DNA of 55,982 bases, from the IMG/VR virus record IMGVR_UViG_3300046467_002171, positions 1 to 55,982 of that record, one strand, 5' to 3'. The first letter of the stretch is position 1. Each line of letters begins with the position of its first letter. This document shows positions 1-55,982 of this stretch, one piece after another. The DNA is from a virus (Duplodnaviria > Caudoviricetes). The notes below the pieces were generated by a model. The model was not told the DNA's origin, did not search any database, and worked only from the letters and a program-made list of their open reading frames with translations. The translations under genes and the position numbers were made by a program.

Positions 1-195
1 TGCACCTGGCACCTGCACCTGGCCGGTGCCACCTGGCACCTGCACCTGCACCTGCACCTGGCCGGTGGCACCTGGCACCTGCACCTGCACCTGCACCTGG
101 CCGGTGCCACCTGGCACCTGCACCTGGCCGGTGGCACCTGGCCGGTGGCACCGGATCCGCGTCGCGTTTCGCTCGGACCGCGCACCGGGTCGCGT
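1..195 (+). repeat. Left copy of terminal overlap, including GCACCT/GGCACCT/GGCCGGTGSCACCT satellite (1-152)
   Basis: Matches 55827-55982 except for 39 extra bp of repeat units; the unique tail GGATCCGCGTCGCG...GGGTCGCGT is identical. Confidence 0.9.
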
Positions 196-339
196 CCTTT
201 TCGATTCAGGGTCCCTTCTAAAGCGAGTCAAGTTCCGCGCGTAACTGACTGATTTTCAAGGCTTTTCCCCCACGGCCACCCCCACCGTGCCCTCCGTGCA
301 CAAGGTGCAAGTTTCTGACAAATGTTACATAAGAATGTG

Positions 340-348
340 TGGTAGAAT
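340..348 (+). promoter_or_regulatory. Possible extended -10 promoter (TGgTAGAAT) upstream of the late/packaging operon
   Basis: TGnTAGAAT match, followed by TCCCATA at 354-360. Confidence 0.35.
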
Positions 349-563
349 TACTCTCCCATAGAACCCTATAAACGCAGATAGCCCGTGATCCGTGGCTCGT
401 GAGGCCTTTACCAGGAGCATTTTCAAGCAGTTATCTTGGTTCCTGGAGGAGAGATTGCGGGGATTAAATTTTTTTTATTTTTTTTTCTTATGGCGGGTTA
501 TGATGGCAGGGGGGAGTGGTTTCGGAATTCCGTTACCATTAATACCTTAGAAGGAGATCAAAT

Positions 564-1037
564 ATGGCTGATTCTGAGAACAGTGCTACGAATAGGAGTG
601 CTCATCGGAGGATGATACAGAGAGTCAAAGACACTCCCAAAAGAGACTTGGATGCGGAAGCAGACGCATACGCAAAAGAGCATCCGATTAAGAGTTTTTT
701 TAGACTCTCTAAAGATTACGACCCTGAAACAGGTTTCAGGACCGGTTCGCGCCAGGACCGGCTCGCAAAGCAAATAAAAGTTGCTGACCCTGATCCAAGG
801 ACGCAAAGGCGGAAGCTCCAAGAATTTAAGACGCGTCTGTTGGAACATCACGGGCAGAAAACAGCTGAAAAACGTACGACAGAGGAAGGTCAAAGAAGGA
901 ATAAAAGAGCACAAAGACTAGCAGCAAAACCAAAAGGTATGAAGGAAGGCGGAATGGTCAAAAAGACAAGGATGCGGAAGAAATCCATTGACGGTATTGC
1001 ACGTAGAGGAAAGACCCGAGCAACGCGTCCTTGGTAA
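564..1037 (+). CDS. Small basic protein with MKEGGMV motif
   Basis: AAGGAG RBS; K/R-rich; C-terminal DGIARRGKT. Confidence 0.7.
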   Translation: MADSENSATNRSAHRRMIQRVKDTPKRDLDAEADAYAKEHPIKSFFRLSKDYDPETGFRTGSRQDRLAKQIKVADPDPRTQRRKLQEFKTRLLEHHGQKTAEKRTTEEGQRRNKRAQRLAAKPKGMKEGGMVKKTRMRKKSIDGIARRGKTRATRPW

Positions 1038-1071
1038 GGCGGGTCACAATGAGCGCAAAGGGGCCTATAAA

Positions 1072-1437
1072 ATGAGGATCGAATTGCCTTTGGCTCCGAG
1101 TCAAAAAGAATTGCAGGAGCTGCACTGGGCAAGACGCGAAAAGCTGAAAAAAGAATTTGCGTGGTTGATCGTACAGGCGGTGGGCAATCGGAGTTCTGTT
1201 TTAAACGGGGTACACATTACGATCACGCTAAAGACGTACGGTGCGGAGCTAGATTCCGACAAGTTAGCGGCTCCTGCTAAATTAATTTTAGACGCGCTTC
1301 AACGGGCAGGAATCATCAAAGACGACGATTCTAAACGTATATCGGTGACGATATGTTGGGAGCAAGCTAAGAAAGAGAAAGAACAAAGGGTCCTCGTTGA
1401 GATTAAAAAATGGGATCTGGAGAAGTTATCGAAATGA
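1072..1437 (+). CDS. rusA: RusA-like Holliday junction resolvase
   Basis: DSDK...KLILDALQRAGIIKDDD pattern; start trimmed to ATG 1072. Confidence 0.7.
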   Translation: MRIELPLAPSQKELQELHWARREKLKKEFAWLIVQAVGNRSSVLNGVHITITLKTYGAELDSDKLAAPAKLILDALQRAGIIKDDDSKRISVTICWEQAKKEKEQRVLVEIKKWDLEKLSK

Positions 1438-1700
1438 GTATCCGCGCTTGGGCTAATCCATGGGAAGACGAGGTCTTATTTGCGGCCGGTTTTGAGAAGG
1501 CCATTTTAGGAGTGGCAAGAAAGGCCGGTCACCCAGAAGTAGTGGCCTATGACTATGAAAAATGCGTACAGGTTCTGATAGATCGGGACGACATGACCGA
1601 AGAAGAGGCTCTCGAATATCTGGAATTCAATGTCGTAGGAGCTATTGTCGGAGAGGGGGCCCCTATATTCATTGAGCCCCATGATTTTGGGCCCCTATAA
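1434..1700 (+). CDS. Conserved phage hypothetical protein
   Basis: ATGA overlap with upstream stop; GFEKAILG...AYDY...EEALEYLEFNVVGA resembles a common small phage family. Confidence 0.7.
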   Translation: MSIRAWANPWEDEVLFAAGFEKAILGVARKAGHPEVVAYDYEKCVQVLIDRDDMTEEEALEYLEFNVVGAIVGEGAPIFIEPHDFGPL

Positions 1701-1756
1701 ATGCGTAACGAAACACGGGCGCGTTTCCCGCAAAAAGAGATGTTCCACGTGGAACA

Positions 1757-3226
1757 ATGAATACATTACCGGTCGAATCTGTTGAAATTTCGGAAAAACG
1801 CCTGAAGCTAGAGCTTAGGCTTGAGAAGTTGAGGCAGCATGAGGTTTGCCGACAGGATTTTTTAACCTTCGTACGGGCCATGTGGCCGCAGTTCATTGTC
1901 GGAGAGCATCACCGTACCATCGCAGATAAGCTGGAGCGCATTGCTAAGGGCGAATTAAAGCGGCTTATTATCAATATGCCGCCCCGGCACACCAAGTCTG
2001 AATTTGCCAGTTTCCTGTTTCCCGCGTGGATGATCGGTCGCGATCCAGCCATGAAAATCATTCAGGCCACGCACACCACGGAACTGGCTATCGGTTTTGG
2101 CCGCAAGGTTAAGAACCTGTTGGAGCGCGAGGAATATACGGAAGTCTTTCCTGATACAAAATTATCTTATGATTCGAAGGCTTCGGGCCGTTGGGACACC
2201 AATAAGGGCGGCATGTACTATGCCGTGGGCGTCGGGTCGAACCTCGCGGGCCGTGGCGGAGATTTAATCATTATTGACGACCCGCATTCTGAGCAGACGG
2301 CGATGTCCAACACTGGGTTTGAGGATGCGTGGGACTGGTATACCGGTGGGCCGCGCCAGCGCTTGCAGCCCGGCGGAGCCATTGTTCTGGTGCAGACGCG
2401 CTGGTCAGAAAAGGACCTGACTGCGCAGCTTATCCGCGCACAGAGCAAGGACCACGGTGCAGATCAGTGGGAAATTGTGGAGCTTCCGGCCATTTTGCCT
2501 TCGGGTAACGCTTGCTGGCCGGAATACTGGCCGTTGCAGGATCTAGAGCGGGTCCGTGCGTCGATTCCGGTATACAAGTGGAACGCGCAGTATCAACAGC
2601 AACCCACCAGCGACGAGACTTCCATTTTGAAGAGGGAGTGGTGGAAAATATGGACCAAGGACCATGTGCCGCAATTGCAGTATGTCATACAGAGTTACGA
2701 CACGGCATTCAGCAAGCGGGAGACGGCGGACTTTTCCGCTATTACCACATGGGGGGTATTTTTTCCAGAAGAGGGGGGTCCGCCCAATTTAATTTTGCTG
2801 GACAGCAAAAAGGGCCGTTGGGATTTCCCAGATTTAAAAGAAGTTGCCTTGGAGCAATATAATTTTTGGGAACCGGAGACGGTTATTATTGAAGCGAAGG
2901 CGAGTGGCCTTCCCTTGACGCAGGAACTAAGAAACGTAGGCATTCCCGTGGTCAACTTCACACCCAGTAAAGGGAATGATAAGCTGGCTCGGGCTCATGC
3001 CATTTCGCCGTTATTCGAAAGCGGCATGGTGTGGGCACCAGAAGAAAGCTGGGCGGAAGAACTCATGGAGGAGTGTGCCGCTTTTCCTAATGGGGAATAC
3101 GATGACTTGGTGGACAGTATGACGCAAGCACTGATGCGGTATCGTCAAGGCAATTTTATTCAGCTACCCACGGATGACTGGGAAGATGATCCGAGTACGG
3201 TAAAACCTATGGTCTATTACGGCTAA
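1757..3226 (+). CDS. terL: Terminase large subunit
   Basis: Walker A-like MPPRHTKS, Walker B IIIDDPH, coupling motif QTRW, nuclease motifs SYDTA and DDLVDS. Confidence 0.95.
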   Translation: MNTLPVESVEISEKRLKLELRLEKLRQHEVCRQDFLTFVRAMWPQFIVGEHHRTIADKLERIAKGELKRLIINMPPRHTKSEFASFLFPAWMIGRDPAMKIIQATHTTELAIGFGRKVKNLLEREEYTEVFPDTKLSYDSKASGRWDTNKGGMYYAVGVGSNLAGRGGDLIIIDDPHSEQTAMSNTGFEDAWDWYTGGPRQRLQPGGAIVLVQTRWSEKDLTAQLIRAQSKDHGADQWEIVELPAILPSGNACWPEYWPLQDLERVRASIPVYKWNAQYQQQPTSDETSILKREWWKIWTKDHVPQLQYVIQSYDTAFSKRETADFSAITTWGVFFPEEGGPPNLILLDSKKGRWDFPDLKEVALEQYNFWEPETVIIEAKASGLPLTQELRNVGIPVVNFTPSKGNDKLARAHAISPLFESGMVWAPEESWAEELMEECAAFPNGEYDDLVDSMTQALMRYRQGNFIQLPTDDWEDDPSTVKPMVYYG

Positions 3227-3230
3227 TATC

Positions 3231-6200
3231 ATGATTGGCGGCATAGCCCAAGCGTTACGCGACGGTACTTATAAGCCTATTTTCTCTGCTGAGCAGCAAG
3301 CAAGCATGGATGCTCGCAATGCGCACAACGCGGCGGCTGCAAAGGCACTCGCAGAAGCGCCCGCACTTGCAGCACAGCGCAGACGAGACGAAATCGCAGC
3401 GAACCAAGCGTTTTTGGATTCTGGAGGGGCAGATATACCAGACAATTACTGGGGCGATACTGCGGCTTCGAGGAATTGGGTGAATCCTTACTACGATCCT
3501 GAAGATCCGCGAGTAACCAATCCAACCCAGTATACTCGCTTCGACGTATCGGAACGGGGCAGCGGCATCCGGGCTAGCGGTAACAGCCTTGCGACAGCCT
3601 TTGATCGCACCATCGCATCGCAATGGTTGCAGCCATTAGACAGTGGCCTCACCGATGTGCAAGAGCATCTCTATGGCGGCGGTGCGGGTGCTTTCACACC
3701 TCCTGCGTATGCAATAGGCAACCTAGACCCGCGTCAGCAAGCGATCATAAATCAAAATAAAGAACTCGCTCAATACAAAACAACCCTGCGCGGCTTTCAA
3801 AACGACAAGGATTATCAAACGGCCTTCCAGGGGGCGGGTATTAACTTAGCGGGGATCAAGAACGCAGAAGATTTAGCCGCTATTTCTCCAGATAGAAAAG
3901 CTGCTGTTTATGACATCTACCAGCGTATTAAACAAGAGAAAAACCAACGCGAGAAGCCTTTTGGCTTTGGCGATGCCCTTGGAATCGGGCTAGCCGTCGC
4001 ATCGGCTTTTGTCGGCAACCCCTATGCTGCCGCCGCTTTAGGAGCCGGGGGTGCTGCGGCTCGTGGGGGTAACCTCAAAGATATTGCCCTAGCCGGGGGT
4101 ATTGCTGGATTCGCCAATTTTGCGGGGGGCAAACTTGGCGAGGCTTGGGATGCATCCCGAGCAGGTCGAGCAGCCCAAGCAGGTCAAAGCGCAGCGACCG
4201 CATCCAATGTAGCGGCGTTCGGTGGAACCGCAGCCGATGTATTTGGTCAGATTTCACCGGATTTAGCCGTTCGAGGGTTAGGTGGCACGGGGATCACTGC
4301 GGGCAACTTAGGATCTACTATTTTCAACCCAGCAGCGTTGGGGGGTATTCAAGGAGCGACGGCCCTTGGGACAGGTGCCGCACTTGGTGGCACCGCAACC
4401 AATGTATTTGGCGCTCTTCCCGCTACCGGTTCCCAAGTGTTGTCAGGAATCCCCTCCGCAATCGGAAGCCGCCACGGTGTCTCGTCCAGCATAACGCAAG
4501 GGGGCCGCTTGGTGCCCTTTTTGGATAAGAGCGCAAGCGCCGCCTCGCGCCCTCTTACAGGGGCCGGGGCACTTGTCCCATCCTCAGCAGGGGTCGGTAG
4601 ACAACTAGTACATTCTGGGCTTTCGTCGGTAGTAAACTCGATACGAGCGCCATCTGAAGGCGGTGGCGACGACGGCGGTATTGGTGGACTTGTAAATCAG
4701 TTATCTAGCGTTCCGACCATAACTTACCCGGACTATGCCCCGATAAGATCAGGGGCTCCGATACAGGCTGGTTTTGAACGGACTTCAAATATTGGTGTGC
4801 CGTCGGAATACGGCTATGTACCGACCGGACTAACCCCAGAGACTGCGCTTCCTTATGGCTCTGGCCTTGATCCGTATGCCCCGACAACGGGGCCGAATTT
4901 TGACGTATCGCCGTATTTTCAGAGTCCAAAGTTATTTCGTAGGGGCGGTGGTGTAGTAAACGTGGACTCTGGTGCACGGCCCACGGATCAGGAAAGTTTT
5001 TACCAAACATACGAATCGGGGTCGCAGCAGTATTCAGACAATCTTGGCGAAGGCATGGGTATTACTTATGATCGTGTAGAAGGCACCGATATTCCGCCAC
5101 AAAGTCGTCTTCAGGTTTTTGAGACGCCGCCTATGGGCGTTGGGTCGTTAAACGGCACGGCGCGGAACATGTCCCGTTTTGCGTATGGCGGGGGCGTAGG
5201 TTCGTTGAACGAGACGGCACGGGCCATACCTTATGCAGACGGCGGCATTGTTCCTGCTGATATGGTATGGGTTTTGGACGAGGACGGCGTGGAAAGGCTT
5301 TATCCGAAAAGCCTAGTTAAAAGGGAGTATAGCGACGAACCGTTGCCTGTAGAGGGGGATTTTATGGCAAACCTACAGGGGATCCCAGAAACCGTGGAAC
5401 GTTATTCAAGACCGAACGCTAGAGAAGAGAGGCAATTTGACGATTGGCAGGATAACAGAAGCGGCCTACACCCAACGGCTAGTTTAACAAGCCTAAATAT
5501 AGGTACAGATAACTGGGGAGTGGGGGGCAGGTTTGGTATTGGTGCGGGTGCTAATACAATTGACGTTGGGGCAAATATAGATCGCACCGGAGTTAATCTT
5601 AGTGATTTGAAAGCGAGGCTTGGATTGGGTGGCGTGTCGTCCGACCTGAGTCTTTTAGGACCTTTATTAGACCCCGATCGTTTCGAGGGGGCGTTAAACG
5701 CTCCAGTGGGTCAGGGTAGGGTGGCGCTAACGGGGGGCTTACCTTTGAAAGATTCCGGTGAGCCTAACGTAGCTTTGACGTATAGGCAGGAGTTTGCTGT
5801 AGGCGGTCCCATTATAAAAGCGGCTTCTATGGTATGGCAGCCCTTTAAGGTGAAGATAAAAAACCAAGCCATTTTTGGGGACTTCATGGGTTATACCAAG
5901 ACGGGCAAAGTCAGGGTTTTGGACGAGGAATCGGGGGTGGAAAAACTTTATCCGAAGAGTCGGGTAAGACGGGCCTATAGCGACGAACCCTTACCGGACG
6001 AGCCTGTAAAAAAGGTCCTTGGCGGGGCCATCGTCGGCGGTCCTGCGGTTCTAAAAACCGCGGCTGAGTTGTTAAAAAGAGATCCCGCAGGATTCTTTAA
6101 CAAGTCACAGCTTGTCGTACAGGAGGCGAAGTTGCCTCAAGCAACGGGACAGCGGTGGCAACAGTTATTCCAAGATAAGGGGATCAACAAAGCCGAACTG

Positions 6201-8777
6201 GGCGGCCTTGGTCTTTTGACCTTTTTGGGTTCGTCGGGAGACGAGCCGATCACCAAGGAAACTGTCGCGGAGTTTATCGATCAGAACCGTCTTGAGGTGG
6301 GAGAAGACTACAGGAGCACAACCCCGTCCGCTGACGCGGAGGAAAAAATTGACTTGGTACCGACGGATTCCAACATGTTTCGTAATTTAAATCTTTCGTG
6401 GCCCGACGCCGAGGGAGAGGATACGAGTAGCGGTGGGTTTTCTATAGTTATTAGGCCTAAAGAGTATCGCTTCGGAGAATTGGGGCTAGTACGTCCTACG
6501 CAATATAGAGTTATCAATCTAGACCCCGAAAATGGAGTTGATTCACGCCAGTGGAGAGTTGCGACAGATGATTTTGACTCGCAGAACGCGGACTACTATA
6601 GTGAGCTTGAAGGGCAGCATACCGACTACGACGGCACCCTGAACGAACTTAAAGTCAGCCTTACGAGTAGATTAAGGGATCAGGGCGTAATACAGACCTC
6701 TAAAGCGCCACGGTGGGCGGGTTTTATTCTTAGCTCCCCTGCGGTGGATCGTGAAACAGAGCTTCCTGACTCACAGGCCGCCGCTGAGTTATTAAATTAC
6801 AGGGAAATTGCCCTTACGGATCAACAAACGGGCGGACTCCACAAAAATACGCGGGCGCTTATTAACAAGCTCTCTGAACAAGCTTCTATGGCCGCCTTTA
6901 AACCAATTACTGAGTCGCAAACACAACCCCGCCAACACAACTTTCCCGAAAATACACTCGTGCATATTCGGGTAACAGATCGGCCCATCAGTATTAATGG
7001 CGTAGACCACGAGAAGGTCCTTTATGCAGAGGAATTTCAGTCTGACTGGGCACAAGGAGCCATAGGTAGGGGAATACTTCGACCGGAAGATATTTCTCGA
7101 AAGGCAGAATTAATAAACAAATTAAGCGAGATCCGCGTTAACTATAGCACCCTTCCAGATTTCGACACCCCAGAAGGCAAAACCCTCCGAAGAATCGCCG
7201 GACGAGAATCAAGCGAAATAGAAAAGGAGATAGAGGCGCTAGACCGAAAACCGGCGTATTCCCCCTTTCTGGAAAGCGGCGATAAAAAAGGAAGTGTGGA
7301 CCAATCTCCGGTACTTAGTTTAGCTATTAGCCGGTTATTGAAGGAAGCCGTGGACAACGGGCAGGACTACGTGGTCTTTTCTAATTATAAGGATCAGGTA
7401 ACAAGATGGGGCGAGACAAAGCTGGAACCCCTTTACCAAGAAACCATGCCAAATCTGGCAAAGAAAATAGTTAAGAATCTAGGCGGTTATGTGAAGCCTA
7501 AGTTCAAGACGAAGGAAAAAGAAAACAAGTATTACGAACAGAATTCCGACAAAGTGGGTAAAGAAGAGGATGCTTTTTTTGCAGATACCGTGATTGAACC
7601 CCAGACGTTCGAAATATTTTTGGATCCACAAAAAGCTAAACTAGAGCCGCCTTATTCACACCTTAGTGCAAACCGCTTCGTGGTGCATATCACGGACGCG
7701 ATGGCGAAGAAAATACGGGAAGAGGGCCAGCCGGTATTGAGCAGGGCCGCAGGCGGTCCAATTATCAAAGGAGCCGCCAAGGTTTTAACCAAACCCAAAA
7801 AGGCCCCTTTACTCCCGGCTGAAACTCTGATGGCTACACGGCCCGTAGAGCCGTTGGCTACGACACGAACAGGCTACCGTGTGGTGAACGTAGATGATGC
7901 CGGTAATTTAGTTTCGCAAGCAGATGCTCGTGTAGTGTTGCCGCCAGAATTGGGCAGCCAACACAACGTGCCTATGTGGCTGACACTGGACGACCAATAT
8001 GCGGTAGAAAACTATTCGCATGGTTCATTTGAGCCGGGGGAACGGCGGCAGGTGTTGCTGACATATGATTTCAACGAAAAGGATATTCTGCAAGGCAATC
8101 TAACGGATGTAGAGACAGAGTTTAGTGTCGGTCGTGCCAAGCTGCGAGAGATGCGAGATTTGTACGGCGAACCAATATCCCCCATAGACGAGGCAAACCG
8201 GGATAGAACCGGCGCGTCAGCGGTCCCGGCTAGAACCGCTCGCGCATCATACGCCACTCCGCTATTTGACAATAGTGATCCACACGTAAGCGATACGCGG
8301 TTCAATGAGAATTTGCTGGTGTATCTAGACGAGCCTAACACACCTCAGATGCAGGAAAGGTTTGGCGAGGAGAAAGTCGAGCAGCGAAATGGATTCGAGG
8401 TGTTTCAAGGAGAGTTCGGGTCGTGGAGGTACGCTGTACGGGGGGACGATGAAAAGTTGGTGAGTGTTATTCAGGGCGTAGACTTGGACGATGGCAGTGT
8501 TGTATCCAACATGTACACGCGCCCGGATGCTCGTAACCAAGGATTCGCTAAACTCTTGTTCGAGAAGGTTGCTTCAGACAAGGATAATCTAGCTGTATCG
8601 CCTCATTTTTCGCAAAGCGGGGCCGGGTTTTTCGGTCAGCGGAAAAAAGACGGTAGTTCAGAAGGTTACGCCGCAGGCGGTGGCGTCAGTTCTCTTAATG
8701 GGATAGCGCGAAACATGACTCGTTACGCTTATGGCGGTGGGGTGGGGTCTATGAATGAAACCGCACGGTCAATGTAG
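3231..8777 (+). CDS. Large modular (polyvalent-type) virion-associated protein with GG-motif linkers; EExQSDW, ART-like and GNAT domains
   Basis: 1848-aa ORF between TerL and portal; seven x-x-x-GG motifs; GNAT motif TRPDARNQGFAKLL; YR...WLT...ETE. Confidence 0.75.
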   Translation: MIGGIAQALRDGTYKPIFSAEQQASMDARNAHNAAAAKALAEAPALAAQRRRDEIAANQAFLDSGGADIPDNYWGDTAASRNWVNPYYDPEDPRVTNPTQYTRFDVSERGSGIRASGNSLATAFDRTIASQWLQPLDSGLTDVQEHLYGGGAGAFTPPAYAIGNLDPRQQAIINQNKELAQYKTTLRGFQNDKDYQTAFQGAGINLAGIKNAEDLAAISPDRKAAVYDIYQRIKQEKNQREKPFGFGDALGIGLAVASAFVGNPYAAAALGAGGAAARGGNLKDIALAGGIAGFANFAGGKLGEAWDASRAGRAAQAGQSAATASNVAAFGGTAADVFGQISPDLAVRGLGGTGITAGNLGSTIFNPAALGGIQGATALGTGAALGGTATNVFGALPATGSQVLSGIPSAIGSRHGVSSSITQGGRLVPFLDKSASAASRPLTGAGALVPSSAGVGRQLVHSGLSSVVNSIRAPSEGGGDDGGIGGLVNQLSSVPTITYPDYAPIRSGAPIQAGFERTSNIGVPSEYGYVPTGLTPETALPYGSGLDPYAPTTGPNFDVSPYFQSPKLFRRGGGVVNVDSGARPTDQESFYQTYESGSQQYSDNLGEGMGITYDRVEGTDIPPQSRLQVFETPPMGVGSLNGTARNMSRFAYGGGVGSLNETARAIPYADGGIVPADMVWVLDEDGVERLYPKSLVKREYSDEPLPVEGDFMANLQGIPETVERYSRPNAREERQFDDWQDNRSGLHPTASLTSLNIGTDNWGVGGRFGIGAGANTIDVGANIDRTGVNLSDLKARLGLGGVSSDLSLLGPLLDPDRFEGALNAPVGQGRVALTGGLPLKDSGEPNVALTYRQEFAVGGPIIKAASMVWQPFKVKIKNQAIFGDFMGYTKTGKVRVLDEESGVEKLYPKSRVRRAYSDEPLPDEPVKKVLGGAIVGGPAVLKTAAELLKRDPAGFFNKSQLVVQEAKLPQATGQRWQQLFQDKGINKAELGGLGLLTFLGSSGDEPITKETVAEFIDQNRLEVGEDYRSTTPSADAEEKIDLVPTDSNMFRNLNLSWPDAEGEDTSSGGFSIVIRPKEYRFGELGLVRPTQYRVINLDPENGVDSRQWRVATDDFDSQNADYYSELEGQHTDYDGTLNELKVSLTSRLRDQGVIQTSKAPRWAGFILSSPAVDRETELPDSQAAAELLNYREIALTDQQTGGLHKNTRALINKLSEQASMAAFKPITESQTQPRQHNFPENTLVHIRVTDRPISINGVDHEKVLYAEEFQSDWAQGAIGRGILRPEDISRKAELINKLSEIRVNYSTLPDFDTPEGKTLRRIAGRESSEIEKEIEALDRKPAYSPFLESGDKKGSVDQSPVLSLAISRLLKEAVDNGQDYVVFSNYKDQVTRWGETKLEPLYQETMPNLAKKIVKNLGGYVKPKFKTKEKENKYYEQNSDKVGKEEDAFFADTVIEPQTFEIFLDPQKAKLEPPYSHLSANRFVVHITDAMAKKIREEGQPVLSRAAGGPIIKGAAKVLTKPKKAPLLPAETLMATRPVEPLATTRTGYRVVNVDDAGNLVSQADARVVLPPELGSQHNVPMWLTLDDQYAVENYSHGSFEPGERRQVLLTYDFNEKDILQGNLTDVETEFSVGRAKLREMRDLYGEPISPIDEANRDRTGASAVPARTARASYATPLFDNSDPHVSDTRFNENLLVYLDEPNTPQMQERFGEEKVEQRNGFEVFQGEFGSWRYAVRGDDEKLVSVIQGVDLDDGSVVSNMYTRPDARNQGFAKLLFEKVASDKDNLAVSPHFSQSGAGFFGQRKKDGSSEGYAAGGGVSSLNGIARNMTRYAYGGGVGSMNETARSM
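8191..8245. repeat. 55-bp pseudoknot-forming element, copy A (inside the large ORF)
   Basis: 49/55 identical to 47452-47506. Confidence 0.85.
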
Positions 8778-8807
8778 GTATAATGCTTAAAAAGCAGGAC
8801 ATAAAAC

Positions 8808-11264
8808 ATGGCTACTGATCCTCTTGTATCGCTGATGGAGCGACGGAACAATAACCCGGACATAGAAGATATGGCTCTCGATATTGAAATCGAGCAGCCC
8901 GGAACCTTATTTCCTTCTGCGGACGCAATTCCGGAGGGGATTGAGATAGAGGAAGAGGAAGACGGCGGGGTTACTATTGATCTAGACCCAAGCGCTTCCA
9001 GAGAGAGGGGTTCTGAAAACTTTTTCGATAATCTGGCAGAAGAACTGAATGACCGTGAATTGGGGGCTATTGCTAACGAATTAACGGCAGAGTTTGAGGC
9101 CAACAAAACGTCGCGTGGGGATTGGGAAGATGCCTATGCCAACGGATTGGAACTGTTGGGCTTTCATTACGAGGAGCGGACGCAGCCGTTCCGTGGTGCA
9201 ACCGGCGTTACCCATCCTTTATTGGCGGAAGCGGCCACGCAATTTCAGGCACAGGCGTTTAATGAAATGCTGCCCCCTGGTGGACCTGTAAGAACGGTCA
9301 TTTTGGGGGATTTAACCACAGAGAAGGAACAGCAGTCTCGGCGTGTGCAGGAGTTTATGAATTACTACCTCACGAATGTAATGGAGGAGTACACGCCGGA
9401 ATTTGATCAAATGCTTTTTTATCTGCCTTTGGCGGGTTCCACTTTTAAAAAGGTGTATTACGACGAGTCAATGGAACGTGCGGTCAGCAGTTTCGTTCCG
9501 GCGGAACACCTTGTTGTTCCTTTTGAAGCGAGTGATCTCGAAACTTGCTCAAATATTACGCAGGTGGTTAGAACACCTCTTAACGATTTGCGTAAAAAAC
9601 AAATTTCGGGTTTTTATCGAGACATTCCGGTCCATCCTGCGCAATCTGAAAGCTCTAGTATATCCAAGGAGTTGGAATATCTTGAAGGCGTTCACCCCTC
9701 AACTATCGACTATGATTGTACGTTGCTGGAATGCCATGTGAATTTGGATCTGCCGGGGTATGAAGAACTCGGAGAGGATGGAGAACCCACCGGAATAAAG
9801 GTCCCCTATATCGTTACCATTAGTGAAGATAATGGACAGGTATTATCTATTCGTCGGAATTATCAGGAAGACGACCCTCAGAAGAAGAAGATCCGGTATT
9901 TTGTACATTACAAGTTTCTGCCGGGCTTTGGTTTCTATGGGCTGGGCCTGATCCATACGATTGGTGGCTTGTCCCGCACCGCTACGGCTGCACTGCGTCA
10001 GCTTATTGACGCAGGTACGCTATCGAACCTTCCCGCAGGATTCAAGGCTCGTGGTCTACGGATCCGTGATGACGAGGAGCCGTTACAGCCTGGAGAGTTT
10101 CGAGATGTGGATGCGCCGGGGGGAGCCATTCGGGACAGTTTGATGCCGTTGCCTTTTAAAGGGCCGGATTCCACGCTGTTTCAGCTTTTAGGTTTTGTAG
10201 TTGAAGCGGGACAGCGATTTGCCACGATTACGGATTTGAAGGTTGGGGACGGCAACCAAGGTGCGGCAGTTGGTACGACGATTGCCATGTTGGAGCAGGG
10301 TACTCGTGTGATGAGTGCGGTGCATAAACGAATGCACTATGCCATGCGGCAGGAATTCAAACTTCTGGCGCGGGTCATGGCGGATTATTTACCACCGGAA
10401 TATCCTTATGCGGTTGTAAATGCTAATCGAGACGTTAAGGCGAAGGATTTTGACGATCGGGTGGATATTTTACCCGTATCCAACCCCAATGTTTTTTCTC
10501 AGGCACAACGGGTCACGCTGGCGCAAACACAAATGCAGCTTGCTACGCAGGCTCCAGAAATGCACAACCTGCATGAGGCGTTTCGGCGCATGTATGAGGC
10601 GTTGGGGGTACGGGATATTGACAAGTTATTAAACACCCCTTCCACGGACGAACCAGAGCCTAAAGATCCCGCACAAGAGAATATTGATGCGTTGGAAAAT
10701 ACGGATTTAAAGGCCTTTGGGGGACAGGACCACGATGCCCATATTATGGCGCATTTAATTTTCGGTACTTCTGGGATTGTGCAGGGAATGCCTGCGGTAG
10801 CCATTTCTTTACAGAAGCACGTTATGGAACATGCCAAGCTCAAGGCGCAGGAACAGGCGCAAATTGTGTTCACGCAACAGCGAGAAGCTGCGGGTCAGCA
10901 GGGACAAGTTGATGAGGGAGAAGCACAATATGAAATGGAAGCATTAACCGCGCAGCTAATTGCACAGGAAATGCAGAATCTGAAGGTTATGAGTGATCAA
11001 ATTGCGAACATGGGACAACCGGAAGGCCCTGATCCGTTGGTCGCGTTAAAAGAGCAGGAACTGGCGATCAAGGGTCAGAAGAGTCAGGCGGATATTTCTC
11101 AGGATCAAGCCGAATTGCAGCTTGATCAAACCAAGGAAGCTCGCAAGGCCCAGGAATTTCAACAACGTCTCGCGAGTCAGGAGGGCCAAACGAAAGCCCG
11201 TATTGATGCTGCTCGTGAGCGTGAGATAATTCGTTTACAGCAGCAAGCCAATAGAGGGCAATAA
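8808..11264 (+). CDS. Portal protein (long, P22-like, with C-terminal coiled-coil barrel)
   Basis: Position after TerL; HPLLAEAATQFQA, GSTFKKVYYD, LIDAGTLSNLP; Q/E-rich helical C-terminus. Confidence 0.9.
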   Translation: MATDPLVSLMERRNNNPDIEDMALDIEIEQPGTLFPSADAIPEGIEIEEEEDGGVTIDLDPSASRERGSENFFDNLAEELNDRELGAIANELTAEFEANKTSRGDWEDAYANGLELLGFHYEERTQPFRGATGVTHPLLAEAATQFQAQAFNEMLPPGGPVRTVILGDLTTEKEQQSRRVQEFMNYYLTNVMEEYTPEFDQMLFYLPLAGSTFKKVYYDESMERAVSSFVPAEHLVVPFEASDLETCSNITQVVRTPLNDLRKKQISGFYRDIPVHPAQSESSSISKELEYLEGVHPSTIDYDCTLLECHVNLDLPGYEELGEDGEPTGIKVPYIVTISEDNGQVLSIRRNYQEDDPQKKKIRYFVHYKFLPGFGFYGLGLIHTIGGLSRTATAALRQLIDAGTLSNLPAGFKARGLRIRDDEEPLQPGEFRDVDAPGGAIRDSLMPLPFKGPDSTLFQLLGFVVEAGQRFATITDLKVGDGNQGAAVGTTIAMLEQGTRVMSAVHKRMHYAMRQEFKLLARVMADYLPPEYPYAVVNANRDVKAKDFDDRVDILPVSNPNVFSQAQRVTLAQTQMQLATQAPEMHNLHEAFRRMYEALGVRDIDKLLNTPSTDEPEPKDPAQENIDALENTDLKAFGGQDHDAHIMAHLIFGTSGIVQGMPAVAISLQKHVMEHAKLKAQEQAQIVFTQQREAAGQQGQVDEGEAQYEMEALTAQLIAQEMQNLKVMSDQIANMGQPEGPDPLVALKEQELAIKGQKSQADISQDQAELQLDQTKEARKAQEFQQRLASQEGQTKARIDAAREREIIRLQQQANRGQ

Positions 11265-11265
11265 C

Positions 11266-11466
11266 ATGGGTGTAGTAAAAATTATTAGTGGTCCGGTAGA
11301 AGCGCCAAAACCACAAAACAAGGCAGTTATTCAAGGTCAGGGCAGTATTCCTTATGCCAAGGCCACCCAAGAAAAAACGCCGAATATAGGGAAAGCTGAA
11401 ATCACGGTAGGCAAAAAACGTGGTATGGGTGCCGCACAACGCGGCGGTCGCTTCACGATGGCATAG
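11266..11466 (+). CDS. Small basic virion-associated protein
   Basis: Directly after portal; KKRGMGAAQRGG C-terminus. Confidence 0.7.
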   Translation: MGVVKIISGPVEAPKPQNKAVIQGQGSIPYAKATQEKTPNIGKAEITVGKKRGMGAAQRGGRFTMA

Positions 11467-11468
11467 CC

Positions 11469-11630
11469 ATGCCGCTTAAACATGGTTCCAGTGATCAGAC
11501 TGTCAGTACCAATATTCGACGGCTGATGGATGAGGGCTATCCACAGGAAAAGGCCCTAGCTATTGCGATGCGTAGCGCCGGTAAACGTCGTGAGAAAAAA
11601 GATAAGCCTAGAAAAAGGAAGCGCACATGA
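11469..11630 (+). CDS. Small basic protein, 53 aa (MPLKHGSSDQTVSTNIRRLMDEGYPQEKALAIAMRSAGK...), missing from the ORF track
   Basis: Translated by hand; fills the gap and overlaps the holin start (ATGA); resembles the common MPLKKG-type phage family. Confidence 0.75.
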   Translation: MPLKHGSSDQTVSTNIRRLMDEGYPQEKALAIAMRSAGKRREKKDKPRKRKRT

Positions 11631-12010
11631 TTCCATTAATCGAGGCTGGTTTGAGAATTATTGATAAAATAATCCCCGACCCTACAGCAAAGGCCGAAGC
11701 CACGCGAAAATTGCTAGAAATTCAGCAGGCGGGAGAACTCGCAGATGTTGAAGCCGCAATGAATGTCGTCGTCGCGGAAGCCAAAAGCGAACATGCTCTA
11801 ACGAGCCAATGGCGTCCTATCACGATGCTAGTTTTTACTGCTATCGTCGCGAACAATTACATTGTTGCCCCCTATTTAGCAGCTATATTTGGTTGGAGCG
11901 TCACGTTAGAGATGCCAGACCAACTATGGAATTTACTCAGTATCGGTATCGGTGGCTATGTCGTCGGCAGAAGTTCTGAAAAAGCTATTAAGAACTGGAA
12001 AGGCACCTAA
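11627..12010 (+). CDS. Holin (3TM / GTA-holin type)
   Basis: IDKIIPDP, WRP, hydrophobic helices, GYVVGRS.EK; next to endolysin. Confidence 0.8.
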   Translation: MIPLIEAGLRIIDKIIPDPTAKAEATRKLLEIQQAGELADVEAAMNVVVAEAKSEHALTSQWRPITMLVFTAIVANNYIVAPYLAAIFGWSVTLEMPDQLWNLLSIGIGGYVVGRSSEKAIKNWKGT

Positions 12011-12012
12011 AG

Positions 12013-12531
12013 TTGAAGGGCAATTTTGATCAATGTTTGAGACAGGTTTTAGAGCATGAGGGGGGATATGTAAATCATCCCGAAGATCCCGGTGGTCGTA
12101 CCAACATGGGCATTACACAAGCGGTTTATGAAAAACACTTGGGGCGTCCTGTAACAGAAAAAGACATGAGAGAAATCCCGTTTGAACACGTCAAAGAGAT
12201 TTACAAGGAAAAATATTGGGACAAGGTGTGTGGAGAAGAGTTGCCCGAAGGTTTAGATTTTAGTGTTTTTGACTGGGCCGTGAACTCTGGGCCGTCAAGA
12301 GCGGTTAAAACCTTACAAAGGATAATAAAAGTTTCACAGGACGGCGCTATTGGCCCCATTACGTTAAAAGCAATTGGGGCTATCAGTCCCGGTTATTTGA
12401 TCCATAAGTACGGGTCAGAAAGAGAAAGGTTTTACAGGCAGTTATCCACGTTTGCCACCTTTGGAGAAGGTTGGTTAAATCGGTTGGATAGGACGCAGAA
12501 AAAGTCCTATGAAATGATGTGCGAAGTATAA
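12013..12531 (+). CDS. Endolysin, glycoside hydrolase family 108 with peptidoglycan-binding domain
   Basis: HEGGYVNHPEDPGGRTNMGIT; FDWAVNSG; DGAIGP.T; FGEGWLNR; TTG start. Confidence 0.9.
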   Translation: MKGNFDQCLRQVLEHEGGYVNHPEDPGGRTNMGITQAVYEKHLGRPVTEKDMREIPFEHVKEIYKEKYWDKVCGEELPEGLDFSVFDWAVNSGPSRAVKTLQRIIKVSQDGAIGPITLKAIGAISPGYLIHKYGSERERFYRQLSTFATFGEGWLNRLDRTQKKSYEMMCEV

Positions 12532-13176
12532 ATGAACGAACAACAAATAGAAGCAAGCGTATTAGCCCCCTTTGGCCCTCGCATTTTAAAAGCAAAAGTT
12601 CCTTCAGATATGTTGGATACGCTTAATGCTCATTGCGACGAAATTTTGGAAATAGAGGGCCGGGAAGAATTAAGCCTTTCCAAAGATTTAGTAGGACACG
12701 TGCGGGAAGAATGGGCTTGCGATCTGGAGAAGGCACCCGATTTTGGAAATATGCTATTCATACTTACCAAAGGTTTGTATGACCATTTTATTAACGAGCG
12801 TAAGGAAAAACAAACAGCAATTCCGGAGAATTTAGTTGTCCATAAAAGCTGGTTTGTTCGCGCCTTTGAGAACGATTACAACCCGGCGCATATGCACACA
12901 AGCGGGAGTTATTCCTGTGTACTGTATCTAAAGGTTCCCGAAAATATTTCAGACACCAACCACAAGCATGTTGATAAACAAGTGACGGAAGGATATTTGG
13001 ATTTTATTTACGGGACTTCGCTGGTGTGTTGTGCTGGTAACCTATGCCTTAAACCTGAAGTAGGTGACCTTTATATTTTCCCTGCTTATTTATTTCACGC
13101 GGCATATCCCTTTTATGGGGAAGGTGAACGTCGATCCTTCTCTGCTAATATGTCTTTAGGGGTAAAAAAGGAATGA
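12532..13176 (+). CDS. 2OG-Fe(II) oxygenase-like protein
   Basis: YNPAHMH, SCVLYLKVP, FPAYLFH, RRSFSAN. Confidence 0.8.
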   Translation: MNEQQIEASVLAPFGPRILKAKVPSDMLDTLNAHCDEILEIEGREELSLSKDLVGHVREEWACDLEKAPDFGNMLFILTKGLYDHFINERKEKQTAIPENLVVHKSWFVRAFENDYNPAHMHTSGSYSCVLYLKVPENISDTNHKHVDKQVTEGYLDFIYGTSLVCCAGNLCLKPEVGDLYIFPAYLFHAAYPFYGEGERRSFSANMSLGVKKE

Positions 13177-13370
13177 ACTCCTTTGATATTGTTCAGTTCA
13201 TACAACGGGCGATTAAGGAACGAAAGACGATTGTTCTGGATGTTTTGGAAAATAATGGTATAAAATCTATAGAACAATACCGAGAACTTATGGGTGAATT
13301 AAACGCCCTTAATTTTGTTTTACAGGAACTCTCGGGCCTGCTAGAAAAACAGGAACAATTAGATGACTGA
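13173..13370 (+). CDS. Conserved hypothetical protein
   Basis: Overlapping start/stop with both neighbours; EQYRELMGELNAL. Confidence 0.75.
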   Translation: MNSFDIVQFIQRAIKERKTIVLDVLENNGIKSIEQYRELMGELNALNFVLQELSGLLEKQEQLDD

Positions 13371-13782
13371 AGCTGCTCAAAATGTAGAAAACCTGTACGT
13401 TAAAGAAGATGGACGCGTACTGGACCCAACTCTTCTTGACAATACTCTTTTGGAAAGAATGCCCAACCCTACTGGTTGGAGGCTACTTATTCTTCCTTAC
13501 CGTGGAAAAGGTACGACCGACGGAGGTATTCACCTACCGGACAAAATCCTTGAAGAAGGCCAAATACAAACGGTTGTCGCCTATGTCATAAAACAGGGTC
13601 CTTTAGCTTATAGGGATAAAGAAAAATTTCCTGACGGAGCTTGGTGCAAGGAAAAGGACTGGATCATTCTTGCTAGGTACGCGGGGTCCAGACTTCGAAT
13701 AGAAGGGGGCGAGGTTCGCATCATTAATGATGATGAAGTTTTAGCCACTATTCTTGACCCAGATGACATTATTAATCTTTAA
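13363..13782 (+). CDS. groES: GroES-like co-chaperonin
   Basis: PTGWRLLI, TDGGIHLP mobile loop, GPLAY, RYAG, RIINDDEVLA. Confidence 0.85.
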   Translation: MTEAAQNVENLYVKEDGRVLDPTLLDNTLLERMPNPTGWRLLILPYRGKGTTDGGIHLPDKILEEGQIQTVVAYVIKQGPLAYRDKEKFPDGAWCKEKDWIILARYAGSRLRIEGGEVRIINDDEVLATILDPDDIINL

Positions 13783-13794
13783 GAGAGAGCAGTT

Positions 13795-14739
13795 ATGGCA
13801 GCAGCACAACAAACAGTAGCAGAGACGACGGATAAACAAGTTCCTCTTGACTTTGATGAGGACGCACCGGATGTGGAGGTATCTCTTGAAAGTCCTGCGT
13901 TGGCGGAGGAGATAAGTGACGCGGAAGTTATTGAAGTCCGTGAAGTTGAAGAAAAAACCGAGCAAGAAGAGTACACCACCACGGTTCAAAAACGCATTGA
14001 TCGTTTAACAAAGAAAATGAGGGAAGCCGAAAGGCAACGAGAAGAGGCCCTAAAATACGCCCAAAACGTCCAAACCGAATCAAACGATCTTAAAGCGCGT
14101 ATGCAGCAGTTGGATCAAGGTTATGTGTCGGAATACGGCAGTCGCATTAATGCGGAACAGCAGCAGGCCGAAGGGGAATTAAGAAAAGCGGTAGAGCTAG
14201 GTGATGTGGACGCTACCGTAGCGGCCCAAAAAACCATGACACAGTTGGCTGTTGCACAAGATCGTTATGAGCAGGCCAAAGCTCAACAAGAGCAACAGGT
14301 CGCACAGGAAGCTGCGTATACCCAGCAATTAGCGCAACAAAACCAAGCCAATTATGCTCAACCGCCCGCCGCTGCGCCCGCCGCTGCGCCCCCAACTGAC
14401 CCGAAAGCGGAAAAATGGGCCGCTCGTAATGAATGGTTTGGGCAGGATGAGGCTATGACCTTTGCGGCTTTTGGTATTCATAAAAAAATGGTGGAAAGTG
14501 AAGGATTTGACCCGCAGAGCGATGACTACTATAGTGAACTTGATGAGCGGTTACAGACAGAGTTTCCGCAAAAAATTAATGGGACCAGCAGACGAGCCGC
14601 CCAGACCGTTGCTGGAGTGTCCCGTTCTTCTTCGTCAGGGCGCGGAAAGAAAAAAGTTAGACTCACCCCTAGCCAGGTAACTATTGCTAAAAAATTGGGT
14701 GTGCCGCTTGAAGAATACGCGAAATACGTGAAGGAGTAG
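13795..14739 (+). CDS. Capsid scaffolding protein
   Basis: Acidic N-terminus, coiled coil VQKRIDRLT, C-terminal AKKLGVPLEEYAKY; upstream of capsid genes. Confidence 0.7.
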   Translation: MAAAQQTVAETTDKQVPLDFDEDAPDVEVSLESPALAEEISDAEVIEVREVEEKTEQEEYTTTVQKRIDRLTKKMREAERQREEALKYAQNVQTESNDLKARMQQLDQGYVSEYGSRINAEQQQAEGELRKAVELGDVDATVAAQKTMTQLAVAQDRYEQAKAQQEQQVAQEAAYTQQLAQQNQANYAQPPAAAPAAAPPTDPKAEKWAARNEWFGQDEAMTFAAFGIHKKMVESEGFDPQSDDYYSELDERLQTEFPQKINGTSRRAAQTVAGVSRSSSSGRGKKKVRLTPSQVTIAKKLGVPLEEYAKYVKE

Positions 14740-14742
14740 AAA

Positions 14743-15234
14743 ATGACTAAAGAAGTAGAGACAGACCGCTTCGAAGGCATTGATCGTTCTCCTCGCGCAA
14801 AAAAGACAAGGGAAGAAACGGCGCAGCGTAAGCCGTGGGCTCCCCCCACCATGTTGGACGCACCACCTGCACCAGAAGGATATAAACATCGTTGGATAAG
14901 AGCCGAAGTACGTGGTTTTGATGATCGTCAAAACATTTCAGCACGTCTTCGTGAAGGCTATGAATTTGTCCGAAAAGATGAATATCCTGATTTTGAAGCT
15001 CCGGTTATGGAGTCGGGTCGCTATGAAGGTGTATTTGGCGTTGGTGGATTGATTCTCGCGAGGATTCCACTGGAAACAGTGCAGGAACGTACTGATTATT
15101 TTGCGGCTAAAAGCCAAGATTTAATGGACGCAGTCGATCATGACATGATGCGTGAGAATGCTCATTCAACAATGACGATTGATAAACCAAATCGTCAAAC
15201 TCGTGTAACTTTTGGCGGTCCACGGAAATCGTGA
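14743..15234 (+). CDS. Conserved head-module protein
   Basis: AAGGAG RBS; WAPPTMLDAPPAPEGYKHRWIR; between scaffold and capsid. Confidence 0.75.
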   Translation: MTKEVETDRFEGIDRSPRAKKTREETAQRKPWAPPTMLDAPPAPEGYKHRWIRAEVRGFDDRQNISARLREGYEFVRKDEYPDFEAPVMESGRYEGVFGVGGLILARIPLETVQERTDYFAAKSQDLMDAVDHDMMRENAHSTMTIDKPNRQTRVTFGGPRKS

Positions 15235-15260
15235 ACTGCTCCCTTTAGGAGTAAGAACCA

Positions 15261-15905
15261 ATGGCTAATACTTATTCTGCAATGGGGCTACAACCCATTG
15301 CTAAATTAGGTCAAAGCACTAACTCCACGGGTATCACAGGCTACACTCCTTATGAAATTGCCAACGGCAACACCACCGCCATCTACCACGGCTCTCCAGT
15401 TATTCCCCTTTCTACGGGGTATATTTCACTGGTAGGCGCTGCGGCGGGCGGAACGGTTAGCTTAGTAGGCGCTTTTGTGGGGTGTGAGTATGTATCTAGC
15501 ACTACCTCGAAAACCATTTGGTCAAATTATTGGCCGGGTTCCGGGGCAGACAGCAACTATCCTGTAAAGGCTTTTGTCGCTGATGATCCAAACCAATTAT
15601 TCGTAATTGGGACGGACGCATCGTGGACAAATAAAGCCACAGCAAGAGCGGCTGTCTTTGCTAATGCAAACTTTAGCAGTGGCACTAGTGGGTCCACGAA
15701 AACAGGTCGTTCCACCGCAGCACTTGCAATCAGTACCATCGCAACTACCGCAGCCTTGCAGTTAAGAATTATGGGTTGGGTAGAAGATGATTCTGATGCA
15801 GATTTTTCTGCGGCGGGAATTAAGGCCATCGTAAGGTTGAACAACAGCTTTAACTCACCGGAAGGGAGTATTGCTGCTGGGACACCTTCGACAACAGGCG
15901 TTTAG
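15261..15905 (+). CDS. Putative capsid decoration/cement protein
   Basis: Small-residue-rich beta protein immediately upstream of the MCP. Confidence 0.6.
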   Translation: MANTYSAMGLQPIAKLGQSTNSTGITGYTPYEIANGNTTAIYHGSPVIPLSTGYISLVGAAAGGTVSLVGAFVGCEYVSSTTSKTIWSNYWPGSGADSNYPVKAFVADDPNQLFVIGTDASWTNKATARAAVFANANFSSGTSGSTKTGRSTAALAISTIATTAALQLRIMGWVEDDSDADFSAAGIKAIVRLNNSFNSPEGSIAAGTPSTTGV

Positions 15906-15916
15906 GAGGGTTTGAT

Positions 15917-16822
15917 ATGGCTATTTCTCGCGCACAACTCGCGAAAGAGCTGGAACCCGGCCTTAATGCCTTGTTCGGGCTCGAATACGACCGGTATGAC
16001 AAAGAACATACCGCAATCTACGAAGAAGAATCTTCAGATCGTGCATTTGAAGAGGAAGTAATGCTTGCCGGTTTCGGAACGGCTCCGGTAAAAGGTGAGG
16101 GCAGTGCAATTTCATTCGATGACGCGCAGGAAACATATACTGCTCGTTATACGCATGACACCATTGCGCTTGCGTTTAGCATTACGGAAGAGGCTATCGA
16201 AGATAACCTGTATGACCGTTTGGCTTCTCGGTATACCCGCGCTTTAGCACGTTCAATGTCACAAACGAAGCAGGTTAAAGCTGCTGCGGTTTTGAACAAT
16301 GCTTTTGACACGGGGTACCCTGTCGGAGATGGCGCAGCTCTTTGCTCGTCCGCACATCCGTCCCTTACCGGTAATCAGCGTAATTTGCTGTCTACCGCAG
16401 CAGATCTCAACGAAACTTCTCTTGAGCAGATGCTGATTGATATTGCCGGATTGACGGATGAGCGCGGTTTGAAGGTTGCGGTTCGGGGAATGAAATTGCT
16501 TATTCCAAAGGAACTGCAATTTATATCCGAGCGAGTGCTTAACTCAACCCTACGTGCAGGAACGGCGGACAATGACATCAACGCCATGAAATCCATGGGG
16601 ATGCTGCCCGAAGGGGCCTATGTCAACCATTTCCTGACTGATACGGATGCGTTTTTCATTAAAACGGATGCGCCAAACGGCTTTAAGCTGTTTCAGCGTA
16701 CGCCAATCCGTACCGCGATGGAGGGGGACTTCGATACTGGGAACATGCGTTTTAAGGCACGAGAGCGTTATAGCTTTGGTGTTTCTGACTGGCGCGGTGT
16801 TTTCGGTACGCCCGGAGCGTAG
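15917..16822 (+). CDS. Major capsid protein (Mu gpT-like HK97 fold)
   Basis: MAISRAQLAKELEPGLNALFGLEY N-terminus; AFSITEEAIEDNLY; KARERYSFG; strong AGGAGG RBS; downstream terminator. Confidence 0.9.
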   Translation: MAISRAQLAKELEPGLNALFGLEYDRYDKEHTAIYEEESSDRAFEEEVMLAGFGTAPVKGEGSAISFDDAQETYTARYTHDTIALAFSITEEAIEDNLYDRLASRYTRALARSMSQTKQVKAAAVLNNAFDTGYPVGDGAALCSSAHPSLTGNQRNLLSTAADLNETSLEQMLIDIAGLTDERGLKVAVRGMKLLIPKELQFISERVLNSTLRAGTADNDINAMKSMGMLPEGAYVNHFLTDTDAFFIKTDAPNGFKLFQRTPIRTAMEGDFDTGNMRFKARERYSFGVSDWRGVFGTPGA

Positions 16823-16841
16823 TTCTTCGTTCTGAAGGAAT

Positions 16842-16874
16842 AGAGGGGTGGCTTGTGTCGCCCCTCTGCTTTTA
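16842..16874 (+). terminator. Intrinsic terminator after the MCP
   Basis: AGAGGGGTGGC-TTGT-GTCGCCCCTCT followed by GCTTTTAT. Confidence 0.7.
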
Positions 16875-16875
16875 T

Positions 16876-16951
16876 CTGGGAAAAATTAGCCCTAGCGACT
16901 GTCCCAGCAGACGCTTACCAAGACTCTAGGGCAAAACCTTTGGTAAGGAGG
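16876..16951 (+). ncRNA. Structured cis-regulatory RNA downstream of the MCP (possibly Mu-gpT-DE-like)
   Basis: Three crossing helices: CTGGGA/TCCCAG, GCCCTAG/CTAGGGC, CTTACCAA/TTGGTAAG; the last overlaps SD AAGGAGG. Confidence 0.6.
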
Positions 16952-16958
16952 TAATAAA

Positions 16959-17465
16959 GTGGCTAAAACTACTTTTGCAGGTCCCGTTCGATCTCTCGCA
17001 GGATTCATTAATGCAGGCTCAACGGGTGCTGTCAGCCTAACGGCTGATACGACTTTGACCGTTGCATCTCACGCAGGAAGACTACTACTGACTAATGACG
17101 CTGATGGCAAATTCACGTTGCCTTCTATTGACGTTACAACTCCCGGTGATCCGACAGATCCCAATCAACTCAACAATCTTGGTGCAACCTTCACTTTTTT
17201 AGTGATTACCGCAGCTACGGATATGGATATTTTGACCGATGGAACGGACAAGTTCGTTGGTGGACTTTATCTTGGTAAGAGTGATGCAGCAGGCAAGACT
17301 TTTATGTCTGGTGGATCGAATGATGTCATCACGATGAATGGCACTACCAAGGGCGGTATTGTTGGTACGGTAGTTACATGTTACGCGGCAGCTAGTGCAA
17401 AATACGTTGTTAGTGGAATTGCCCTTGCTTCCGGTACAGTAGTTACTCCGTTTGCTGACGCATAA
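16959..17465 (+). CDS. Virion structural protein (head fibre/decoration-like)
   Basis: GTG start with AAGGAGG; MAKTTFAGPVRS; G/A/T-rich. Confidence 0.7.
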   Translation: MAKTTFAGPVRSLAGFINAGSTGAVSLTADTTLTVASHAGRLLLTNDADGKFTLPSIDVTTPGDPTDPNQLNNLGATFTFLVITAATDMDILTDGTDKFVGGLYLGKSDAAGKTFMSGGSNDVITMNGTTKGGIVGTVVTCYAAASAKYVVSGIALASGTVVTPFADA

Positions 17466-17476
17466 AGGAGTATCAA

Positions 17477-17887
17477 ATGGCAGATTCAGTAAATGTATCG
17501 ACCATTATTGATGGTCCTCGTAAGGCAGTATTTTACCTCACTAATGTTAGTGACAGTACGGGCGAATCTGCTGTCACGAAGATAGATGTAAGTGCTTTAA
17601 GCACCAGTGCAGACGGAGACGCCTGCACTGGTGTTCGTATTGAAAGCCTTTCTTTTTCTACTATTGGAATGAGTGTCCAATTGCTTTGGAATGCTACAAC
17701 TAATCGTTTAGCAATAGAACTTCCAGCCAATTATAGTGATTCTTTTGATTTTTCCGCCTTTAGCGGTCTTCCAAATTATTCCGGTTCTGGGAAAAATGGA
17801 GATGTGCTATTAACCACAGTAGGAGCGGGAAGCGGCGAGACGTATACTTTAACGATTACCTGTCTTAAAGAATATACGGCTTTGTAA
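17477..17887 (+). CDS. Virion structural protein
   Basis: AAGGAG RBS; beta-rich; within the structural operon. Confidence 0.7.
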   Translation: MADSVNVSTIIDGPRKAVFYLTNVSDSTGESAVTKIDVSALSTSADGDACTGVRIESLSFSTIGMSVQLLWNATTNRLAIELPANYSDSFDFSAFSGLPNYSGSGKNGDVLLTTVGAGSGETYTLTITCLKEYTAL

Positions 17888-17907
17888 GCGTTACGGGCTG
17901 AGCTTTT

Positions 17908-18147
17908 ATGCGTATGCAAGACGAAGCTCCAAAGATGCCTAAAGATTTGGAGGAAATGCGGGCGCAGTTTTATCATTACGCCATACAGCAACATTACATA
18001 TTGGATAAAGTAAACCAACTGGAACCTGACGTTAAAGATATAAAACGTACTTTGTTCCAGATAAAATGGTTTTTGCTTGGCGGCGTAGTGATATTGCTGT
18101 CTCAACAAACAGGAATATGGCCCTTTATAGCTGCAATGCTTAAATGA
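17908..18147 (+). CDS. Small coiled-coil plus single-TM membrane protein
   Basis: IKWFLLGGVVILL hydrophobic C-terminus after a coiled segment. Confidence 0.6.
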   Translation: MRMQDEAPKMPKDLEEMRAQFYHYAIQQHYILDKVNQLEPDVKDIKRTLFQIKWFLLGGVVILLSQQTGIWPFIAAMLK

Positions 18148-18150
18148 ATC

Positions 18151-18732
18151 ATGGTCAAGAAGTACAATGCATCATATCTCGGGCTTGAAAAGGAGATATG
18201 CAACGAAATTCGTGATTGGTCTGCATATGCCTTAGAAGAGAAAAGCCCCCGCTATAATGACTTTTCTCCGTGCCCCTATGCCAAAAAAGCATGGGAAGAC
18301 AATAAAGTTTCTATTGTTTTTAAGTATTCCGCGTCTTACCAACCCCTTTACAATTTAATTTCTTTATTCGAGGACAACACCTCGGATGTTGTTCTTCTTG
18401 TGGACTTGGAATACCCCAATTCAGAGTATTTTCATACGCATTTGTTTGAATTAAACGACGCTATCGCTGATGGAGACTTTGGTGATAGGGATCTCTGGCT
18501 AATGGGGTTTCATCCGGAAGACGAAGCAAATGAATTAATCGATGACGGGACTTTTGAGCCTCACGTAGAGACCACCTATGCCCTGATTTTTATTCAACGG
18601 TTGGGTAAATTACAGGAGGCGTCTGAAAAATTGTCTAGTCTTGGGTATTACGACAGGTATACTGGGAATTATGATATTTCTAGCATTCGAGAAAAAAGGT
18701 CCGAATTGTACGGGAGACTAAAAAATGGATGA
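18151..18732 (+). CDS. Hypothetical protein (DUF1415-like CPYA...FHP motifs)
   Basis: PCPYAKKAW and GFHPED motifs. Confidence 0.55.
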   Translation: MVKKYNASYLGLEKEICNEIRDWSAYALEEKSPRYNDFSPCPYAKKAWEDNKVSIVFKYSASYQPLYNLISLFEDNTSDVVLLVDLEYPNSEYFHTHLFELNDAIADGDFGDRDLWLMGFHPEDEANELIDDGTFEPHVETTYALIFIQRLGKLQEASEKLSSLGYYDRYTGNYDISSIREKRSELYGRLKNG

Positions 18733-18913
18733 TAAATACATACCGCAACATAAACGCCTTGCTATGGGGAAAAAAATAGTTCCTGAACCTATGTCCCATA
18801 GAGATCGGGAAAAAAAGGTGTTTGCCGACGGGGAGCGAACGATAAAATATCTCGGGAAATTGGTCGGACTGCGTGGAGGCGGTGCGGTGAAAAAAACCGG
18901 AATTAAAAAATAA
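18725..18913 (+). CDS. Small basic protein with LRGGGAV motif
   Basis: Overlaps both neighbours; K-rich. Confidence 0.6.
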   Translation: MDDKYIPQHKRLAMGKKIVPEPMSHRDREKKVFADGERTIKYLGKLVGLRGGGAVKKTGIKK

Positions 18914-19800
18914 TGGCTACGTCTGGGTCTATAAATTTCGAACTCGATGTAAGTGATTATATTGAGGAAGCCTTTGAACGGTGCGGCCTTGAAGTTCGTA
19001 CAGGTTATGATCTAAAAACCGCGAAGCGTTCTATGAACTTGCTTCTAGCGGATTGGGCTAACCGTGGCTTAAACCAATGGACCATTAAGCAGACCTCAAT
19101 AACCGTTGCGGCGAATATTACTGAATATCCTGCGGGCACCTTAACTATGACTGTGGGTTCCAGTTCAAGTTTTACGGTAGCTGAAACCATTACGGGAGGA
19201 ACCAGCGGGGCTACGGCCTCTATTACCAATCTTCCCTCGGCTACTTCAATGGCGATAACCATTCCGACAGGAACTTTCACCAGCGGTGAAACCCTTACGG
19301 GTGGGACGAGCGCAGCAACTACCACCCTTTCTGCTGCCGTGGATTTAACGGACGCACAGGGCACCATAGATATTTTATCGTTAGTGGTTAAACGAGGCGA
19401 TAACAGTTATGCCGCCGCGCGTTTAAGTCGGGACGGATATATTACGATCCCCAATAAAATAGAAACAGGTCGTCCTTCCCAGTTTTTCTTAGATAGACAA
19501 GTAACGCCTAATTTAAAAATTTGGCCTGCGCCTGAAAACAGTACAGACATTCTCATTTTTGATCGTCTTCATCGAATAGACGATGTTGACGATTTTACAA
19601 ATACACTTGGGGTACCTTTTCGTTTTTATCCCGCTTTGGCCGCAGGGCTTGCTTATTACATTGCCTTAAAACGAGCGCCCAATCGTATTCAAGTTTTGAA
19701 ACCGTTATATGAAGAAGAAATGGAGAGGGCTATGGTAGAAGATCGTGACCGAGCCTCGTTTAATGTCGTGCCTAGCCTAGATTATGCGAGATTTAACTAA
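18913..19800 (+). CDS. Putative head-tail connector/adaptor with internal duplicated insert
   Basis: IEEAFERCG...WANRGLNQW; GRPSQFF, IWPAP, LAAGLAYY. Confidence 0.65.
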   Translation: MATSGSINFELDVSDYIEEAFERCGLEVRTGYDLKTAKRSMNLLLADWANRGLNQWTIKQTSITVAANITEYPAGTLTMTVGSSSSFTVAETITGGTSGATASITNLPSATSMAITIPTGTFTSGETLTGGTSAATTTLSAAVDLTDAQGTIDILSLVVKRGDNSYAAARLSRDGYITIPNKIETGRPSQFFLDRQVTPNLKIWPAPENSTDILIFDRLHRIDDVDDFTNTLGVPFRFYPALAAGLAYYIALKRAPNRIQVLKPLYEEEMERAMVEDRDRASFNVVPSLDYARFN

Positions 19801-20102
19801 TGTCTCGTTATGCGGTTGGAAAACATGCGCGGGGAATTTCAGATAGATCTGGGTTCTCTTATTTACTTAGGCGTATGAAGAAGGAATGGACCGGAGCGCT
19901 TGTTGGCTATGATGAATGGGAACAAAAGCAGCCCCAGTTAGACCCAAGACGTAAGGTAGTGGACCCACAGGCTTTGAAAAATCCTCGTCCCGATAGAATC
20001 GAACCAATGGTGGTTTATGTGGATACGATTATTCCTGAAATAACTAACTTTAAACCAATCATGTCTGTGGGTCAGGTTGGAGAGGTGACGGTAGCGACAT
20101 GA
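19800..20102 (+). CDS. Conserved tail-module protein
   Basis: GISDRSGF, KEWTGALV, DPQALKNPRPD; translationally coupled. Confidence 0.7.
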   Translation: MSRYAVGKHARGISDRSGFSYLLRRMKKEWTGALVGYDEWEQKQPQLDPRRKVVDPQALKNPRPDRIEPMVVYVDTIIPEITNFKPIMSVGQVGEVTVAT

Positions 20103-20746
20103 GCTTTACTTACTCTAGTTTAAAGACCGCTATACAGGATTACACCGAAAACACGGAAACTACGTTCGTGACGCATATGGACGACTTTATAAAGTTGTCC
20201 GAAGAACGAATTTTAAAAAATGTCCAATTACAGCTTTTCCGTAAAAATGTAACGGGGACAATGACTTCTTCTAACCAGTATTTAGCTGCGCCGAGCGATT
20301 TTTTAGCTCCTTTTTCGTTATCTATCACAAGCAGCAGCGTTAAGGATTTTCTTCAATACAAAGACGTAAATTTTGTGCAGTCTTTTAACCCAAACAGTGC
20401 TACAACGGGAACACCTCGGTATTACGCACTGTTTGACATAACCAATTTTATTATTGGCCCAACACCGGATAGTGGATATACCACGGAAATGCACTATTTC
20501 TACCGACCCGCCAGTTTGACGGCTGCGGGAGACAGTGGAACAACGTGGTTGAGTGAAAATGCCACGTTGGCTCTTTTATATGGGTGTTTAACCGAAGCCT
20601 ATACCTATATGAAAGGGGAGCAGGATTTAATGGCCGAATATGAAAAACGATTTGGTGAATCTATGGTAGCTCTCAAGATGTTTGGAGAAGCCAAGGAAGT
20701 TACGGAAGATTATCGTGCGGGTATGGTTATTAGGCCGAAACAATGA
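20099..20746 (+). CDS. Putative tail adaptor / tubular protein A-like
   Basis: TYSSLKTAIQDY, GTPRYYA, GPTPD, LLYGCL.EA..YMK. Confidence 0.65.
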   Translation: MSFTYSSLKTAIQDYTENTETTFVTHMDDFIKLSEERILKNVQLQLFRKNVTGTMTSSNQYLAAPSDFLAPFSLSITSSSVKDFLQYKDVNFVQSFNPNSATTGTPRYYALFDITNFIIGPTPDSGYTTEMHYFYRPASLTAAGDSGTTWLSENATLALLYGCLTEAYTYMKGEQDLMAEYEKRFGESMVALKMFGEAKEVTEDYRAGMVIRPKQ

Positions 20747-21039
20747 TGGACGCCTTAAAATTAGACCTTCCTTCCGATTATTCCGTAGAGGTTCATACGA
20801 CAAATAATCGGGGCTTTACGCCGGAAGAAGTGGCGCACCACTGTGCAAACAAAATCATTTCTATATCCAACAATACTCATCCGGGTATTCAGGCACAGGC
20901 TTACGCCTTTAAGAGTCATATAGAAAAAACCATTGCTTTTTACATGCGGGAAGCCATTAAGAGTGATCGAACCACGGTCTATAACGCATTAACGGATGCC
21001 GGTCATCCAGAACTTGCTGAATCCATTAGGAGAATTTAA
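20743..21039 (+). CDS. Conserved hypothetical protein
   Basis: VHTTNNRGFTPEE; coupled to the upstream gene. Confidence 0.7.
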   Translation: MMDALKLDLPSDYSVEVHTTNNRGFTPEEVAHHCANKIISISNNTHPGIQAQAYAFKSHIEKTIAFYMREAIKSDRTTVYNALTDAGHPELAESIRRI

Positions 21040-21040
21040 C

Positions 21041-21475
21041 ATGGCTTTTACCGGAAATTTTATGTGTACGTCTTTCAAGCAAGAATTAATGGAAGCCAAG
21101 CACAATTTTTTAGCTAGCGGCGGCAATACCTTTAAAGTTGCCCTGTATACCAATAGTGCCTCTTTTACGGCAGCTACGACAGCTTACACGGCCACTAATG
21201 AGGTTTCTGGTACGGGTTACACTGCGGCAGGAAACACGCTTACCAACGTAAATCCTTCTACCAGTGGTACGACTGCACTTACTGATTTCGCGGATTCGAC
21301 GTGGACTTCCTCCACCATTACGGCCAGAGGTTCGTTGATTTATAACGACAGTGCCAGCGGAGATCCGTCGGTCATTGTTTTAGACTTTGGTTCTGATAAA
21401 GCATCCAGTTCGGGAGATTTTAAGATTGTATTTCCCGCTGCGGACGCCAGTAACGCGATCATAAGGATCGCTTAA
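21041..21475 (+). CDS. Tail structural protein
   Basis: AGGAG RBS before ATG 21041; FKVALYT, NEVSGTGYTAAG. Confidence 0.7.
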   Translation: MAFTGNFMCTSFKQELMEAKHNFLASGGNTFKVALYTNSASFTAATTAYTATNEVSGTGYTAAGNTLTNVNPSTSGTTALTDFADSTWTSSTITARGSLIYNDSASGDPSVIVLDFGSDKASSSGDFKIVFPAADASNAIIRIA

Positions 21476-22047
21476 TGGCCGCAATCACCGGTTGGGGTCG
21501 CGACACCTGGGGATCGGGGACATGGGGCGAAGCCGTTCCAGTTTCCGTTACGGGTGTTGCGGGAACCGGTGCGGTTGGCTCTGTAACAGTTGAGCTTAGT
21601 ATTGATGTTTCTGTAACAGGTGTTGCCGGGACCAGTGCGGTTGGATCTGTAACGGTTACTGAAGGAAGCGGTGTAACCGTTTCTGTAACAGGTGTTGCTG
21701 GTACAGGTTCGGTTGGGTCTGTAACGATTGAAGGTGATGCCAATGTAACGGTCACGGGTGTTGCAGGAACCGGTTCGGTTGGGTCTGTGACGATTGAAAG
21801 TGATGCCAATGTAACGGTCACTGGTATTGCTGGTACAGGTTCGGTTGGATCTGTAACGGTTGAAGGTGATGCTAACGTCAGCGTAACCGGCGTATCCGGT
21901 ACAGGAGAAACAAGCGGGGTTCTTGTTTGGAGTCTTATAATTCCAGATCAAGACCCCAGCTATAGTGAAATTAGCCCGAGTCAATCCCCCTCATGGTCTT
22001 CGGAGACACCTTCTCAAACGCCAGACTGGATAAAAATTGCAGCATAG
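21475..22047 (+). CDS. Repeat-rich tail/fibre protein (~20-aa VTGVAGTGSVGSVT repeats)
   Basis: About six imperfect 60-66 bp repeats; WG-rich N-terminus. Confidence 0.75.
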   Translation: MAAITGWGRDTWGSGTWGEAVPVSVTGVAGTGAVGSVTVELSIDVSVTGVAGTSAVGSVTVTEGSGVTVSVTGVAGTGSVGSVTIEGDANVTVTGVAGTGSVGSVTIESDANVTVTGIAGTGSVGSVTVEGDANVSVTGVSGTGETSGVLVWSLIIPDQDPSYSEISPSQSPSWSSETPSQTPDWIKIAA

Positions 22048-22057
22048 GACATGAATT

Positions 22058-23830
22058 ATGACCAGTACATACACAACTAATCAGGGCCTCGAAAAACCGG
22101 CAACGGGGGACCGTTCTGGAACGTGGGGAACCATGACGAACACCAACATGGACATGTTGGACAGAGCTATCTCAGGAGTGGGCGCACTCACTCTGACAGG
22201 CACAGCCACTACATTAACCACGTCAGATGGTTCTGCTTCAGACGGGAATTATAAGGTTCTGGTATTGGGTGGAAGCCCAAGTGGTACTAACACCATTACG
22301 TTAAGTCCCAACGACGGGGACAAACTGTATTTTGTAGTTAATGCCAGCGGCCAAAGCGTAATTTTTTCACAAGGCACTGGTGCGAATGTCACGATTGCCA
22401 ATGGTGCGGCGGACATCATCTACGCGGATGGTGCAGGAAGTGGAGCAGCCGTAGCAAGTTTGCTGGCTAATGACCTTGTTTTCGGCGGTACGGTTACGGT
22501 TGGAGTAGACGATACTGGCTATGACGTTAAGTTCTTTGGAGCAACTTCAGGAAAGTACTGGTTGTGGGATGAATCAGCAGATGGAGTTGTTCAGCAAGGA
22601 ACTCTTACGGTTGGAGTAGACGATACTGGATATGACGTAAAGCTATTTGGAGCGACTTCAGGAAAGTATTGGTTGTGGGATGAATCAGCAGATGGAGTTG
22701 TTCAGCAAGGAACTCTTACGGTAGGCGTAGATGATACTGGCTATGACGTAAAGTTTTTTGGAGCGACTTCAGGGGCTTATATGCTCTGGGATGAGAGTGC
22801 TGATGATTTAGTGTTGGCGGGTGCTGCTGGAATTGATCTTGCAGGAGATTTAGATGTTGACGGCACTACTAACTTAGATGTTGTAGATATTGATGGCGCA
22901 GTGGACATGGCAAGTACGCTTGCAGTTGCAGGTGCTTACACTGGCGGCGGTTTAATGACCACGGGGGGTAATATTGTTATTCCAGACGACGGCAATATCG
23001 GTGTGGCAAGTGACACAGATGCCATACATATAGGTTCTGAGGGCGGCGTGGGCATCGGCGTGGCGGCAGGGGACACGGTTCAGTTTCGCGTGTACAACAA
23101 CGAAACGGGGCATTACGTCGGATGGCTTAGGCAAGATAACGCTTCTTCCACCACATCTGCGCTTTATGTACAACAGGATGGAACGGGGTCGACAATCCAA
23201 GGATACGGAAGTGGTCATTGTGTTACAGGACAAACAACGAGCGCCGGACATGCTGCCGGTTATTTTCTCGCAAGCGACACATCCCATTCCGCACTCTTAG
23301 GATATTCAACAATCGGCGTTTATGGGACATCCATACAATCTGGGGGTGCAATTACCGGTGTAACCTTATCAATATCAAGTACTAAGAATTTTAGAATTTC
23401 ACATGGGCTTCGTGAAGGACATGACTTAGTACATTCGAGTATTGAAGGCCCACAAATAGACGTGGTCTATCGAGGGAAGGTCGAGTTAGTAAATGGTCAA
23501 GCATCCATTGATATTGATAGTCATTACGACATGACGCAAGGCACTTTTGAATGGCTGACAAAATCTGACAGTGTGCAGACATTCACATCAAACGAAACCG
23601 GCTGGGATGCAGTCCGTAGTTCATTTTCCGGCGATACCATCACAATAGAATGTCAAAATTCTTCCTCCACGGATACGATTTCATGGATGGTAATCGCGGA
23701 ACGTGGTGACCCGGATATTATGGAAAGCTCGACTACTGACAACGAAGGTAATTTGATCATTGAACCTGAGAGCGAACTGGAACTGGAACTGCCACCACCA
23801 CCCGATTTTGAACCACCACCAGAGGATTAA
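22058..23830 (+). CDS. Tail fibre/spike with 37-aa repeats and a possible C-terminal chaperone-like domain
   Basis: GLEKPATG...WG..TNTN N-terminal anchor; three TVGVDDTGYDVK repeats; KNFRISH...LVHSSIEGP...YRG. Confidence 0.75.
   Translation: MTSTYTTNQGLEKPATGDRSGTWGTMTNTNMDMLDRAISGVGALTLTGTATTLTTSDGSASDGNYKVLVLGGSPSGTNTITLSPNDGDKLYFVVNASGQSVIFSQGTGANVTIANGAADIIYADGAGSGAAVASLLANDLVFGGTVTVGVDDTGYDVKFFGATSGKYWLWDESADGVVQQGTLTVGVDDTGYDVKLFGATSGKYWLWDESADGVVQQGTLTVGVDDTGYDVKFFGATSGAYMLWDESADDLVLAGAAGIDLAGDLDVDGTTNLDVVDIDGAVDMASTLAVAGAYTGGGLMTTGGNIVIPDDGNIGVASDTDAIHIGSEGGVGIGVAAGDTVQFRVYNNETGHYVGWLRQDNASSTTSALYVQQDGTGSTIQGYGSGHCVTGQTTSAGHAAGYFLASDTSHSALLGYSTIGVYGTSIQSGGAITGVTLSISSTKNFRISHGLREGHDLVHSSIEGPQIDVVYRGKVELVNGQASIDIDSHYDMTQGTFEWLTKSDSVQTFTSNETGWDAVRSSFSGDTITIECQNSSSTDTISWMVIAERGDPDIMESSTTDNEGNLIIEPESELELELPPPPDFEPPPED
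22495..22805 (+). repeat. 111-bp in-frame tandem repeat (~2.8 copies)
   Basis: Near-identical DNA units encoding TVGVDDTGYDVK(F/L)FGATSGKYWLWDESADGVVQQGTL. Confidence 0.85.
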
Positions 23831-23832
23831 TT

Positions 23833-23994
23833 ATGAATTGGATCATTGACCGATTTAAAGAACCGTCAAGTTACGCAGCAGCAGGTGCTGTCGTAATCGG
23901 CATTGGAGTCATTACAAGTCAATCCTGGTTGATAATGCTAGGGACTGTCGGCGGTGCAGTAGGTTTTGTGCTGAAAGACAAAGGCGTGATTTAA
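23833..23994 (+). CDS. Small two-TM membrane protein, holin-like, 53 aa (MNWIIDRFKEPSSYAAAGAVVIG...), missing from the ORF track
   Basis: GAGG RBS; translated by hand; two hydrophobic segments. Confidence 0.7.
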   Translation: MNWIIDRFKEPSSYAAAGAVVIGIGVITSQSWLIMLGTVGGAVGFVLKDKGVI

Positions 23995-24040
23995 TGCTTG
24001 CGGATAACAGCATGTCGGGGCCGTGGGAATCCTGGATAGA

Positions 24041-25936
24041 ATGCCTTTAACCAAGCTACAATTTCGCCCCGGCATTAATCGAGAAATTACTTCCTACAGT
24101 AATGAAGGGGGCTGGTATGACTGCGATATGGTTCGTTTCAGATACGGTGTACCTGAAAAGATAGGGGGCTGGCAGCAGGATTCTTCCGCCACTTTTTTAG
24201 GGACCTGCCGTGCGCTTCATACGTATGTTTCCTTGGCGGGTAGTGTTTATACCGGCGTAGGCACCAATCTAAAATATTACATTTATTTGGGCGGCACGTT
24301 TAATGATGTTACGCCGTTGCGTAACACTACGTCTGCGGGGGATGTGACCTTTGCTCGTGTTGGCGTTGGGGATGCAACGCTTACGGTTACGGATTCAAGC
24401 CACGGTGCGGCAGCAAATGACTTTGTTACTTATTCCGGGGCAGCTAGTTTAGGTGGGAATATTATTGCGGCGGTTTTAAATCAGGAATATCAGATTGCCA
24501 CCATTACAGATGCCAACACTTACACCATTGAAGCGAAGGACACCGATGGAGATGCGGTATTAGCTGCCAGTGGTGACTCCGGTAACGGAGGTGGTTCAAC
24601 CGTAGGAAAATATCAAATAAATACAGGACTAGACTCTACCGTTCTTGGTACAGGCTGGGGTACAAGCACGTGGGGCCGTGGTACATGGGGATCGAGCAGT
24701 ACCCCCACAGTGTCTGACACTTTACGTTTATGGTCCCATGATAATTTTGGTGAAGACTTAATATTTAATGTTCGTAACGGAGGTATCTATTATTGGGACA
24801 CAAGCGCCAAGACACTGGGCGCTGATCGTGCTGTAACGCTTGCTTCGCTAGATACAGATTCCGCCATACCGACGGTTGCCAAACAGGTGTTGGTATCTGA
24901 CCGAGATCGTCACATCGTGGCTTTTGGTTGTGATGGTGAGACTACGATTGGCACGCAGGATCCTCTTCTAATTCGTTTTAGCGATGCAGAAAGTACGACG
25001 ACGTGGAATGCGTTAGCGACCAATTCTGCCGGGGAGTTACGAGTAGGGTCTGGGTCTGAAATCATCTGTGCCGTGGAAACCCGACAACAAATTATAGTGT
25101 TTACGGATTCTTCGTTACACGCTATGCAGTTTTTGGGACCGCCCTTCACTTTTGGCATTTCCCAGTTGTCGGAAAACATTACCATTATGGGACCGATGGC
25201 GACAAAGGCGGTGGACGACACGATTTTTTGGATGGGCCAAGAGGACTTTTATGTTTTTGATGGTCGCGTTCAGAAGCTCCCCTGCGCTGTACGGTCTTAC
25301 ATATTTGACGATTTTAATGTGGCCCAAAACCAAAAGGTTTTTGCAGCCCTCAACTCCACTTTTGACGAAGTCTGGTGGTTTTATCCTTCAGGGGATTCCA
25401 CAGAAATAGACCGATATGTGATTTACAATTATCAGGAGCAGGCTTGGTCCTATGGTTCCTTGGCCCGTACGGCATGGTTAGATCGCGGCATTAACGACTA
25501 TCCTTTGGCAACCGGCACGGATTACTATATGTATGATCACGAATATGGCTTAGATGATGGTAGTACAAACCCGCCTTCCGCTATTAGCTCCCATGTCGAA
25601 TCCAGTCAGATTGACATTGGAGACGGTGAACGGTTTGTGTTTATTCGCCGCCTAATTCCCGACGTAACGTTTGGCGGTTCGACGGCAACGTCTCCCACTG
25701 CTACATTTACTTTGAAAACACGGAATTTTCCGGGGGGAGCTTACCTAAGCTCTGACGATAGTTCGGTCACACAATCGGAAGCCGCCACTTCCACGGTAGT
25801 AGAACAATTCACCACTCAGGCGTTTGTGCGTCTGCGGGGGCGCTCTTTTGCCCTGCGTGTCGCCAGTTCTGAGGCACAGGTTCAATGGCGTTTGGGATCT
25901 CCGCGTGTTGAAGTACGACAGGATGGCCGACAATGA
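24041..25936 (+). CDS. Tail nozzle/stabilisation protein (tubular protein B-like)
   Basis: MPLTKLQFRPGIN start; beta-propeller-like repeats, IRFSD; size and position. Confidence 0.65.
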   Translation: MPLTKLQFRPGINREITSYSNEGGWYDCDMVRFRYGVPEKIGGWQQDSSATFLGTCRALHTYVSLAGSVYTGVGTNLKYYIYLGGTFNDVTPLRNTTSAGDVTFARVGVGDATLTVTDSSHGAAANDFVTYSGAASLGGNIIAAVLNQEYQIATITDANTYTIEAKDTDGDAVLAASGDSGNGGGSTVGKYQINTGLDSTVLGTGWGTSTWGRGTWGSSSTPTVSDTLRLWSHDNFGEDLIFNVRNGGIYYWDTSAKTLGADRAVTLASLDTDSAIPTVAKQVLVSDRDRHIVAFGCDGETTIGTQDPLLIRFSDAESTTTWNALATNSAGELRVGSGSEIICAVETRQQIIVFTDSSLHAMQFLGPPFTFGISQLSENITIMGPMATKAVDDTIFWMGQEDFYVFDGRVQKLPCAVRSYIFDDFNVAQNQKVFAALNSTFDEVWWFYPSGDSTEIDRYVIYNYQEQAWSYGSLARTAWLDRGINDYPLATGTDYYMYDHEYGLDDGSTNPPSAISSHVESSQIDIGDGERFVFIRRLIPDVTFGGSTATSPTATFTLKTRNFPGGAYLSSDDSSVTQSEAATSTVVEQFTTQAFVRLRGRSFALRVASSEAQVQWRLGSPRVEVRQDGRQ

Positions 25937-26232
25937 GTTCCAGAAGCCTTGTCCAGCCGCAATTTCCGCTTCCTCCGAATGCCTATGACGCTGCCTATAT
26001 GACGGAAATCGTGCGAGCCTTTTCCGTGTTTTTACAGCAGGTCAACAATCCCGGCGACTCACGGGCCACGACCCTGACCCTCACGAATCTCCAGTCGGAC
26101 GACTATAATCTGGAAACAGGCGCTCTTTTTGAGCAGGAGGCCTATATCAAAATCACCCTTGGGAACGTCTCCAATCCTCGCGGAAGCGAAGGTACGGGAA
26201 CCGTGGGATCAGTGACGGTAACCACTTCCTAA
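25933..26232 (+). CDS. Hypothetical tail-module protein
   Basis: ATGA coupling with the upstream gene. Confidence 0.7.
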   Translation: MSSRSLVQPQFPLPPNAYDAAYMTEIVRAFSVFLQQVNNPGDSRATTLTLTNLQSDDYNLETGALFEQEAYIKITLGNVSNPRGSEGTGTVGSVTVTTS

Positions 26233-26450
26233 TGGACAGACCGATCCTTTCTCTATCGCGTTGGCGGTCTAAGGACAGTTTTGATATAGTGCTTTGTGCA
26301 TCATGCGGTAATAAGGTTGATACACCTGCGGAAGTTGCTTCCTACCCTTCAGGTCAGTGTCCAGAATGTAAGCACCCGTGGACAGGGGCCGAGAAACGCA
26401 GCACAGCAATCTCGGTCCACGCTCCACGTGCCAGCAGAGGAGTGACATAA
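26232..26450 (+). CDS. Small zinc-ribbon protein
   Basis: CASC...CPEC. Confidence 0.6.
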   Translation: MDRPILSLSRWRSKDSFDIVLCASCGNKVDTPAEVASYPSGQCPECKHPWTGAEKRSTAISVHAPRASRGVT

Positions 26451-28309
26451 TGGCGTATGAACTTCCCGCTCAGGGGATCACCGGCATAAAAAAGGTTGCC
26501 GATCACCTTGCGGACTTTGGACGCTTTGGCGACGGCCATCTTGTGCATGCCTCGGAAGGGGAAGCAGTCGTTCCTTCGGCTGTGTTAAATGAAAACCCAA
26601 ATTTAAAAACCGCCCTGTTTACCCAAATGCGAGAGAAGGGCCTTGATCCTAATCGCTATATTGTGGGTGACGAACTTAATTCTATTAATCCGGTTACCGG
26701 CCAACCAGAATTTGGCGCAGTGAGGGATTTTTTCAAAGGCATTAAAAACGTCGTAAAGGCCATTGCGCCGGTTGTACTTCCCGTTGCGTTAAGTATGACG
26801 AAACTAGGCCCCATTTTTGGCTCTGCGGCGGGAACGGGCATTGCTTCGCTTATCGGGGGCGCTAGTCTTGGCAGGAGCTTAAAAAATTCTGTTATTGCTG
26901 GAGGCATTGGTGGACTCTATGCCGGTCTTCAAGGTGCGCGAGCTGGCGGAGGTTGGGAAGGCTTCAAATCGGGGGTAGGCAAAGCCCTTGGGCAACCCTT
27001 TGCAGCCCGCGTCCCACGCACCCCGGCTCCTATAGAAGAGCGGACTTTCGGAGAGTCCGAGCTAAGCCCCATAGATGTAAATGAGTATCTTACCCCAGGG
27101 GAATTACGAGTAGCGTCCGGGACAAACCCCATAACCGCAGCGGAGGCCTCATTACCTTTGGGCCAATTACAACCGCTAGGGAACTTTCCGAGTGACGGAT
27201 CGGACTTTCAACTTCAAGCACGGAGCCCGTTATTTGGACAGACTACGCCTCAGAGGGGTGTTTTTAGCACGGACCCGCCCGCGCCTCTCCTCAGTAGTCG
27301 TTACAGCGGGGCTAATATCCCCAGTACTCGTTACACCGGGGGTATCAGCGCTCGTGGCCCGGAAATGGGTCAACGGCTGCCCTTTGAGCCTAGAGTGCCA
27401 AGATCGGACTATTTGACCCCCGGTAGGACAATTATTTCGGGAGGCACATCGGGTTCCCCATCCTATACAGATCCCAATACGGGCGTAACGACATACGGCA
27501 TAGCCTCTGATCCTATACGTGCTGAAGTAGCACTTGGAACCCCCTATTCGGGGGAAGCCTTTACTAACCGTAATGCACTTGGCCTTAGAGGAATGGAATT
27601 AAAGCCCCCTTCTTTTCGATCACAGGCAGCCCCTATCGTAGATCGCTCTAAAACCCTTCCCCCACAGGGCCCACAGGCAGTTGGTGGTACCTCACAGGGC
27701 GTACAGGGAGACAGTGGCCGTGGCCGCTTTGCCAAGGCGCGGGACTACTTGGTCCGGGGCGGAAAAAACCCGAAGCAAGTGGAAGAGATTAAACAGGCCG
27801 CATTCGACAAAGCACTTTTGCGGACGGGTGACGTGAATATAGCGGACGAGGCTTACAATGCCGCCGGTCCCAATATGCTGGAAAAATGGGGGCCTTCAAC
27901 GGCTTTGGGTCTAGGTGCTGCGGGGCTCTTCGGTGCGTTTAAACCGGGGGAGGAGCCAGAGCCTGTAGATTTTTACGCTCAAATGGGGGGGACTTCAACG
28001 GACCGGTTAAGAGATAATCCCGGTCTATTTAGGGTAGGTGTCCCGACGAGAGCTTATACCCCCGCCACCCTCGAAGATATTAGATATAGCGCCGTGGGCG
28101 GCCCCATAAATCAAGATAATTTTCCTCGGCGTATTGGAGCTATTAACGGAGCGGGTACAGGCACGTCCGATGATGTACGCGCTATGCTGTCCGACGGGGA
28201 ATATGTGATGACGGCTAAAGCGGTACGTGGGGCCGGAAACGGAAACCGGAAACAAGGGATGCACAACATGTATAACATGATGCGCCAATTTGAAGGTCAA
28301 GCAGTCTAA
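26450..28309 (+). CDS. Internal virion/ejection protein
   Basis: GAGGAG RBS before ATG 26450; GRFGDGHLVH...NPVTGQPE domain; hydrophobic G/A segment; C-terminal AVGG...GTSDDVRAMLSDGEYV. Confidence 0.7.
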   Translation: MAYELPAQGITGIKKVADHLADFGRFGDGHLVHASEGEAVVPSAVLNENPNLKTALFTQMREKGLDPNRYIVGDELNSINPVTGQPEFGAVRDFFKGIKNVVKAIAPVVLPVALSMTKLGPIFGSAAGTGIASLIGGASLGRSLKNSVIAGGIGGLYAGLQGARAGGGWEGFKSGVGKALGQPFAARVPRTPAPIEERTFGESELSPIDVNEYLTPGELRVASGTNPITAAEASLPLGQLQPLGNFPSDGSDFQLQARSPLFGQTTPQRGVFSTDPPAPLLSSRYSGANIPSTRYTGGISARGPEMGQRLPFEPRVPRSDYLTPGRTIISGGTSGSPSYTDPNTGVTTYGIASDPIRAEVALGTPYSGEAFTNRNALGLRGMELKPPSFRSQAAPIVDRSKTLPPQGPQAVGGTSQGVQGDSGRGRFAKARDYLVRGGKNPKQVEEIKQAAFDKALLRTGDVNIADEAYNAAGPNMLEKWGPSTALGLGAAGLFGAFKPGEEPEPVDFYAQMGGTSTDRLRDNPGLFRVGVPTRAYTPATLEDIRYSAVGGPINQDNFPRRIGAINGAGTGTSDDVRAMLSDGEYVMTAKAVRGAGNGNRKQGMHNMYNMMRQFEGQAV

Positions 28310-29352
28310 TGCCTGAATCTACCGTCTCTACACAATTTATCCGAGAAGACCCGGCTATTGAAGCCTATCGTCTGGGTCTTTTAGCGGACGTACAAGGCTT
28401 TATAAAACAACAGATAGAAGAAGGCGTACTGCCCCCGGATTATCAGGTTGCGGGTTTATCCGGTTTAGAACAAGCCGGTGCGCGCGTCGCAGAAGAAGGT
28501 ATTGGGGGTTACGAGCAATATATTTCAGGCGGCCTTCGTGGCATACAGGCCGGGCAAGCCGCCGTTTCGGGTGCGGCGATGCCCATGATGGGCACTGGTT
28601 TTGACGCCTATAAACAAGGCTTGGCCGGAATTCCGACAACCGCAGAGCAATTTGATCCGACTATGGCTCAGGCCTATATGGATCCCTATGAAGATCAGGT
28701 TGTACAGCAAGCCTTAAAAGACTTACAACGACAAAGCGATATTGCTCAAGTAGGCGATCAGGCGCGAGCCGTGGGCGCAGGCGCTTTTGGTGGTTCCCGA
28801 GAAGGTATTGTAAGAGCCGAAAATATAAGAAACCTTCAGGAAGCACAGATTCGTTCTTCAGGACAATTGAGATCTGCGGGTTATCAACAGTCTCTTCAAA
28901 ACGCCCAACAAGCGTTTGAAGCCGCGCAACAACGACAATTGGCGGGCGTGGGTCTTACCGGTCAGTTAGCCCAAGGTATTGGTCAATTAGGCTTACAAAC
29001 CGGTCAGTTGGGGGGCCAGTTGGGTACGTTAGGGCTACAAGAGGCCGGTTTGGGAGAATTAAGCACTAATCTGGGGATAGCTCAATCCAGAAATCTTATG
29101 GACATAGGTGGTGTACAACGGGCACAGCAACAAGCGGAATTGGACGCACTGCGTCAAACCAATCTTGCTCGACAAGCGCAGCCCTATCAGCAGTATGCTT
29201 TCCTGTCGGACATTTATAAAGGAACGCCGTCAGGACAGCAGGTCATTACGTCTTCTGCGGCGGCACAACCCTCATCCTTTCAAACGGCGGCGGGTTTTGG
29301 TATTGCGGGGCTGGCTACGGCAGCAGGCGCTAAAAACGCGGGGTTATTCTAA
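28309..29352 (+). CDS. Putative DNA ejection/pilot protein
   Basis: Q/G/A-rich; AYMDPY..QVV, AGAFGGSREG; hydrophobic C-terminus. Confidence 0.6.
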   Translation: MPESTVSTQFIREDPAIEAYRLGLLADVQGFIKQQIEEGVLPPDYQVAGLSGLEQAGARVAEEGIGGYEQYISGGLRGIQAGQAAVSGAAMPMMGTGFDAYKQGLAGIPTTAEQFDPTMAQAYMDPYEDQVVQQALKDLQRQSDIAQVGDQARAVGAGAFGGSREGIVRAENIRNLQEAQIRSSGQLRSAGYQQSLQNAQQAFEAAQQRQLAGVGLTGQLAQGIGQLGLQTGQLGGQLGTLGLQEAGLGELSTNLGIAQSRNLMDIGGVQRAQQQAELDALRQTNLARQAQPYQQYAFLSDIYKGTPSGQQVITSSAAAQPSSFQTAAGFGIAGLATAAGAKNAGLF

Positions 29353-32300
29353 TGGCGGGTGTTTTATCTAGACCTTTATTTCGTCAGCACTACCAGGCAG
29401 GCGGTGGGGTTTCGGACCTCTTGGAACGCGGAAGAGGTATGGGTGGAGCCGCTCTAGAACGCGGAAGAGGTATGGGTGGAGCCGCTGTTGAATATCTAAT
29501 GAAGCAAGGCCTTTCTCTTGAAGAGGCGGTAGAACAACTAAAAAATAACCCCCGTTTAATAGAAGCCCTAGAACGCGGAGAAGGCATTGCAGGCGAAGCC
29601 CTAGAACGTGGAAGGGCCGCTATAGACGATCCACGTGTGAGAGCAACCTTTGAACGTGGGAAGGGTATGGCAGGCGAAGCCCTAGAACGTGGAAGAGGAC
29701 TTATGGAACGCCTACACGGAGTACCCCCCGGCGGCTTTGGTGCAGGTTCGGTTAATGTACCCCCCGGCGGCTTTGGTGCAGGCCCAGTTAATGTACCCCC
29801 CGGCGGTTTCGGGGGGACTAATTTACCTGTACCCGTACAGCGGTCTGGTTTGCCCGTACAGCGGTCTGGTTTGCCCGTACCCACAAGTAGTGATGTAGGG
29901 CTTCCTCGATCCTTTGATACGGATCATATAGATAGCTTCCGAAATAAAGCAGGACGTTTGGCAAAAGGTCTCGGACGTTTGGCCATGAACCCTTATGTAG
30001 CTGCGGCTTCAATAGGGATCCCTTTAGCTTACGACGCTTTAACAGATTCTCCAGGAGAATTGTTGGATCAACTAGACACACAAACACGCGCCTATGTTGA
30101 ATATTTAATGGAACAAGGCGTTTCCATTGAAGAAGCGCTGAAAATAGCTAGTCCCTCCGAAGAGGCTCCTTTAGAAAGACAAGCCGGTGGCCCCGTCATG
30201 TCACCACAGGCGAGGATGCCGCCACCACAGGGAATGCCGCCACAGGCGATGATGCCGCCCCCTCAAGCCACACCTGCGGGCATGGATGCGTTAATGAGGG
30301 AAGCCCCGCAAATGTTAAACCAAGCCGAAGGGGCCGTAGCTACACGAATGGAAGAGGTGGGCCGTGAGTACGTCAACAACACGTTATCTGCGGTAGACAT
30401 GGCTGAAGATCCCGAAGGGTTAATAAACGCTATTCGTGGAACAGACGTACCCCTTGAGCAACGGTATGACGAACTAGCCCAAATCGTGGGCGAACAGGAT
30501 GCAGAGGCCACGCCGCCTTCTGTTTTAGCCTTGGTACAGCCTGCGATTATGATGACGGAGCAGGGTGCCGTGGACAGTGGTATAGGCAACCTGATGCAGG
30601 AATTATCGAGTAGTGCTGAAATGCTGACGGGAGAGGGCGAAGCCACTCCGATGGGAGAGGGCGTCGGCAATTTGATGATGGCTGGTGCACAACCGGCAAT
30701 GGAAGCGCTCCCCCCTGAAGCCATGATGGGTCCCCCGCCCGGAGCGATGATGCCACCACAAGCGATGATGCCACCACCGCCCGGAGGAATGGCCTACGGC
30801 GGCCCCGTACAGCGTTTTGCTTATGGCGGTATGGTTAATAGTGCGCAAGGATTAGCCCGTCTAGGACGGGGGCCAGATACCGAGTTGGTTCATATGTCTA
30901 AACGAGAAATCGGTGCTCTAGACGAGATGGCTAGACAAAGGGGGTTTGCTGGACTACCTCTTAATCCACAAACAGGGCTTCCTGAAGCCGGTCTATTTGA
31001 TCAGGATCCGGGTATTCTTGGCTCTGCGATCGACTTCGCTCGTAACCCTGTGGGGGCTTCGGTCGATCAGGCGAAAAATTTGTATACGGGCATTAGTAAT
31101 ATACTGGGTGATCCCAGTTTTCGGAAGGCTACAGGTGATTTTGACTATACTTATGGCGCAGACCGTCTAAATCCGAACTGGCGCAGCGCTGCGGAAGCAT
31201 TGACCCCTGATTTTATATCTTTACCGAATCTGCCCGCTCTACAACATGCCGAAATGAGCTCGTTTAACCCGACCTCCCAGTTAGATGCAAGCAGCCTTGT
31301 CCAGTTAGGCGATAGCGGCCCCTTGTCTGGTCTAAGCAAAAGTGCGATAGAGCGCTTAGCTCAGAGAAATATAAGGGGCCCAGTAGATGACTCTGTCTTT
31401 AACGTCCCAACCATAGCTCCGGCAACAGTTACGGACACAGAGGCAACAGTACTTAACCGTCCGGGCAGAATGCTCTATGAACCGGGACGGCAAGACTTTA
31501 AGGTCGATTATGACGATCCCGAGCGTTTTAAACAAAACTTTGACGCGCGGCTTAAACTTTACGAAGACGTTTTAGGCTCTGACAAGGACTTTACTAAATC
31601 CCAGATGCTGTTTGACATTGCCGGTGCGGGCTTAAACTTTGCCGGTGGGCGCGGTGCGGGTGGTGAAAATGTTGCCACACGATCTCCTGCGGCGCAGTTA
31701 GCAGCCGCTTTTTCGCAAGTGCCTAAAACTATGGGGGAACGTCTGGCGCTGCAAAGACAGGAAGAACGGGGTGTGAAAACCGCCGCCCTCGCGGCCACCG
31801 AAAAAGAAGAAACCGCCCGCCGAGAGGTCGTCGCGGACGAGCGTAAACTTAAACAGAGCCTGCTGCTTGAGGTGGAAAAAGGGAATTTCAATGCAAACAA
31901 TCTTGTGGATCTAACTGAGGGAAAGATGACGCATGAAAGAACTTTAGCGACGGCAGACCGCTTCTTGAGGGGAGAACTTGCAAGAATATCGAGCAGCACC
32001 GATTTAGCATCCGTTGGCATGCGCGGCAAGATTCAAGCTGCTCTGGGCGAGGTAGATCATCAATACGACATTATAAAACTAGCAGCAACGCTAGACACTC
32101 AGATTAAGAACAAGATGCTAGACGGCAATGTAGCGATTAGCCTGTCTAATACACGACTGCAAACTGAGCAGGAACTAACCCGGTTTAGACAAACTAGCCA
32201 AGACATAAGGTCTGAAAGAGAACTACGCCTTAGAGAAAATCTTGGTGCGGCCGGTCTTAGACAAACCTACGACGCGCTAAACCTACAACGCGCTAGTAGA

Positions 32301-33095
32301 ATAGATGTATTCAATTTAGGCCTAGAAGGCGAGATAACCACGAGAGAGCGGGAACGGTTAGCTGCCAAAATACAGAGCAACCGGGATTACTCGCAAGCCT
32401 CTCAATTTGAAGAGTTGCAGGCTTTCAAAGAGAAGCTTTCGGACAGAGAGCAACGGATGTTTGAGCAAAAACTTGCGACGAACTTCTTGATGGCGACCAC
32501 GGGCCAACTTACCAGAGAGGATTTGCTGCGAGAGTCCGCGTACGATAGACAACTCCAAAGCGCAATGGGCATAGACAACTGGAACAAGTTCAGTTACCAA
32601 CTCGATGAAAACATACGACAATTTGACATAGCGAACGGGCTAGAGGCCGATTCAATATATGGCACAATGGCGCTTAAAAAGAGGGTCTTAGATCGGGAGG
32701 CCCTTGAATATCTTCAACGCAGCACACCGGGTGTTTTTGACGACATTCCGGGCGGCACTCAAGCAGAAAGAGATCGAAATATTTTTGCAATGAGGCCCCT
32801 ATGGAAGCGTTATGCGGAAGGAACGTTAGCTCCTGCTCAGGAGGATTATTTATCCGCTCTTATAACAGGCTATCTGGATCCCACGCTAAACTCGCAAGGC
32901 CTCGAAACGCGCAAGGCCCTCCCACAAATGGCGCTTGCGGCTCTCCGAGAACGAGGGGAGCGGGGGCTAACCATGCCCATACAAAGTTCTACGGACATGG
33001 ATTTTGAAGGGGTGGATCCGAACTTTTTTAATTCACGAGACGCCGCGTTGGGCGCGTATGATAATAGGCTTTTAAATTTGATTCCGGAGAGCTAA
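29352..33095 (+). CDS. Large internal virion protein with GG motifs and tandem repeats
   Basis: YQAGG, RQAGG, MAYGG, FAYGG; GRGPDTELVH...NPQTGLPE; helical C-terminal half. Confidence 0.7.
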   Translation: MAGVLSRPLFRQHYQAGGGVSDLLERGRGMGGAALERGRGMGGAAVEYLMKQGLSLEEAVEQLKNNPRLIEALERGEGIAGEALERGRAAIDDPRVRATFERGKGMAGEALERGRGLMERLHGVPPGGFGAGSVNVPPGGFGAGPVNVPPGGFGGTNLPVPVQRSGLPVQRSGLPVPTSSDVGLPRSFDTDHIDSFRNKAGRLAKGLGRLAMNPYVAAASIGIPLAYDALTDSPGELLDQLDTQTRAYVEYLMEQGVSIEEALKIASPSEEAPLERQAGGPVMSPQARMPPPQGMPPQAMMPPPQATPAGMDALMREAPQMLNQAEGAVATRMEEVGREYVNNTLSAVDMAEDPEGLINAIRGTDVPLEQRYDELAQIVGEQDAEATPPSVLALVQPAIMMTEQGAVDSGIGNLMQELSSSAEMLTGEGEATPMGEGVGNLMMAGAQPAMEALPPEAMMGPPPGAMMPPQAMMPPPPGGMAYGGPVQRFAYGGMVNSAQGLARLGRGPDTELVHMSKREIGALDEMARQRGFAGLPLNPQTGLPEAGLFDQDPGILGSAIDFARNPVGASVDQAKNLYTGISNILGDPSFRKATGDFDYTYGADRLNPNWRSAAEALTPDFISLPNLPALQHAEMSSFNPTSQLDASSLVQLGDSGPLSGLSKSAIERLAQRNIRGPVDDSVFNVPTIAPATVTDTEATVLNRPGRMLYEPGRQDFKVDYDDPERFKQNFDARLKLYEDVLGSDKDFTKSQMLFDIAGAGLNFAGGRGAGGENVATRSPAAQLAAAFSQVPKTMGERLALQRQEERGVKTAALAATEKEETARREVVADERKLKQSLLLEVEKGNFNANNLVDLTEGKMTHERTLATADRFLRGELARISSSTDLASVGMRGKIQAALGEVDHQYDIIKLAATLDTQIKNKMLDGNVAISLSNTRLQTEQELTRFRQTSQDIRSERELRLRENLGAAGLRQTYDALNLQRASRIDVFNLGLEGEITTRERERLAAKIQSNRDYSQASQFEELQAFKEKLSDREQRMFEQKLATNFLMATTGQLTREDLLRESAYDRQLQSAMGIDNWNKFSYQLDENIRQFDIANGLEADSIYGTMALKKRVLDREALEYLQRSTPGVFDDIPGGTQAERDRNIFAMRPLWKRYAEGTLAPAQEDYLSALITGYLDPTLNSQGLETRKALPQMALAALRERGERGLTMPIQSSTDMDFEGVDPNFFNSRDAALGAYDNRLLNLIPES
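29424..29880 (+). repeat. Cluster of in-frame tandem repeats (33, 36 and 21 bp units)
   Basis: ERGRGMGGAA x2 (29424, 29457); VPPGGFG x3 (29721, 29757, 29793); perfect 21-mer x2 (29832, 29853). Confidence 0.85.
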
Positions 33096-33107
33096 GGAGT
33101 ATTTAAC

Positions 33108-33794
33108 GTGCCAACAATAGCCGACTTTAAACAGCGTTATCCTCAGTTCGAGGATATGGCCCCTGAAACTCTGGCCCGTGAACTTCATACACGTTTTTAT
33201 TCTGAGCGACCTTATGAAGATTTTATGCAGGAAGTATTACCTGCCCGTGGGGAAGAAAGCCAAGTTGATTTATTAGGTGTCTCTGAAGGTTTAGATCTGA
33301 CGGCAGGCACTGGTGTCTCTGCAAAAGCAAACTTCTATATTAACCAAGCCTCGGATTTAGCTAATGAGGTATTTGGTACAGACATTCCAGCAATGTCTCA
33401 ATCCGCCGAAGAGCTTATACCGGCTTTAGATGCGCTAAGCACTATCGCCACTACTGAAATGATGAAGACCATTTCAGGAAAGGAAAATTTACAACTCCAA
33501 TTAAGGTTGCAGAAACTGCAAGTGCCTTCAAAAAGTTTTATCTATAACGACCGACGATCTTTGAATCAGTTTAAAACCGCCTCCCGCACTATGGATTTTG
33601 CAGGAAAACTTTTACTTGAAAAGCTAGAATCGGGGGACTTAGATCGCAAACAAATTATAAAAACTAAACGCGACTTATCCTCGGCGCGGTCACTTCAAAG
33701 AGAATACGATAAGTTGACGAACGCTTATGAGCGAAAAATGGGTATAGGCATGGAAGAGGAAGATGAAGATTTAGATCGATTCTTCACGTTTTAA
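33108..33794 (+). CDS. Internal virion protein
   Basis: AAGGAG RBS, GTG start; FKQRYPQFEDM...LH..FY N-terminal motif. Confidence 0.7.
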   Translation: MPTIADFKQRYPQFEDMAPETLARELHTRFYSERPYEDFMQEVLPARGEESQVDLLGVSEGLDLTAGTGVSAKANFYINQASDLANEVFGTDIPAMSQSAEELIPALDALSTIATTEMMKTISGKENLQLQLRLQKLQVPSKSFIYNDRRSLNQFKTASRTMDFAGKLLLEKLESGDLDRKQIIKTKRDLSSARSLQREYDKLTNAYERKMGIGMEEEDEDLDRFFTF

Positions 33795-33800
33795 GTAATC

Positions 33801-36800
33801 ATGGCTGATTTCACAGACCTTTTAGACCCTTCTGGCATTCTGGATGAAGATACTTTATCGAGTATTGGAAACACAGCGGAAACGGCTCGTCCCATTTTAG
33901 GAGTTTCTCCAACGGGTTCCAGATTTATAGAAAATTTTGATACCCGTGGGGCTTATGCGGCCCTACGAGAAAAGGGGGATGAGGATTTAGAGGCCAAGCG
34001 AAAAATAGCTGAACGACTGGCTCAAGAAACCCGTTTTAGTATAGAAGCCGCCACACGAGCGGGCTATTCTTACGACGAAATCATAAGTAAATTAACCGGC
34101 GTAGACCGTGAAGAATACGGGGGCGGCTATGGGGCTGCGGCCCGTGGTTTCGGGAGAGAGATTGCTCCCACACTTGCTTTGGGAGCGGGTGGCGTATATG
34201 GAGGACGCGGCGCAGGAAAAGTGATGCGTGGCGCAGCGGGTGCGGCATCGGCGGCAGGTCAAAAGCTAAGAGAAACCGCACGGGATCCTTCCCCACCACG
34301 TCAGGTCGATCCAAGGGTACGTGCCACAGGCGGACAAAAGCCTAATTTAGCCGCACGTATTCTAAATCTCACGCCAAAAGTAGCAAAAGCTGCGGCAGCC
34401 GCAAGATTAGGGCCTATTTCAAAGGGCCTTGGTTATTTAACGGGGGTATTTGGCGGTGCCATTGGTGCGGAAGTCGCTGCCAGAAAAGGGGTAGACGAGG
34501 TTTTTGGCGAACCTCGCCCGTTGGAACTTGCCGATTACCCACGCTATGAAGCGGGTAGAACGGCGGGCATGTTTATTGGGTCTATTCCCGCTACATTTAG
34601 TATAGCGAACGTGCTAAAAGACATTCCAAATTTGGCTCCCGCAGCAATTGGTACAAACGTAGCGCGGATGGGGGCTAAAGAAGGTGGCGACCCTTCAGGT
34701 TTTGTAAGAAAAATGTTCGACTGGGGTCGTCAACAGGCCGGGGAGAAAGCGGCTAGGGCCCGTGCGAGAGCGGCTGGGGGGACAAGGGCCGCGCAGGAAG
34801 CCTTGGAGGGCGGCGCAGGGGCATTAAAAAAGGTTGGGCAAGCCATCGTTGAACACCCCAAGAGCGTAATTGCAGGTGAAGCTGCGTTAGGCCTTGCGTG
34901 GACGCCTTTCGGGGCAATGGTTGCAGAAGAACTCTATCCGGCTCAAGCCGGGGCTAAATTAGGCGCTGAAATCACCGCTTCTGTCGTTTATCCCGGCTCC
35001 ATGCTTTCCCTTGTCAAAATTCCTTTTCGCAAAGCCAGCGCTGCCTTTGGGAAAGGTGCCCGAGAGCAACAGGCTGCGGATTACATGGTCAACCTATTTG
35101 ATGAATTACAAAAAAGGGGTGTCGAGGAAACTCCAGAAGAGTTTTTAGCCACGCTTAGAGCCGCGAAGTTTGAAGACGTTTCAGGGAACGTGGTTGAAGT
35201 TACACCGTCGCAATTAACGGGAAGCACGACGTATTCCATATTAGAAAAGTTCTTGTCAGACGTAAGCCCCGCTTATTCTGCGGTTAATAAAAAGTCGGCT
35301 AGAGACGGCCATGCTGCACTAACCGGACTTATAACGGCGCTTTATTCTCACTCAGACCCCAATCTCGTCAACATGGCGGCGAAGCTAGAAGAAAAAATGC
35401 TTCAGGACACCTTTACAAAATGGTTCGACGTGAGGCTGGATAAGGCGGTTGCTACAACAGAAGCGTTTGCGAAACGTACCGATGCTACACCAGCGACCAT
35501 ACAAAGAGAGGTCAATAATCAAGTTCACGAAAGTATGAAAAGCGCATTAACAGACGCGCGAGTTGTAGAAAAGCGTCTTTATCAAGACGTTGATAAAACA
35601 ATGGAGGTGTCTGTAGATAATATTGCAAAACGGTGGAATGACGAATACGCCAAGCTGTTTAAACCAGGCGTAACGCGTAAAGAATTAGAGAGAGCGGGAA
35701 TACCCGCTTTTCTCAAAGAACTGGAAAACCCAGATAGTCAATTGTGGGGGCAATTAACGGAGCAGTTACAAAACAGCCAAAAGCTGTCCGATGATTTAAA
35801 CAAAGCGGTAGAAAAATCCGCAGGGCAATCAGCGTCACTAGCTTTAAATAAGTATCTTCGCAGCAGGGCTATGGGTACGGGTTTAACCCCAGATCAAAAA
35901 CTGGTCGCAGCGGAACGTGCCTTTCGAAACACGCCTGAAAGAGGAGGGGCCCCCGGCACATATGAAACTATTGAGGGTGTGGCAAAAGATTTGACGCCCA
36001 AACAACGAAAAAACGCCGCAGACTTGGCAAAAAAAATGCAGGATATTCGGAAGACAGATGCCGAAATAAACGGGCTAACCGCCGAAATTACAAAAATCAG
36101 TAATCCGGATGGTACCGCCCCGGAACATTTTAAACGTGTCACGTTACGAGAGCTTATGGGTTTTAGATCGGAAATGCTAAACAGCATAAGAAGTACGCAA
36201 GCCGGGGAAGTGGTTAATTATAACGCCCGTCGAATTTATGGCGAACTAGCGGACGCGGCGCTGGATGATATGGGAGCCAACATTAACAAAAACCCCATTT
36301 CTGGAGAAGTAATTGATGAAGCTCAGGAGGTCAGTCCTAACGTAAAAAAATTGATAAAAGCCTACACGTTTTCCAGAGCACTTAACGACAGCTTTTCAAG
36401 GGGCTTTGGTGGGACTCTGGGGCACGTAAAGGGAACGGGACAATATAAAGTACAGCCAGAATTAGCATTAGAGGAATTGTTCAAAGGGAGCAGTAATGCG
36501 GTCTCTATAAAATATACCGAACTTCAAGAGGCCCTATCCCTGTTAGAAACAGCCTCCAAAGGTATTAACGAAACCGCAGAAGGGCTTTTTGTTCCAAATA
36601 TAGTATCGCTCATTGAAGACGAAGGTCTAAGAAAAGCAGGCGTCAATGACGCGCTGGATATGTTCCTGCGACAAGCCTTTCGAGATGAGGCTGTTGTCAG
36701 GACCCCTGTATATAACCCCGCGACGGGGGAAACTATTGATCGTGCGATCGTAGACGAAAAAAAATGGGGAAAGTTTTTAAAGGACCACGAAGAGATTCTT

Positions 36801-38018
36801 TCCTTAGACATTCTAAGTACGTTACGGAAGGATTTAACGGACCTTCCCCAACGAGATCAATTGGTATCGGCTTATTACAACAACCACCCTGACTTTCCAG
36901 ACAGTGTAGATTTTGCACTTAAAGGTCCGGGGGAAACCCCTACGTCCGTAGGCGATTTTTGGGCGAACATGCAAAAAGAAGCTGTCTGGGCAAAACTTTT
37001 AGGGAACGAAAACCCTACCAAAGTGGTGGCAAACATATTTCGGAAGGACAACAAAAACTTTTCTCCTCAGTATAAAGAACTGGTTCGCTTGGCAAAGGGA
37101 CACCCTAATACAGAGGCTCGTGAGGCTTTCAGGGACTCGATTATTAAATACGCCTTTGAAGAGGCGCGTACCCCCGACGGTTATAGCCTTAAAAAGATAC
37201 ACAAGGTTTTATTTGAGCCCGAGTATAACGGGCATAAAATGCCCCCGCTTCTTGAGGCTCTGGCCGATGATGAAATCGTAGGTACGACGTTTAACCAAAA
37301 ACTAGACGATATAATCACTCAAATGGCTAAGCTGGAACGTCTAGCCGATCAGGGCGAAGATGTATCCAAAATATTGGAAAACGACTCCCCGCTCTTTGTC
37401 TTTGCGGCACGAGTAATTGGTGCCGCAGCGGGTCGTACGGCTGCTGCGAAAACAGGGATGGGCGGAACAGTTCAAATACCGGGCGCAGCCGCAACTTTCG
37501 CAAAAGCCTATCTTAATGACATGCCCTCGGTTCTGATTCAGGACATTCTTATCAAGGCCTCTACGCCGGGAAAAGACGGGGCGAAACTGTTAGAAGCGCT
37601 TCTTAAAAAAGGGCGTACCGAACAGGAAAAAACTGCTGCTGCTGAAACCATAGGTAGTGCTATAGCTTTCAGCCTTGGGGCCCCTGTTTCCGCTATTACG
37701 CGACGGCCCGTTCTAGGTTATGAAGTATTCAGAGCTGAGGATGTTGAACAGCCTTTTCCAGAAGACGCCCCAACCCCACAGTCTCGTGGGCCTCTAGCAC
37801 CGGTCCGAGAATATATTCCACGTGTGGGACGTGCATTAATCCCCGGACGAGCCCCAGCGGCCTCTGCTCCTGCTCCGACACCACCGCCCACGGCTCCCGC
37901 TCCACAGCCCACGGCCCAAGGTACCACGCAGGAGAACCGGCAGCGCTTTGCTCAGATGTTCCCCGGAGACATTACTTCAGGCTTGATCAACCAAGGGATC
38001 GGTTCGTACCGTCCTTAA
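33801..38018 (+). CDS. Large internal virion/ejection protein
   Basis: 1405 aa, last gene of the late operon, helical and A/G-rich; stop overlaps the convergent helicase stop. Confidence 0.7.
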   Translation: MADFTDLLDPSGILDEDTLSSIGNTAETARPILGVSPTGSRFIENFDTRGAYAALREKGDEDLEAKRKIAERLAQETRFSIEAATRAGYSYDEIISKLTGVDREEYGGGYGAAARGFGREIAPTLALGAGGVYGGRGAGKVMRGAAGAASAAGQKLRETARDPSPPRQVDPRVRATGGQKPNLAARILNLTPKVAKAAAAARLGPISKGLGYLTGVFGGAIGAEVAARKGVDEVFGEPRPLELADYPRYEAGRTAGMFIGSIPATFSIANVLKDIPNLAPAAIGTNVARMGAKEGGDPSGFVRKMFDWGRQQAGEKAARARARAAGGTRAAQEALEGGAGALKKVGQAIVEHPKSVIAGEAALGLAWTPFGAMVAEELYPAQAGAKLGAEITASVVYPGSMLSLVKIPFRKASAAFGKGAREQQAADYMVNLFDELQKRGVEETPEEFLATLRAAKFEDVSGNVVEVTPSQLTGSTTYSILEKFLSDVSPAYSAVNKKSARDGHAALTGLITALYSHSDPNLVNMAAKLEEKMLQDTFTKWFDVRLDKAVATTEAFAKRTDATPATIQREVNNQVHESMKSALTDARVVEKRLYQDVDKTMEVSVDNIAKRWNDEYAKLFKPGVTRKELERAGIPAFLKELENPDSQLWGQLTEQLQNSQKLSDDLNKAVEKSAGQSASLALNKYLRSRAMGTGLTPDQKLVAAERAFRNTPERGGAPGTYETIEGVAKDLTPKQRKNAADLAKKMQDIRKTDAEINGLTAEITKISNPDGTAPEHFKRVTLRELMGFRSEMLNSIRSTQAGEVVNYNARRIYGELADAALDDMGANINKNPISGEVIDEAQEVSPNVKKLIKAYTFSRALNDSFSRGFGGTLGHVKGTGQYKVQPELALEELFKGSSNAVSIKYTELQEALSLLETASKGINETAEGLFVPNIVSLIEDEGLRKAGVNDALDMFLRQAFRDEAVVRTPVYNPATGETIDRAIVDEKKWGKFLKDHEEILSLDILSTLRKDLTDLPQRDQLVSAYYNNHPDFPDSVDFALKGPGETPTSVGDFWANMQKEAVWAKLLGNENPTKVVANIFRKDNKNFSPQYKELVRLAKGHPNTEAREAFRDSIIKYAFEEARTPDGYSLKKIHKVLFEPEYNGHKMPPLLEALADDEIVGTTFNQKLDDIITQMAKLERLADQGEDVSKILENDSPLFVFAARVIGAAAGRTAAAKTGMGGTVQIPGAAATFAKAYLNDMPSVLIQDILIKASTPGKDGAKLLEALLKKGRTEQEKTAAAETIGSAIAFSLGAPVSAITRRPVLGYEVFRAEDVEQPFPEDAPTPQSRGPLAPVREYIPRVGRALIPGRAPAASAPAPTPPPTAPAPQPTAQGTTQENRQRFAQMFPGDITSGLINQGIGSYRP

Positions 38019-39484
38019 ATCAGCCATTCTCGGGCTTTTTCCCCCAGCACCTGACTTGAGATATTGATTTTATCCCGCAGTGCTTGCAGGATTTTTTCAT
38101 CAATGGTGTCGGGAGCAACCAGATCTATATAGGTCACATTTTTTTCTTGACCTATTCTATGGGCGCGGTCTTCCGACTGGAGCCGGATCTCCAAATCATA
38201 ACTGTTGCTGAAGTAGATGACCGTCTGAGCCACAGAGAGCGTTAATCCAAACCCCCCGGTTCTCGGCTGGCCGACAAAAAACCGCAATTCTGAATCTGGG
38301 TCCTGAAACTTTTCGACTATTTCCTGTCGATGCTTCTGTTCTGTTGCGCCAAAATAAGAGGCCGCCGCTTCGTCTCCGAAGCGACGGCGCAGGGCGTTGG
38401 CAATGCGGCCTATGTCGTACGTCCATGAGGCCCATATGATCGCCTTGCCCTGAAGTTCTTCGACAACCGCCATAAGTTCGTCTAGACGATTGTTTTTAAT
38501 CTCTTCTATTTCACCATTGTCCGGTTTCAAAAACCCACAGGTGATTTGTTGCAGTCGCATGATTTGTGTCAGAACGGAGGAAGTGGTTGCCAGCTCTCCT
38601 TGATCGAACTGCGCGAGCGCCAGCTTTTTCATTTGTCGATAGAGGCGTTCTTGCTCTGCGGTTAAAGCAACGTCTCGGCGCATGTAAATTTTTTCGGGTA
38701 GATCTAAACAATCTTTTTTAAGGGTTCTCAGCGAGAACCGATTGAGTTTTTCATTCAGCTCATCAAGCCGTTGGTAACCCACAATTTCCTGAATGCTCCG
38801 AGGGCCAATGTGGCGCTGCTGCATCCGTGCATAACGATTTCGAAACGCATAAAAACTTTTGAAGCCTAAAGCCTTGGGGCTTAAAAACGCGCATTGGCTG
38901 TACAAGTCCATCGGGGATTTTGTAATGGGCGAACCGGTTAAAATGCGCCGGTACTTTGCAAACTGAGCCGCCTTTATGATGTTCTTCGTCCGAAGTGCTT
39001 TGTGATTTTTAATCGTCGTGCTTTCATCCACGACCAACAAATTTTTGGGATTACTTTTTAAGTATTTCAAAAGAGTGCTTGCACCTTTTTTGGTACTCAC
39101 CGCTTCTATGTTCATGACCAAGGTGTGTAGTGTTTCTGCTTTACGTTTTGCGGGATAGAGAATGCCTTGCATCTCCCCAATAAACTTTTTTGTGAGGTTA
39201 TTTTGCCATCGGACCAAATTGTGTGGGATCCGATCTGGCAGGTGCCGGGGGATCTCCGATCTGATCCAGTTGTCGTACACACCTTTTGGAGCCAAAATAA
39301 GAACCGTGTCGATGTGTCCGGCTTCAAAAAGCAACGCCATCGTGTCCACAATAACTTTGCTTTTGCCCGTGCCCATTTCCATGTACAGCGCATAATATTC
39401 TGAAAAACAAGAGTTTTTCAGAGCCGTAGTCTGATGCTCATACGGTTTTGTTTTCCATTGATAGTTGCTCATAGCGGCTAGCAT
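38015..39484 (-). CDS. SNF2-family (SF2) helicase
   Basis: MEMGTGKSK, VVDES, LTGSP, GGFGLTL, QSEDRAHRIGQ; AAGGGGG RBS before ATG 39484. Confidence 0.9.
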   Translation of the reverse strand: MLAAMSNYQWKTKPYEHQTTALKNSCFSEYYALYMEMGTGKSKVIVDTMALLFEAGHIDTVLILAPKGVYDNWIRSEIPRHLPDRIPHNLVRWQNNLTKKFIGEMQGILYPAKRKAETLHTLVMNIEAVSTKKGASTLLKYLKSNPKNLLVVDESTTIKNHKALRTKNIIKAAQFAKYRRILTGSPITKSPMDLYSQCAFLSPKALGFKSFYAFRNRYARMQQRHIGPRSIQEIVGYQRLDELNEKLNRFSLRTLKKDCLDLPEKIYMRRDVALTAEQERLYRQMKKLALAQFDQGELATTSSVLTQIMRLQQITCGFLKPDNGEIEEIKNNRLDELMAVVEELQGKAIIWASWTYDIGRIANALRRRFGDEAAASYFGATEQKHRQEIVEKFQDPDSELRFFVGQPRTGGFGLTLSVAQTVIYFSNSYDLEIRLQSEDRAHRIGQEKNVTYIDLVAPDTIDEKILQALRDKINISSQVLGEKAREWLI

Positions 39485-39494
39485 AGTTTCCCCC

Positions 39495-39523
39495 TTGACT
39501 TGTGCAATGGTATAAGACATTAT
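39495..39523 (+). promoter_or_regulatory. Possible sigma70 promoter for the replication operon
   Basis: TTGACT-17 bp-CATTAT in the divergent intergenic region. Confidence 0.4.
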
Positions 39524-39587
39524 CGGCTGCGTAAAGGGCCAATCACCCTTTCAACCACGAACCACAAACCACGGAACAGGAGAAGCT

Positions 39588-40160
39588 ATGAGCGATTTAA
39601 TCTTCGATATGGAAGCCGATGCCGTCTCTTCCAAACTAAGCAACGTTGACGACACAAACCTAAAAACCGTTGCTGAAGTTGCCAACCGCATAATCGAAAC
39701 AGAAGAAGATATTGAGCAATTGGAGAACTTGCTCAAGCAACGAAAAAAAAGCCTGCTCAAACTAACCGACGAAGATCTTCCGGCCATGCTCACTGAGATG
39801 GGCTTATCGGCATTTGAACTGGAAGATGGATCAAAAATTGCTTTGAAACAAACCTACGGTGCCCACATAAAAGTGGACAACAAAGAAGCCGCTTTCAATT
39901 GGCTTCGCGACCACGAATTCGATGATTTAATCAAAAACACGGTAAGCGTGAACTTCGGACGAAACGAAGATACCAAGGCCCGTGAGTTTGTAACAATCAT
40001 TGAAGGGCAGGGGTTTTCACCTGCTCAAAAAACAGATGTTCACCCTTCAACACTCAAAGCCTTTGTCAAAGAGCGTATTGAACAGGGTGAAGAAATCCCG
40101 ATGGAACTGTTCGGCGTCTTCGTTGGACAGCGGGCAACAATCAAGAGAGGAACCAAGTAA
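39588..40160 (+). CDS. Conserved phage replication-module protein
   Basis: AGGAG RBS; coiled coil, AFNWLRDH...IKN, VHPSTLKAFVKE. Confidence 0.75.
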   Translation: MSDLIFDMEADAVSSKLSNVDDTNLKTVAEVANRIIETEEDIEQLENLLKQRKKSLLKLTDEDLPAMLTEMGLSAFELEDGSKIALKQTYGAHIKVDNKEAAFNWLRDHEFDDLIKNTVSVNFGRNEDTKAREFVTIIEGQGFSPAQKTDVHPSTLKAFVKERIEQGEEIPMELFGVFVGQRATIKRGTK

Positions 40161-40954
40161 TGGCGACGAAAATGACCACAAAAAAAGTGAATAAAGAGCT
40201 GACTGCTGGGCTAGATACCTCCCTGTTAGAATTGGACGCGGGGGTGGGTAACGAAGAGGTGGGACAGGAAGATCTCGCACTTCCTTTCCTGAAACTGCTA
40301 CAGGCCAGCAGCCAGAAAAGCATCAAGCAGTTGAAGGCGCTAGGTATTAACGCCTCGCCGGGGGATGTTTGGAACAGCGTGACCAATGAGCTTTACACGG
40401 ACAGAAAACTTCGTGTTATTCCCGCTGCCTATCAGCGTCGGTTCATTGAGTGGACCCCGCGTGGCGACGGAAATAACGCTCCGGTATCCATCTATACGCC
40501 GGACGAAAAACGCCCGGAAACCACCAGAAGTCCTGAAGACAACAAGGATTATACGGAAAGCGGGTCATACCTGGAGGACACACATCACCATTATTTGCTG
40601 GTGCTGAACGACAAGGGTCCTTCCACGGTTGCGTTGCTGGCGATGAAAAGTACGGCCTTAAAAAAGTCTCGAAAATGGAACAGCATGATCGCTTCGCGGG
40701 TAATGACCAACGACGCGGGAAAGATTTTTAGCCCACCCCGTTTTGCTTACATTTACACGTTGCAGGTCATCGAAGATGGCAACGATGAGGGCGACTGGTT
40801 CAATTGGGACGTGACCTTGGAAGGACCCGTAGAAAACGCGGACCACTATCAGGAGGCCCGTCAATTTGCCCACAGCATCAAAACCGGGACGGTCACTGTT
40901 AAGCATCAGCAGGAAGAGGGTGGTACAGAAATAGATGAAGATGTGCCTTTCTGA
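40160..40954 (+). CDS. Putative single-stranded DNA-binding protein
   Basis: DLALPFLKLLQ, MKSTALKKSRKWNS; acidic tail ending DEDVPF. Confidence 0.6.
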   Translation: MATKMTTKKVNKELTAGLDTSLLELDAGVGNEEVGQEDLALPFLKLLQASSQKSIKQLKALGINASPGDVWNSVTNELYTDRKLRVIPAAYQRRFIEWTPRGDGNNAPVSIYTPDEKRPETTRSPEDNKDYTESGSYLEDTHHHYLLVLNDKGPSTVALLAMKSTALKKSRKWNSMIASRVMTNDAGKIFSPPRFAYIYTLQVIEDGNDEGDWFNWDVTLEGPVENADHYQEARQFAHSIKTGTVTVKHQQEEGGTEIDEDVPF

Positions 40955-41014
40955 TCGAAGATAATTAAAACAAAGGGCGGCGCATGGCGCGCCGCCTCGA
41001 TCAGGGGGAGTTTC

Positions 41015-42553
41015 ATGTCTGATGCAGAAAAATTTGCAGGTATTTTCGACGGCCTGAAACAGGCGTACGGAACCTACAACATACAACGAAAAAACGCGAA
41101 CGGAAAAAATCTAGGTAAAGCCAACCTAGTTCGCGAACCACGCACCACGGCTCTGTGGGAAAAGCACCTGAGCGGCGAAGGGGTTTCTGTTGGGGTCATT
41201 CCCATAAATGAAACGAACGAATGCCGCTGGGGCTGCTTGGATATTGATGAATATCCGCTCAACCACACCGCGCTTGTCAATAAAATCCGCGAAGCCAAAT
41301 TACCGCTTGTCGTGTGTAGGAGTAAATCCGGCGGTGCACATTGCTTCCTGTTCTGCACAGATTGGATTGCTGCAAAGGATATGCAGGAGGTTTTGCAGAA
41401 TTTAGGGGCTGGGCTGGGCTACGGCACGTGTGAGGTGTTTCCTAAACAGATCCAACTGAATCTGGACAGGGGGGATGTAGGGAATTTTCTTAACATTCCT
41501 TACTATGATGCCGCCGAGGGGTTGCGATACGCTATTCACGACGATGGCTACGCTGCCACGCTTTCTGAGTTTTTTGAACTGCACGAAAAGTATGCTCAGA
41601 CACCCGAGCAGTTGCTGTCCCTGACTATGGAAGCCACTGACGGTACGCCCGTGCCCGACGGCCCTCCCTGTTTACAGCATCTGTGTTCTCAAAAAATTTC
41701 CGAGGGGTCCCGAAACAACGGGCTTTTTAATATAGGCGTTTTCCTGCGAAAAGCCTTCCCAGACTCGTGGGAAACGGAGATTTTGAATTACAACGCGAAC
41801 TACCTCGTCCCTCCATTGCCCCTCTCGGAAGTCAACGTCGTCGCCAAGCAGTTGCAAAAAAAGGACTACACTTACAAGTGCAAAGACAGCCCCATAAACG
41901 CTTTCTGCAATGCCGACCTATGCCGCACCCGCAAGCACGGCGTAGACGCCACGGCCACCGGAACACTTATCGCCAACCTGCGAAAATACAACAGCCAGCC
42001 TCCTGTTTGGTTTGTGGACGTGAACGGACAGCCGCTGGAAATGGACACGGAAGGTCTGATGAACCAGCCAACCTTCCAGCGAGCCTGCGTCGAACAATTG
42101 AATTTCATGCCACGTACGCAAACCAAACAAGTGTGGGAAGGACGCCTTAACCACTTGTTGACGGACATGACGCAAACCGAGGGCAACGTACTGGAAGTGA
42201 GTCAAGATGCCAGCATAGCCGGGCAGTTTTATGATTTCCTCGAAGAATGGTGCACAAGCAAACAACGAGCTAGTGAGCGGGAGGAAATACTTCTACGACG
42301 CCCTTACACGGATGAGGAAGACGGCATCACATACTTCCGACTAAAAGATTTTGACGCTTTCCTGCGAAAGAACCGATTCTTTGATTTCAAACCACACAAG
42401 ATGGCGCAGCGCTTACGGGACATAAACGGAAAATCTATCCTCCTCAAAGTCCGTGGTAAGCCTGTCCGCGTGTGGTCTATCCCGGCCCACGAGCAGCACT
42501 CCGTCGAAGTGCCTACCCCAGATTTCGGGGAAACTAAGGACGCACCGTTTTAA
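41015..42553 (+). CDS. Archaeo-eukaryotic-type primase with PriCT-like domain
   Basis: WGCLDID, RSKSGGAH, GPPCL, GSRNNGLFNIG. Confidence 0.8.
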   Translation: MSDAEKFAGIFDGLKQAYGTYNIQRKNANGKNLGKANLVREPRTTALWEKHLSGEGVSVGVIPINETNECRWGCLDIDEYPLNHTALVNKIREAKLPLVVCRSKSGGAHCFLFCTDWIAAKDMQEVLQNLGAGLGYGTCEVFPKQIQLNLDRGDVGNFLNIPYYDAAEGLRYAIHDDGYAATLSEFFELHEKYAQTPEQLLSLTMEATDGTPVPDGPPCLQHLCSQKISEGSRNNGLFNIGVFLRKAFPDSWETEILNYNANYLVPPLPLSEVNVVAKQLQKKDYTYKCKDSPINAFCNADLCRTRKHGVDATATGTLIANLRKYNSQPPVWFVDVNGQPLEMDTEGLMNQPTFQRACVEQLNFMPRTQTKQVWEGRLNHLLTDMTQTEGNVLEVSQDASIAGQFYDFLEEWCTSKQRASEREEILLRRPYTDEEDGITYFRLKDFDAFLRKNRFFDFKPHKMAQRLRDINGKSILLKVRGKPVRVWSIPAHEQHSVEVPTPDFGETKDAPF

Positions 42554-42579
42554 TGTTCCCCGAGAGAGGTATATAACGA

Positions 42580-43764
42580 ATGCTTAAACAAATGCGGGAA
42601 ATATGGAACTGGTTTGTCGTGCTAATACGGCGGCCAAAGACTAAGCCCCGCATGAAGGCACGTCGAATGTCGAAGCCGGTTGGCCGTGTCGGAACTTATA
42701 AAACATTGTCTGGATTGCTGGAGAATATAGACATAGTTCAAGAACGTCTTTTATGTAAGACCCTCTACAGTGAAACGCATCGGAAAACACGAAAAGCGTT
42801 GAGGAATATCGGCCCCTATATCCCCCACGTCGGATCGAAAACGCACACTTCGAAGGTTCTGGATACCACGAAGTTGAGTTCGATCATGTTTGTTGCGCTA
42901 TCAAGAAAAAATAGCGAAAGAGAAAAGGTAAAATTTAAAGGCTCCGTGGAACTTGAGGATTCTTGCCCCAGCGAATTTATTTACGCCGTCAAAGCACCAA
43001 AACACTTAGGGTTCGACTTGACAAAACCCAGACATAAGTCGTTGGCGGTGTACGAGTGCGGAATAGCCTTTCGGGACATATCAGACGACAAACTTGCTTG
43101 GATTTCTTTTTATTCCTCCGTAAACAAGGCCGGGGAAGTGGAGATTCTGCGGCAGAGAATGCCTAAACAATTTTCTTTTCCAAAAAAATCGGGGCGCTGC
43201 GGTCAAGATAGTGGTGGTTACACACAAATGAACCATTGGGGCCATTCAACGATGGACAAGGAACCCATTCAAGATTGTTGGGAATCCGTTGAAGCCTTTT
43301 TGCGATGTATTTTTTGCAGTGCACTAAATTTTTGGAGGTTTAAAGATCAGCAGTGGTCGGTGTCCATCCGAAAACAAGGTTATCGCGTCACATTTAGTGT
43401 GCCCATGAAAGAAACGAAATACTATTTTAAAGACCGGGAAAAGACGGCCCTGACGCCAACCGGTAAAAAGAAAACAATTATTCACTATGTGCGGGAGCAT
43501 CAGCGTCATGTAAACAATAAAATAACTACCGTGAAAGAACATTTGCGAGGGATACGAGAATTCCAATGGAATGACTGCCTGTGTTGCGTCACGGCACCTA
43601 CTTTTCACCAGTTTTCATCGCAAAATTTCGTGGCAACACCTAGCGATTTTGATGACAGCAGCGAACCCTACGTTGAAATTGATGATATGGCGAAGATGCT
43701 GGCTAATCTTGAAGACTCTCAAGAAACCGCTTCAGCGAACGAATGTTTGGATAACCCGGCTTAA
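42580..43764 (+). CDS. Hypothetical protein inserted between primase and helicase
   Basis: GAGG RBS; C-terminal HYVREHQR...VKEHLRG. Confidence 0.7.
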   Translation: MLKQMREIWNWFVVLIRRPKTKPRMKARRMSKPVGRVGTYKTLSGLLENIDIVQERLLCKTLYSETHRKTRKALRNIGPYIPHVGSKTHTSKVLDTTKLSSIMFVALSRKNSEREKVKFKGSVELEDSCPSEFIYAVKAPKHLGFDLTKPRHKSLAVYECGIAFRDISDDKLAWISFYSSVNKAGEVEILRQRMPKQFSFPKKSGRCGQDSGGYTQMNHWGHSTMDKEPIQDCWESVEAFLRCIFCSALNFWRFKDQQWSVSIRKQGYRVTFSVPMKETKYYFKDREKTALTPTGKKKTIIHYVREHQRHVNNKITTVKEHLRGIREFQWNDCLCCVTAPTFHQFSSQNFVATPSDFDDSSEPYVEIDDMAKMLANLEDSQETASANECLDNPA

Positions 43765-43765
43765 A

Positions 43766-45274
43766 ATGTTTCGGATCTTCGGACCCCCCGGTACAGGGAA
43801 AACTACGACGCTGTTAAATCTGGTTGACCAAGCTCTGGCCGATCAAGTGCCTCCTAACCAGATCGCATTCCTCTCGTTCACAAAAAAAGCCGCCACGGAA
43901 GCGCGGGACCGCGCCGCCAAGCGTTTTAACTTGGATGCTGAGCATGACTTAGTCTATTTTCGCACCCTACACAGCTTGTCCTATCGCCTGTTGGGTTTGC
44001 GCAACGACCAACAAATGAAAACGGAGCACTTCCACGAGCTTTCAAACCACCTTGGGATCCAGTTGGTGAGGTCTAAAAAGGATCCCTTTGCTGGCGATGG
44101 GACGACAATTTCCTCCTCTGACCACCCCATTTTAAGCCTCATCAATCTGGCGCGATTGAGAAAAATTTCCATTCGCGAGCAGTACAACCAATCCAACATA
44201 GATAACGTCTGGGAAGAAGTGTCGTACGTGGACCGCGCCTATCAAAAATATAAAGAAGCAAACGGCTTGCTGGACTACACCGACACCCTCGTGATGTTTG
44301 CGGAAAATATGGCAGACCACTGCCCACGGTTCAAGGTGTGCTTTCTGGACGAAGCGCAAGACTTGAGTCCCCTGCAATGGGACATTGCCCACGGTTTGGA
44401 TGAACACAGCGAAAAAATGTATTGCGCTGGCGACGACGACCAAGCGATCTACCGCTGGGCGGGAGCCGACATAAATCAATTCATACACCTGCCCGGCGGC
44501 TCCGAAACCTTGGAACAATCGTATCGGATCCCACAAAGCGTCCATACCGTTGCCGATAAAATTGTGGCACGAATCACAGATCGGTATCCCAAGCAATATC
44601 GGCCCCGGCAGGAAAAGGGCACCGTCGAACGGATCTACGATCTGTCTGAAGCAGACTTGTCCCACGGCTCATGGCTCATCCTTACCCAAGCTAACTACAT
44701 GCTTGACCCGCTGGACACCACACTGCGCTCAATGGGCTACTTGTTTGAACGACCCCGCCAGCGGTCTATTTCTGAAAAATTGTCGGAAGCGGTGAATGGA
44801 TGGGAAGCCTTGCGGAAAGGAAACGAAGTCTCACTGCACACGGCCCAGTGTGTCTACGGATATATGACAGGAAATGGGGTGCGCGTCACACGTGGGCACA
44901 AAAAAATCCTCGAAGATGAAACCGCCATGTTCACGTTGGAAAAACTTCAAAAACAGCACGGCTTGTTGGCTAGCGAAGATCAAATCTGGCACGAAGCAAT
45001 GGACAAACTGCCAGATGCAGATCGTGCGTACATCGTGGCCCTGTTGCGGCGCGGAGAAAAGTTCAACGCCCAGCCGCGTATCCGCTTATCCACCATTCAC
45101 CAAGCGAAGGGCGGCGAAGCGGATAACGTCGTTTTGTTTTCCGATTTAGCGCCCGCAGCGGCACGAGATTTTAATAATGACACACACCGCGTTTTTTACG
45201 TGGGGGTAACACGTACGCGACAAAACTTATATATTGTGGAACCGGAAAACCTGCATTTGAGCTATCTTTTATGA
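43766..45274 (+). CDS. UvrD/Rep-like SF1 helicase
   Basis: GPPGTGKTT, SFTKKAA, LDEAQD, GDDDQAIY, STIHQAKGGEAD, YVGVTR. Confidence 0.9.
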   Translation: MFRIFGPPGTGKTTTLLNLVDQALADQVPPNQIAFLSFTKKAATEARDRAAKRFNLDAEHDLVYFRTLHSLSYRLLGLRNDQQMKTEHFHELSNHLGIQLVRSKKDPFAGDGTTISSSDHPILSLINLARLRKISIREQYNQSNIDNVWEEVSYVDRAYQKYKEANGLLDYTDTLVMFAENMADHCPRFKVCFLDEAQDLSPLQWDIAHGLDEHSEKMYCAGDDDQAIYRWAGADINQFIHLPGGSETLEQSYRIPQSVHTVADKIVARITDRYPKQYRPRQEKGTVERIYDLSEADLSHGSWLILTQANYMLDPLDTTLRSMGYLFERPRQRSISEKLSEAVNGWEALRKGNEVSLHTAQCVYGYMTGNGVRVTRGHKKILEDETAMFTLEKLQKQHGLLASEDQIWHEAMDKLPDADRAYIVALLRRGEKFNAQPRIRLSTIHQAKGGEADNVVLFSDLAPAAARDFNNDTHRVFYVGVTRTRQNLYIVEPENLHLSYLL

Positions 45275-47175
45275 AACCTATCACCAAACTTCAAATGACA
45301 ATGTTTCCCCCTAAAAGCGAGTGGGTGCCCCCGAGTGAGCTTCCAGATCTCACGTCAGCATCCGAAATTGCTATCGACCTGGAAACAAAAGACCCTGGCT
45401 TGAAAACGCACGGCCCCGGCTGGCCCACCGGCAACGGGGAAGTAGTGGGCTATGCCATAGCCACCGCTTCGTGGAACGGATACGTGCCGATCCGCCACGT
45501 GGGCGGCGGCAATCTGGATGAGCGCATCGTGCACCGCTGGATTAAAAAAATCTGCGAATGCCCTGCGGATAAAATTTTTCACAACGCCGCATATGACGTG
45601 GGCTTTTTGAAACACGAGGGCTTCACAGTGAAGGGCAAGCTCATCGACACGATGATCACCGCCAGCTTGCTCGATGAAAACCGCTTTTCCTATTCGCTGA
45701 ACGCACTGGCCTATGACTACCTGTCCCAAACTAAAAGCGAACGCCTGCTCACCGAAGCCGCACAGGAATTTGGCCTAGACCCAAAAGCAGAGTTGTATCT
45801 GCTTCCCGCCATGTATGTCGGTCCCTACGGCGAGGCCGATGCACGATTGACCCTCGATCTCTGGCACTGTTTCAAACTTGAACTGAGGAAGCAGGATTTG
45901 TCCGCTATCTGGGAATTGGAAATGGCGTTGCTGCCGGGCCTGATCGAAATGACGTGGAAAGGTATTCGCGTCGATCTTGACCGCGCTGAACGGACCAAAC
46001 AGGAACTCATCAAACAGGAAAAGGCCGCGCTCCGAAAGATCAAACAACTTGCCGGGAAAGATGTCGAAATCTGGGCCGCGCAATCAGTCGCTTCGGCCTT
46101 TGAAAAGGTGGGCCTGTCCTACCCAAAAACGGAACAGGGGGCACCGTCTTTCACACGCGGCTTTCTGTCAGAACACTCTCACGAATTACCCGTTCTTATC
46201 ATGCAAGCGCGGGAATTGAATAAAACGCATTCGGCCTTCGTCGGCAACATTCTTAAATATGTGGGGAAAGATGGCCGCATTCACGCGCATATCAATCAAA
46301 ATCGCAGCGATTCCGGCGGAACGGTGTCCGGTCGCCTAAGCTATCAGAACCCGAACATTCAGCAGTTGCCTGCACGGAACCCGACACTCGGCCCCATGAT
46401 CAGAAGCCTGTTCCTGCCCGAGGAAGGGCAACAGTGGGCGGCGATCGACTACTCGCAACAGGAACCACGGATCTTGGTGCACTACGCCAAGGCCTACGGC
46501 GATTCAAAAAATACGGAATTGAAGGGCTTGTCCGAATTTCTGGAAGGCTATACCAACGATCCAAAAATGGACTTCCACAGCCTCGTCGCCGAAATGGCTG
46601 AAATCCCACGAAAGCAAGCAAAGCTCATTAATCTTGCCATGATGTACGGAATGGGCGTCAACAAGCTGGCGGAACAACTCGACATTGACAAAGCCGAAGC
46701 CAAGACCCTCACCGACCGCTACCACGAGCGCGTACCGTTCGTTCGCCAGTTGATGCAGGGGGTAAGCCGCCGATTGAACGACCCACGCTCCAGCGGCTCT
46801 ATACGCAGCCTACGTGGACGAAAATGCCGCTTCGACCTGTGGGAGCCAGACTCGTTTGAGATGCACAAGGCTCTGCCGCGAGAAGAAGCCATAGCCGAAT
46901 ACGGCGGAACAACGCGACTCGTTCGCGCATACACCTACAAGAGCCTCAATAGATTGATCCAAGCCAGCGCTGCGGACATGTGCAAGCAGAGCATGGTTGA
47001 TTTGTTTCAGATCGGTGTGGTGCCTCTTGTTCAGATCCACGACGAACTGTGTTTTTCGGTTGAGAACCGGGAGGAGGCGGAAAAATACGCGGAAATTATG
47101 GAAAACGCGGTGCCCTTGGAAATTCCCAACCGCTGCGATATTGAAATCGGCCCCAGTTGGGGCGAAGCCTCTTGA
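45271..47175 (+). CDS. polA: Family A DNA polymerase with 3'-5' exonuclease
   Basis: IDLET exo I; GRLS..NPNIQQLP; DYSQQEPR; AKLINLAMMYG; QIHDEL. Confidence 0.95.
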   Translation: MKPITKLQMTMFPPKSEWVPPSELPDLTSASEIAIDLETKDPGLKTHGPGWPTGNGEVVGYAIATASWNGYVPIRHVGGGNLDERIVHRWIKKICECPADKIFHNAAYDVGFLKHEGFTVKGKLIDTMITASLLDENRFSYSLNALAYDYLSQTKSERLLTEAAQEFGLDPKAELYLLPAMYVGPYGEADARLTLDLWHCFKLELRKQDLSAIWELEMALLPGLIEMTWKGIRVDLDRAERTKQELIKQEKAALRKIKQLAGKDVEIWAAQSVASAFEKVGLSYPKTEQGAPSFTRGFLSEHSHELPVLIMQARELNKTHSAFVGNILKYVGKDGRIHAHINQNRSDSGGTVSGRLSYQNPNIQQLPARNPTLGPMIRSLFLPEEGQQWAAIDYSQQEPRILVHYAKAYGDSKNTELKGLSEFLEGYTNDPKMDFHSLVAEMAEIPRKQAKLINLAMMYGMGVNKLAEQLDIDKAEAKTLTDRYHERVPFVRQLMQGVSRRLNDPRSSGSIRSLRGRKCRFDLWEPDSFEMHKALPREEAIAEYGGTTRLVRAYTYKSLNRLIQASAADMCKQSMVDLFQIGVVPLVQIHDELCFSVENREEAEKYAEIMENAVPLEIPNRCDIEIGPSWGEAS

Positions 47176-47235
47176 TTTTATTGGAGAATCCTATACAATC
47201 CCATCACTTCACTAGCCCAATCGGAGAACCTAAGA

Positions 47236-47439
47236 ATGGACACGACGAAATGGAAGTCGGTGCTTGTCACCCGCCCCATGTACGAGGAAATTTCCGCCGT
47301 CGCTCGCATCGAAGCTCGATCAATATCGGGGCAGTTGCGACTTTCTTGGGAAGCGTGGAAGCGGGAAAATCTGTCGAAAAAAGACCAGAAGTTTTTGAAG
47401 GAGGAAATTGTCGCTCGGCGGGACGCAGAGAGCGCCTAG
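47236..47439 (+). CDS. Small putative ribbon-helix-helix transcription regulator
   Basis: WKSVLV strand followed by two helices (YEEISAVARIEARSISGQL); GGAG RBS; TTGATT-16-TACAAT upstream. Confidence 0.55.
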   Translation: MDTTKWKSVLVTRPMYEEISAVARIEARSISGQLRLSWEAWKRENLSKKDQKFLKEEIVARRDAESA

Positions 47440-47451
47440 CGTTTCACGTGA

Positions 47452-47506
47452 AGGCAAGCCGAGATAGAACCGGCGCGTCAGCGGACTCGGCTTTAACCGC
47501 TCGCGC
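47452..47506. repeat. 55-bp pseudoknot-forming element, copy B
   Basis: 49/55 identical to 8191-8245, with a compensatory G-C/A-T change. Confidence 0.85.
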
Positions 47507-47639
47507 CACTTTGTATAATGCCGTAAAGGGAAACGGCGAACACCGACCCAGAAGCTATCCACATGTAAATTTTTCCCCAAACTTTTCTGCTTCGATAGCG
47601 CTCGTTCGATTTCCGCTGATCCTGCATGATATACTCCAT
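47493..47639 (-). CDS. 48-aa single-TM peptide (MEYIMQDQRKSNERYRSRKVWGKIYMWIASGSVFAVSLYGIIQSGASG), missing from the ORF track
   Basis: AAGGA RBS 6 nt before ATG; basic segment then hydrophobic helix. Confidence 0.5.
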   Translation of the reverse strand: MEYIMQDQRKSNERYRSRKVWGKIYMWIASGSVFAVSLYGIIQSGASG

Positions 47640-47714
47640 TTTATTTCCTTTGCTTGTTTATCTATGGGACAATGTAAGATACGCTGAAGCCTAAGTCAAA
47701 AGGAAACAAAAATT

Positions 47715-47873
47715 ATGTCGAACATTGTAAGCATTCCTCTTCCACCGGAAACGATAGAATGGGTCGCCGCTGTCCGAATAATCGAAGCGGCTTTGGTAGA
47801 ATTTTCGGACAGCCTGTCCAAAGAGGACGCGGTTGCGTTGGAACGCGCGTGGAGCCGGATACAGCAAGGATGA
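47715..47873 (+). CDS. 52-aa hypothetical protein (MSNIVSIPLPPETIEW...), missing from the ORF track
   Basis: AAGGA RBS; stop overlaps the next ATG. Confidence 0.6.
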   Translation: MSNIVSIPLPPETIEWVAAVRIIEAALVEFSDSLSKEDAVALERAWSRIQQG

Positions 47874-48175
47874 GCATGTCTTCTGAAGCCCAAAACAAAA
47901 TTAACGAGTTTGAAAAAGCGGCAGCATTAACCGAAAAGCTCGTTCAAAAATTTTACGACGAGGAGTTGACATTTGATGCCGCGATGGGCGGCGCGTTGAC
48001 CGTGATGCTACAGTGCCTTTTGCGCGGAACGTCGGATCAAACGCACGCGCTCGGGATCTTAGGGTCTGCCGTGAGCATCGCCGTCGCTTCGAACATGAGC
48101 GCCGAAGAAGGAACGCCGAACGAGGAAGTTTTAGAGTCCGTTTTAACGGGCTCTGAGGAAGGGTTGCTTCACTGA
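47870..48175 (+). CDS. Hypothetical protein
   Basis: ATGA coupling; start trimmed from the 47759 ORF. Confidence 0.6.
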   Translation: MSMSSEAQNKINEFEKAAALTEKLVQKFYDEELTFDAAMGGALTVMLQCLLRGTSDQTHALGILGSAVSIAVASNMSAEEGTPNEEVLESVLTGSEEGLLH

Positions 48176-48231
48176 TCCTCCATACTACGCGCACATTCCC
48201 GGCTGATTTTCCCCTTTCAACGCCGGATTTT

Positions 48232-48258
48232 ACCGGGCCTTGCGCCCGGTTTTTTTTT
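48232..48258 (+). terminator. Intrinsic terminator
   Basis: ACCGGGC-CTTGC-GCCCGGT plus T run. Confidence 0.8.
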
Positions 48259-48269
48259 ACGGAATTAAA

Positions 48270-48566
48270 TCATCCACCTTCCTCGGGTATCCACCTGCAT
48301 GGGAGTTCGAAATGCCGCTGCCGCTGTGGGTGTTTAGCGTCGTATGCCGCCCTTCTATTGATTTCCTCAAAAGCTGCCTTCGGCCCCAAAGTCACTACCA
48401 TCATGTATCGCTGCATATGTTTGATTTCCTCCCGCTCAGAAAAATCTTCCAGCTCACCAGTCACCGGGTCTCTCCTGCCGATCGGCATCCCGTGTCGATA
48501 CTCTTTTGCTAATTTTTCCCAATCCTTCATATCGGTTCCTTCAATTTTATCTGCTGGCCATTCCAT
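48270..48566 (-). CDS. Hypothetical protein
   Basis: AGGAG RBS before ATG; ends at the convergent terminator. Confidence 0.6.
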   Translation of the reverse strand: MEWPADKIEGTDMKDWEKLAKEYRHGMPIGRRDPVTGELEDFSEREEIKHMQRYMMVVTLGPKAAFEEINRRAAYDAKHPQRQRHFELPCRWIPEEGG

Positions 48567-48599
48567 TATTTATTCTCCTATAAAATTTTCCGCACGCAG

Positions 48600-48628
48600 T
48601 TGACCGGTCCCATACCCTCCTGTAAAAT
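48600..48628 (+). promoter_or_regulatory. Sigma70 promoter with TCCCATA motif in the spacer
   Basis: TTGACC-17 bp (ggTCCCATAccctcctg)-TAAAAT. Confidence 0.7.
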
Positions 48629-48662
48629 AGCATACCGGAAAAAAACCTCAAAGGAAAAAACG

Positions 48663-48905
48663 ATGCATGGGTTAGACCTTTACGAGAGAGATAACGAGGC
48701 AGAAAAGTCCAGTGCAGATGAAGATAAAAGGCCCGGCGGCGAAGCCGCGCAAGAGCCACAGCAATTTCTCGTGGTGTGGCGCAGCTTCGCCAGCTTAGAA
48801 CTGCACTTCGAAGCGACTTATACGCGCCCGGAAGCCGAACACATCGCTCGGAATTTATTGATCAACCACCGCCCCTCACGGATCTACAAAGTCAATTTGC
48901 CGTGA
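48663..48905 (+). CDS. Hypothetical protein
   Basis: AAGGA RBS; start trimmed to ATG 48663. Confidence 0.55.
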   Translation: MHGLDLYERDNEAEKSSADEDKRPGGEAAQEPQQFLVVWRSFASLELHFEATYTRPEAEHIARNLLINHRPSRIYKVNLP

Positions 48906-48944
48906 AAACAAAACGGGGCAGCGAAAAAACAAAGGAAATACATT

Positions 48945-49196
48945 ATGCGTAAAGAATTTTGCAGAGTGAAAGGCCGACGTACTGGGACCGATCGTAGACC
49001 GTTCGAGGCGGTCCTCAGTCGTTCGGCTGTGTTGTACGCAATCCGCAATAATGACGGAAGCCTGTATGCGCTGATTGACGGGCCCCTGGGGGAGGTAAAT
49101 CTGACCCCGCTGACTTACGCCCAAGACGGGGAAGAGCGGGAATTTTTCTTCGAGTGGCTGACGGAAAAATGTAAGTCGGACGCAGGAGCAAAGTGA
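48945..49196 (+). CDS. Hypothetical protein
   Basis: AAGGA RBS. Confidence 0.55.
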   Translation: MRKEFCRVKGRRTGTDRRPFEAVLSRSAVLYAIRNNDGSLYALIDGPLGEVNLTPLTYAQDGEEREFFFEWLTEKCKSDAGAK

Positions 49197-49597
49197 TGCA
49201 AACCTTCTTACCCTATGCAGATTTGCGAGACAGCGTGGTCTGCTTAGACAATAAACGGCTTGGTAAACAGCGCGTCGAGTGTCTGCAAATATTGAACGTA
49301 CTCGAAGGGCGGCGCGACGGCTGGAAAAATCATCCAGCGGTCAAAATGTGGACCGGCCACACCGAGGCGCTGCACCTGTATAAGGACATCTGTATAACAG
49401 AATGGATAGACCGGGGATTTAATAACACGATGATCCTAACCTCCAAGAAGGGCCCTGAACCAAACCTGCCCGACTGGTGGAACGGTGAAATCCACGCTAC
49501 ACACCGTAGCAATCTACTGCGTAAGGATGCAGACCACTACGGTCAATTCGGTTGGGCAGAGGCGAACGACCTGCCTTATTACTGGCCCGTTAAATAG
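49193..49597 (+). CDS. Pyrimidine-dimer DNA glycosylase / T4 endonuclease V-like protein
   Basis: MQTFLPY, LDNKRLGKQRVE..QIL, W.NHPAVKMW.G, HRSNLLRKD. Confidence 0.8.
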   Translation: MMQTFLPYADLRDSVVCLDNKRLGKQRVECLQILNVLEGRRDGWKNHPAVKMWTGHTEALHLYKDICITEWIDRGFNNTMILTSKKGPEPNLPDWWNGEIHATHRSNLLRKDADHYGQFGWAEANDLPYYWPVK

Positions 49598-49609
49598 CTG
49601 ACGGAAGAT

Positions 49610-49638
49610 AAAAAAACCCGACCCCGTGAAGGGTCGGG
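49610..49638 (-). terminator. Terminator between convergent genes
   Basis: CCCGACCC/GGGTCGGG stem preceded by an A run (T run on the minus strand). Confidence 0.7.
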
Positions 49639-49648
49639 CTTAAAGGCA

Positions 49649-51136
49649 CTAGATCTTTTCCAGACCCAGATGCCACGCCAGCTTGGCTCCTAAACTTCCC
49701 ACCGTATCCGCAAAATTCTCGGACAAGTGATCGCTTTCATGGAAATGCGCGAACTCATGGAGCATTAACTCTACCTGCACTTTTCTGTTTTCACGCCGGA
49801 ACCATTGTCGTCCCAGCGCGTCAACGTTCAGGTGCAGACTCCGCTTGGAGTACGCCGCCATGAAGGCGTTGTCGGTTTTGACCAACACAACCCCAGTTGA
49901 GCATCCTAGCAGTAGCTCGTGCAGCCGCTGAGCAAACGCTACCGTGTCGCGTTGGTCGTCCGTCCAATTGCCCGGATCCACGGTTTCCGCTTCGGGCGCA
50001 TTCGGATCATTCGAATACGCGTCGTAGCTGGTCGGGAACTTCTGCCCCGCAGCCGGAATGGCGGACGCCGCCTTGGCGTTCCCCCATTGGCCGCCGGTCA
50101 AAGTGCCCCCGGTGATAACCGTGTAGCCGTTCGCCGCCGCGACCCGGTTCGCTTCGGGGTTGGACGGGTCATAAGCGACCCGCTTCTCCCCAAACCTCGC
50201 TGTCATCACCCGCTCCGTCACTGCATCCGTGCAGCGCTCGTCCGATGAAGCTTCCGTCACCCACGACTCTGAAAAGTCCTCGGTGTCGAGCAAGTGCGCC
50301 GCCGCGTTCAGAACCGCGACCCGTAGTTCCGCCAAGTAGGCGGGCGTCACGTTGTCGCGATCCGCGTTCAACGGCACTTTTTGCTGCACGTTCACGTGCC
50401 AGCGACCTTCGGTCTCAACGACCGGGATCCCGAGTTCGTAAATGTGCGGCACCTCATCCGCCGTCGGCTCGTAAAGCTCCACCGTCGTAGCACGGCGGCT
50501 TCGCTTTAGATTGCCTTCGGCGTCGGCAATGACTGTCGGCAGCGTCAGTTCAAGGGTGCTGACCGGAGAACGTGAGTTTAACGTCACGATCCGATCTTGC
50601 ACCTTCAGCGTCGTTGCGATTCCCGGCGGACACAGCAGGCTATCGAAAAATATTTCGAACGCCCGAATATCCGCGTCGGTCAACGGTAACGTCGCCTCGA
50701 ACAGACTACCCGACTCCCGGCGGCTGCGGAGGTTGTGACGACCCTTAGCGTCAAATGCGACGCCGCCGGTCACCGTCACGATCCGCGCCTCCCGGCACAT
50801 GGACAGAACGAGCTTCTCACCAAGATTGAACCGCCCTCGCAGCGTTGGATCGGCCTTTTTGGCTGACGGCGCGTAGAGAGTGTAGGCGTGGGTCAAGTCG
50901 GACCAACCGTCGGGATCGTCGTCGACTACGGTAACGACCGCGAGGCCGCGACGTAGCTTCTCGATCTCAACAGTAACGTTGGTCACGTTTTGATCCCAAG
51001 CGTTTTGGATCAACTCGGCAAGCACGAACGATCGGGGCCGGTCGGCCATCAATTGAGACAGACCTTTCCTGTCAACGTCGAACCAAGCTCGTTGTGCTGT
51101 TTTTGGCACAGCACGGCCTTTTGCCTTGTAAGGCAT
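49649..51136 (-). CDS. GHKL (HATPase_c) ATPase fused to a C-terminal HExxH domain
   Basis: ELIQNAWD, VVDDDPDG, RGRFNLGEK; LHEFAH...H; GGGGAG RBS before ATG 51136. Confidence 0.7.
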   Translation of the reverse strand: MPYKAKGRAVPKTAQRAWFDVDRKGLSQLMADRPRSFVLAELIQNAWDQNVTNVTVEIEKLRRGLAVVTVVDDDPDGWSDLTHAYTLYAPSAKKADPTLRGRFNLGEKLVLSMCREARIVTVTGGVAFDAKGRHNLRSRRESGSLFEATLPLTDADIRAFEIFFDSLLCPPGIATTLKVQDRIVTLNSRSPVSTLELTLPTVIADAEGNLKRSRRATTVELYEPTADEVPHIYELGIPVVETEGRWHVNVQQKVPLNADRDNVTPAYLAELRVAVLNAAAHLLDTEDFSESWVTEASSDERCTDAVTERVMTARFGEKRVAYDPSNPEANRVAAANGYTVITGGTLTGGQWGNAKAASAIPAAGQKFPTSYDAYSNDPNAPEAETVDPGNWTDDQRDTVAFAQRLHELLLGCSTGVVLVKTDNAFMAAYSKRSLHLNVDALGRQWFRRENRKVQVELMLHEFAHFHESDHLSENFADTVGSLGAKLAWHLGLEKI

Positions 51137-51297
51137 AAGCGCTTCTCCCCTTTTGTTAAAGAACACATTGCGACCGAGATAGCCGCTCCCATATTATCCC
51201 ATAGATAGGGTTTTGGCTCAATGGGCGCGTAAGTCTTTGATTTAAAAGAGGTTTCAGGAATTGGGGTTTTCGGGTCACGGAACAAGGAACACGATTT

Positions 51298-51536
51298 ACT
51301 ATATATACGTTTCAAATAGTTTTTTTTTATTTTTCTAAAAATATGCCGTTACCTCCGTTACCAGTGTTACTTTAGGTGTTTTTTATATATAAACCAATAA
51401 CTTAGTGGTAACAAAATAGAGCAAAGTAAGGTGTTACCTATTAGACCAATAAAGTTACTCTACCTTAATCAGGAAAATACCTTAGTACGATCTGAGTGAG
51501 TTTTTTTTTATTTTTTATTCAGAACGTATATATAGT
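51298..51536. other. Putative replication origin: AT-rich, GTTAC iterons, 14-bp flanking inverted repeat
   Basis: ACTATATATACGTT (51298) / AACGTATATATAGT (51523); GTTAC x5 and GTAAC x1; poly-T tracts. Confidence 0.5.
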
Positions 51537-51554
51537 GTTTCCTATTTTTTCGGC

Positions 51555-52184
51555 GTGTGGCAAAATTCGGGCATGACAGTGAATCAAAGCCGCTATCTCG
51601 TCTTGCCCGACCCGGACAGGCATAAGCCGCGCCCGCCGCGAAAAGTTACACCACCGCCCTTTTTGCCTGAAAATCGTCCGTTGACGAAAAAGCAAGAAAA
51701 ATTCGTGCGCGAGTTGGTGGAAAATACCGGGCGCATCACCTTACGTGAAGCTGCGGAACGCGCAGGCTATAGCGCTCGCGGCGCGTCAGTCCGGGCGTCT
51801 GAACTGACGAACCCGGCGATGTATCCCCATGTCGTCAAGCGGATCCTCGAAGTCCGTTCTGAGATGAAGATTAAATATGGCATCGACGAGGACCAGCATC
51901 TTGCGGACCTTTGGCGGCTGCGCGAGGAAAGTTTGTCGGGCGGTGCCTTTTCGGCTGCCGTGGCCGCCGAGAAAATTCGCGGATCGACGGCTGGGCTGCA
52001 CGTTTCGAAATCGGAAATTCGCCACGGCAGTATCGACCAGATGAGCCGCTCTGACGTTGAGCGCGAACTGATTAAAATCCGTGAAAGTTTTGCTCCTTTG
52101 ATGGCGACCCCAGACGATGAAAGTAGCGACAGCGAAAAACCGCGAGTCGAACTTCTGGAAGCAAGTCCGGACAAATCTGCCTGA
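51555..52184 (+). CDS. terS: Terminase small subunit (start uncertain, possibly 51573)
   Basis: LTKKQEKFV...EAAERAGYS...ASEL...PHV HTH pattern; SAAVAAE..RG..AGL. Confidence 0.75.
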   Translation: MWQNSGMTVNQSRYLVLPDPDRHKPRPPRKVTPPPFLPENRPLTKKQEKFVRELVENTGRITLREAAERAGYSARGASVRASELTNPAMYPHVVKRILEVRSEMKIKYGIDEDQHLADLWRLREESLSGGAFSAAVAAEKIRGSTAGLHVSKSEIRHGSIDQMSRSDVERELIKIRESFAPLMATPDDESSDSEKPRVELLEASPDKSA

Positions 52185-52536
52185 GAGTTGGATTGCCACG
52201 CGAATTGAGTCGTGGGCCGTGCCTGGAGTGCCGGATACACTTCTCTGTGATTCCGACGGACAGATCCACCTTATTGAATTAAAGGTTTGCACGGCGAACG
52301 CTGTTCGACTGTCGCCGCATCAAGTTTCTTTCCTGACACGCCATGCCCACGCCTCCGCGTGGGTGCTGATTAAAAAGCAGCCCTTCAAGGATCGAGCGCA
52401 CTCCGTCCTGTTGTATCGCGGCGCGGACGCAATTGCGCTGGCTACCGACGGTTTGTCCGGGGCGGAACCGGCGGGCCATTGGCGGAACCCTGTGCCGTGG
52501 GCGGACGTTTTTAGTCTTGTAAAGTCCCATACCTAA
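52117..52536 (+). CDS. PD-(D/E)XK nuclease (VRR-NUC / resolvase-like)
   Basis: ESNFW, RIES...GVPD...IELK...LSPHQ. Confidence 0.8.
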   Translation: MKVATAKNRESNFWKQVRTNLPESWIATRIESWAVPGVPDTLLCDSDGQIHLIELKVCTANAVRLSPHQVSFLTRHAHASAWVLIKKQPFKDRAHSVLLYRGADAIALATDGLSGAEPAGHWRNPVPWADVFSLVKSHT

Positions 52537-52545
52537 CGGTATGCT
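52517..52545 (+). promoter_or_regulatory. Sigma70 promoter with TCCCATA motif in the spacer
   Basis: TTGTAA-17 bp (agTCCCATAcctaacgg)-TATGCT. Confidence 0.65.
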
Positions 52546-52581
52546 TTGGGGGTGTAAAACTAAACCTCAAGGGGTAACCAA

Positions 52582-52953
52582 ATGAATCTCACAGTAGATC
52601 AATTAACCGCCGTAAAAGCTTATGCAGAACAACACGGCGAGGAATGGAAAACCAGCTTGCAATCCGATTGGATGCGCTCGGGCTCCGCTACTTATCGCGG
52701 CGAGTGGGCGCACCTTCAGCAACTACGGAATCGTTTAGGACCAAAATGGTTGTATGAATTTCAACTGGCGGAACTACTGGATCGCGCCTCGCAACCGCGT
52801 AACACATGGACAACTTCGGAATTGCAGGAAGACTTTGAAGTCGAGGGCTTCGGCGGCGGACTTTGCGTGGTGCGTCGGAAATCCGACAATCAACGGGGCA
52901 GTTTGCAGTTCGATCATATGCCGCGCCTGTACTTCAATTTTGTGCCCGCCTGA
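52582..52953 (+). CDS. Hypothetical early protein
   Basis: AAGGGG RBS downstream of the promoter. Confidence 0.7.
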   Translation: MNLTVDQLTAVKAYAEQHGEEWKTSLQSDWMRSGSATYRGEWAHLQQLRNRLGPKWLYEFQLAELLDRASQPRNTWTTSELQEDFEVEGFGGGLCVVRRKSDNQRGSLQFDHMPRLYFNFVPA

Positions 52954-53067
52954 GTGTTTATTTTTAAGCTGATCGAGTGGATCGTAAAACGGTGCGAGGG
53001 CGAGACTGACTGGGACCGGATCCAGCGCGAAAAGCGCGAAAAGCGGGACCGGGAAAGGGGGCAATAA
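52954..53067 (+). CDS. Possible 37-aa peptide (MFIFKLIEWIVKR...)
   Basis: GTG directly after the upstream stop; ends just before the terminator. Confidence 0.35.
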   Translation: MFIFKLIEWIVKRCEGETDWDRIQREKREKRDRERGQ

Positions 53068-53081
53068 ACAAAAACCAATGT

Positions 53082-53109
53082 AAGGGCTGCTAACGTGGCC
53101 CTTTTTTTT
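53082..53109 (+). terminator. Intrinsic terminator
   Basis: AAGGGCTGC-TAAC-GTGGCCCTT plus T run. Confidence 0.65.
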
Positions 53110-53171
53110 CAACCGTGCATCCTATACACTCCGATACTCTACGTTTAGAAATTTTAACTTAAAGGGGATTT

Positions 53172-54326
53172 TTGATGGAAAATCAACACGGAGACCTTCA
53201 GTCTCTACTAGTAAATTTAAAGGATCAGGAAGCGCGAAAAGCGGACTTTGTCGCCGACACGGGCGGCCTGAATTTTCGGACGATCGAGGGCAAAACTTTT
53301 GTACACTCCGAGCAAACCGGTATGGCGACGGTGTCGAGCCGCTGCAACGACGTTGCGTTCGGGCAGGTCCTCGCGAAAGCGGACATTGACAGCCGCACCG
53401 GGCGGCGGTTGCAAGAGCGCTATCCCGACGTTTTAGATTTAGCGCTAAATCGCATTTACACGAATGAGCCTAAGCAAGTTATGCTCCGGACCCACGCCTA
53501 CACTACCTTCGAGCAAGGTGTTGGCGGCGGCGAGCTTCGCGCCTTCCTCTCGGATAAGTTCAAGCGTTTTGATAACTTCGATATGCTCAATGCGGTCGTT
53601 CCCGTGTTGGCCGAGTCGGACGCCCGCTGGGAAATTGTCAATGCGTCGGTTACTGAAAAGCGAATGACTTTGCGGTTGAAGTCTGCCGCGATCACCGGCT
53701 CCGGGGCGAACGTCGGAGATTTAATGGCCTTGGGATTAAGCATTTGCAATTCAGAAACGGGGCACGGCAGTGCCGCACTCGCAATGTTAGCGTGGACGCT
53801 GATCTGTCTGAACGGCATGCAAACGTCGCGAAAGCAGCGCAGTGCGCATCTCACGTCCTCGCAATCTGAAAGTGACGTGTGGTCGGTTCTCACTCAGACC
53901 GCTAAGGACGCCGATAACGCGGCGTTGTCGCTAAAGCTGCGCGACGTTGCGGCTAATTATTCGAGTCGCGAATCCTTCGCTGAAGTGTTGGAGACGTTTC
54001 GCGCGGCGGCGGGCGATACCTTAAGCGCGGGAACGACCGCGCAGGCGGCGGTGGATCAAGTCGGGCGAGTCCTTCAACTGACTAAAAAAGAGACCGCCAG
54101 CGTTTTGGATGGCCTGTTCTCGACAATGGCGCAGCCGGGTTATGCGGGGCAACCGGTATCGCGTGCGACACTAGTCAACGCGGTAACGGCGGTCGGCAAT
54201 GATGCCGCGTTACGCGCTAACCGGATAGATGCGGACGATGTTGGCGAGTGGGAACGGCGCGGCGGGCGGTTGCTCAATCTCCCCGTTTCGCAATGGTCGT
54301 CGATTGCGAGTGCGCAGGCCGCGTAA
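53172..54326 (+). CDS. DUF932-like phage protein
   Basis: RAFLSDKFKRFDN, ICNSETGHGS, ICLNGM. Confidence 0.6.
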   Translation: MMENQHGDLQSLLVNLKDQEARKADFVADTGGLNFRTIEGKTFVHSEQTGMATVSSRCNDVAFGQVLAKADIDSRTGRRLQERYPDVLDLALNRIYTNEPKQVMLRTHAYTTFEQGVGGGELRAFLSDKFKRFDNFDMLNAVVPVLAESDARWEIVNASVTEKRMTLRLKSAAITGSGANVGDLMALGLSICNSETGHGSAALAMLAWTLICLNGMQTSRKQRSAHLTSSQSESDVWSVLTQTAKDADNAALSLKLRDVAANYSSRESFAEVLETFRAAAGDTLSAGTTAQAAVDQVGRVLQLTKKETASVLDGLFSTMAQPGYAGQPVSRATLVNAVTAVGNDAALRANRIDADDVGEWERRGGRLLNLPVSQWSSIASAQAA

Positions 54327-54351
54327 CTAACCGTCGATTTTTGACACTTCG

Positions 54352-54379
54352 AACCGGGCCAGGGTGCCCGGTTTTTTTT
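54352..54379 (+). terminator. Intrinsic terminator
   Basis: ACCGGGC-CAGGGT-GCCCGGT plus T run. Confidence 0.8.
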
Positions 54380-54480
54380 CGTTCGCGTTTTGCTCGAGTA
54401 GCTCGAGTATCCCATACAGTTGCATACCTGAGGGCCGTCGTGTATAGGTGTTCGCGTGTTTATTAATAAAGGGGTCAACA

Positions 54481-55272
54481 ATGATTAAAACAGTAGTTAA
54501 CAGTAGATCAAGTAAAACCGCCGGGTGTGATATTACATATCGCGCCGGGGTTCGCGACGTTTTCGCGACGTGCCCGGATACTTGTAGCCTAAAGCCCGCT
54601 AATAGCACCGGAACCGGCGAGATTGATCACGAGTATCTGCGCGCGATGCGCGCGGCGGTACCGCGCGGCGGTATCGCGTTCGGGTATTCCCATTTTGATT
54701 TGTTGCGCTATCGCTGGCGCACGGGCGAGACCGTGATTAACTATTCCACGGACGGGTTGATCGATCTCGATCATGCGCTCCGCGCGGATATGCTCAACCG
54801 GTTACACGGTGAGCCGCGTCCGGTGGTTGTCACGGTGCCTGAAAATTATTTTTCGGACGGTAAACAATGGCGGGATCACGACGGGATCAAGATTGTTAAT
54901 TGCCCGGCTAATCATATGCGCGTCAACGCAATGCGCGTCACGTGCGGCGGCGGCGTACTACCCAGCGGCGAGCGTACGGCGGCGTGCGGGAACGGTAGAC
55001 CTTTATGCGCGCGCGGCGATCGCGATTACGTGATTGCTTTCCCGGTGCACGGTTCGAGTAAACGCGCGGCGGCGGATCCGGATAAACCGGGCGGATGCTA
55101 CGCCGAGCACCACCACGTGCGGCGGCATGGGGAAGCCACGCGCGCGCAAGCTGCCACGATCGACACGGATGGCGAACGGTTAACTGAGTTCGCGCGCACG
55201 CTACCGCGTGGTTCGATTCTCCGCCATCACATAGTCGGCGACGTGGGGCTCGACCTGGGGGCGCTAATTTAG
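54481..55272 (+). CDS. Cys-rich gp88-like phage protein
   Basis: AAGGGG RBS before ATG 54481; TCPDTC, CPA, LCAR, GCYA, RHHIVGD. Confidence 0.55.
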   Translation: MIKTVVNSRSSKTAGCDITYRAGVRDVFATCPDTCSLKPANSTGTGEIDHEYLRAMRAAVPRGGIAFGYSHFDLLRYRWRTGETVINYSTDGLIDLDHALRADMLNRLHGEPRPVVVTVPENYFSDGKQWRDHDGIKIVNCPANHMRVNAMRVTCGGGVLPSGERTAACGNGRPLCARGDRDYVIAFPVHGSSKRAAADPDKPGGCYAEHHHVRRHGEATRAQAATIDTDGERLTEFARTLPRGSILRHHIVGDVGLDLGALI

Positions 55273-55296
55273 TAGGTCGGCGCAACGTCGCAGATT

Positions 55297-55325
55297 AAAC
55301 CGGGCCACGTGTCCGGTTTTCTTTT
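55297..55325 (+). terminator. Intrinsic terminator
   Basis: AAACCGGGC-CACGT-GTCCGGTTT plus TCTTTT. Confidence 0.7.
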
Positions 55326-55441
55326 GCCTGCGATATCGCCAGGCGGCGCGCTCGAGGTCCGGATCCGGGGGTGCAATGGTATGGGTCAAGGTCCGATCGT
55401 TGCTTAGATCGCATTCTGAGGGGTCCTAATCCGGGATCCAG

Positions 55442-55526
55442 CGGCGGCGGCGTCAGTTAATGCGGGATCGGCGAGCGGCAGCTCGAGGGAAGCCCGGCGG
55501 CGGTGTCAGTTAATGCGGGATCGGCG
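55442..55526 (+). repeat. 32-bp direct repeat x2
   Basis: CGGCGGCGGYGTCAGTTAATGCGGGATCGGCG at 55442 and 55495. Confidence 0.85.
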
Positions 55527-55737
55527 GCGGACACTATTTGACCGCTCGGGTTGTGCATAACCCGTTTGCGACCGGAAAATCCTATAGCACCCAATCGGAC
55601 AAAAAGGGCCCTTTTCTGTTGCGCCCGGATCTGCGTCAATTGTGCATAACCTGTTAGCGGCGGCGGCGACCTGGTGGTGTCCGTAATACTAGGACCGGGC
55701 CGGTGGCCGTGGCGTATGCAAAATGCTACCGGGCGCG

Positions 55738-55982
55738 TGCACCTTGGACACCTGGCCGGTGGCACCTGGCACCTGGCACCTGCACCTGGCACCTGCACCT
55801 GCACCAGGCCGGTGGCACCGGGCACCTGCACCTGGCACCTGCACCTGGCCGGTGCCACCTGGCACCTGCACCTGCACCTGCACCTGGCCGGTGGCACCTG
55901 GCACCTGCACCTGGCCGGTGGCACCTGGCCGGTGGCACCGGATCCGCGTCGCGTTTCGCTCGGACCGCGCACCGGGTCGCGT
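55738..55982 (+). repeat. Right satellite array and terminal overlap
   Basis: GCACCT-based units at 55738-55938; 55827-55982 matches 1-195 minus 39 bp. Confidence 0.9.

Follow-up and report, generated by a model that had tools for sequence, protein, structure and literature searches.

Late proteins encoded in the window, the whole 55,982-nucleotide stretch of phage DNA analyzed here, carry a short double-glycine motif whose strict form, [FYM]A.GG.[VI], is non-random; it lies at junctions between cargo domains, is conserved in relatives and is shared with a module of siphovirus tape-measure proteins. We tentatively take the strings to be repeats of a single short element, [FYML]-[ARQ]-x-G-G-x-[VIM]. 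It may act both as a docking strap with a glycine hinge, by which proteins are kept in the exit channel, and as an in-frame recombination joint, and it would form the flanking strap of a module of about 55–70 residues located toward the distal end of siphovirus tape-measure and podophage ejection-type proteins. The element often continues into x-S-L-x-x-x-A-R or into Lys/Arg, and we did not find it described in the literature. The features are collected in Table 1.

Table 1. Motif-bearing proteins of the window, a neighboring gene and individual features
Feature	Position	Strand	Remarks
157-aa very basic protein	564..1037	+	C-terminal end KGMKEGGMVKKTRMRKKSIDGIARRG
1848-aa polyvalent-type protein	3231..8777	+	TerL–portal slot; putative virion protein
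FRRGGGVV copy	4935..4958	+	conserved N-terminal core; homologues read FHRGGGVVNVD
Run of 19-residue unit GV.SLN..AR.M.R[FY]A.GG	5136..5252	+	internal; YADGGIV at end
Cassette	5793..6050	+	FAVGGPII, small beta-rich domain, KKVLGGAIVGGPAV; motif copy at either side
Junction linker RAAGGPIIKGAAKVLTKPKKAPLLPAETLMATRPVEP	7743..7865	+	boundary of large conserved domain and variable cargo
C-terminal tail, two 19-residue units, YAAGGGVSSLNGIARNMTRYAYGGGVGSMNETARSM	8667..8774	+	conserved in homologues
193-aa acidic protein	18151..18732	+	DUF6875/DUF1415-like, judged only from language-model look-alikes
Small basic protein, 62 aa (perhaps 49 aa, starting at MGKK)	18725..18913	+	ends LRGGGAVKKTGIKK
619-aa ejection-type protein	26450..28309	+	listed start GTG 26378; ATG 26450 fits homologues
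Tape-measure-type module	28088..28306	+	C-terminal end of 619-aa protein
1247-aa ejection-type protein	29352..33095	+	

Strict and loose forms of the motif

All 14 heptapeptides listed in the original prediction were located in the sequence, 13 of them at the exact nucleotide given; LRGGGAV starts at 18869 (listed as ~18868). The loose form x-x-x-GG-x-V/I lacks specificity, occurring in 17 of the 51 translated ORFs, and the claim that the motif is absent from capsid and replication proteins therefore holds for the strict form only, because loose matches are found in TerL (LQPGGAI), the portal (LPPGGPV, DAPGGAI), the ORF adjoining the capsid gene (AAAGGTV) and the DNA polymerase (SDSGGTV). For this pattern, common by chance, "general tag" is an overstatement, and the observation as a whole is borne out in its strings and in the enrichment of the strict form, not in the specificity of the loose one.

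To measure enrichment, each protein was shuffled 2000 times, covering 28 late and 20 early plus-strand ORFs (three minus-strand ORFs were excluded). GG.[VI] occurred 31 times in the late ORFs against 12.2 expected, a count reached in 0 of 2000 shuffles, and 3 times in the early ORFs against 2.1 expected (671 of 2000 shuffles reached 3). For the strict form, 7 late copies compare with 0.10 expected (0 of 2000 shuffles), and the 20 early ORFs hold none. The single copies in ORFs 26378–28309 and 564–1037, TerL and the portal remain within chance by shuffling alone. Five of the strict copies lie in ORF 3231–8777 and two in ORF 29352–33095; in a six-frame control all seven fell in the frame of these two ORFs and none in the other five frames. 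The strict pattern was derived from the same data on which it was tested, and several copies are internal duplications; its independent support comes from conservation in relatives.

Cargo domains are exchanged at the element

In the 1848-aa protein the core and the tail are conserved and the cargo is swappable; it has one hydrophobic segment with a Gly/Ala-rich region (aa 243–330). Pfam detected no domain above threshold in the protein itself (GNAT at 16–17 bits against a cut-off of 23.6–27), and neither a MuF nor a metallopeptidase domain was found. Cargo in homologues includes ART-PolyVal PF18760 (49.9–55.3 bits, cut-off 31.2), DUF6884 and DUF7699, and, bearing on the cassette at 5793..6050, homologue P0005 has a TRAM match whose 24.3 bits exceed the Pfam whole-protein cut-off of 21, with no single stretch passing. 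Nine homologues display seven different segment orders, the clustering lumping some multi-domain segments. The ORF is a member of a polyvalent family in which the motif marks the points of cargo-domain exchange, in agreement with the multi-effector character proposed for it. Polyvalent proteins of phages and conjugative elements, as described by Iyer, Burroughs, Anand, de Souza and Aravind (2017, PMC5512222), are likewise long late-gene products adjoining the portal, and the homologues of the 1848-aa protein likewise string together unrelated effector domains in variable order. The present family differs in its conserved GG linker between cargo and GG tail at the end ("linker", "glycine" and "tape measure" are absent from the text of PMC5512222), and the 1848-aa protein is also tape-measure-like, its hydrophobic/Gly-rich stretch resembling ORF 26378–28309 (E 1.3e-4).

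Homologue comparison, not structure, places the copies of ORF 3231–8777 at domain boundaries, as originally noted; two AlphaFold runs gave neither a confident motif structure nor a fold (mean pLDDT 55.9 and 33.2, too poor to use). The majority of the 32 invariant columns of alignment A2 fall in the junction linker, and the GG tail closes 6/6 database homologues and 9/9 IMG/VR ORFs that reach the stop, two partly overlapping sets. The two genomes examined for this, HTVC027P and 023Pt_psg01, each have a pair of ORFs in the TerL–portal slot, and in both the leading ORF stops 9–11 residues past a GG copy. Within the family the same AA.GG leads into either the PIIK-linker or the GVSSLN-tail; the linker is fused to the tail in P0006/L008, and the two are joined at GG in P0010.

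A module shared with siphovirus tape-measure proteins

The phage is a podophage with SU10-type adaptors and without tail tube or chaperone genes, which upholds its description as tape-measure-less: it differs from siphoviruses in having no tail tube, chaperone pair or N-terminal TMP Pfam domain, so no protein here measures a tail. The element flanks a module of ~55–70 residues that is common to siphovirus tape-measure proteins. At the end of the 619-aa protein this module reads SAVGGPI, 15 residues, G.GTGTSD..A.LSDGEYV, a helix and a C-terminal FEGQAV, and with the tape-measure C-terminal regions it shares the order A.GG.[IV]...G.GTGTSD..A.LS.GE.V...helix...[FY]A.GG.V. The C-terminal 89 aa of ORF 26378–28309 matched 4238 clusters at E<=1e-3 and 303 phage records, mostly annotated as tape-measure proteins, and A.GG.[VILM] stood at a fixed spacing upstream in 107 of 148 module cores. 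Members include lambda gpH (733–784), T5 pb2 (from 1128), JBD30 gp46 (1023–1056) and Douge gp16 (968–1003 and 1416–1449). The [FY]AxGG motif attributed to lambda gpH is indeed present there, as FATGGFT and YATGGYV, and the module sits outside the Pfam models matching this protein, which stop at residue 701. Almost all [FY]A.GG copies of giant tape-measure proteins are module ends, with lysozyme and SLT domains adjoining or separating the modules. In the structural literature, tape-measure proteins have their C-terminal ends docked at the tail tip, and the solved structures do not resolve the module region.

Conservation of the module core (S-D...G-E) far exceeds that of proteins of the tail channel, a pattern that would be easier to reconcile with an intrinsic activity or a universal target than with a partner that co-evolves. 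Prediction with three copies of the module gave a self-association score of 0.46, against 0.01 for the best of three controls; in the calibration, 20 of the 30 same-chain pairs and 1 of the 23 single-chain structures scored at least this high, counts that hold only roughly since our runs differed from the calibration in using an alignment of our own and three copies. The runs agreed in at least 46% of contacts, with a partner pLDDT of at least 50, and the confident interface comprises module residues 44–88, not the GG at 20–21.

In this phage, unlike siphoviruses, the element also occurs in the polyvalent effector protein and in small basic proteins. The 619-aa protein additionally has a degenerate N-terminal copy (MAYELP...GDGHLVHASEGE) and one hydrophobic segment. 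The 1247-aa protein carries YQAGGGV at aa 14–20, RQAGGPV at aa 276–282 and a 9-residue tandem MAYGGPVQR-FAYGGMV (480–495) followed by ...LARLGRGPDTELVHMSKRE; its homologues, down to 34–49% identity, retain copies at matching places. The motif proteins had been called otherwise unrelated, which does not hold for ORFs 3231–8777, 26378–28309 and 29352–33095, as these have longer tape-measure-like pieces in common.

Small basic proteins and T7 gp7.3

Relatives of the small basic protein consist of one to about five tandem 9-residue units of the MRGGGMVKK type. The 193-aa gene lies directly 5' of the small ORF in 59 of 78 related loci with room downstream, and the motif is found in 57 of these 59 small ORFs, with up to eight overlapping matches and a K+R content of 34%. 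ORF 18725–18913 aligned to residues 1–40 of T7 gp7.3 in a single pairwise comparison (40% identity, E 4e-4), a weak match in lysine-rich sequence. T7 gp7.3 and gp6.7 are likewise small and basic, and are ejected ahead of the DNA; gp7.3 similarly combines GG copies that lead into KK with GGG[IV] at its C-terminus, its last residues being ARAGGKKSLSVARSSGGGINI. According to PMC11784390 (PDB 9jyz), gp7.3 residues 84–98 are resolved as six loops inside the channel at the adaptor–nozzle junction, each anchored to two nozzle subunits, with K84/K85 on the DNA end, so that the tail is a channel docking loop touching the DNA; gp7.3 is the first protein to be ejected. It differs from relatives of the small basic protein in having no tandem 9-residue arrays. 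The tail of the 1848-aa protein resembles gp7.3 at the level of the motif only (BLASTP E 0.43, to another part of gp7.3). The C-terminal end of the 157-aa protein resembles the other copies, a single copy within chance, and no relatives of this protein were found.

Proposed docking role and alternatives

We infer that five motif proteins, namely the small basic, 157-aa (the weakest candidate), 1848-aa, 619-aa and 1247-aa proteins, probably reside inside or beside the portal–adaptor–nozzle channel and leave ahead of the DNA. The strap, for which the solved T7 gp7.3 loop is the structural precedent, would be extended and glycine-hinged and would rest on the channel wall or on a neighboring ejection protein, with flanking Lys/Arg contacting the DNA end; tandem copies could bind a symmetric ring multivalently, and the protein end parked by the strap would be placed where expulsion comes first. 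Terminal positions and tandem arrays are as expected for a binding strap. The element may double as an in-frame recombination joint at which effector cassettes are gained, lost or swapped, since this peptide, and to some extent the DNA encoding it, is repeated between polyvalent cargo domains.

The main alternative, which we consider somewhat less likely, is the originally proposed one, that long virion proteins are cut at the element, whereby a host protease, an unrecognized phage protease or the module itself would free effector domains as well as C-terminal pieces. Within the polyvalent family a copy sits at each cargo junction, which a cut would explain and docking would not; lysozyme and SLT domains beside or between modules point the same way, and a catalytic role for the core's invariant S-D and G-E is conceivable. 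The available sources give two competing assignments for T5 pb2, both mapping inside the module: after R1127, one residue before AEGGMM, and, in older work, after V1148±1, between the valines of GTEVV in the core (residues 1–1148 compute to 124.0 kDa, 123.9 reported). The two are mutually inconsistent, and R1127 doubles as a trypsin site. Lambda gpH loses a piece of ~14 kDa from the glycine-rich C-terminal region that holds its two motif copies, near the module (PMC12617516); computed pieces are 12.5 kDa from FATGG at 733 and 14.7 kDa from residue 709. Iyer et al. (2017, PMC5512222) argue that polyvalent proteins need processing.

Several observations argue against this reading. No protease family was recognized with Pfam (late ORFs only), PHROGs (all main ORFs) or NCBIfam (13 ORFs), consistent with the reported lack of a prohead protease; with that, the premises of the original interpretation (no tape measure, a multi-effector family, the lambda gpH motif, no protease) hold, its general tag excepted. 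Copies are also found as C-terminal tails, at N-termini and as entire small proteins built in tandem, where cutting would release nothing useful; at the junctions and in the tail of the polyvalent protein, the copies have no S-D...G-E core; and the T7 gp7.3 structure shows an uncut chain around the GG copies (PMC11784390).

Adenovirus maturation offers a parallel in which a hydrophobic residue, x and G-G occur in basic core proteins kept with the DNA. The adenovirus protease cuts after the second glycine of (M/L/I)-x-G-G-x, a consensus that M/L-R-G-G-G would presumably fit; the [FY]-A-x-G-G register departs from it, and no clan-CE or other protease was detected in this phage. Cutting at some copies is compatible with the docking strap. 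The copy between every pair of cargo domains is left unexplained by docking, and the reported T5 and lambda cuts in or near the module count against it.

That the element is a passive linker or recombination scar, a flexible Gly turn spread by duplication and homologous recombination with no partner and no cut, appears improbable. Linker copies within one gene do have nearly identical codons (29/31 in L006, 21/28 in L009), cassettes are exchanged at the element, and AlphaFold gave no fold there. The window's 19-residue units, however, keep their peptide despite synonymous codon differences at 4/9 and 6/7 identical residues, and the element is retained in distant homologues of the 1247-aa protein, at fixed spacing across thousands of tape-measure clusters and as the sole conserved feature of a small protein family. 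A mere hinge would not need conserved hydrophobic positions 1 and 7.

A still smaller probability attaches to a tag that binds capsid or scaffold protein inside the procapsid and loads cargo, for which the T4 capsid-targeting sequence and encapsulin cargo-loading peptides are analogues. Copies are terminal and in tandem, gene 3231–8777 lies between terminase and portal, and a G-S-L string in the tail is, to our eye, reminiscent of encapsulin loading peptides; against this, tape-measure proteins, the typical carriers of element and module, assemble into tails, not heads. Accidental GG.V in Gly-rich proteins is the least credible explanation, the shuffles, control frames and kept positions in relatives ruling it out for the strict form in the two large proteins, while it stands for isolated loose copies.

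Genome layout and motif occurrence

The 55,982-base record (completeness 94% by CheckV) encodes a TerL with 55–64% identity to those of the Pelagibacter phages HTVC027P and HTVC023P, phage 023Pt_psg01 and phage DSL-LC04. Family scans of the window revealed SU10-type adaptors in a podophage layout that lacks genes for a tail tube, a chaperone pair and a tape-measure protein (TMP), in agreement with the original prediction of a phage lacking a tape measure. No late ORF of the window matched the Pfam N-terminal domains TMP_2, TMP_3 or PhageMin_Tail; proteins P0038, P0060, P0166 and P0175 do contain such domains, as do the TMPs of lambda, Vibrio and Arthrobacter phages. The predicted lack of a recognisable protease was likewise borne out by Pfam (E ≤ 0.01, 32 late ORFs), PHROGs (E ≤ 0.001, 52 ORFs) and NCBIfam (13 ORFs), the PHROG 'protease' names at the capsid gene coming from fused capsid–protease families.

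Gene layout of the window, as obtained from family scans
Feature	Position (nt)	Placement
TerL	1757–3226	
1848-aa ORF without family assignment	3231–8777	
Portal	8808–11264	
Holin, GH108 lysin, 2OG-Fe(II) oxygenase, GroES-like protein		after portal
Coiled-coil scaffold-like protein		before capsid gene
Major capsid protein	15917–16822	
SU10-type adaptors (two)	18913–19800 and 20099–20746	
Fibre-like proteins		after adaptors
Run of large proteins without assignment	24023–38018	
Replication genes		after 38018

All 14 GG strings of the original prediction were recovered, 13 at the given base and one shifted by one base. The claim that they are absent from capsid and replication proteins failed for the loose form x-x-x-GG-x-V/I, carried by 17 of 51 translated ORFs (TerL, portal, a head-region ORF and DNA polymerase among them), and held for the strict form [FYM]A.GG.[VI], which is confined to two large late proteins: five copies in the 1848-aa protein (ORF 3231–8777), two in the 1247-aa protein (ORF 29352–33095) and none in early proteins. 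When every protein was shuffled 2000 times, GG.[VI] was observed 31 times versus 12.2 expected in late proteins and 3 times versus 2.1 in early ones. For the strict form, the predicted late enrichment was evident, with 7 late copies versus 0.10 expected, a count reached by 0 of 2000 shuffles. A six-frame control located this form solely in the frame of the two ORFs, with 0 copies in the other five. Chance recurrence of the motif is scarcely credible; still, as the strict pattern was drawn from the same data and internal duplication accounts for some of the copies, conservation elsewhere is the stronger argument.

The heptad as the end of a tape-measure-type module

Five PHROGs, of which four have a tape-measure annotation, match the last 75 residues of the 643-aa protein (ORF 26378–28309; match at aa 569–630). 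This GG-flanked C-terminal module, with the core G.GTGTSD...GE.V, matches 303 phage records, mostly annotated TMPs, including those of Mycobacterium, Gordonia, Arthrobacter and Vibrio phages. In an exhaustive search it matched 4238 clusters, 1055 of them at E ≤ 1e-10. Two PDB entries (8zdo_S, 8rk3_A) were also matched, through Douge gp16 (twice) and JBD30 gp46; the matching solved structures are all TMP entries, and in them the module lies outside the resolved density. The 'hook' reading of JBD30 residues 1022–1066 was left aside, its basis being prediction and T5 analogy, not density.

Among the best 150 of the 4238 clusters, 148 module cores were found in 136 proteins. In this set, GG.[VILM] lies within 40 residues upstream of 120/148 cores (A.GG.[VILM] of 107/148), at a preferred distance of 15, 17, 14 or 5 residues, and the C-terminus is at most 60 residues away from 131/148. 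Four giant TMPs carry four to five complete modules each, of the form [FY]A.GG.[IV].G.GTGTSDSIPAMLSNGEFV.NA.A...N..LL..IN.G..P.FA.GG.V, and nearly all of their A.GG copies are module ends; one has a phage lysozyme domain between two modules, and another an SLT domain after a module. The GG bracket likewise occurs in Vibrio and Arthrobacter phage TMPs, and lambda gpH reads FATGGFTGTGG..GIVHRGEFVFT..LYRLMRGYATGGYV at residues 733–784, beyond its Pfam domains, which stop at 701. An N-terminal variant, ..FA.GGIA.L.PIA..M...GR.GDT.LAH..P.E, is shared by the 1247-aa protein, the 'tape measure' protein of DSL-LC04 and, out of 74 full-length 643-aa protein relatives, 19; in the window's 643-aa protein itself, this copy has lost the GG (MAYELP). 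The GTG start at 26378 is probably wrong, as homologue P0031 starts MAYERSALGITG, fitting the ATG at 26450.

Because the copies in TMPs and homologues sit at module ends, the [FY]A.GG.[VI] heptad is, on comparative sequence grounds, the end-strap of a widespread module. The 643-aa protein shares this C-terminal module with TMPs, but TMP genes lie between a tail-chaperone pair and the distal tail genes of a long tail, which is not so in the window. The shared module was not found in Pfam or in the literature, nor were the core strings TSDSIPA, LSNGEFV, LSDGEFV and GTGTSD found in the literature, which is weak evidence given that most subscription journals lay outside the search.

Homologues of the 1247-aa protein down to 34–49% identity keep a motif copy at residues 14–20 (after RPLFRQ), one after LE[RM]Q, and the 9-residue tandem MAYGGPVQR / FA[YQ]GG[MP]V.., and diverge past this tandem. 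The N-terminal 480 residues of the window protein (29352–30800) are of low complexity, with ALERGRGMGG units, VNVPPGGFGAG three times and Met/Pro/Gln runs.

The 1848-aa protein and its polyvalent family

With the whole 1848-aa protein as query, tblastn at 1e-5 matched none of 50,697 phage records; its relatives are six metagenomic homologues and 11 IMG/VR loci. Its slot between TerL and portal genes is also occupied in HTVC027P and 023Pt_psg01, by two ORFs of which the first stops 9–11 residues past a GG copy, and in DSL-LC04, by a PcfJ-like protein with three motif copies at its N-terminus. ART-PolyVal (PF18760) exceeds its threshold in homologues P0005, P0008 and P0009, which also contain DUF6884 or DUF7699. 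In the window's own copy, Pfam detected no ART-PolyVal-type hallmark domain and only sub-threshold GNAT matches. Nine homologues display seven segment orders, as counted by single-linkage clustering that lumps some multi-domain segments. Unrelated effector domains in variable combinations, as found in this family, characterize polyvalent proteins, and the family is polyvalent, or multi-effector, as Iyer et al. 2017 (PMC5512222) define it. Polyvalent proteins are further characterized by genes lying among late or virion genes and by entry together with the DNA, a delivery that the 1848-aa protein may share.

Listing all GG.[VIL] copies with their flanks revealed that cargo domains are set apart by one conserved linker, ..AAGGPIIKGA.K.LTKPKKAP.LP.ETL.AT.P.EP.., and that every homologue reaching its stop ends in the tail GGGV.S[LM]N..AR.M.R[FY]A. 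(two 19-residue units, or shortened). AA.GG is followed by the PIIK linker in one protein and by the GVSSLN tail in another; in P0006 (locus L008) the linker is fused straight onto the tail, and in P0010 the two are joined at GG. Two linker copies share 29/31 codons at identical residues in IMG/VR locus L006 and 21/28 in L009, whereas the window's 19-residue units differ in codons at 4/9 and 6/7 identical residues. From this contrast in codon sharing, the linkers appear to have undergone homogenisation or recent copying, and the tail units appear to be maintained as peptides. Among relatives, the tail is nearly invariant, with 0–1 non-synonymous versus 2–4 synonymous changes over 31 codons in five loci, a count that leaves out two loci made non-comparable by a one-residue shift.

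The 1848-aa (3957–4220) and 643-aa (26810–27000) proteins each contain one hydrophobic segment followed by a Gly/Ala-rich stretch, as in membrane-inserting TMP/ejection proteins, and the two stretches align (E 1.3e-4). Residues 1654–1687 of the 1848-aa protein (EANRDRTGASAVPARTARAS.., 8190–8291) resemble residues 99–138 of early ORF 47157–47687, which adjoins the DNA polymerase gene (E 0.012); this cargo domain may be a copy of the early gene.

Small basic GG-repeat proteins and comparison with T7

LRGGGAV lies in a 62-aa ORF (18725–18913) filling the gap before the adaptor gene. Of the 78 related loci whose sequence extends far enough downstream, 59 contain a small ORF that starts at most 40 bases from where the 193-aa gene ends, and 57 of these 59 carry the motif, with up to eight overlapping matches. 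The small ORFs consist of 9-residue units of the MRGGGMVKK or LRGGGAVKKTG.KKA type, have 34% Lys+Arg, and were also called as genes by other pipelines (17 clusters). In the small basic proteins (window 18725–18913; related loci L019–L098), the number of tandem units ranges from 1 to ~5 and varies among close relatives. Wherever the small gene was found, it was coupled to the upstream 193-aa partner; this partner is acidic, and DUF6875/DUF1415 look-alikes were the sole leads to its identity. An RTX-like beta-roll for the 9-residue units and a LysM-like/peptidoglycan-binding role were considered and set aside. The basic 157-aa ORF 564–1037 has a C-terminal end similar to the GG strings; this single copy is within chance, and it stays unsupported since the ORF has no relatives in viral_contigs.

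T7 gp7.3 ends in ARAGGKKSLSVARSSGGGINI and gp6.7 in SAFGGKK; both small ejected proteins of T7 (locus L099, 365–631 and 1036–1335) end in GG plus basic/hydrophobic residues (SAFGGKK; SSGGGINI). According to Zheng et al. 2024 (PMC11784390; PDB 9jyz), gp7.3 residues 84–98, between its last two GG runs, are resolved as six loops, each on two nozzle subunits, in the channel at the adaptor–nozzle junction; K84/K85 contact the DNA end, the basic N-terminus surrounds DNA, and gp7.3 is the first protein expelled. Such nozzle-anchored loops are known from T7 only. The small ORF and gp7.3 residues 1–40 are 40% identical (E 4e-4), in one comparison of lysine-rich sequence. The 1848-aa tail gave no significant alignment with gp7.3.

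Structure prediction

AlphaFold2 modeling of the 89-aa module (42 sequences; mean pLDDT 55.9) yielded only two helices, after the core; GG and core were low-confidence coil, which does not tell buried from exposed. For residues 1480–1848 of the 1848-aa protein (6 sequences), the mean pLDDT of 33.2 was too low to place the motif in linkers. A three-copy prediction of the module scored 0.46 versus 0.01 for the best of three controls, with at least 46% contact agreement between runs and partner pLDDT of at least 50. In calibration, 20 of 30 proteins solved as one-chain pairs and 1 of 23 single chains attained this mark, counts that hold only roughly, as the module trimer, unlike the calibration, used its own alignment and three copies. 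The confident interface comprises residues 44–88 (GE.V core and helix), with the GG at 20–21 lying outside it. Such self-association fits the trimeric C-termini seen for TMPs, and the prediction suggests a strap that leads flexibly into an oligomerising core.

Possible roles of the strap

We tentatively prefer a reading in which the strap serves as a docking element and as an in-frame recombination joint. Docking would account for copies at protein ends and in tandem arrays, for the small proteins and for the T7 structure, and the repeated copies would account for cassette swapping; a copy between every pair of cargo domains and the strong conservation of the core are left unexplained. Should the strap prove to be a docking or ejection signal, it could be used to load phage particles with foreign proteins to be delivered.

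A processing site, as originally proposed, is possible but rather unlikely. It would account for copies at cargo junctions, would set how multi-effector proteins are released, and accommodates the lambda and T5 data. For lambda gpH, a 2025 paper (PMC12617516) describes the cut site and catalyst as not known and residues ~690–817 as lacking density; fragments from residue 709 or 734 have computed masses of 14.7 or 12.5 kDa, and the module points to residues 733–737 and 778–784 as candidate cut sites. For T5 pb2, Linares et al. set the cut after R1127 (..NSFVPR/AEGGMMYPG.., the slash marking the cut), one residue ahead of an A-x-G-G copy. A later reply cites Boulanger et al. 2008 for V1148±1 and takes R1127 as a tryptic site; V1148 lies in GEHGTEV/V, the GE.V core, and residues 1–1148 have a computed mass of 124.0 kDa versus 123.9 reported. 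Since R1127 adjoins A-x-G-G and V1148 is in the core, both assignments, by sequence, fall inside the module yet contradict each other, and the module may help to settle the dispute. Processing, however, leaves the C-terminal tails and 9-residue arrays unexplained, and no protease was seen. LexA/S24-like Ser–Lys self-cleavage was dropped, as no Lys is conserved among module cores, and so was GlyGly-CTERM sorting, as no membrane helix follows the GG. Docking and processing can coexist.

That the strap is a passive linker appears improbable. More speculative still, the GG strap and S-D...G-E core could together be a self-contained cassette of tailed phages for processing and anchoring, in which the core would cut in cis or trans at [FYR]/A-x-G-G or within GE.V. 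If so, it would explain the lambda gpH-to-H* and T5 pb2 cleavages, so far without a catalyst; the module ending ORF 26450–28309 would be the missing activity turning the 1848-aa protein into an effector polyprotein, and the small GG-repeat protein would be cut into basic DNA-binding peptides. Capsid loading is very unlikely. Encapsulin-type and T4-type loading peptides, which the motif tails may resemble, are terminal peptides binding the inner capsid or scaffold.

Polyvalent proteins, TMPs and gp7.3-like proteins are already known. The linking GG element, the polyvalent junction linker and tail, and the tandem small protein were absent from Pfam, from the available text of Iyer et al. 2017 (PMC5512222) and from the literature searched, which lacked most subscription journals and supplements. 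One short searchable element, in thousands of phages, unites three subjects previously kept apart (TMP C-termini, podophage ejection and polyvalent effector proteins, and gp7.3-like small basic proteins), and the strap provides a marker for injected effectors in uncultured marine phages.

Other repeats in the window

ORF 21475–22047 contains 22-residue tandem units (GVAGTGSVGSVTIEGDANVTVT), and its string G.G.VGSVT recurs at the end of ORF 25933–26232. The N-terminal TGWGRDTWGSGTWG of the latter matches ORF 24023–25936 near residue ~210 (E 8e-6). The glycine-rich, fibre-like ORF 22058–23830 has internal repeats of ~37 residues, VDDTGYDVK.FGATSGKYWLWDESADGVVQQGTLTVG.

What the first reader, a model, noticed from the sequence alone, without database searches (positions are those of the whole stretch)
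26498..30989. Small conserved domains next to GG tags: candidate reader or autoprotease
Seen: LADFGRFGDGHLVHASEGE...INPVTGQPE (26498-26713) and LARLGRGPDTELVHMSKRE...LNPQTGLPE (30843-30989, directly after FAYGG) are paralogous. A third, GAGTGTSDDVRAMLSDGEYV (28136-28237, after AVGG), has similar G..D.....(G)E spacing. Known: the last type follows [FY]AxGG in many tape-measure proteins. Inference: conserved D/H/E residues could recognise or cleave the tag, linking podovirus ejection proteins to tape-measure processing.
Basis: partly seen in the sequence, partly recalled or inferred. Interest (0 to 1): 0.7.

Follow-up and report, generated by a model that had tools for sequence, protein, structure and literature searches.

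The report
End modules of phage ejection proteins
The short conserved segments are real and very widespread in phages. They look like the standard front and back ends of an injected, tape-measure-like protein joined at glycine "seams", not like a demonstrated enzyme that reads or cuts the glycine tag.

Summary
The window is a 94%-complete podovirus-type phage of the HTVC023P/CRP-901/DSL-LC04 group.

**Module A.** The pattern is GR-x2-D-x4-H-x4-E ... NP-x-TG-x-x-E. It occurs twice, and the paralogy holds: profile-profile E 2e-7, and an independent HMM gives E 4.8e-5.

**Module B.** This is the C-terminal GxGTGTSD...LSDGEYV...MYxMM stretch. It matches tape-measure PHROGs and the mycobacteriophage Douge tape measure protein. 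A and B resemble each other only over about 14 residues (E about 0.005).

**New here.** A and B are the N- and C-terminal ends of one large, unannotated family:
- A matches 3813 cluster representatives.
- 257 of 300 A proteins in my pool also carry B.
- ORF 26450-28309 is a full member. ORF 29352-33095 carries an extra internal A.

**Relation to the tag.**
- A is N-terminal and untagged in 337 of 352 proteins.
- When A is internal, 21 of 22 proteins have a GG tag ending 9-11 residues upstream.
- So the tag marks a module seam.

T5 pb2 is cut after R1127, directly before AEGG and an HxxE stretch (PMC10038345). Lambda gpH carries FATGG followed by VHRGEFV where its unmapped cut lies.

No protease fold, family or binding was found. 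The link to tape-measure proteins is supported.

The parts
26450..28309 (+). Gene for a 619-aa ejection-type, tape-measure-like protein: module A, hydrophobic helices, a long variable Pro/Gly/Ser-rich middle, module B
   Evidence: ORF and start. The database form P0004 is identical. Of the 120 hits listed there, 122 sequences were regex-scanned together with two window forms; the A and B motifs recur at conserved positions in most. 40 of them were aligned as A1. AF2 gives helices at 95-181 and a mostly low-confidence middle.
26489..26713 (+). Module A, copy 1 (long form): ...ADxLADFGR-x2-D-x4-H-x4-E, then an inserted helix, then INPVTGQPEF
   Evidence: invariant G R D H E L N P T G E. (E 1.6e-40).
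26732..26992 (+). Hydrophobic, glycine-rich helices after A (probable membrane-inserting segment)
   Evidence: AF2 helices 95-114, 122-135 and 140-181. Hydropathy windows above 1.4 start at residues 97-108. The equivalent part of a relative's model matches only transmembrane helices.
28091..28102 (+). Degenerate GG tag (AVGG) upstream of module B
   Evidence: Not matched by [FYWM]xxGG.
28136..28306 (+). Module B: GxGTGTSD-x-[VI]-x-A-M-L-S-D-G-E-Y-V, then helix-loop-helix ending ...MYNMMRQFEGQAV at the C-terminus
   Evidence: PHROG hits 6090, 23013, 5448, 25241 (tape measure) and 13338 (unknown function). Douge gp16 hit. Invariant columns. The equivalent part of relative L044 was modelled at pLDDT about 90.
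29352..33095 (+). Gene for a 1247-aa internal, ejection-type protein that carries tags and an internal copy of A but no B
30789..30830 (+). Two GG tags, MAYGG and FAYGG, the seam in front of A copy 2
30831..30992 (+). Module A, copy 2 (short form): MVNSAQGLARLGRGPDTELVHMSKRE...LNPQTGLPEAG
   Evidence: (E 3.4e-12).
3231..8777 (+). 1848-aa protein with five strict tags, each followed by a GV-x-SLN-x-x-AR-x-M helix unit. Two of these units end the protein.
   Evidence: No Pfam or PHROG family.

Best explanation
Modules A and B are the conserved N-terminal and C-terminal end modules of one large, so far unnamed family of virion-borne, membrane-inserting, tape-measure-like ejection proteins. ORF 26450-28309 is a complete member. 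Its order is A, glycine-rich hydrophobic helices, a variable low-complexity spacer, then B. ORF 29352-33095 is a different internal protein into which a second A has been fused behind a GG tag.

The GG tag ([FY]-A-x-G-G, usually followed by a short helix) is the seam at which such modules are joined. It is probably also the place where the chain is cut or docked. The modules are the functional ends on either side of the seam, not the enzyme that works on it.

Inferred mechanism:
1. The protein is carried in the particle.
2. B acts like the C-terminal fragments of tape measure proteins (T5 pb2C, lambda gpHC). Its terminal strand plus helix-loop-helix would hold or plug the exit channel until triggering.
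3. On ejection the hydrophobic helices enter the host envelope.
4. A has an invariant polar set (R, D, H, E, N, T, E). It would then act next to the membrane as a small ligand- or metal-binding site, or possibly a catalytic one.

Shown: the modules, their paralogy, their pairing in one protein, their positions, the tag-seam rule, and B's presence in tape measure proteins. Inferred: packaging, cutting at the seam, the plug role of B, and any chemistry of A.
For: Family and size. A profile of A (21 sequences) finds 3813 representatives at E<=1e-3 and 817 at <=1e-10 among 1.84 billion. The best 150 all carry A within the first ~130 residues.

Pairing. 60 of 80 A-bearing ORFs from viral contigs also carry B near the C-end, and by my reading of their coordinates many of the other 20 end at a locus end. 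In the pool of 302 proteins, 300 have A and 257 have both. B's DGE core lies a median of 38 residues from the C-terminus.

Seam rule. Of 374 distinct A proteins, 352 have A within the first 100 residues, and 15 of those 352 have a tag within 30 aa upstream. 22 have internal A, and 21 of those 22 have [FYWML]xxGG ending 9-11 residues before the GR. The commonest free-standing short form has 13 residues before the GR, which puts its start at the position of the tag's GG.

Module shuffling. The DSL-LC04 homologue has FAMGG followed by A inside its first protein. Its third protein has the MANGG-IVQRF seam without A.

Tape-measure link for B. PHROG 6090, 23013 and 5448 (E 4.7e-9 to 1.3e-6). Two internal copies in Douge gp16, after YAGGG and ANGG.

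Precedent for cutting at a seam. T5 pb2 is cleaved after R1127 (PMC10038345, passage read). The sequence there reads ...FVPR then AEGG, and 12 residues later H-G-T-E-V-V-T-P.

Lambda. gpH has FATGG (733-737), then GTGGKYEPAGIVHRGEFVFTKEA, then YATGG (778-782), within the stretch (about 690-817) that remains unresolved. It lies beside the glycine-rich region where its unmapped, uncatalysed-so-far cut occurs. A Mannheimia tape measure protein has three tandem tag-plus-module units.

Membrane segment.

Phage type. SU10-type adaptors, and the nearest cultured relatives are podoviruses (abstract of PMC9599517).
Against: Nothing shows that this phage's proteins are packaged, cut or ejected.

The core of A was modelled with low to moderate confidence (pLDDT <50, 59-80), so its fold and chemistry are unknown.

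The likeness of B to the lambda and T5 stretches is at motif level only. The B profiles hit lambda gpH at E 0.09-0.12 in a small search, and T5 pb2 gave no significant match: two profiles gave none and the third E 0.049 at -0.2 bits. The PHROG families hit by B and those hit by lambda or Mannheimia cassettes do not overlap.

The 22 internal-A proteins come mostly from two lineages, so the seam rule rests on few independent events.

Only 93 of 281 B proteins have an aromatic tag within 70 aa upstream, against 11% in random windows.

Strict invariance of seven polar residues in A fits an enzyme or metal site better than a passive end piece.
Confidence: 0.5

Rival explanations
1. First reader's view. 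The modules are cis-acting readers or autoproteases. Their conserved D/H/E residues bind or cut the GG tag next to them, and this is how tape measure proteins such as lambda gpH and T5 pb2 are processed.
For: Internal A always follows a tag at a fixed 9-11 residues (21 of 22). The T5 cut after R1127 lies directly before AEGG and an HxxE stretch that the T5 authors call a metallopeptidase motif (PMC10038345). How lambda gpH is cut, and exactly where, is unknown (PMC12617516). D, H and E in A are invariant.
Against: 337 of 352 N-terminal A copies have no tag within 30 aa upstream. 201 of 229 long-form A+B proteins have no strict tag and 132 have none at all. B has Met or Leu where A has His, and lambda and T5 place their His at other spacings. 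There is no protease family or fold. Three tandem cassettes in one tape measure protein suit a repeated binding unit better than a single-turnover cutter.
Confidence: 0.12
2. The modules are small cell-wall-acting units. After ejection they bind or hydrolyse peptidoglycan, as proposed for the T5 pb2C fragment.
For: The T5 stretch after the cut is described as a metallopeptidase motif with muralytic activity (PMC10038345 passage citing Boulanger 2008; the 2008 paper itself was not seen). Tandem repeats of the cassette occur in a tape measure protein. Copy 1 of A has H-x-x-E. An Atlas structural neighbour cluster of the A region is 95% LysM-bearing (a lead only).
Against: Lambda virions are reported to lack such an enzyme, and gpH has no known activity (PMC12617516). 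A copy 2 and B lack HxxE. No hydrolase family matched. At about 45 residues the module is very small for an enzyme.
Confidence: 0.13
3. A is a removable leader or self-cleaving element. One option is that it is cut off at the invariant ...TG-x-P-E before the hydrophobic part by a head or host protease. The other is that the invariant Asn-Pro bond breaks by asparagine cyclisation, as in FlhB/YscU (NPTH) and several animal-virus entry proteins. Either way the membrane-active part would be released.
For: N, P, T, G and E are invariant, directly followed by an amphipathic or hydrophobic segment. A is N-terminal in 352 of 374 proteins. The comparison families are recalled, not tested.
Against: No sequence or fold match to any such family. 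NP-x-TG may simply be a turn. No recognisable head protease was found in the window.
Confidence: 0.1
4. A and B are docking pieces that load the protein into the capsid or fix it to the portal or nozzle, with the GG tag plus helix serving as an uncut address label.
For: The positions are terminal. Tag-plus-helix units form the extreme C-terminus of the 1848-aa protein. The core strands have low stand-alone model confidence, as expected for parts that fold on a partner.
Against: No partner was identified. The same B module lies inside long tape measure proteins, far from any end. The invariant polar residues of A are unusual for a docking peptide.
Confidence: 0.15

Closest known systems
T5 tape measure protein pb2 and its processing into pb2* and pb2C (Linares et al. 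2023, PMC10038345)
   Same: A hydrophobic stretch is followed by a tag-like A-x-G-G and a short H/E-containing ...E-V-V-x-P stretch, near the C-terminus of a protein that is ejected through the tail and enters the envelope. The cut maps to the first residue of the tag-like peptide.
   Different: T5 is a long-tailed phage. Its position before the Ala is Arg, not an aromatic residue. The His spacing differs (HxxE). The B and A profiles gave no significant match to pb2 (best E 0.049 at -0.2 bits), and T5 pb2 belongs to other Pfam and PHROG families.
Lambda tape measure protein gpH, region 733-782 (between Pfam Tape_meas_lam_C and the gpI-bound C-terminus)
   Same: FATGG, then GTGG...IVHRGEFVFTKEA...LYRLMRG, then YATGG. 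The order matches tag, G-rich loop, GE[FY]V strand and LYxxM helix in B. The stretch lies in the unresolved region (about 690-817) next to the glycine-rich segment where gpH is cut to gpH* by an unknown agent at an unknown site.
   Different: The match to the B profile is not significant (E 0.09-0.12). His is present where B has Ser or Leu. No Pfam model covers this stretch; PF09718 ends at residue 701.
Tape measure proteins of PHROG 6090/23013/5448/25241 and mycobacteriophage Douge gp16 (PDB 8ZDO chain S)
   Same: They carry the same B core, GxGTGxSDS...A..S.GEF..., preceded by xAxGG.
   Different: There the module is internal and can occur twice. These are long-tailed phages. That part of gp16 is not modelled in the structure; only residues 1658-1699 are (PMC13033339). 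Those proteins were not seen to carry A.
Phage DSL-LC04 'tail tape measure protein' WJZ48115.1
   Same: The closest annotated homologue (38% identity over the C-terminal quarter). It has FAMGG plus short-form A, hydrophobic helices, and FANGG plus B, in the same gene order.
   Different: A is internal there, behind a ~150-aa extension and a tag. The name is an automatic annotation in a podovirus-like genome.
GG junction tags noted earlier in this scan on other phages (e1-5954041, e1-6094022, e1-5976803, e1-5981103)
   Same: The same [FY/R]-A-x-G-G tag lies at module joints of internal virion proteins, with the same lambda and T5 comparison.
   Different: Those notes concern the tag. Here the subject is the conserved modules on either side of it and their pairing in one family.

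Membership tests
Unnamed A-TM-B ejection-protein family (this report) | Module A (GR-x2-D-x4-H-x4-E ... NP-x-TG-x-x-E) within the first ~100 residues | tested here: met
   ORF 26450-28309: A at residues 14-88.
Unnamed A-TM-B ejection-protein family (this report) | Hydrophobic, glycine-rich helices directly after A | tested here: met
Unnamed A-TM-B ejection-protein family (this report) | Module B ending the protein (DGE core about 38 residues from the C-terminus) | tested here: met
   ORF 29352-33095 fails this row: it has A only.
Tape measure protein of long-tailed phages | A recognised tape-measure domain (Pfam TMP_2, PhageMin_Tail, TMP_N/TMP_C and the like; names partly recalled) | tested here: not met
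   No Pfam or NCBIfam family at E<=0.01 for either protein. PHROG tape-measure hits cover only the ~45 residues of B.
Tape measure protein of long-tailed phages | Encoded in a long-tail module (tail tube, chaperones, distal tail protein) | tested here: not met
   Among the ORFs scanned (18 for PHROGs, 44 plus 8 for Pfam), no hit was named as a tail tube or chaperone family. SU10-type adaptor proteins are present, and the relatives are podoviruses.
GG-tag-adjacent domain (the finding's own class) | [FY]-A-x-G-G directly upstream of the domain | tested here: inconclusive
   Met for A copy 2 (FAYGG). Not met for A copy 1. Degenerate for B (AVGG)..
Zinc peptidase-like motif of T5 pb2C (HxxE) | His and Glu in H-x-x-E spacing before the V-V-x-P strand | tested here: not met
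   A copy 1 has H-A-S-E, but the conserved Glu is at H+5. A copy 2 has H-M-S-K-R-E. B has no His.
Known self-cleaving or protease families (LexA-like, HINT, NPTH, peptidase clans) | A sequence or fold match to the family | tested here: inconclusive
   No hits in Pfam, NCBIfam or PDB sequence searches. Foldseek found nothing at E<=0.001, and VIA-align matches cover only the membrane helices. The modules were not folded alone.

The most novel reading that the evidence does not exclude
The tag-plus-module cassettes are self-processing elements. In this reading they are short, portable units that cut the chain at their own GG seam, or in A at the invariant Asn-Pro. They would thereby release a plug fragment and a membrane-active fragment from ejected proteins. 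The same chemistry would then explain the still unexplained cuts of lambda gpH and T5 pb2, and would unite podovirus ejection proteins and tape measure proteins as one class of self-maturing injection proteins.
Probability: 0.1. Interest if true: 0.85.

Novelty: new variant of a known kind. Interest (0 to 1): 0.5.

Why it matters
Module A defines a very large phage protein family (3813 representatives at 50% identity). None of the three libraries tested on it (Pfam, NCBIfam, PHROGs) names it. Proteins with A at the front and B at the back are common in uncultured marine and lake phages, including relatives of abundant pelagiphages.

The pairing of A with a module shared with tape measure proteins gives sequence-level support to an old functional analogy. 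Podovirus ejection proteins and tape measure proteins both leave through the tail and build the envelope channel.

The seam rule and the T5 cut also suggest where to look for the lambda gpH cleavage site, around F733-G737. They point to which residues to mutate, H752 and E755. A 2025 paper states that both the site and the catalyst are unknown (PMC12617516).

Tried and rejected
**Co-fold.** A (residues 1-95) was co-folded with the tag-plus-B end (520-619) of the same protein. Result: no verdict (score 0.01, mark 0.32). This counts neither way.

**Full-length AF2 models.** The window protein gave mean pLDDT 50, and the 330-aa relative L044 with 65 sequences gave 65. Neither placed A against B with confidence.

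**Fold searches.** Foldseek against the PDB found nothing at E<=0.001. VIA-align wide gave Z<=6.2, all on the membrane helices 72-129.

**Family and sequence searches for A.**
- Pfam and NCBIfam at E up to 10: nothing for A. For B, one chance-level Ig hit.
- PDB sequence search with the A profile: only chance-level rows.
- ESM Atlas: viral hypothetical clusters only.
- PHROGs do not contain A.

**A versus B.**
- The narrow-profile comparison was not significant.
- The broader one gave E about 0.005 over 14 columns.

**Attempts to widen the lambda-type cassette.**
- Protein search: 7228 hits, but of the 120 listed all but one (the Mannheimia protein, 73% identity) are 99-100% identical to lambda over the query region.
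- Viral-contig scan: all 80 loci kept are 92-100% identical to lambda.
- No diverse profile could therefore be built.
- The PHROG cross-check found no family shared between B and the lambda or Mannheimia cassettes.

**tblastn against cultured phages.** It found almost nothing for the 1247-aa protein, the A-led proteins or A alone.

**Literature.**
- A full-text search for six motif strings found no relevant paper.
- The JBD30 'cut at 1066' is the authors' speculation, not a mapped site (PMC11445458).
- Boulanger 2008 and Zivanovic 2014 were not available.

Full report
**What the window is.** The 55,982-base window is a whole virus record, estimated 94% complete. It encodes:
- a large terminase, portal, capsid protein and SU10-type adaptor proteins;
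- a GTA-type holin with a GH108 lysin;
- a replication block.

Its portal is closest to Phage DSL-LC04, Pelagibacter phages HTVC023P and HTVC027P, and Roseobacter phages CRP-901 and CRP-902 (45-53% identity). HTVC023P-type phages are described as Podoviridae (abstract of PMC9599517, listed).

Downstream of the tail genes lies a run of large + strand ORFs with no Pfam family. They are 26450-28309 (619 aa), 28309-29352 (347 aa), 29352-33095 (1247 aa), 33108-33794 and 33801-38018. This is the usual place for internal or ejection proteins. That role is inferred from position and from the DSL-LC04 annotation 'DNA transfer protein' for a neighbouring gene.

**The observation.** All three stretches are there.

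The first gene starts at the ATG at 26450. GAGGAG lies upstream and the start overlaps the preceding stop (TAATG). The database form P0004 begins there too. Copy 1 of module A is therefore at the very N-terminus. Copy 2 lies in the middle of the 1247-aa protein, right after MAYGG...FAYGG.

BLASTP between the two proteins is only E 0.049. Family profiles settle the matter:
- hhalign between the two A families gives probability 93.6% and E 2e-7.
- An HMM of copy-2 relatives, with the window's near kin removed, hits the copy-1 ORF at E 4.8e-5, with the N- and C-halves in order.

A joint alignment of 21 sequences has invariant G, R, D, H, E ... L, N, P, T, G, E. The long form simply carries a ~23-residue insertion. 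That profile finds exactly two places in this genome.

Module B (28136-28306) is the conserved C-terminus of the 619-aa protein. It matches tape-measure PHROGs 6090, 23013, 5448 and 25241. It also matches two internal sites of the Douge tape measure protein gp16, both preceded by xAxGG. That part of gp16 is not modelled in the structure (PMC13033339, passages).

The suggested kinship of B with A is weak. Only x-[DE]-G-E-x-V-[IV]-P-x-x-V aligns (E 0.004-0.006, probability under 10%). HTVC023P gp79 has an intermediate-looking ...DTMLAQLADGEFV, which is suggestive only.

**Are the domains 'next to GG tags'?** Only partly.
- Strict [FYWM]AxGG occurs seven times in the window: five in the 1848-aa ORF 3231-8777 and two in front of A copy 2.
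- The 619-aa protein has none, and 'AVGG' before B is a degenerate form.
- Across relatives, 93 of 281 B proteins have an aromatic tag within 70 residues upstream, against 11% of random windows.
- 201 of 229 long-form A+B proteins have no strict tag, and 132 have no tag at all. By contrast, 54 of 57 short-form A+B proteins have at least one.

**What it is.** A and B belong together.
- In 80 viral-contig loci found with the A profile, 60 A-bearing ORFs also carry B about 85 residues from their end. By my reading of their coordinates, many of the rest run off the contig.
- In the pool of 302 retrieved proteins, 300 have A and 257 have both.
- A is followed by glycine-rich hydrophobic helices. 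The only fold matches of a relative's model are transmembrane helices.
- The middle is variable and low in complexity.
- The family is very large: 3813 representatives at E<=1e-3. Pfam, NCBIfam and PHROGs do not describe A.

ORF 26450-28309 is a complete member. ORF 29352-33095 is another protein with an extra A and no B.

**The seam rule.** Among 374 distinct proteins in which the GR motif could be placed, 352 have it within the first 100 residues. Only 15 of those have a tag within 30 residues upstream.

The other 22 have an internal A, and 21 of them have [FYWML]xxGG ending 9-11 residues before the GR. The commonest free-standing short form has 13 residues before the GR, which puts its start codon at the position of the tag's two glycines. 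Natural fusion and fission boundaries therefore coincide with the tag.

The 22 proteins come mainly from two lineages, so few independent events underlie this.

In DSL-LC04 the same seam (MANGG-IVQRF) exists without A. There A sits behind another seam in the first protein. This shows that A moves between seams.

In the 1848-aa protein, each tag is followed by a GV-x-SLN-x-x-AR-x-M helix that resembles the first helix of A. Two such units form its extreme C-terminus.

**Comparison with tape-measure processing.**

[quoted passage not shown] In the T5 sequence this is ...FVPR, then AEGG, and twelve residues later H-G-T-E-V-V-T-P.

*Lambda.* PMC12617516 (passages) states several points:
- Neither the site nor the catalyst is known.
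- Residues ~690-817 are unresolved.

Within that unresolved stretch, beside the glycine-rich segment, gpH carries FATGG (733-737), GTGGKYEPAGIVHRGEFVFTKEATSRIGVGNLYRLMRG, and YATGG (778-782). A cut at 737 would give a 12.2-kDa fragment. No Pfam model covers this stretch.

*Mannheimia.* A Mannheimia tape measure protein has three tandem tag-plus-module units.

*Limits of the comparison.* These resemblances to B follow the same order of elements but are not statistically established. Lambda scores E 0.09-0.12 against the B profiles. T5 gave no significant match (best E 0.049 at -0.2 bits). The PHROG families do not overlap.

**Does anything point to a reader or protease?**

Arguments against:
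- No family, sequence or fold match was found.
- His is invariant in A but absent from B, and it sits at other spacings in lambda and T5.
- Most A and many B copies have no tag in cis.
- The cassette can be repeated three times in one protein.

Arguments that keep it open:
- The fixed tag-to-A distance.
- The T5 cut beside an H/E stretch.
- The seven invariant polar residues of A, which suggest a chemical role.

I therefore rank the end-module and seam reading first (0.5). I keep self-processing as a minority view (about 0.1), alongside cell-wall action, a removable leader or Asn-Pro cleavage, and docking.

**Earlier notes of this scan.** GG tags at joints of internal phage proteins were already reported on other DNA. 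One note (e1-5954041) makes the same T5 and lambda comparison. I checked the T5 statement in the paper and in the sequence. The new part here is the pair of modules flanking the seams and their union in one family.

Noticed in passing
window 3231-8777 (+): An 1848-aa protein between terminase and portal has no Pfam or PHROG family. It carries five strict GG tags, each followed by a GV-x-SLN-x-x-AR-x-M unit. The protein ends with two such units in tandem.
   Followed up: partly
window 28309-29352 (+): A 347-aa Gln/Gly-rich protein between the two module-bearing genes. It is conserved in the same position in DSL-LC04 (295 aa, same ...SDIYKG... and C-terminal ...GAKxAGLF). No family was found.
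   Followed up: no
L084 37799-38749 (HTVC023P gp79): A small 316-aa protein with a B-like module whose first half reads like A (...DTMLAQLADGEFV...). It may be an intermediate between the two modules (E 1.8e-6 to the B profile).
   Followed up: partly
proteins P0154, P0136, P0152: Some A-led proteins carry other domains in the precomputed Pfam column. P0154 has a pretoxin HINT domain (PF07591). P0136 and P0152 have DUF4214 (PF13946). The HINT domain is itself a self-cutting element.
   Followed up: no
L079 7983-8993 and 9045-9920: In one viral contig the A-bearing and B-bearing parts are two adjacent ORFs. This is either a natural split or a sequencing frameshift.
   Followed up: no
window 11627-13782 (+): A GTA-type 3-TM holin, a GH108 lysin with a PG_binding_3 domain, a 2OG-Fe(II) oxygenase and a GroES-like gene sit between the portal and the head genes.
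   Followed up: no
window 49193-51166: A pyrimidine-dimer DNA glycosylase gene (+) lies next to a 505-aa minus-strand ORF with an HATPase_c_3 domain and no PHROG family.
   Followed up: no
protein P0307 residues 838-1110: A Mannheimia prophage tape measure protein has three near-identical tandem repeats of about 107 residues, each containing F[AS][TS]GG plus the lambda-type VH[KR]GEYV module.
   Followed up: partly
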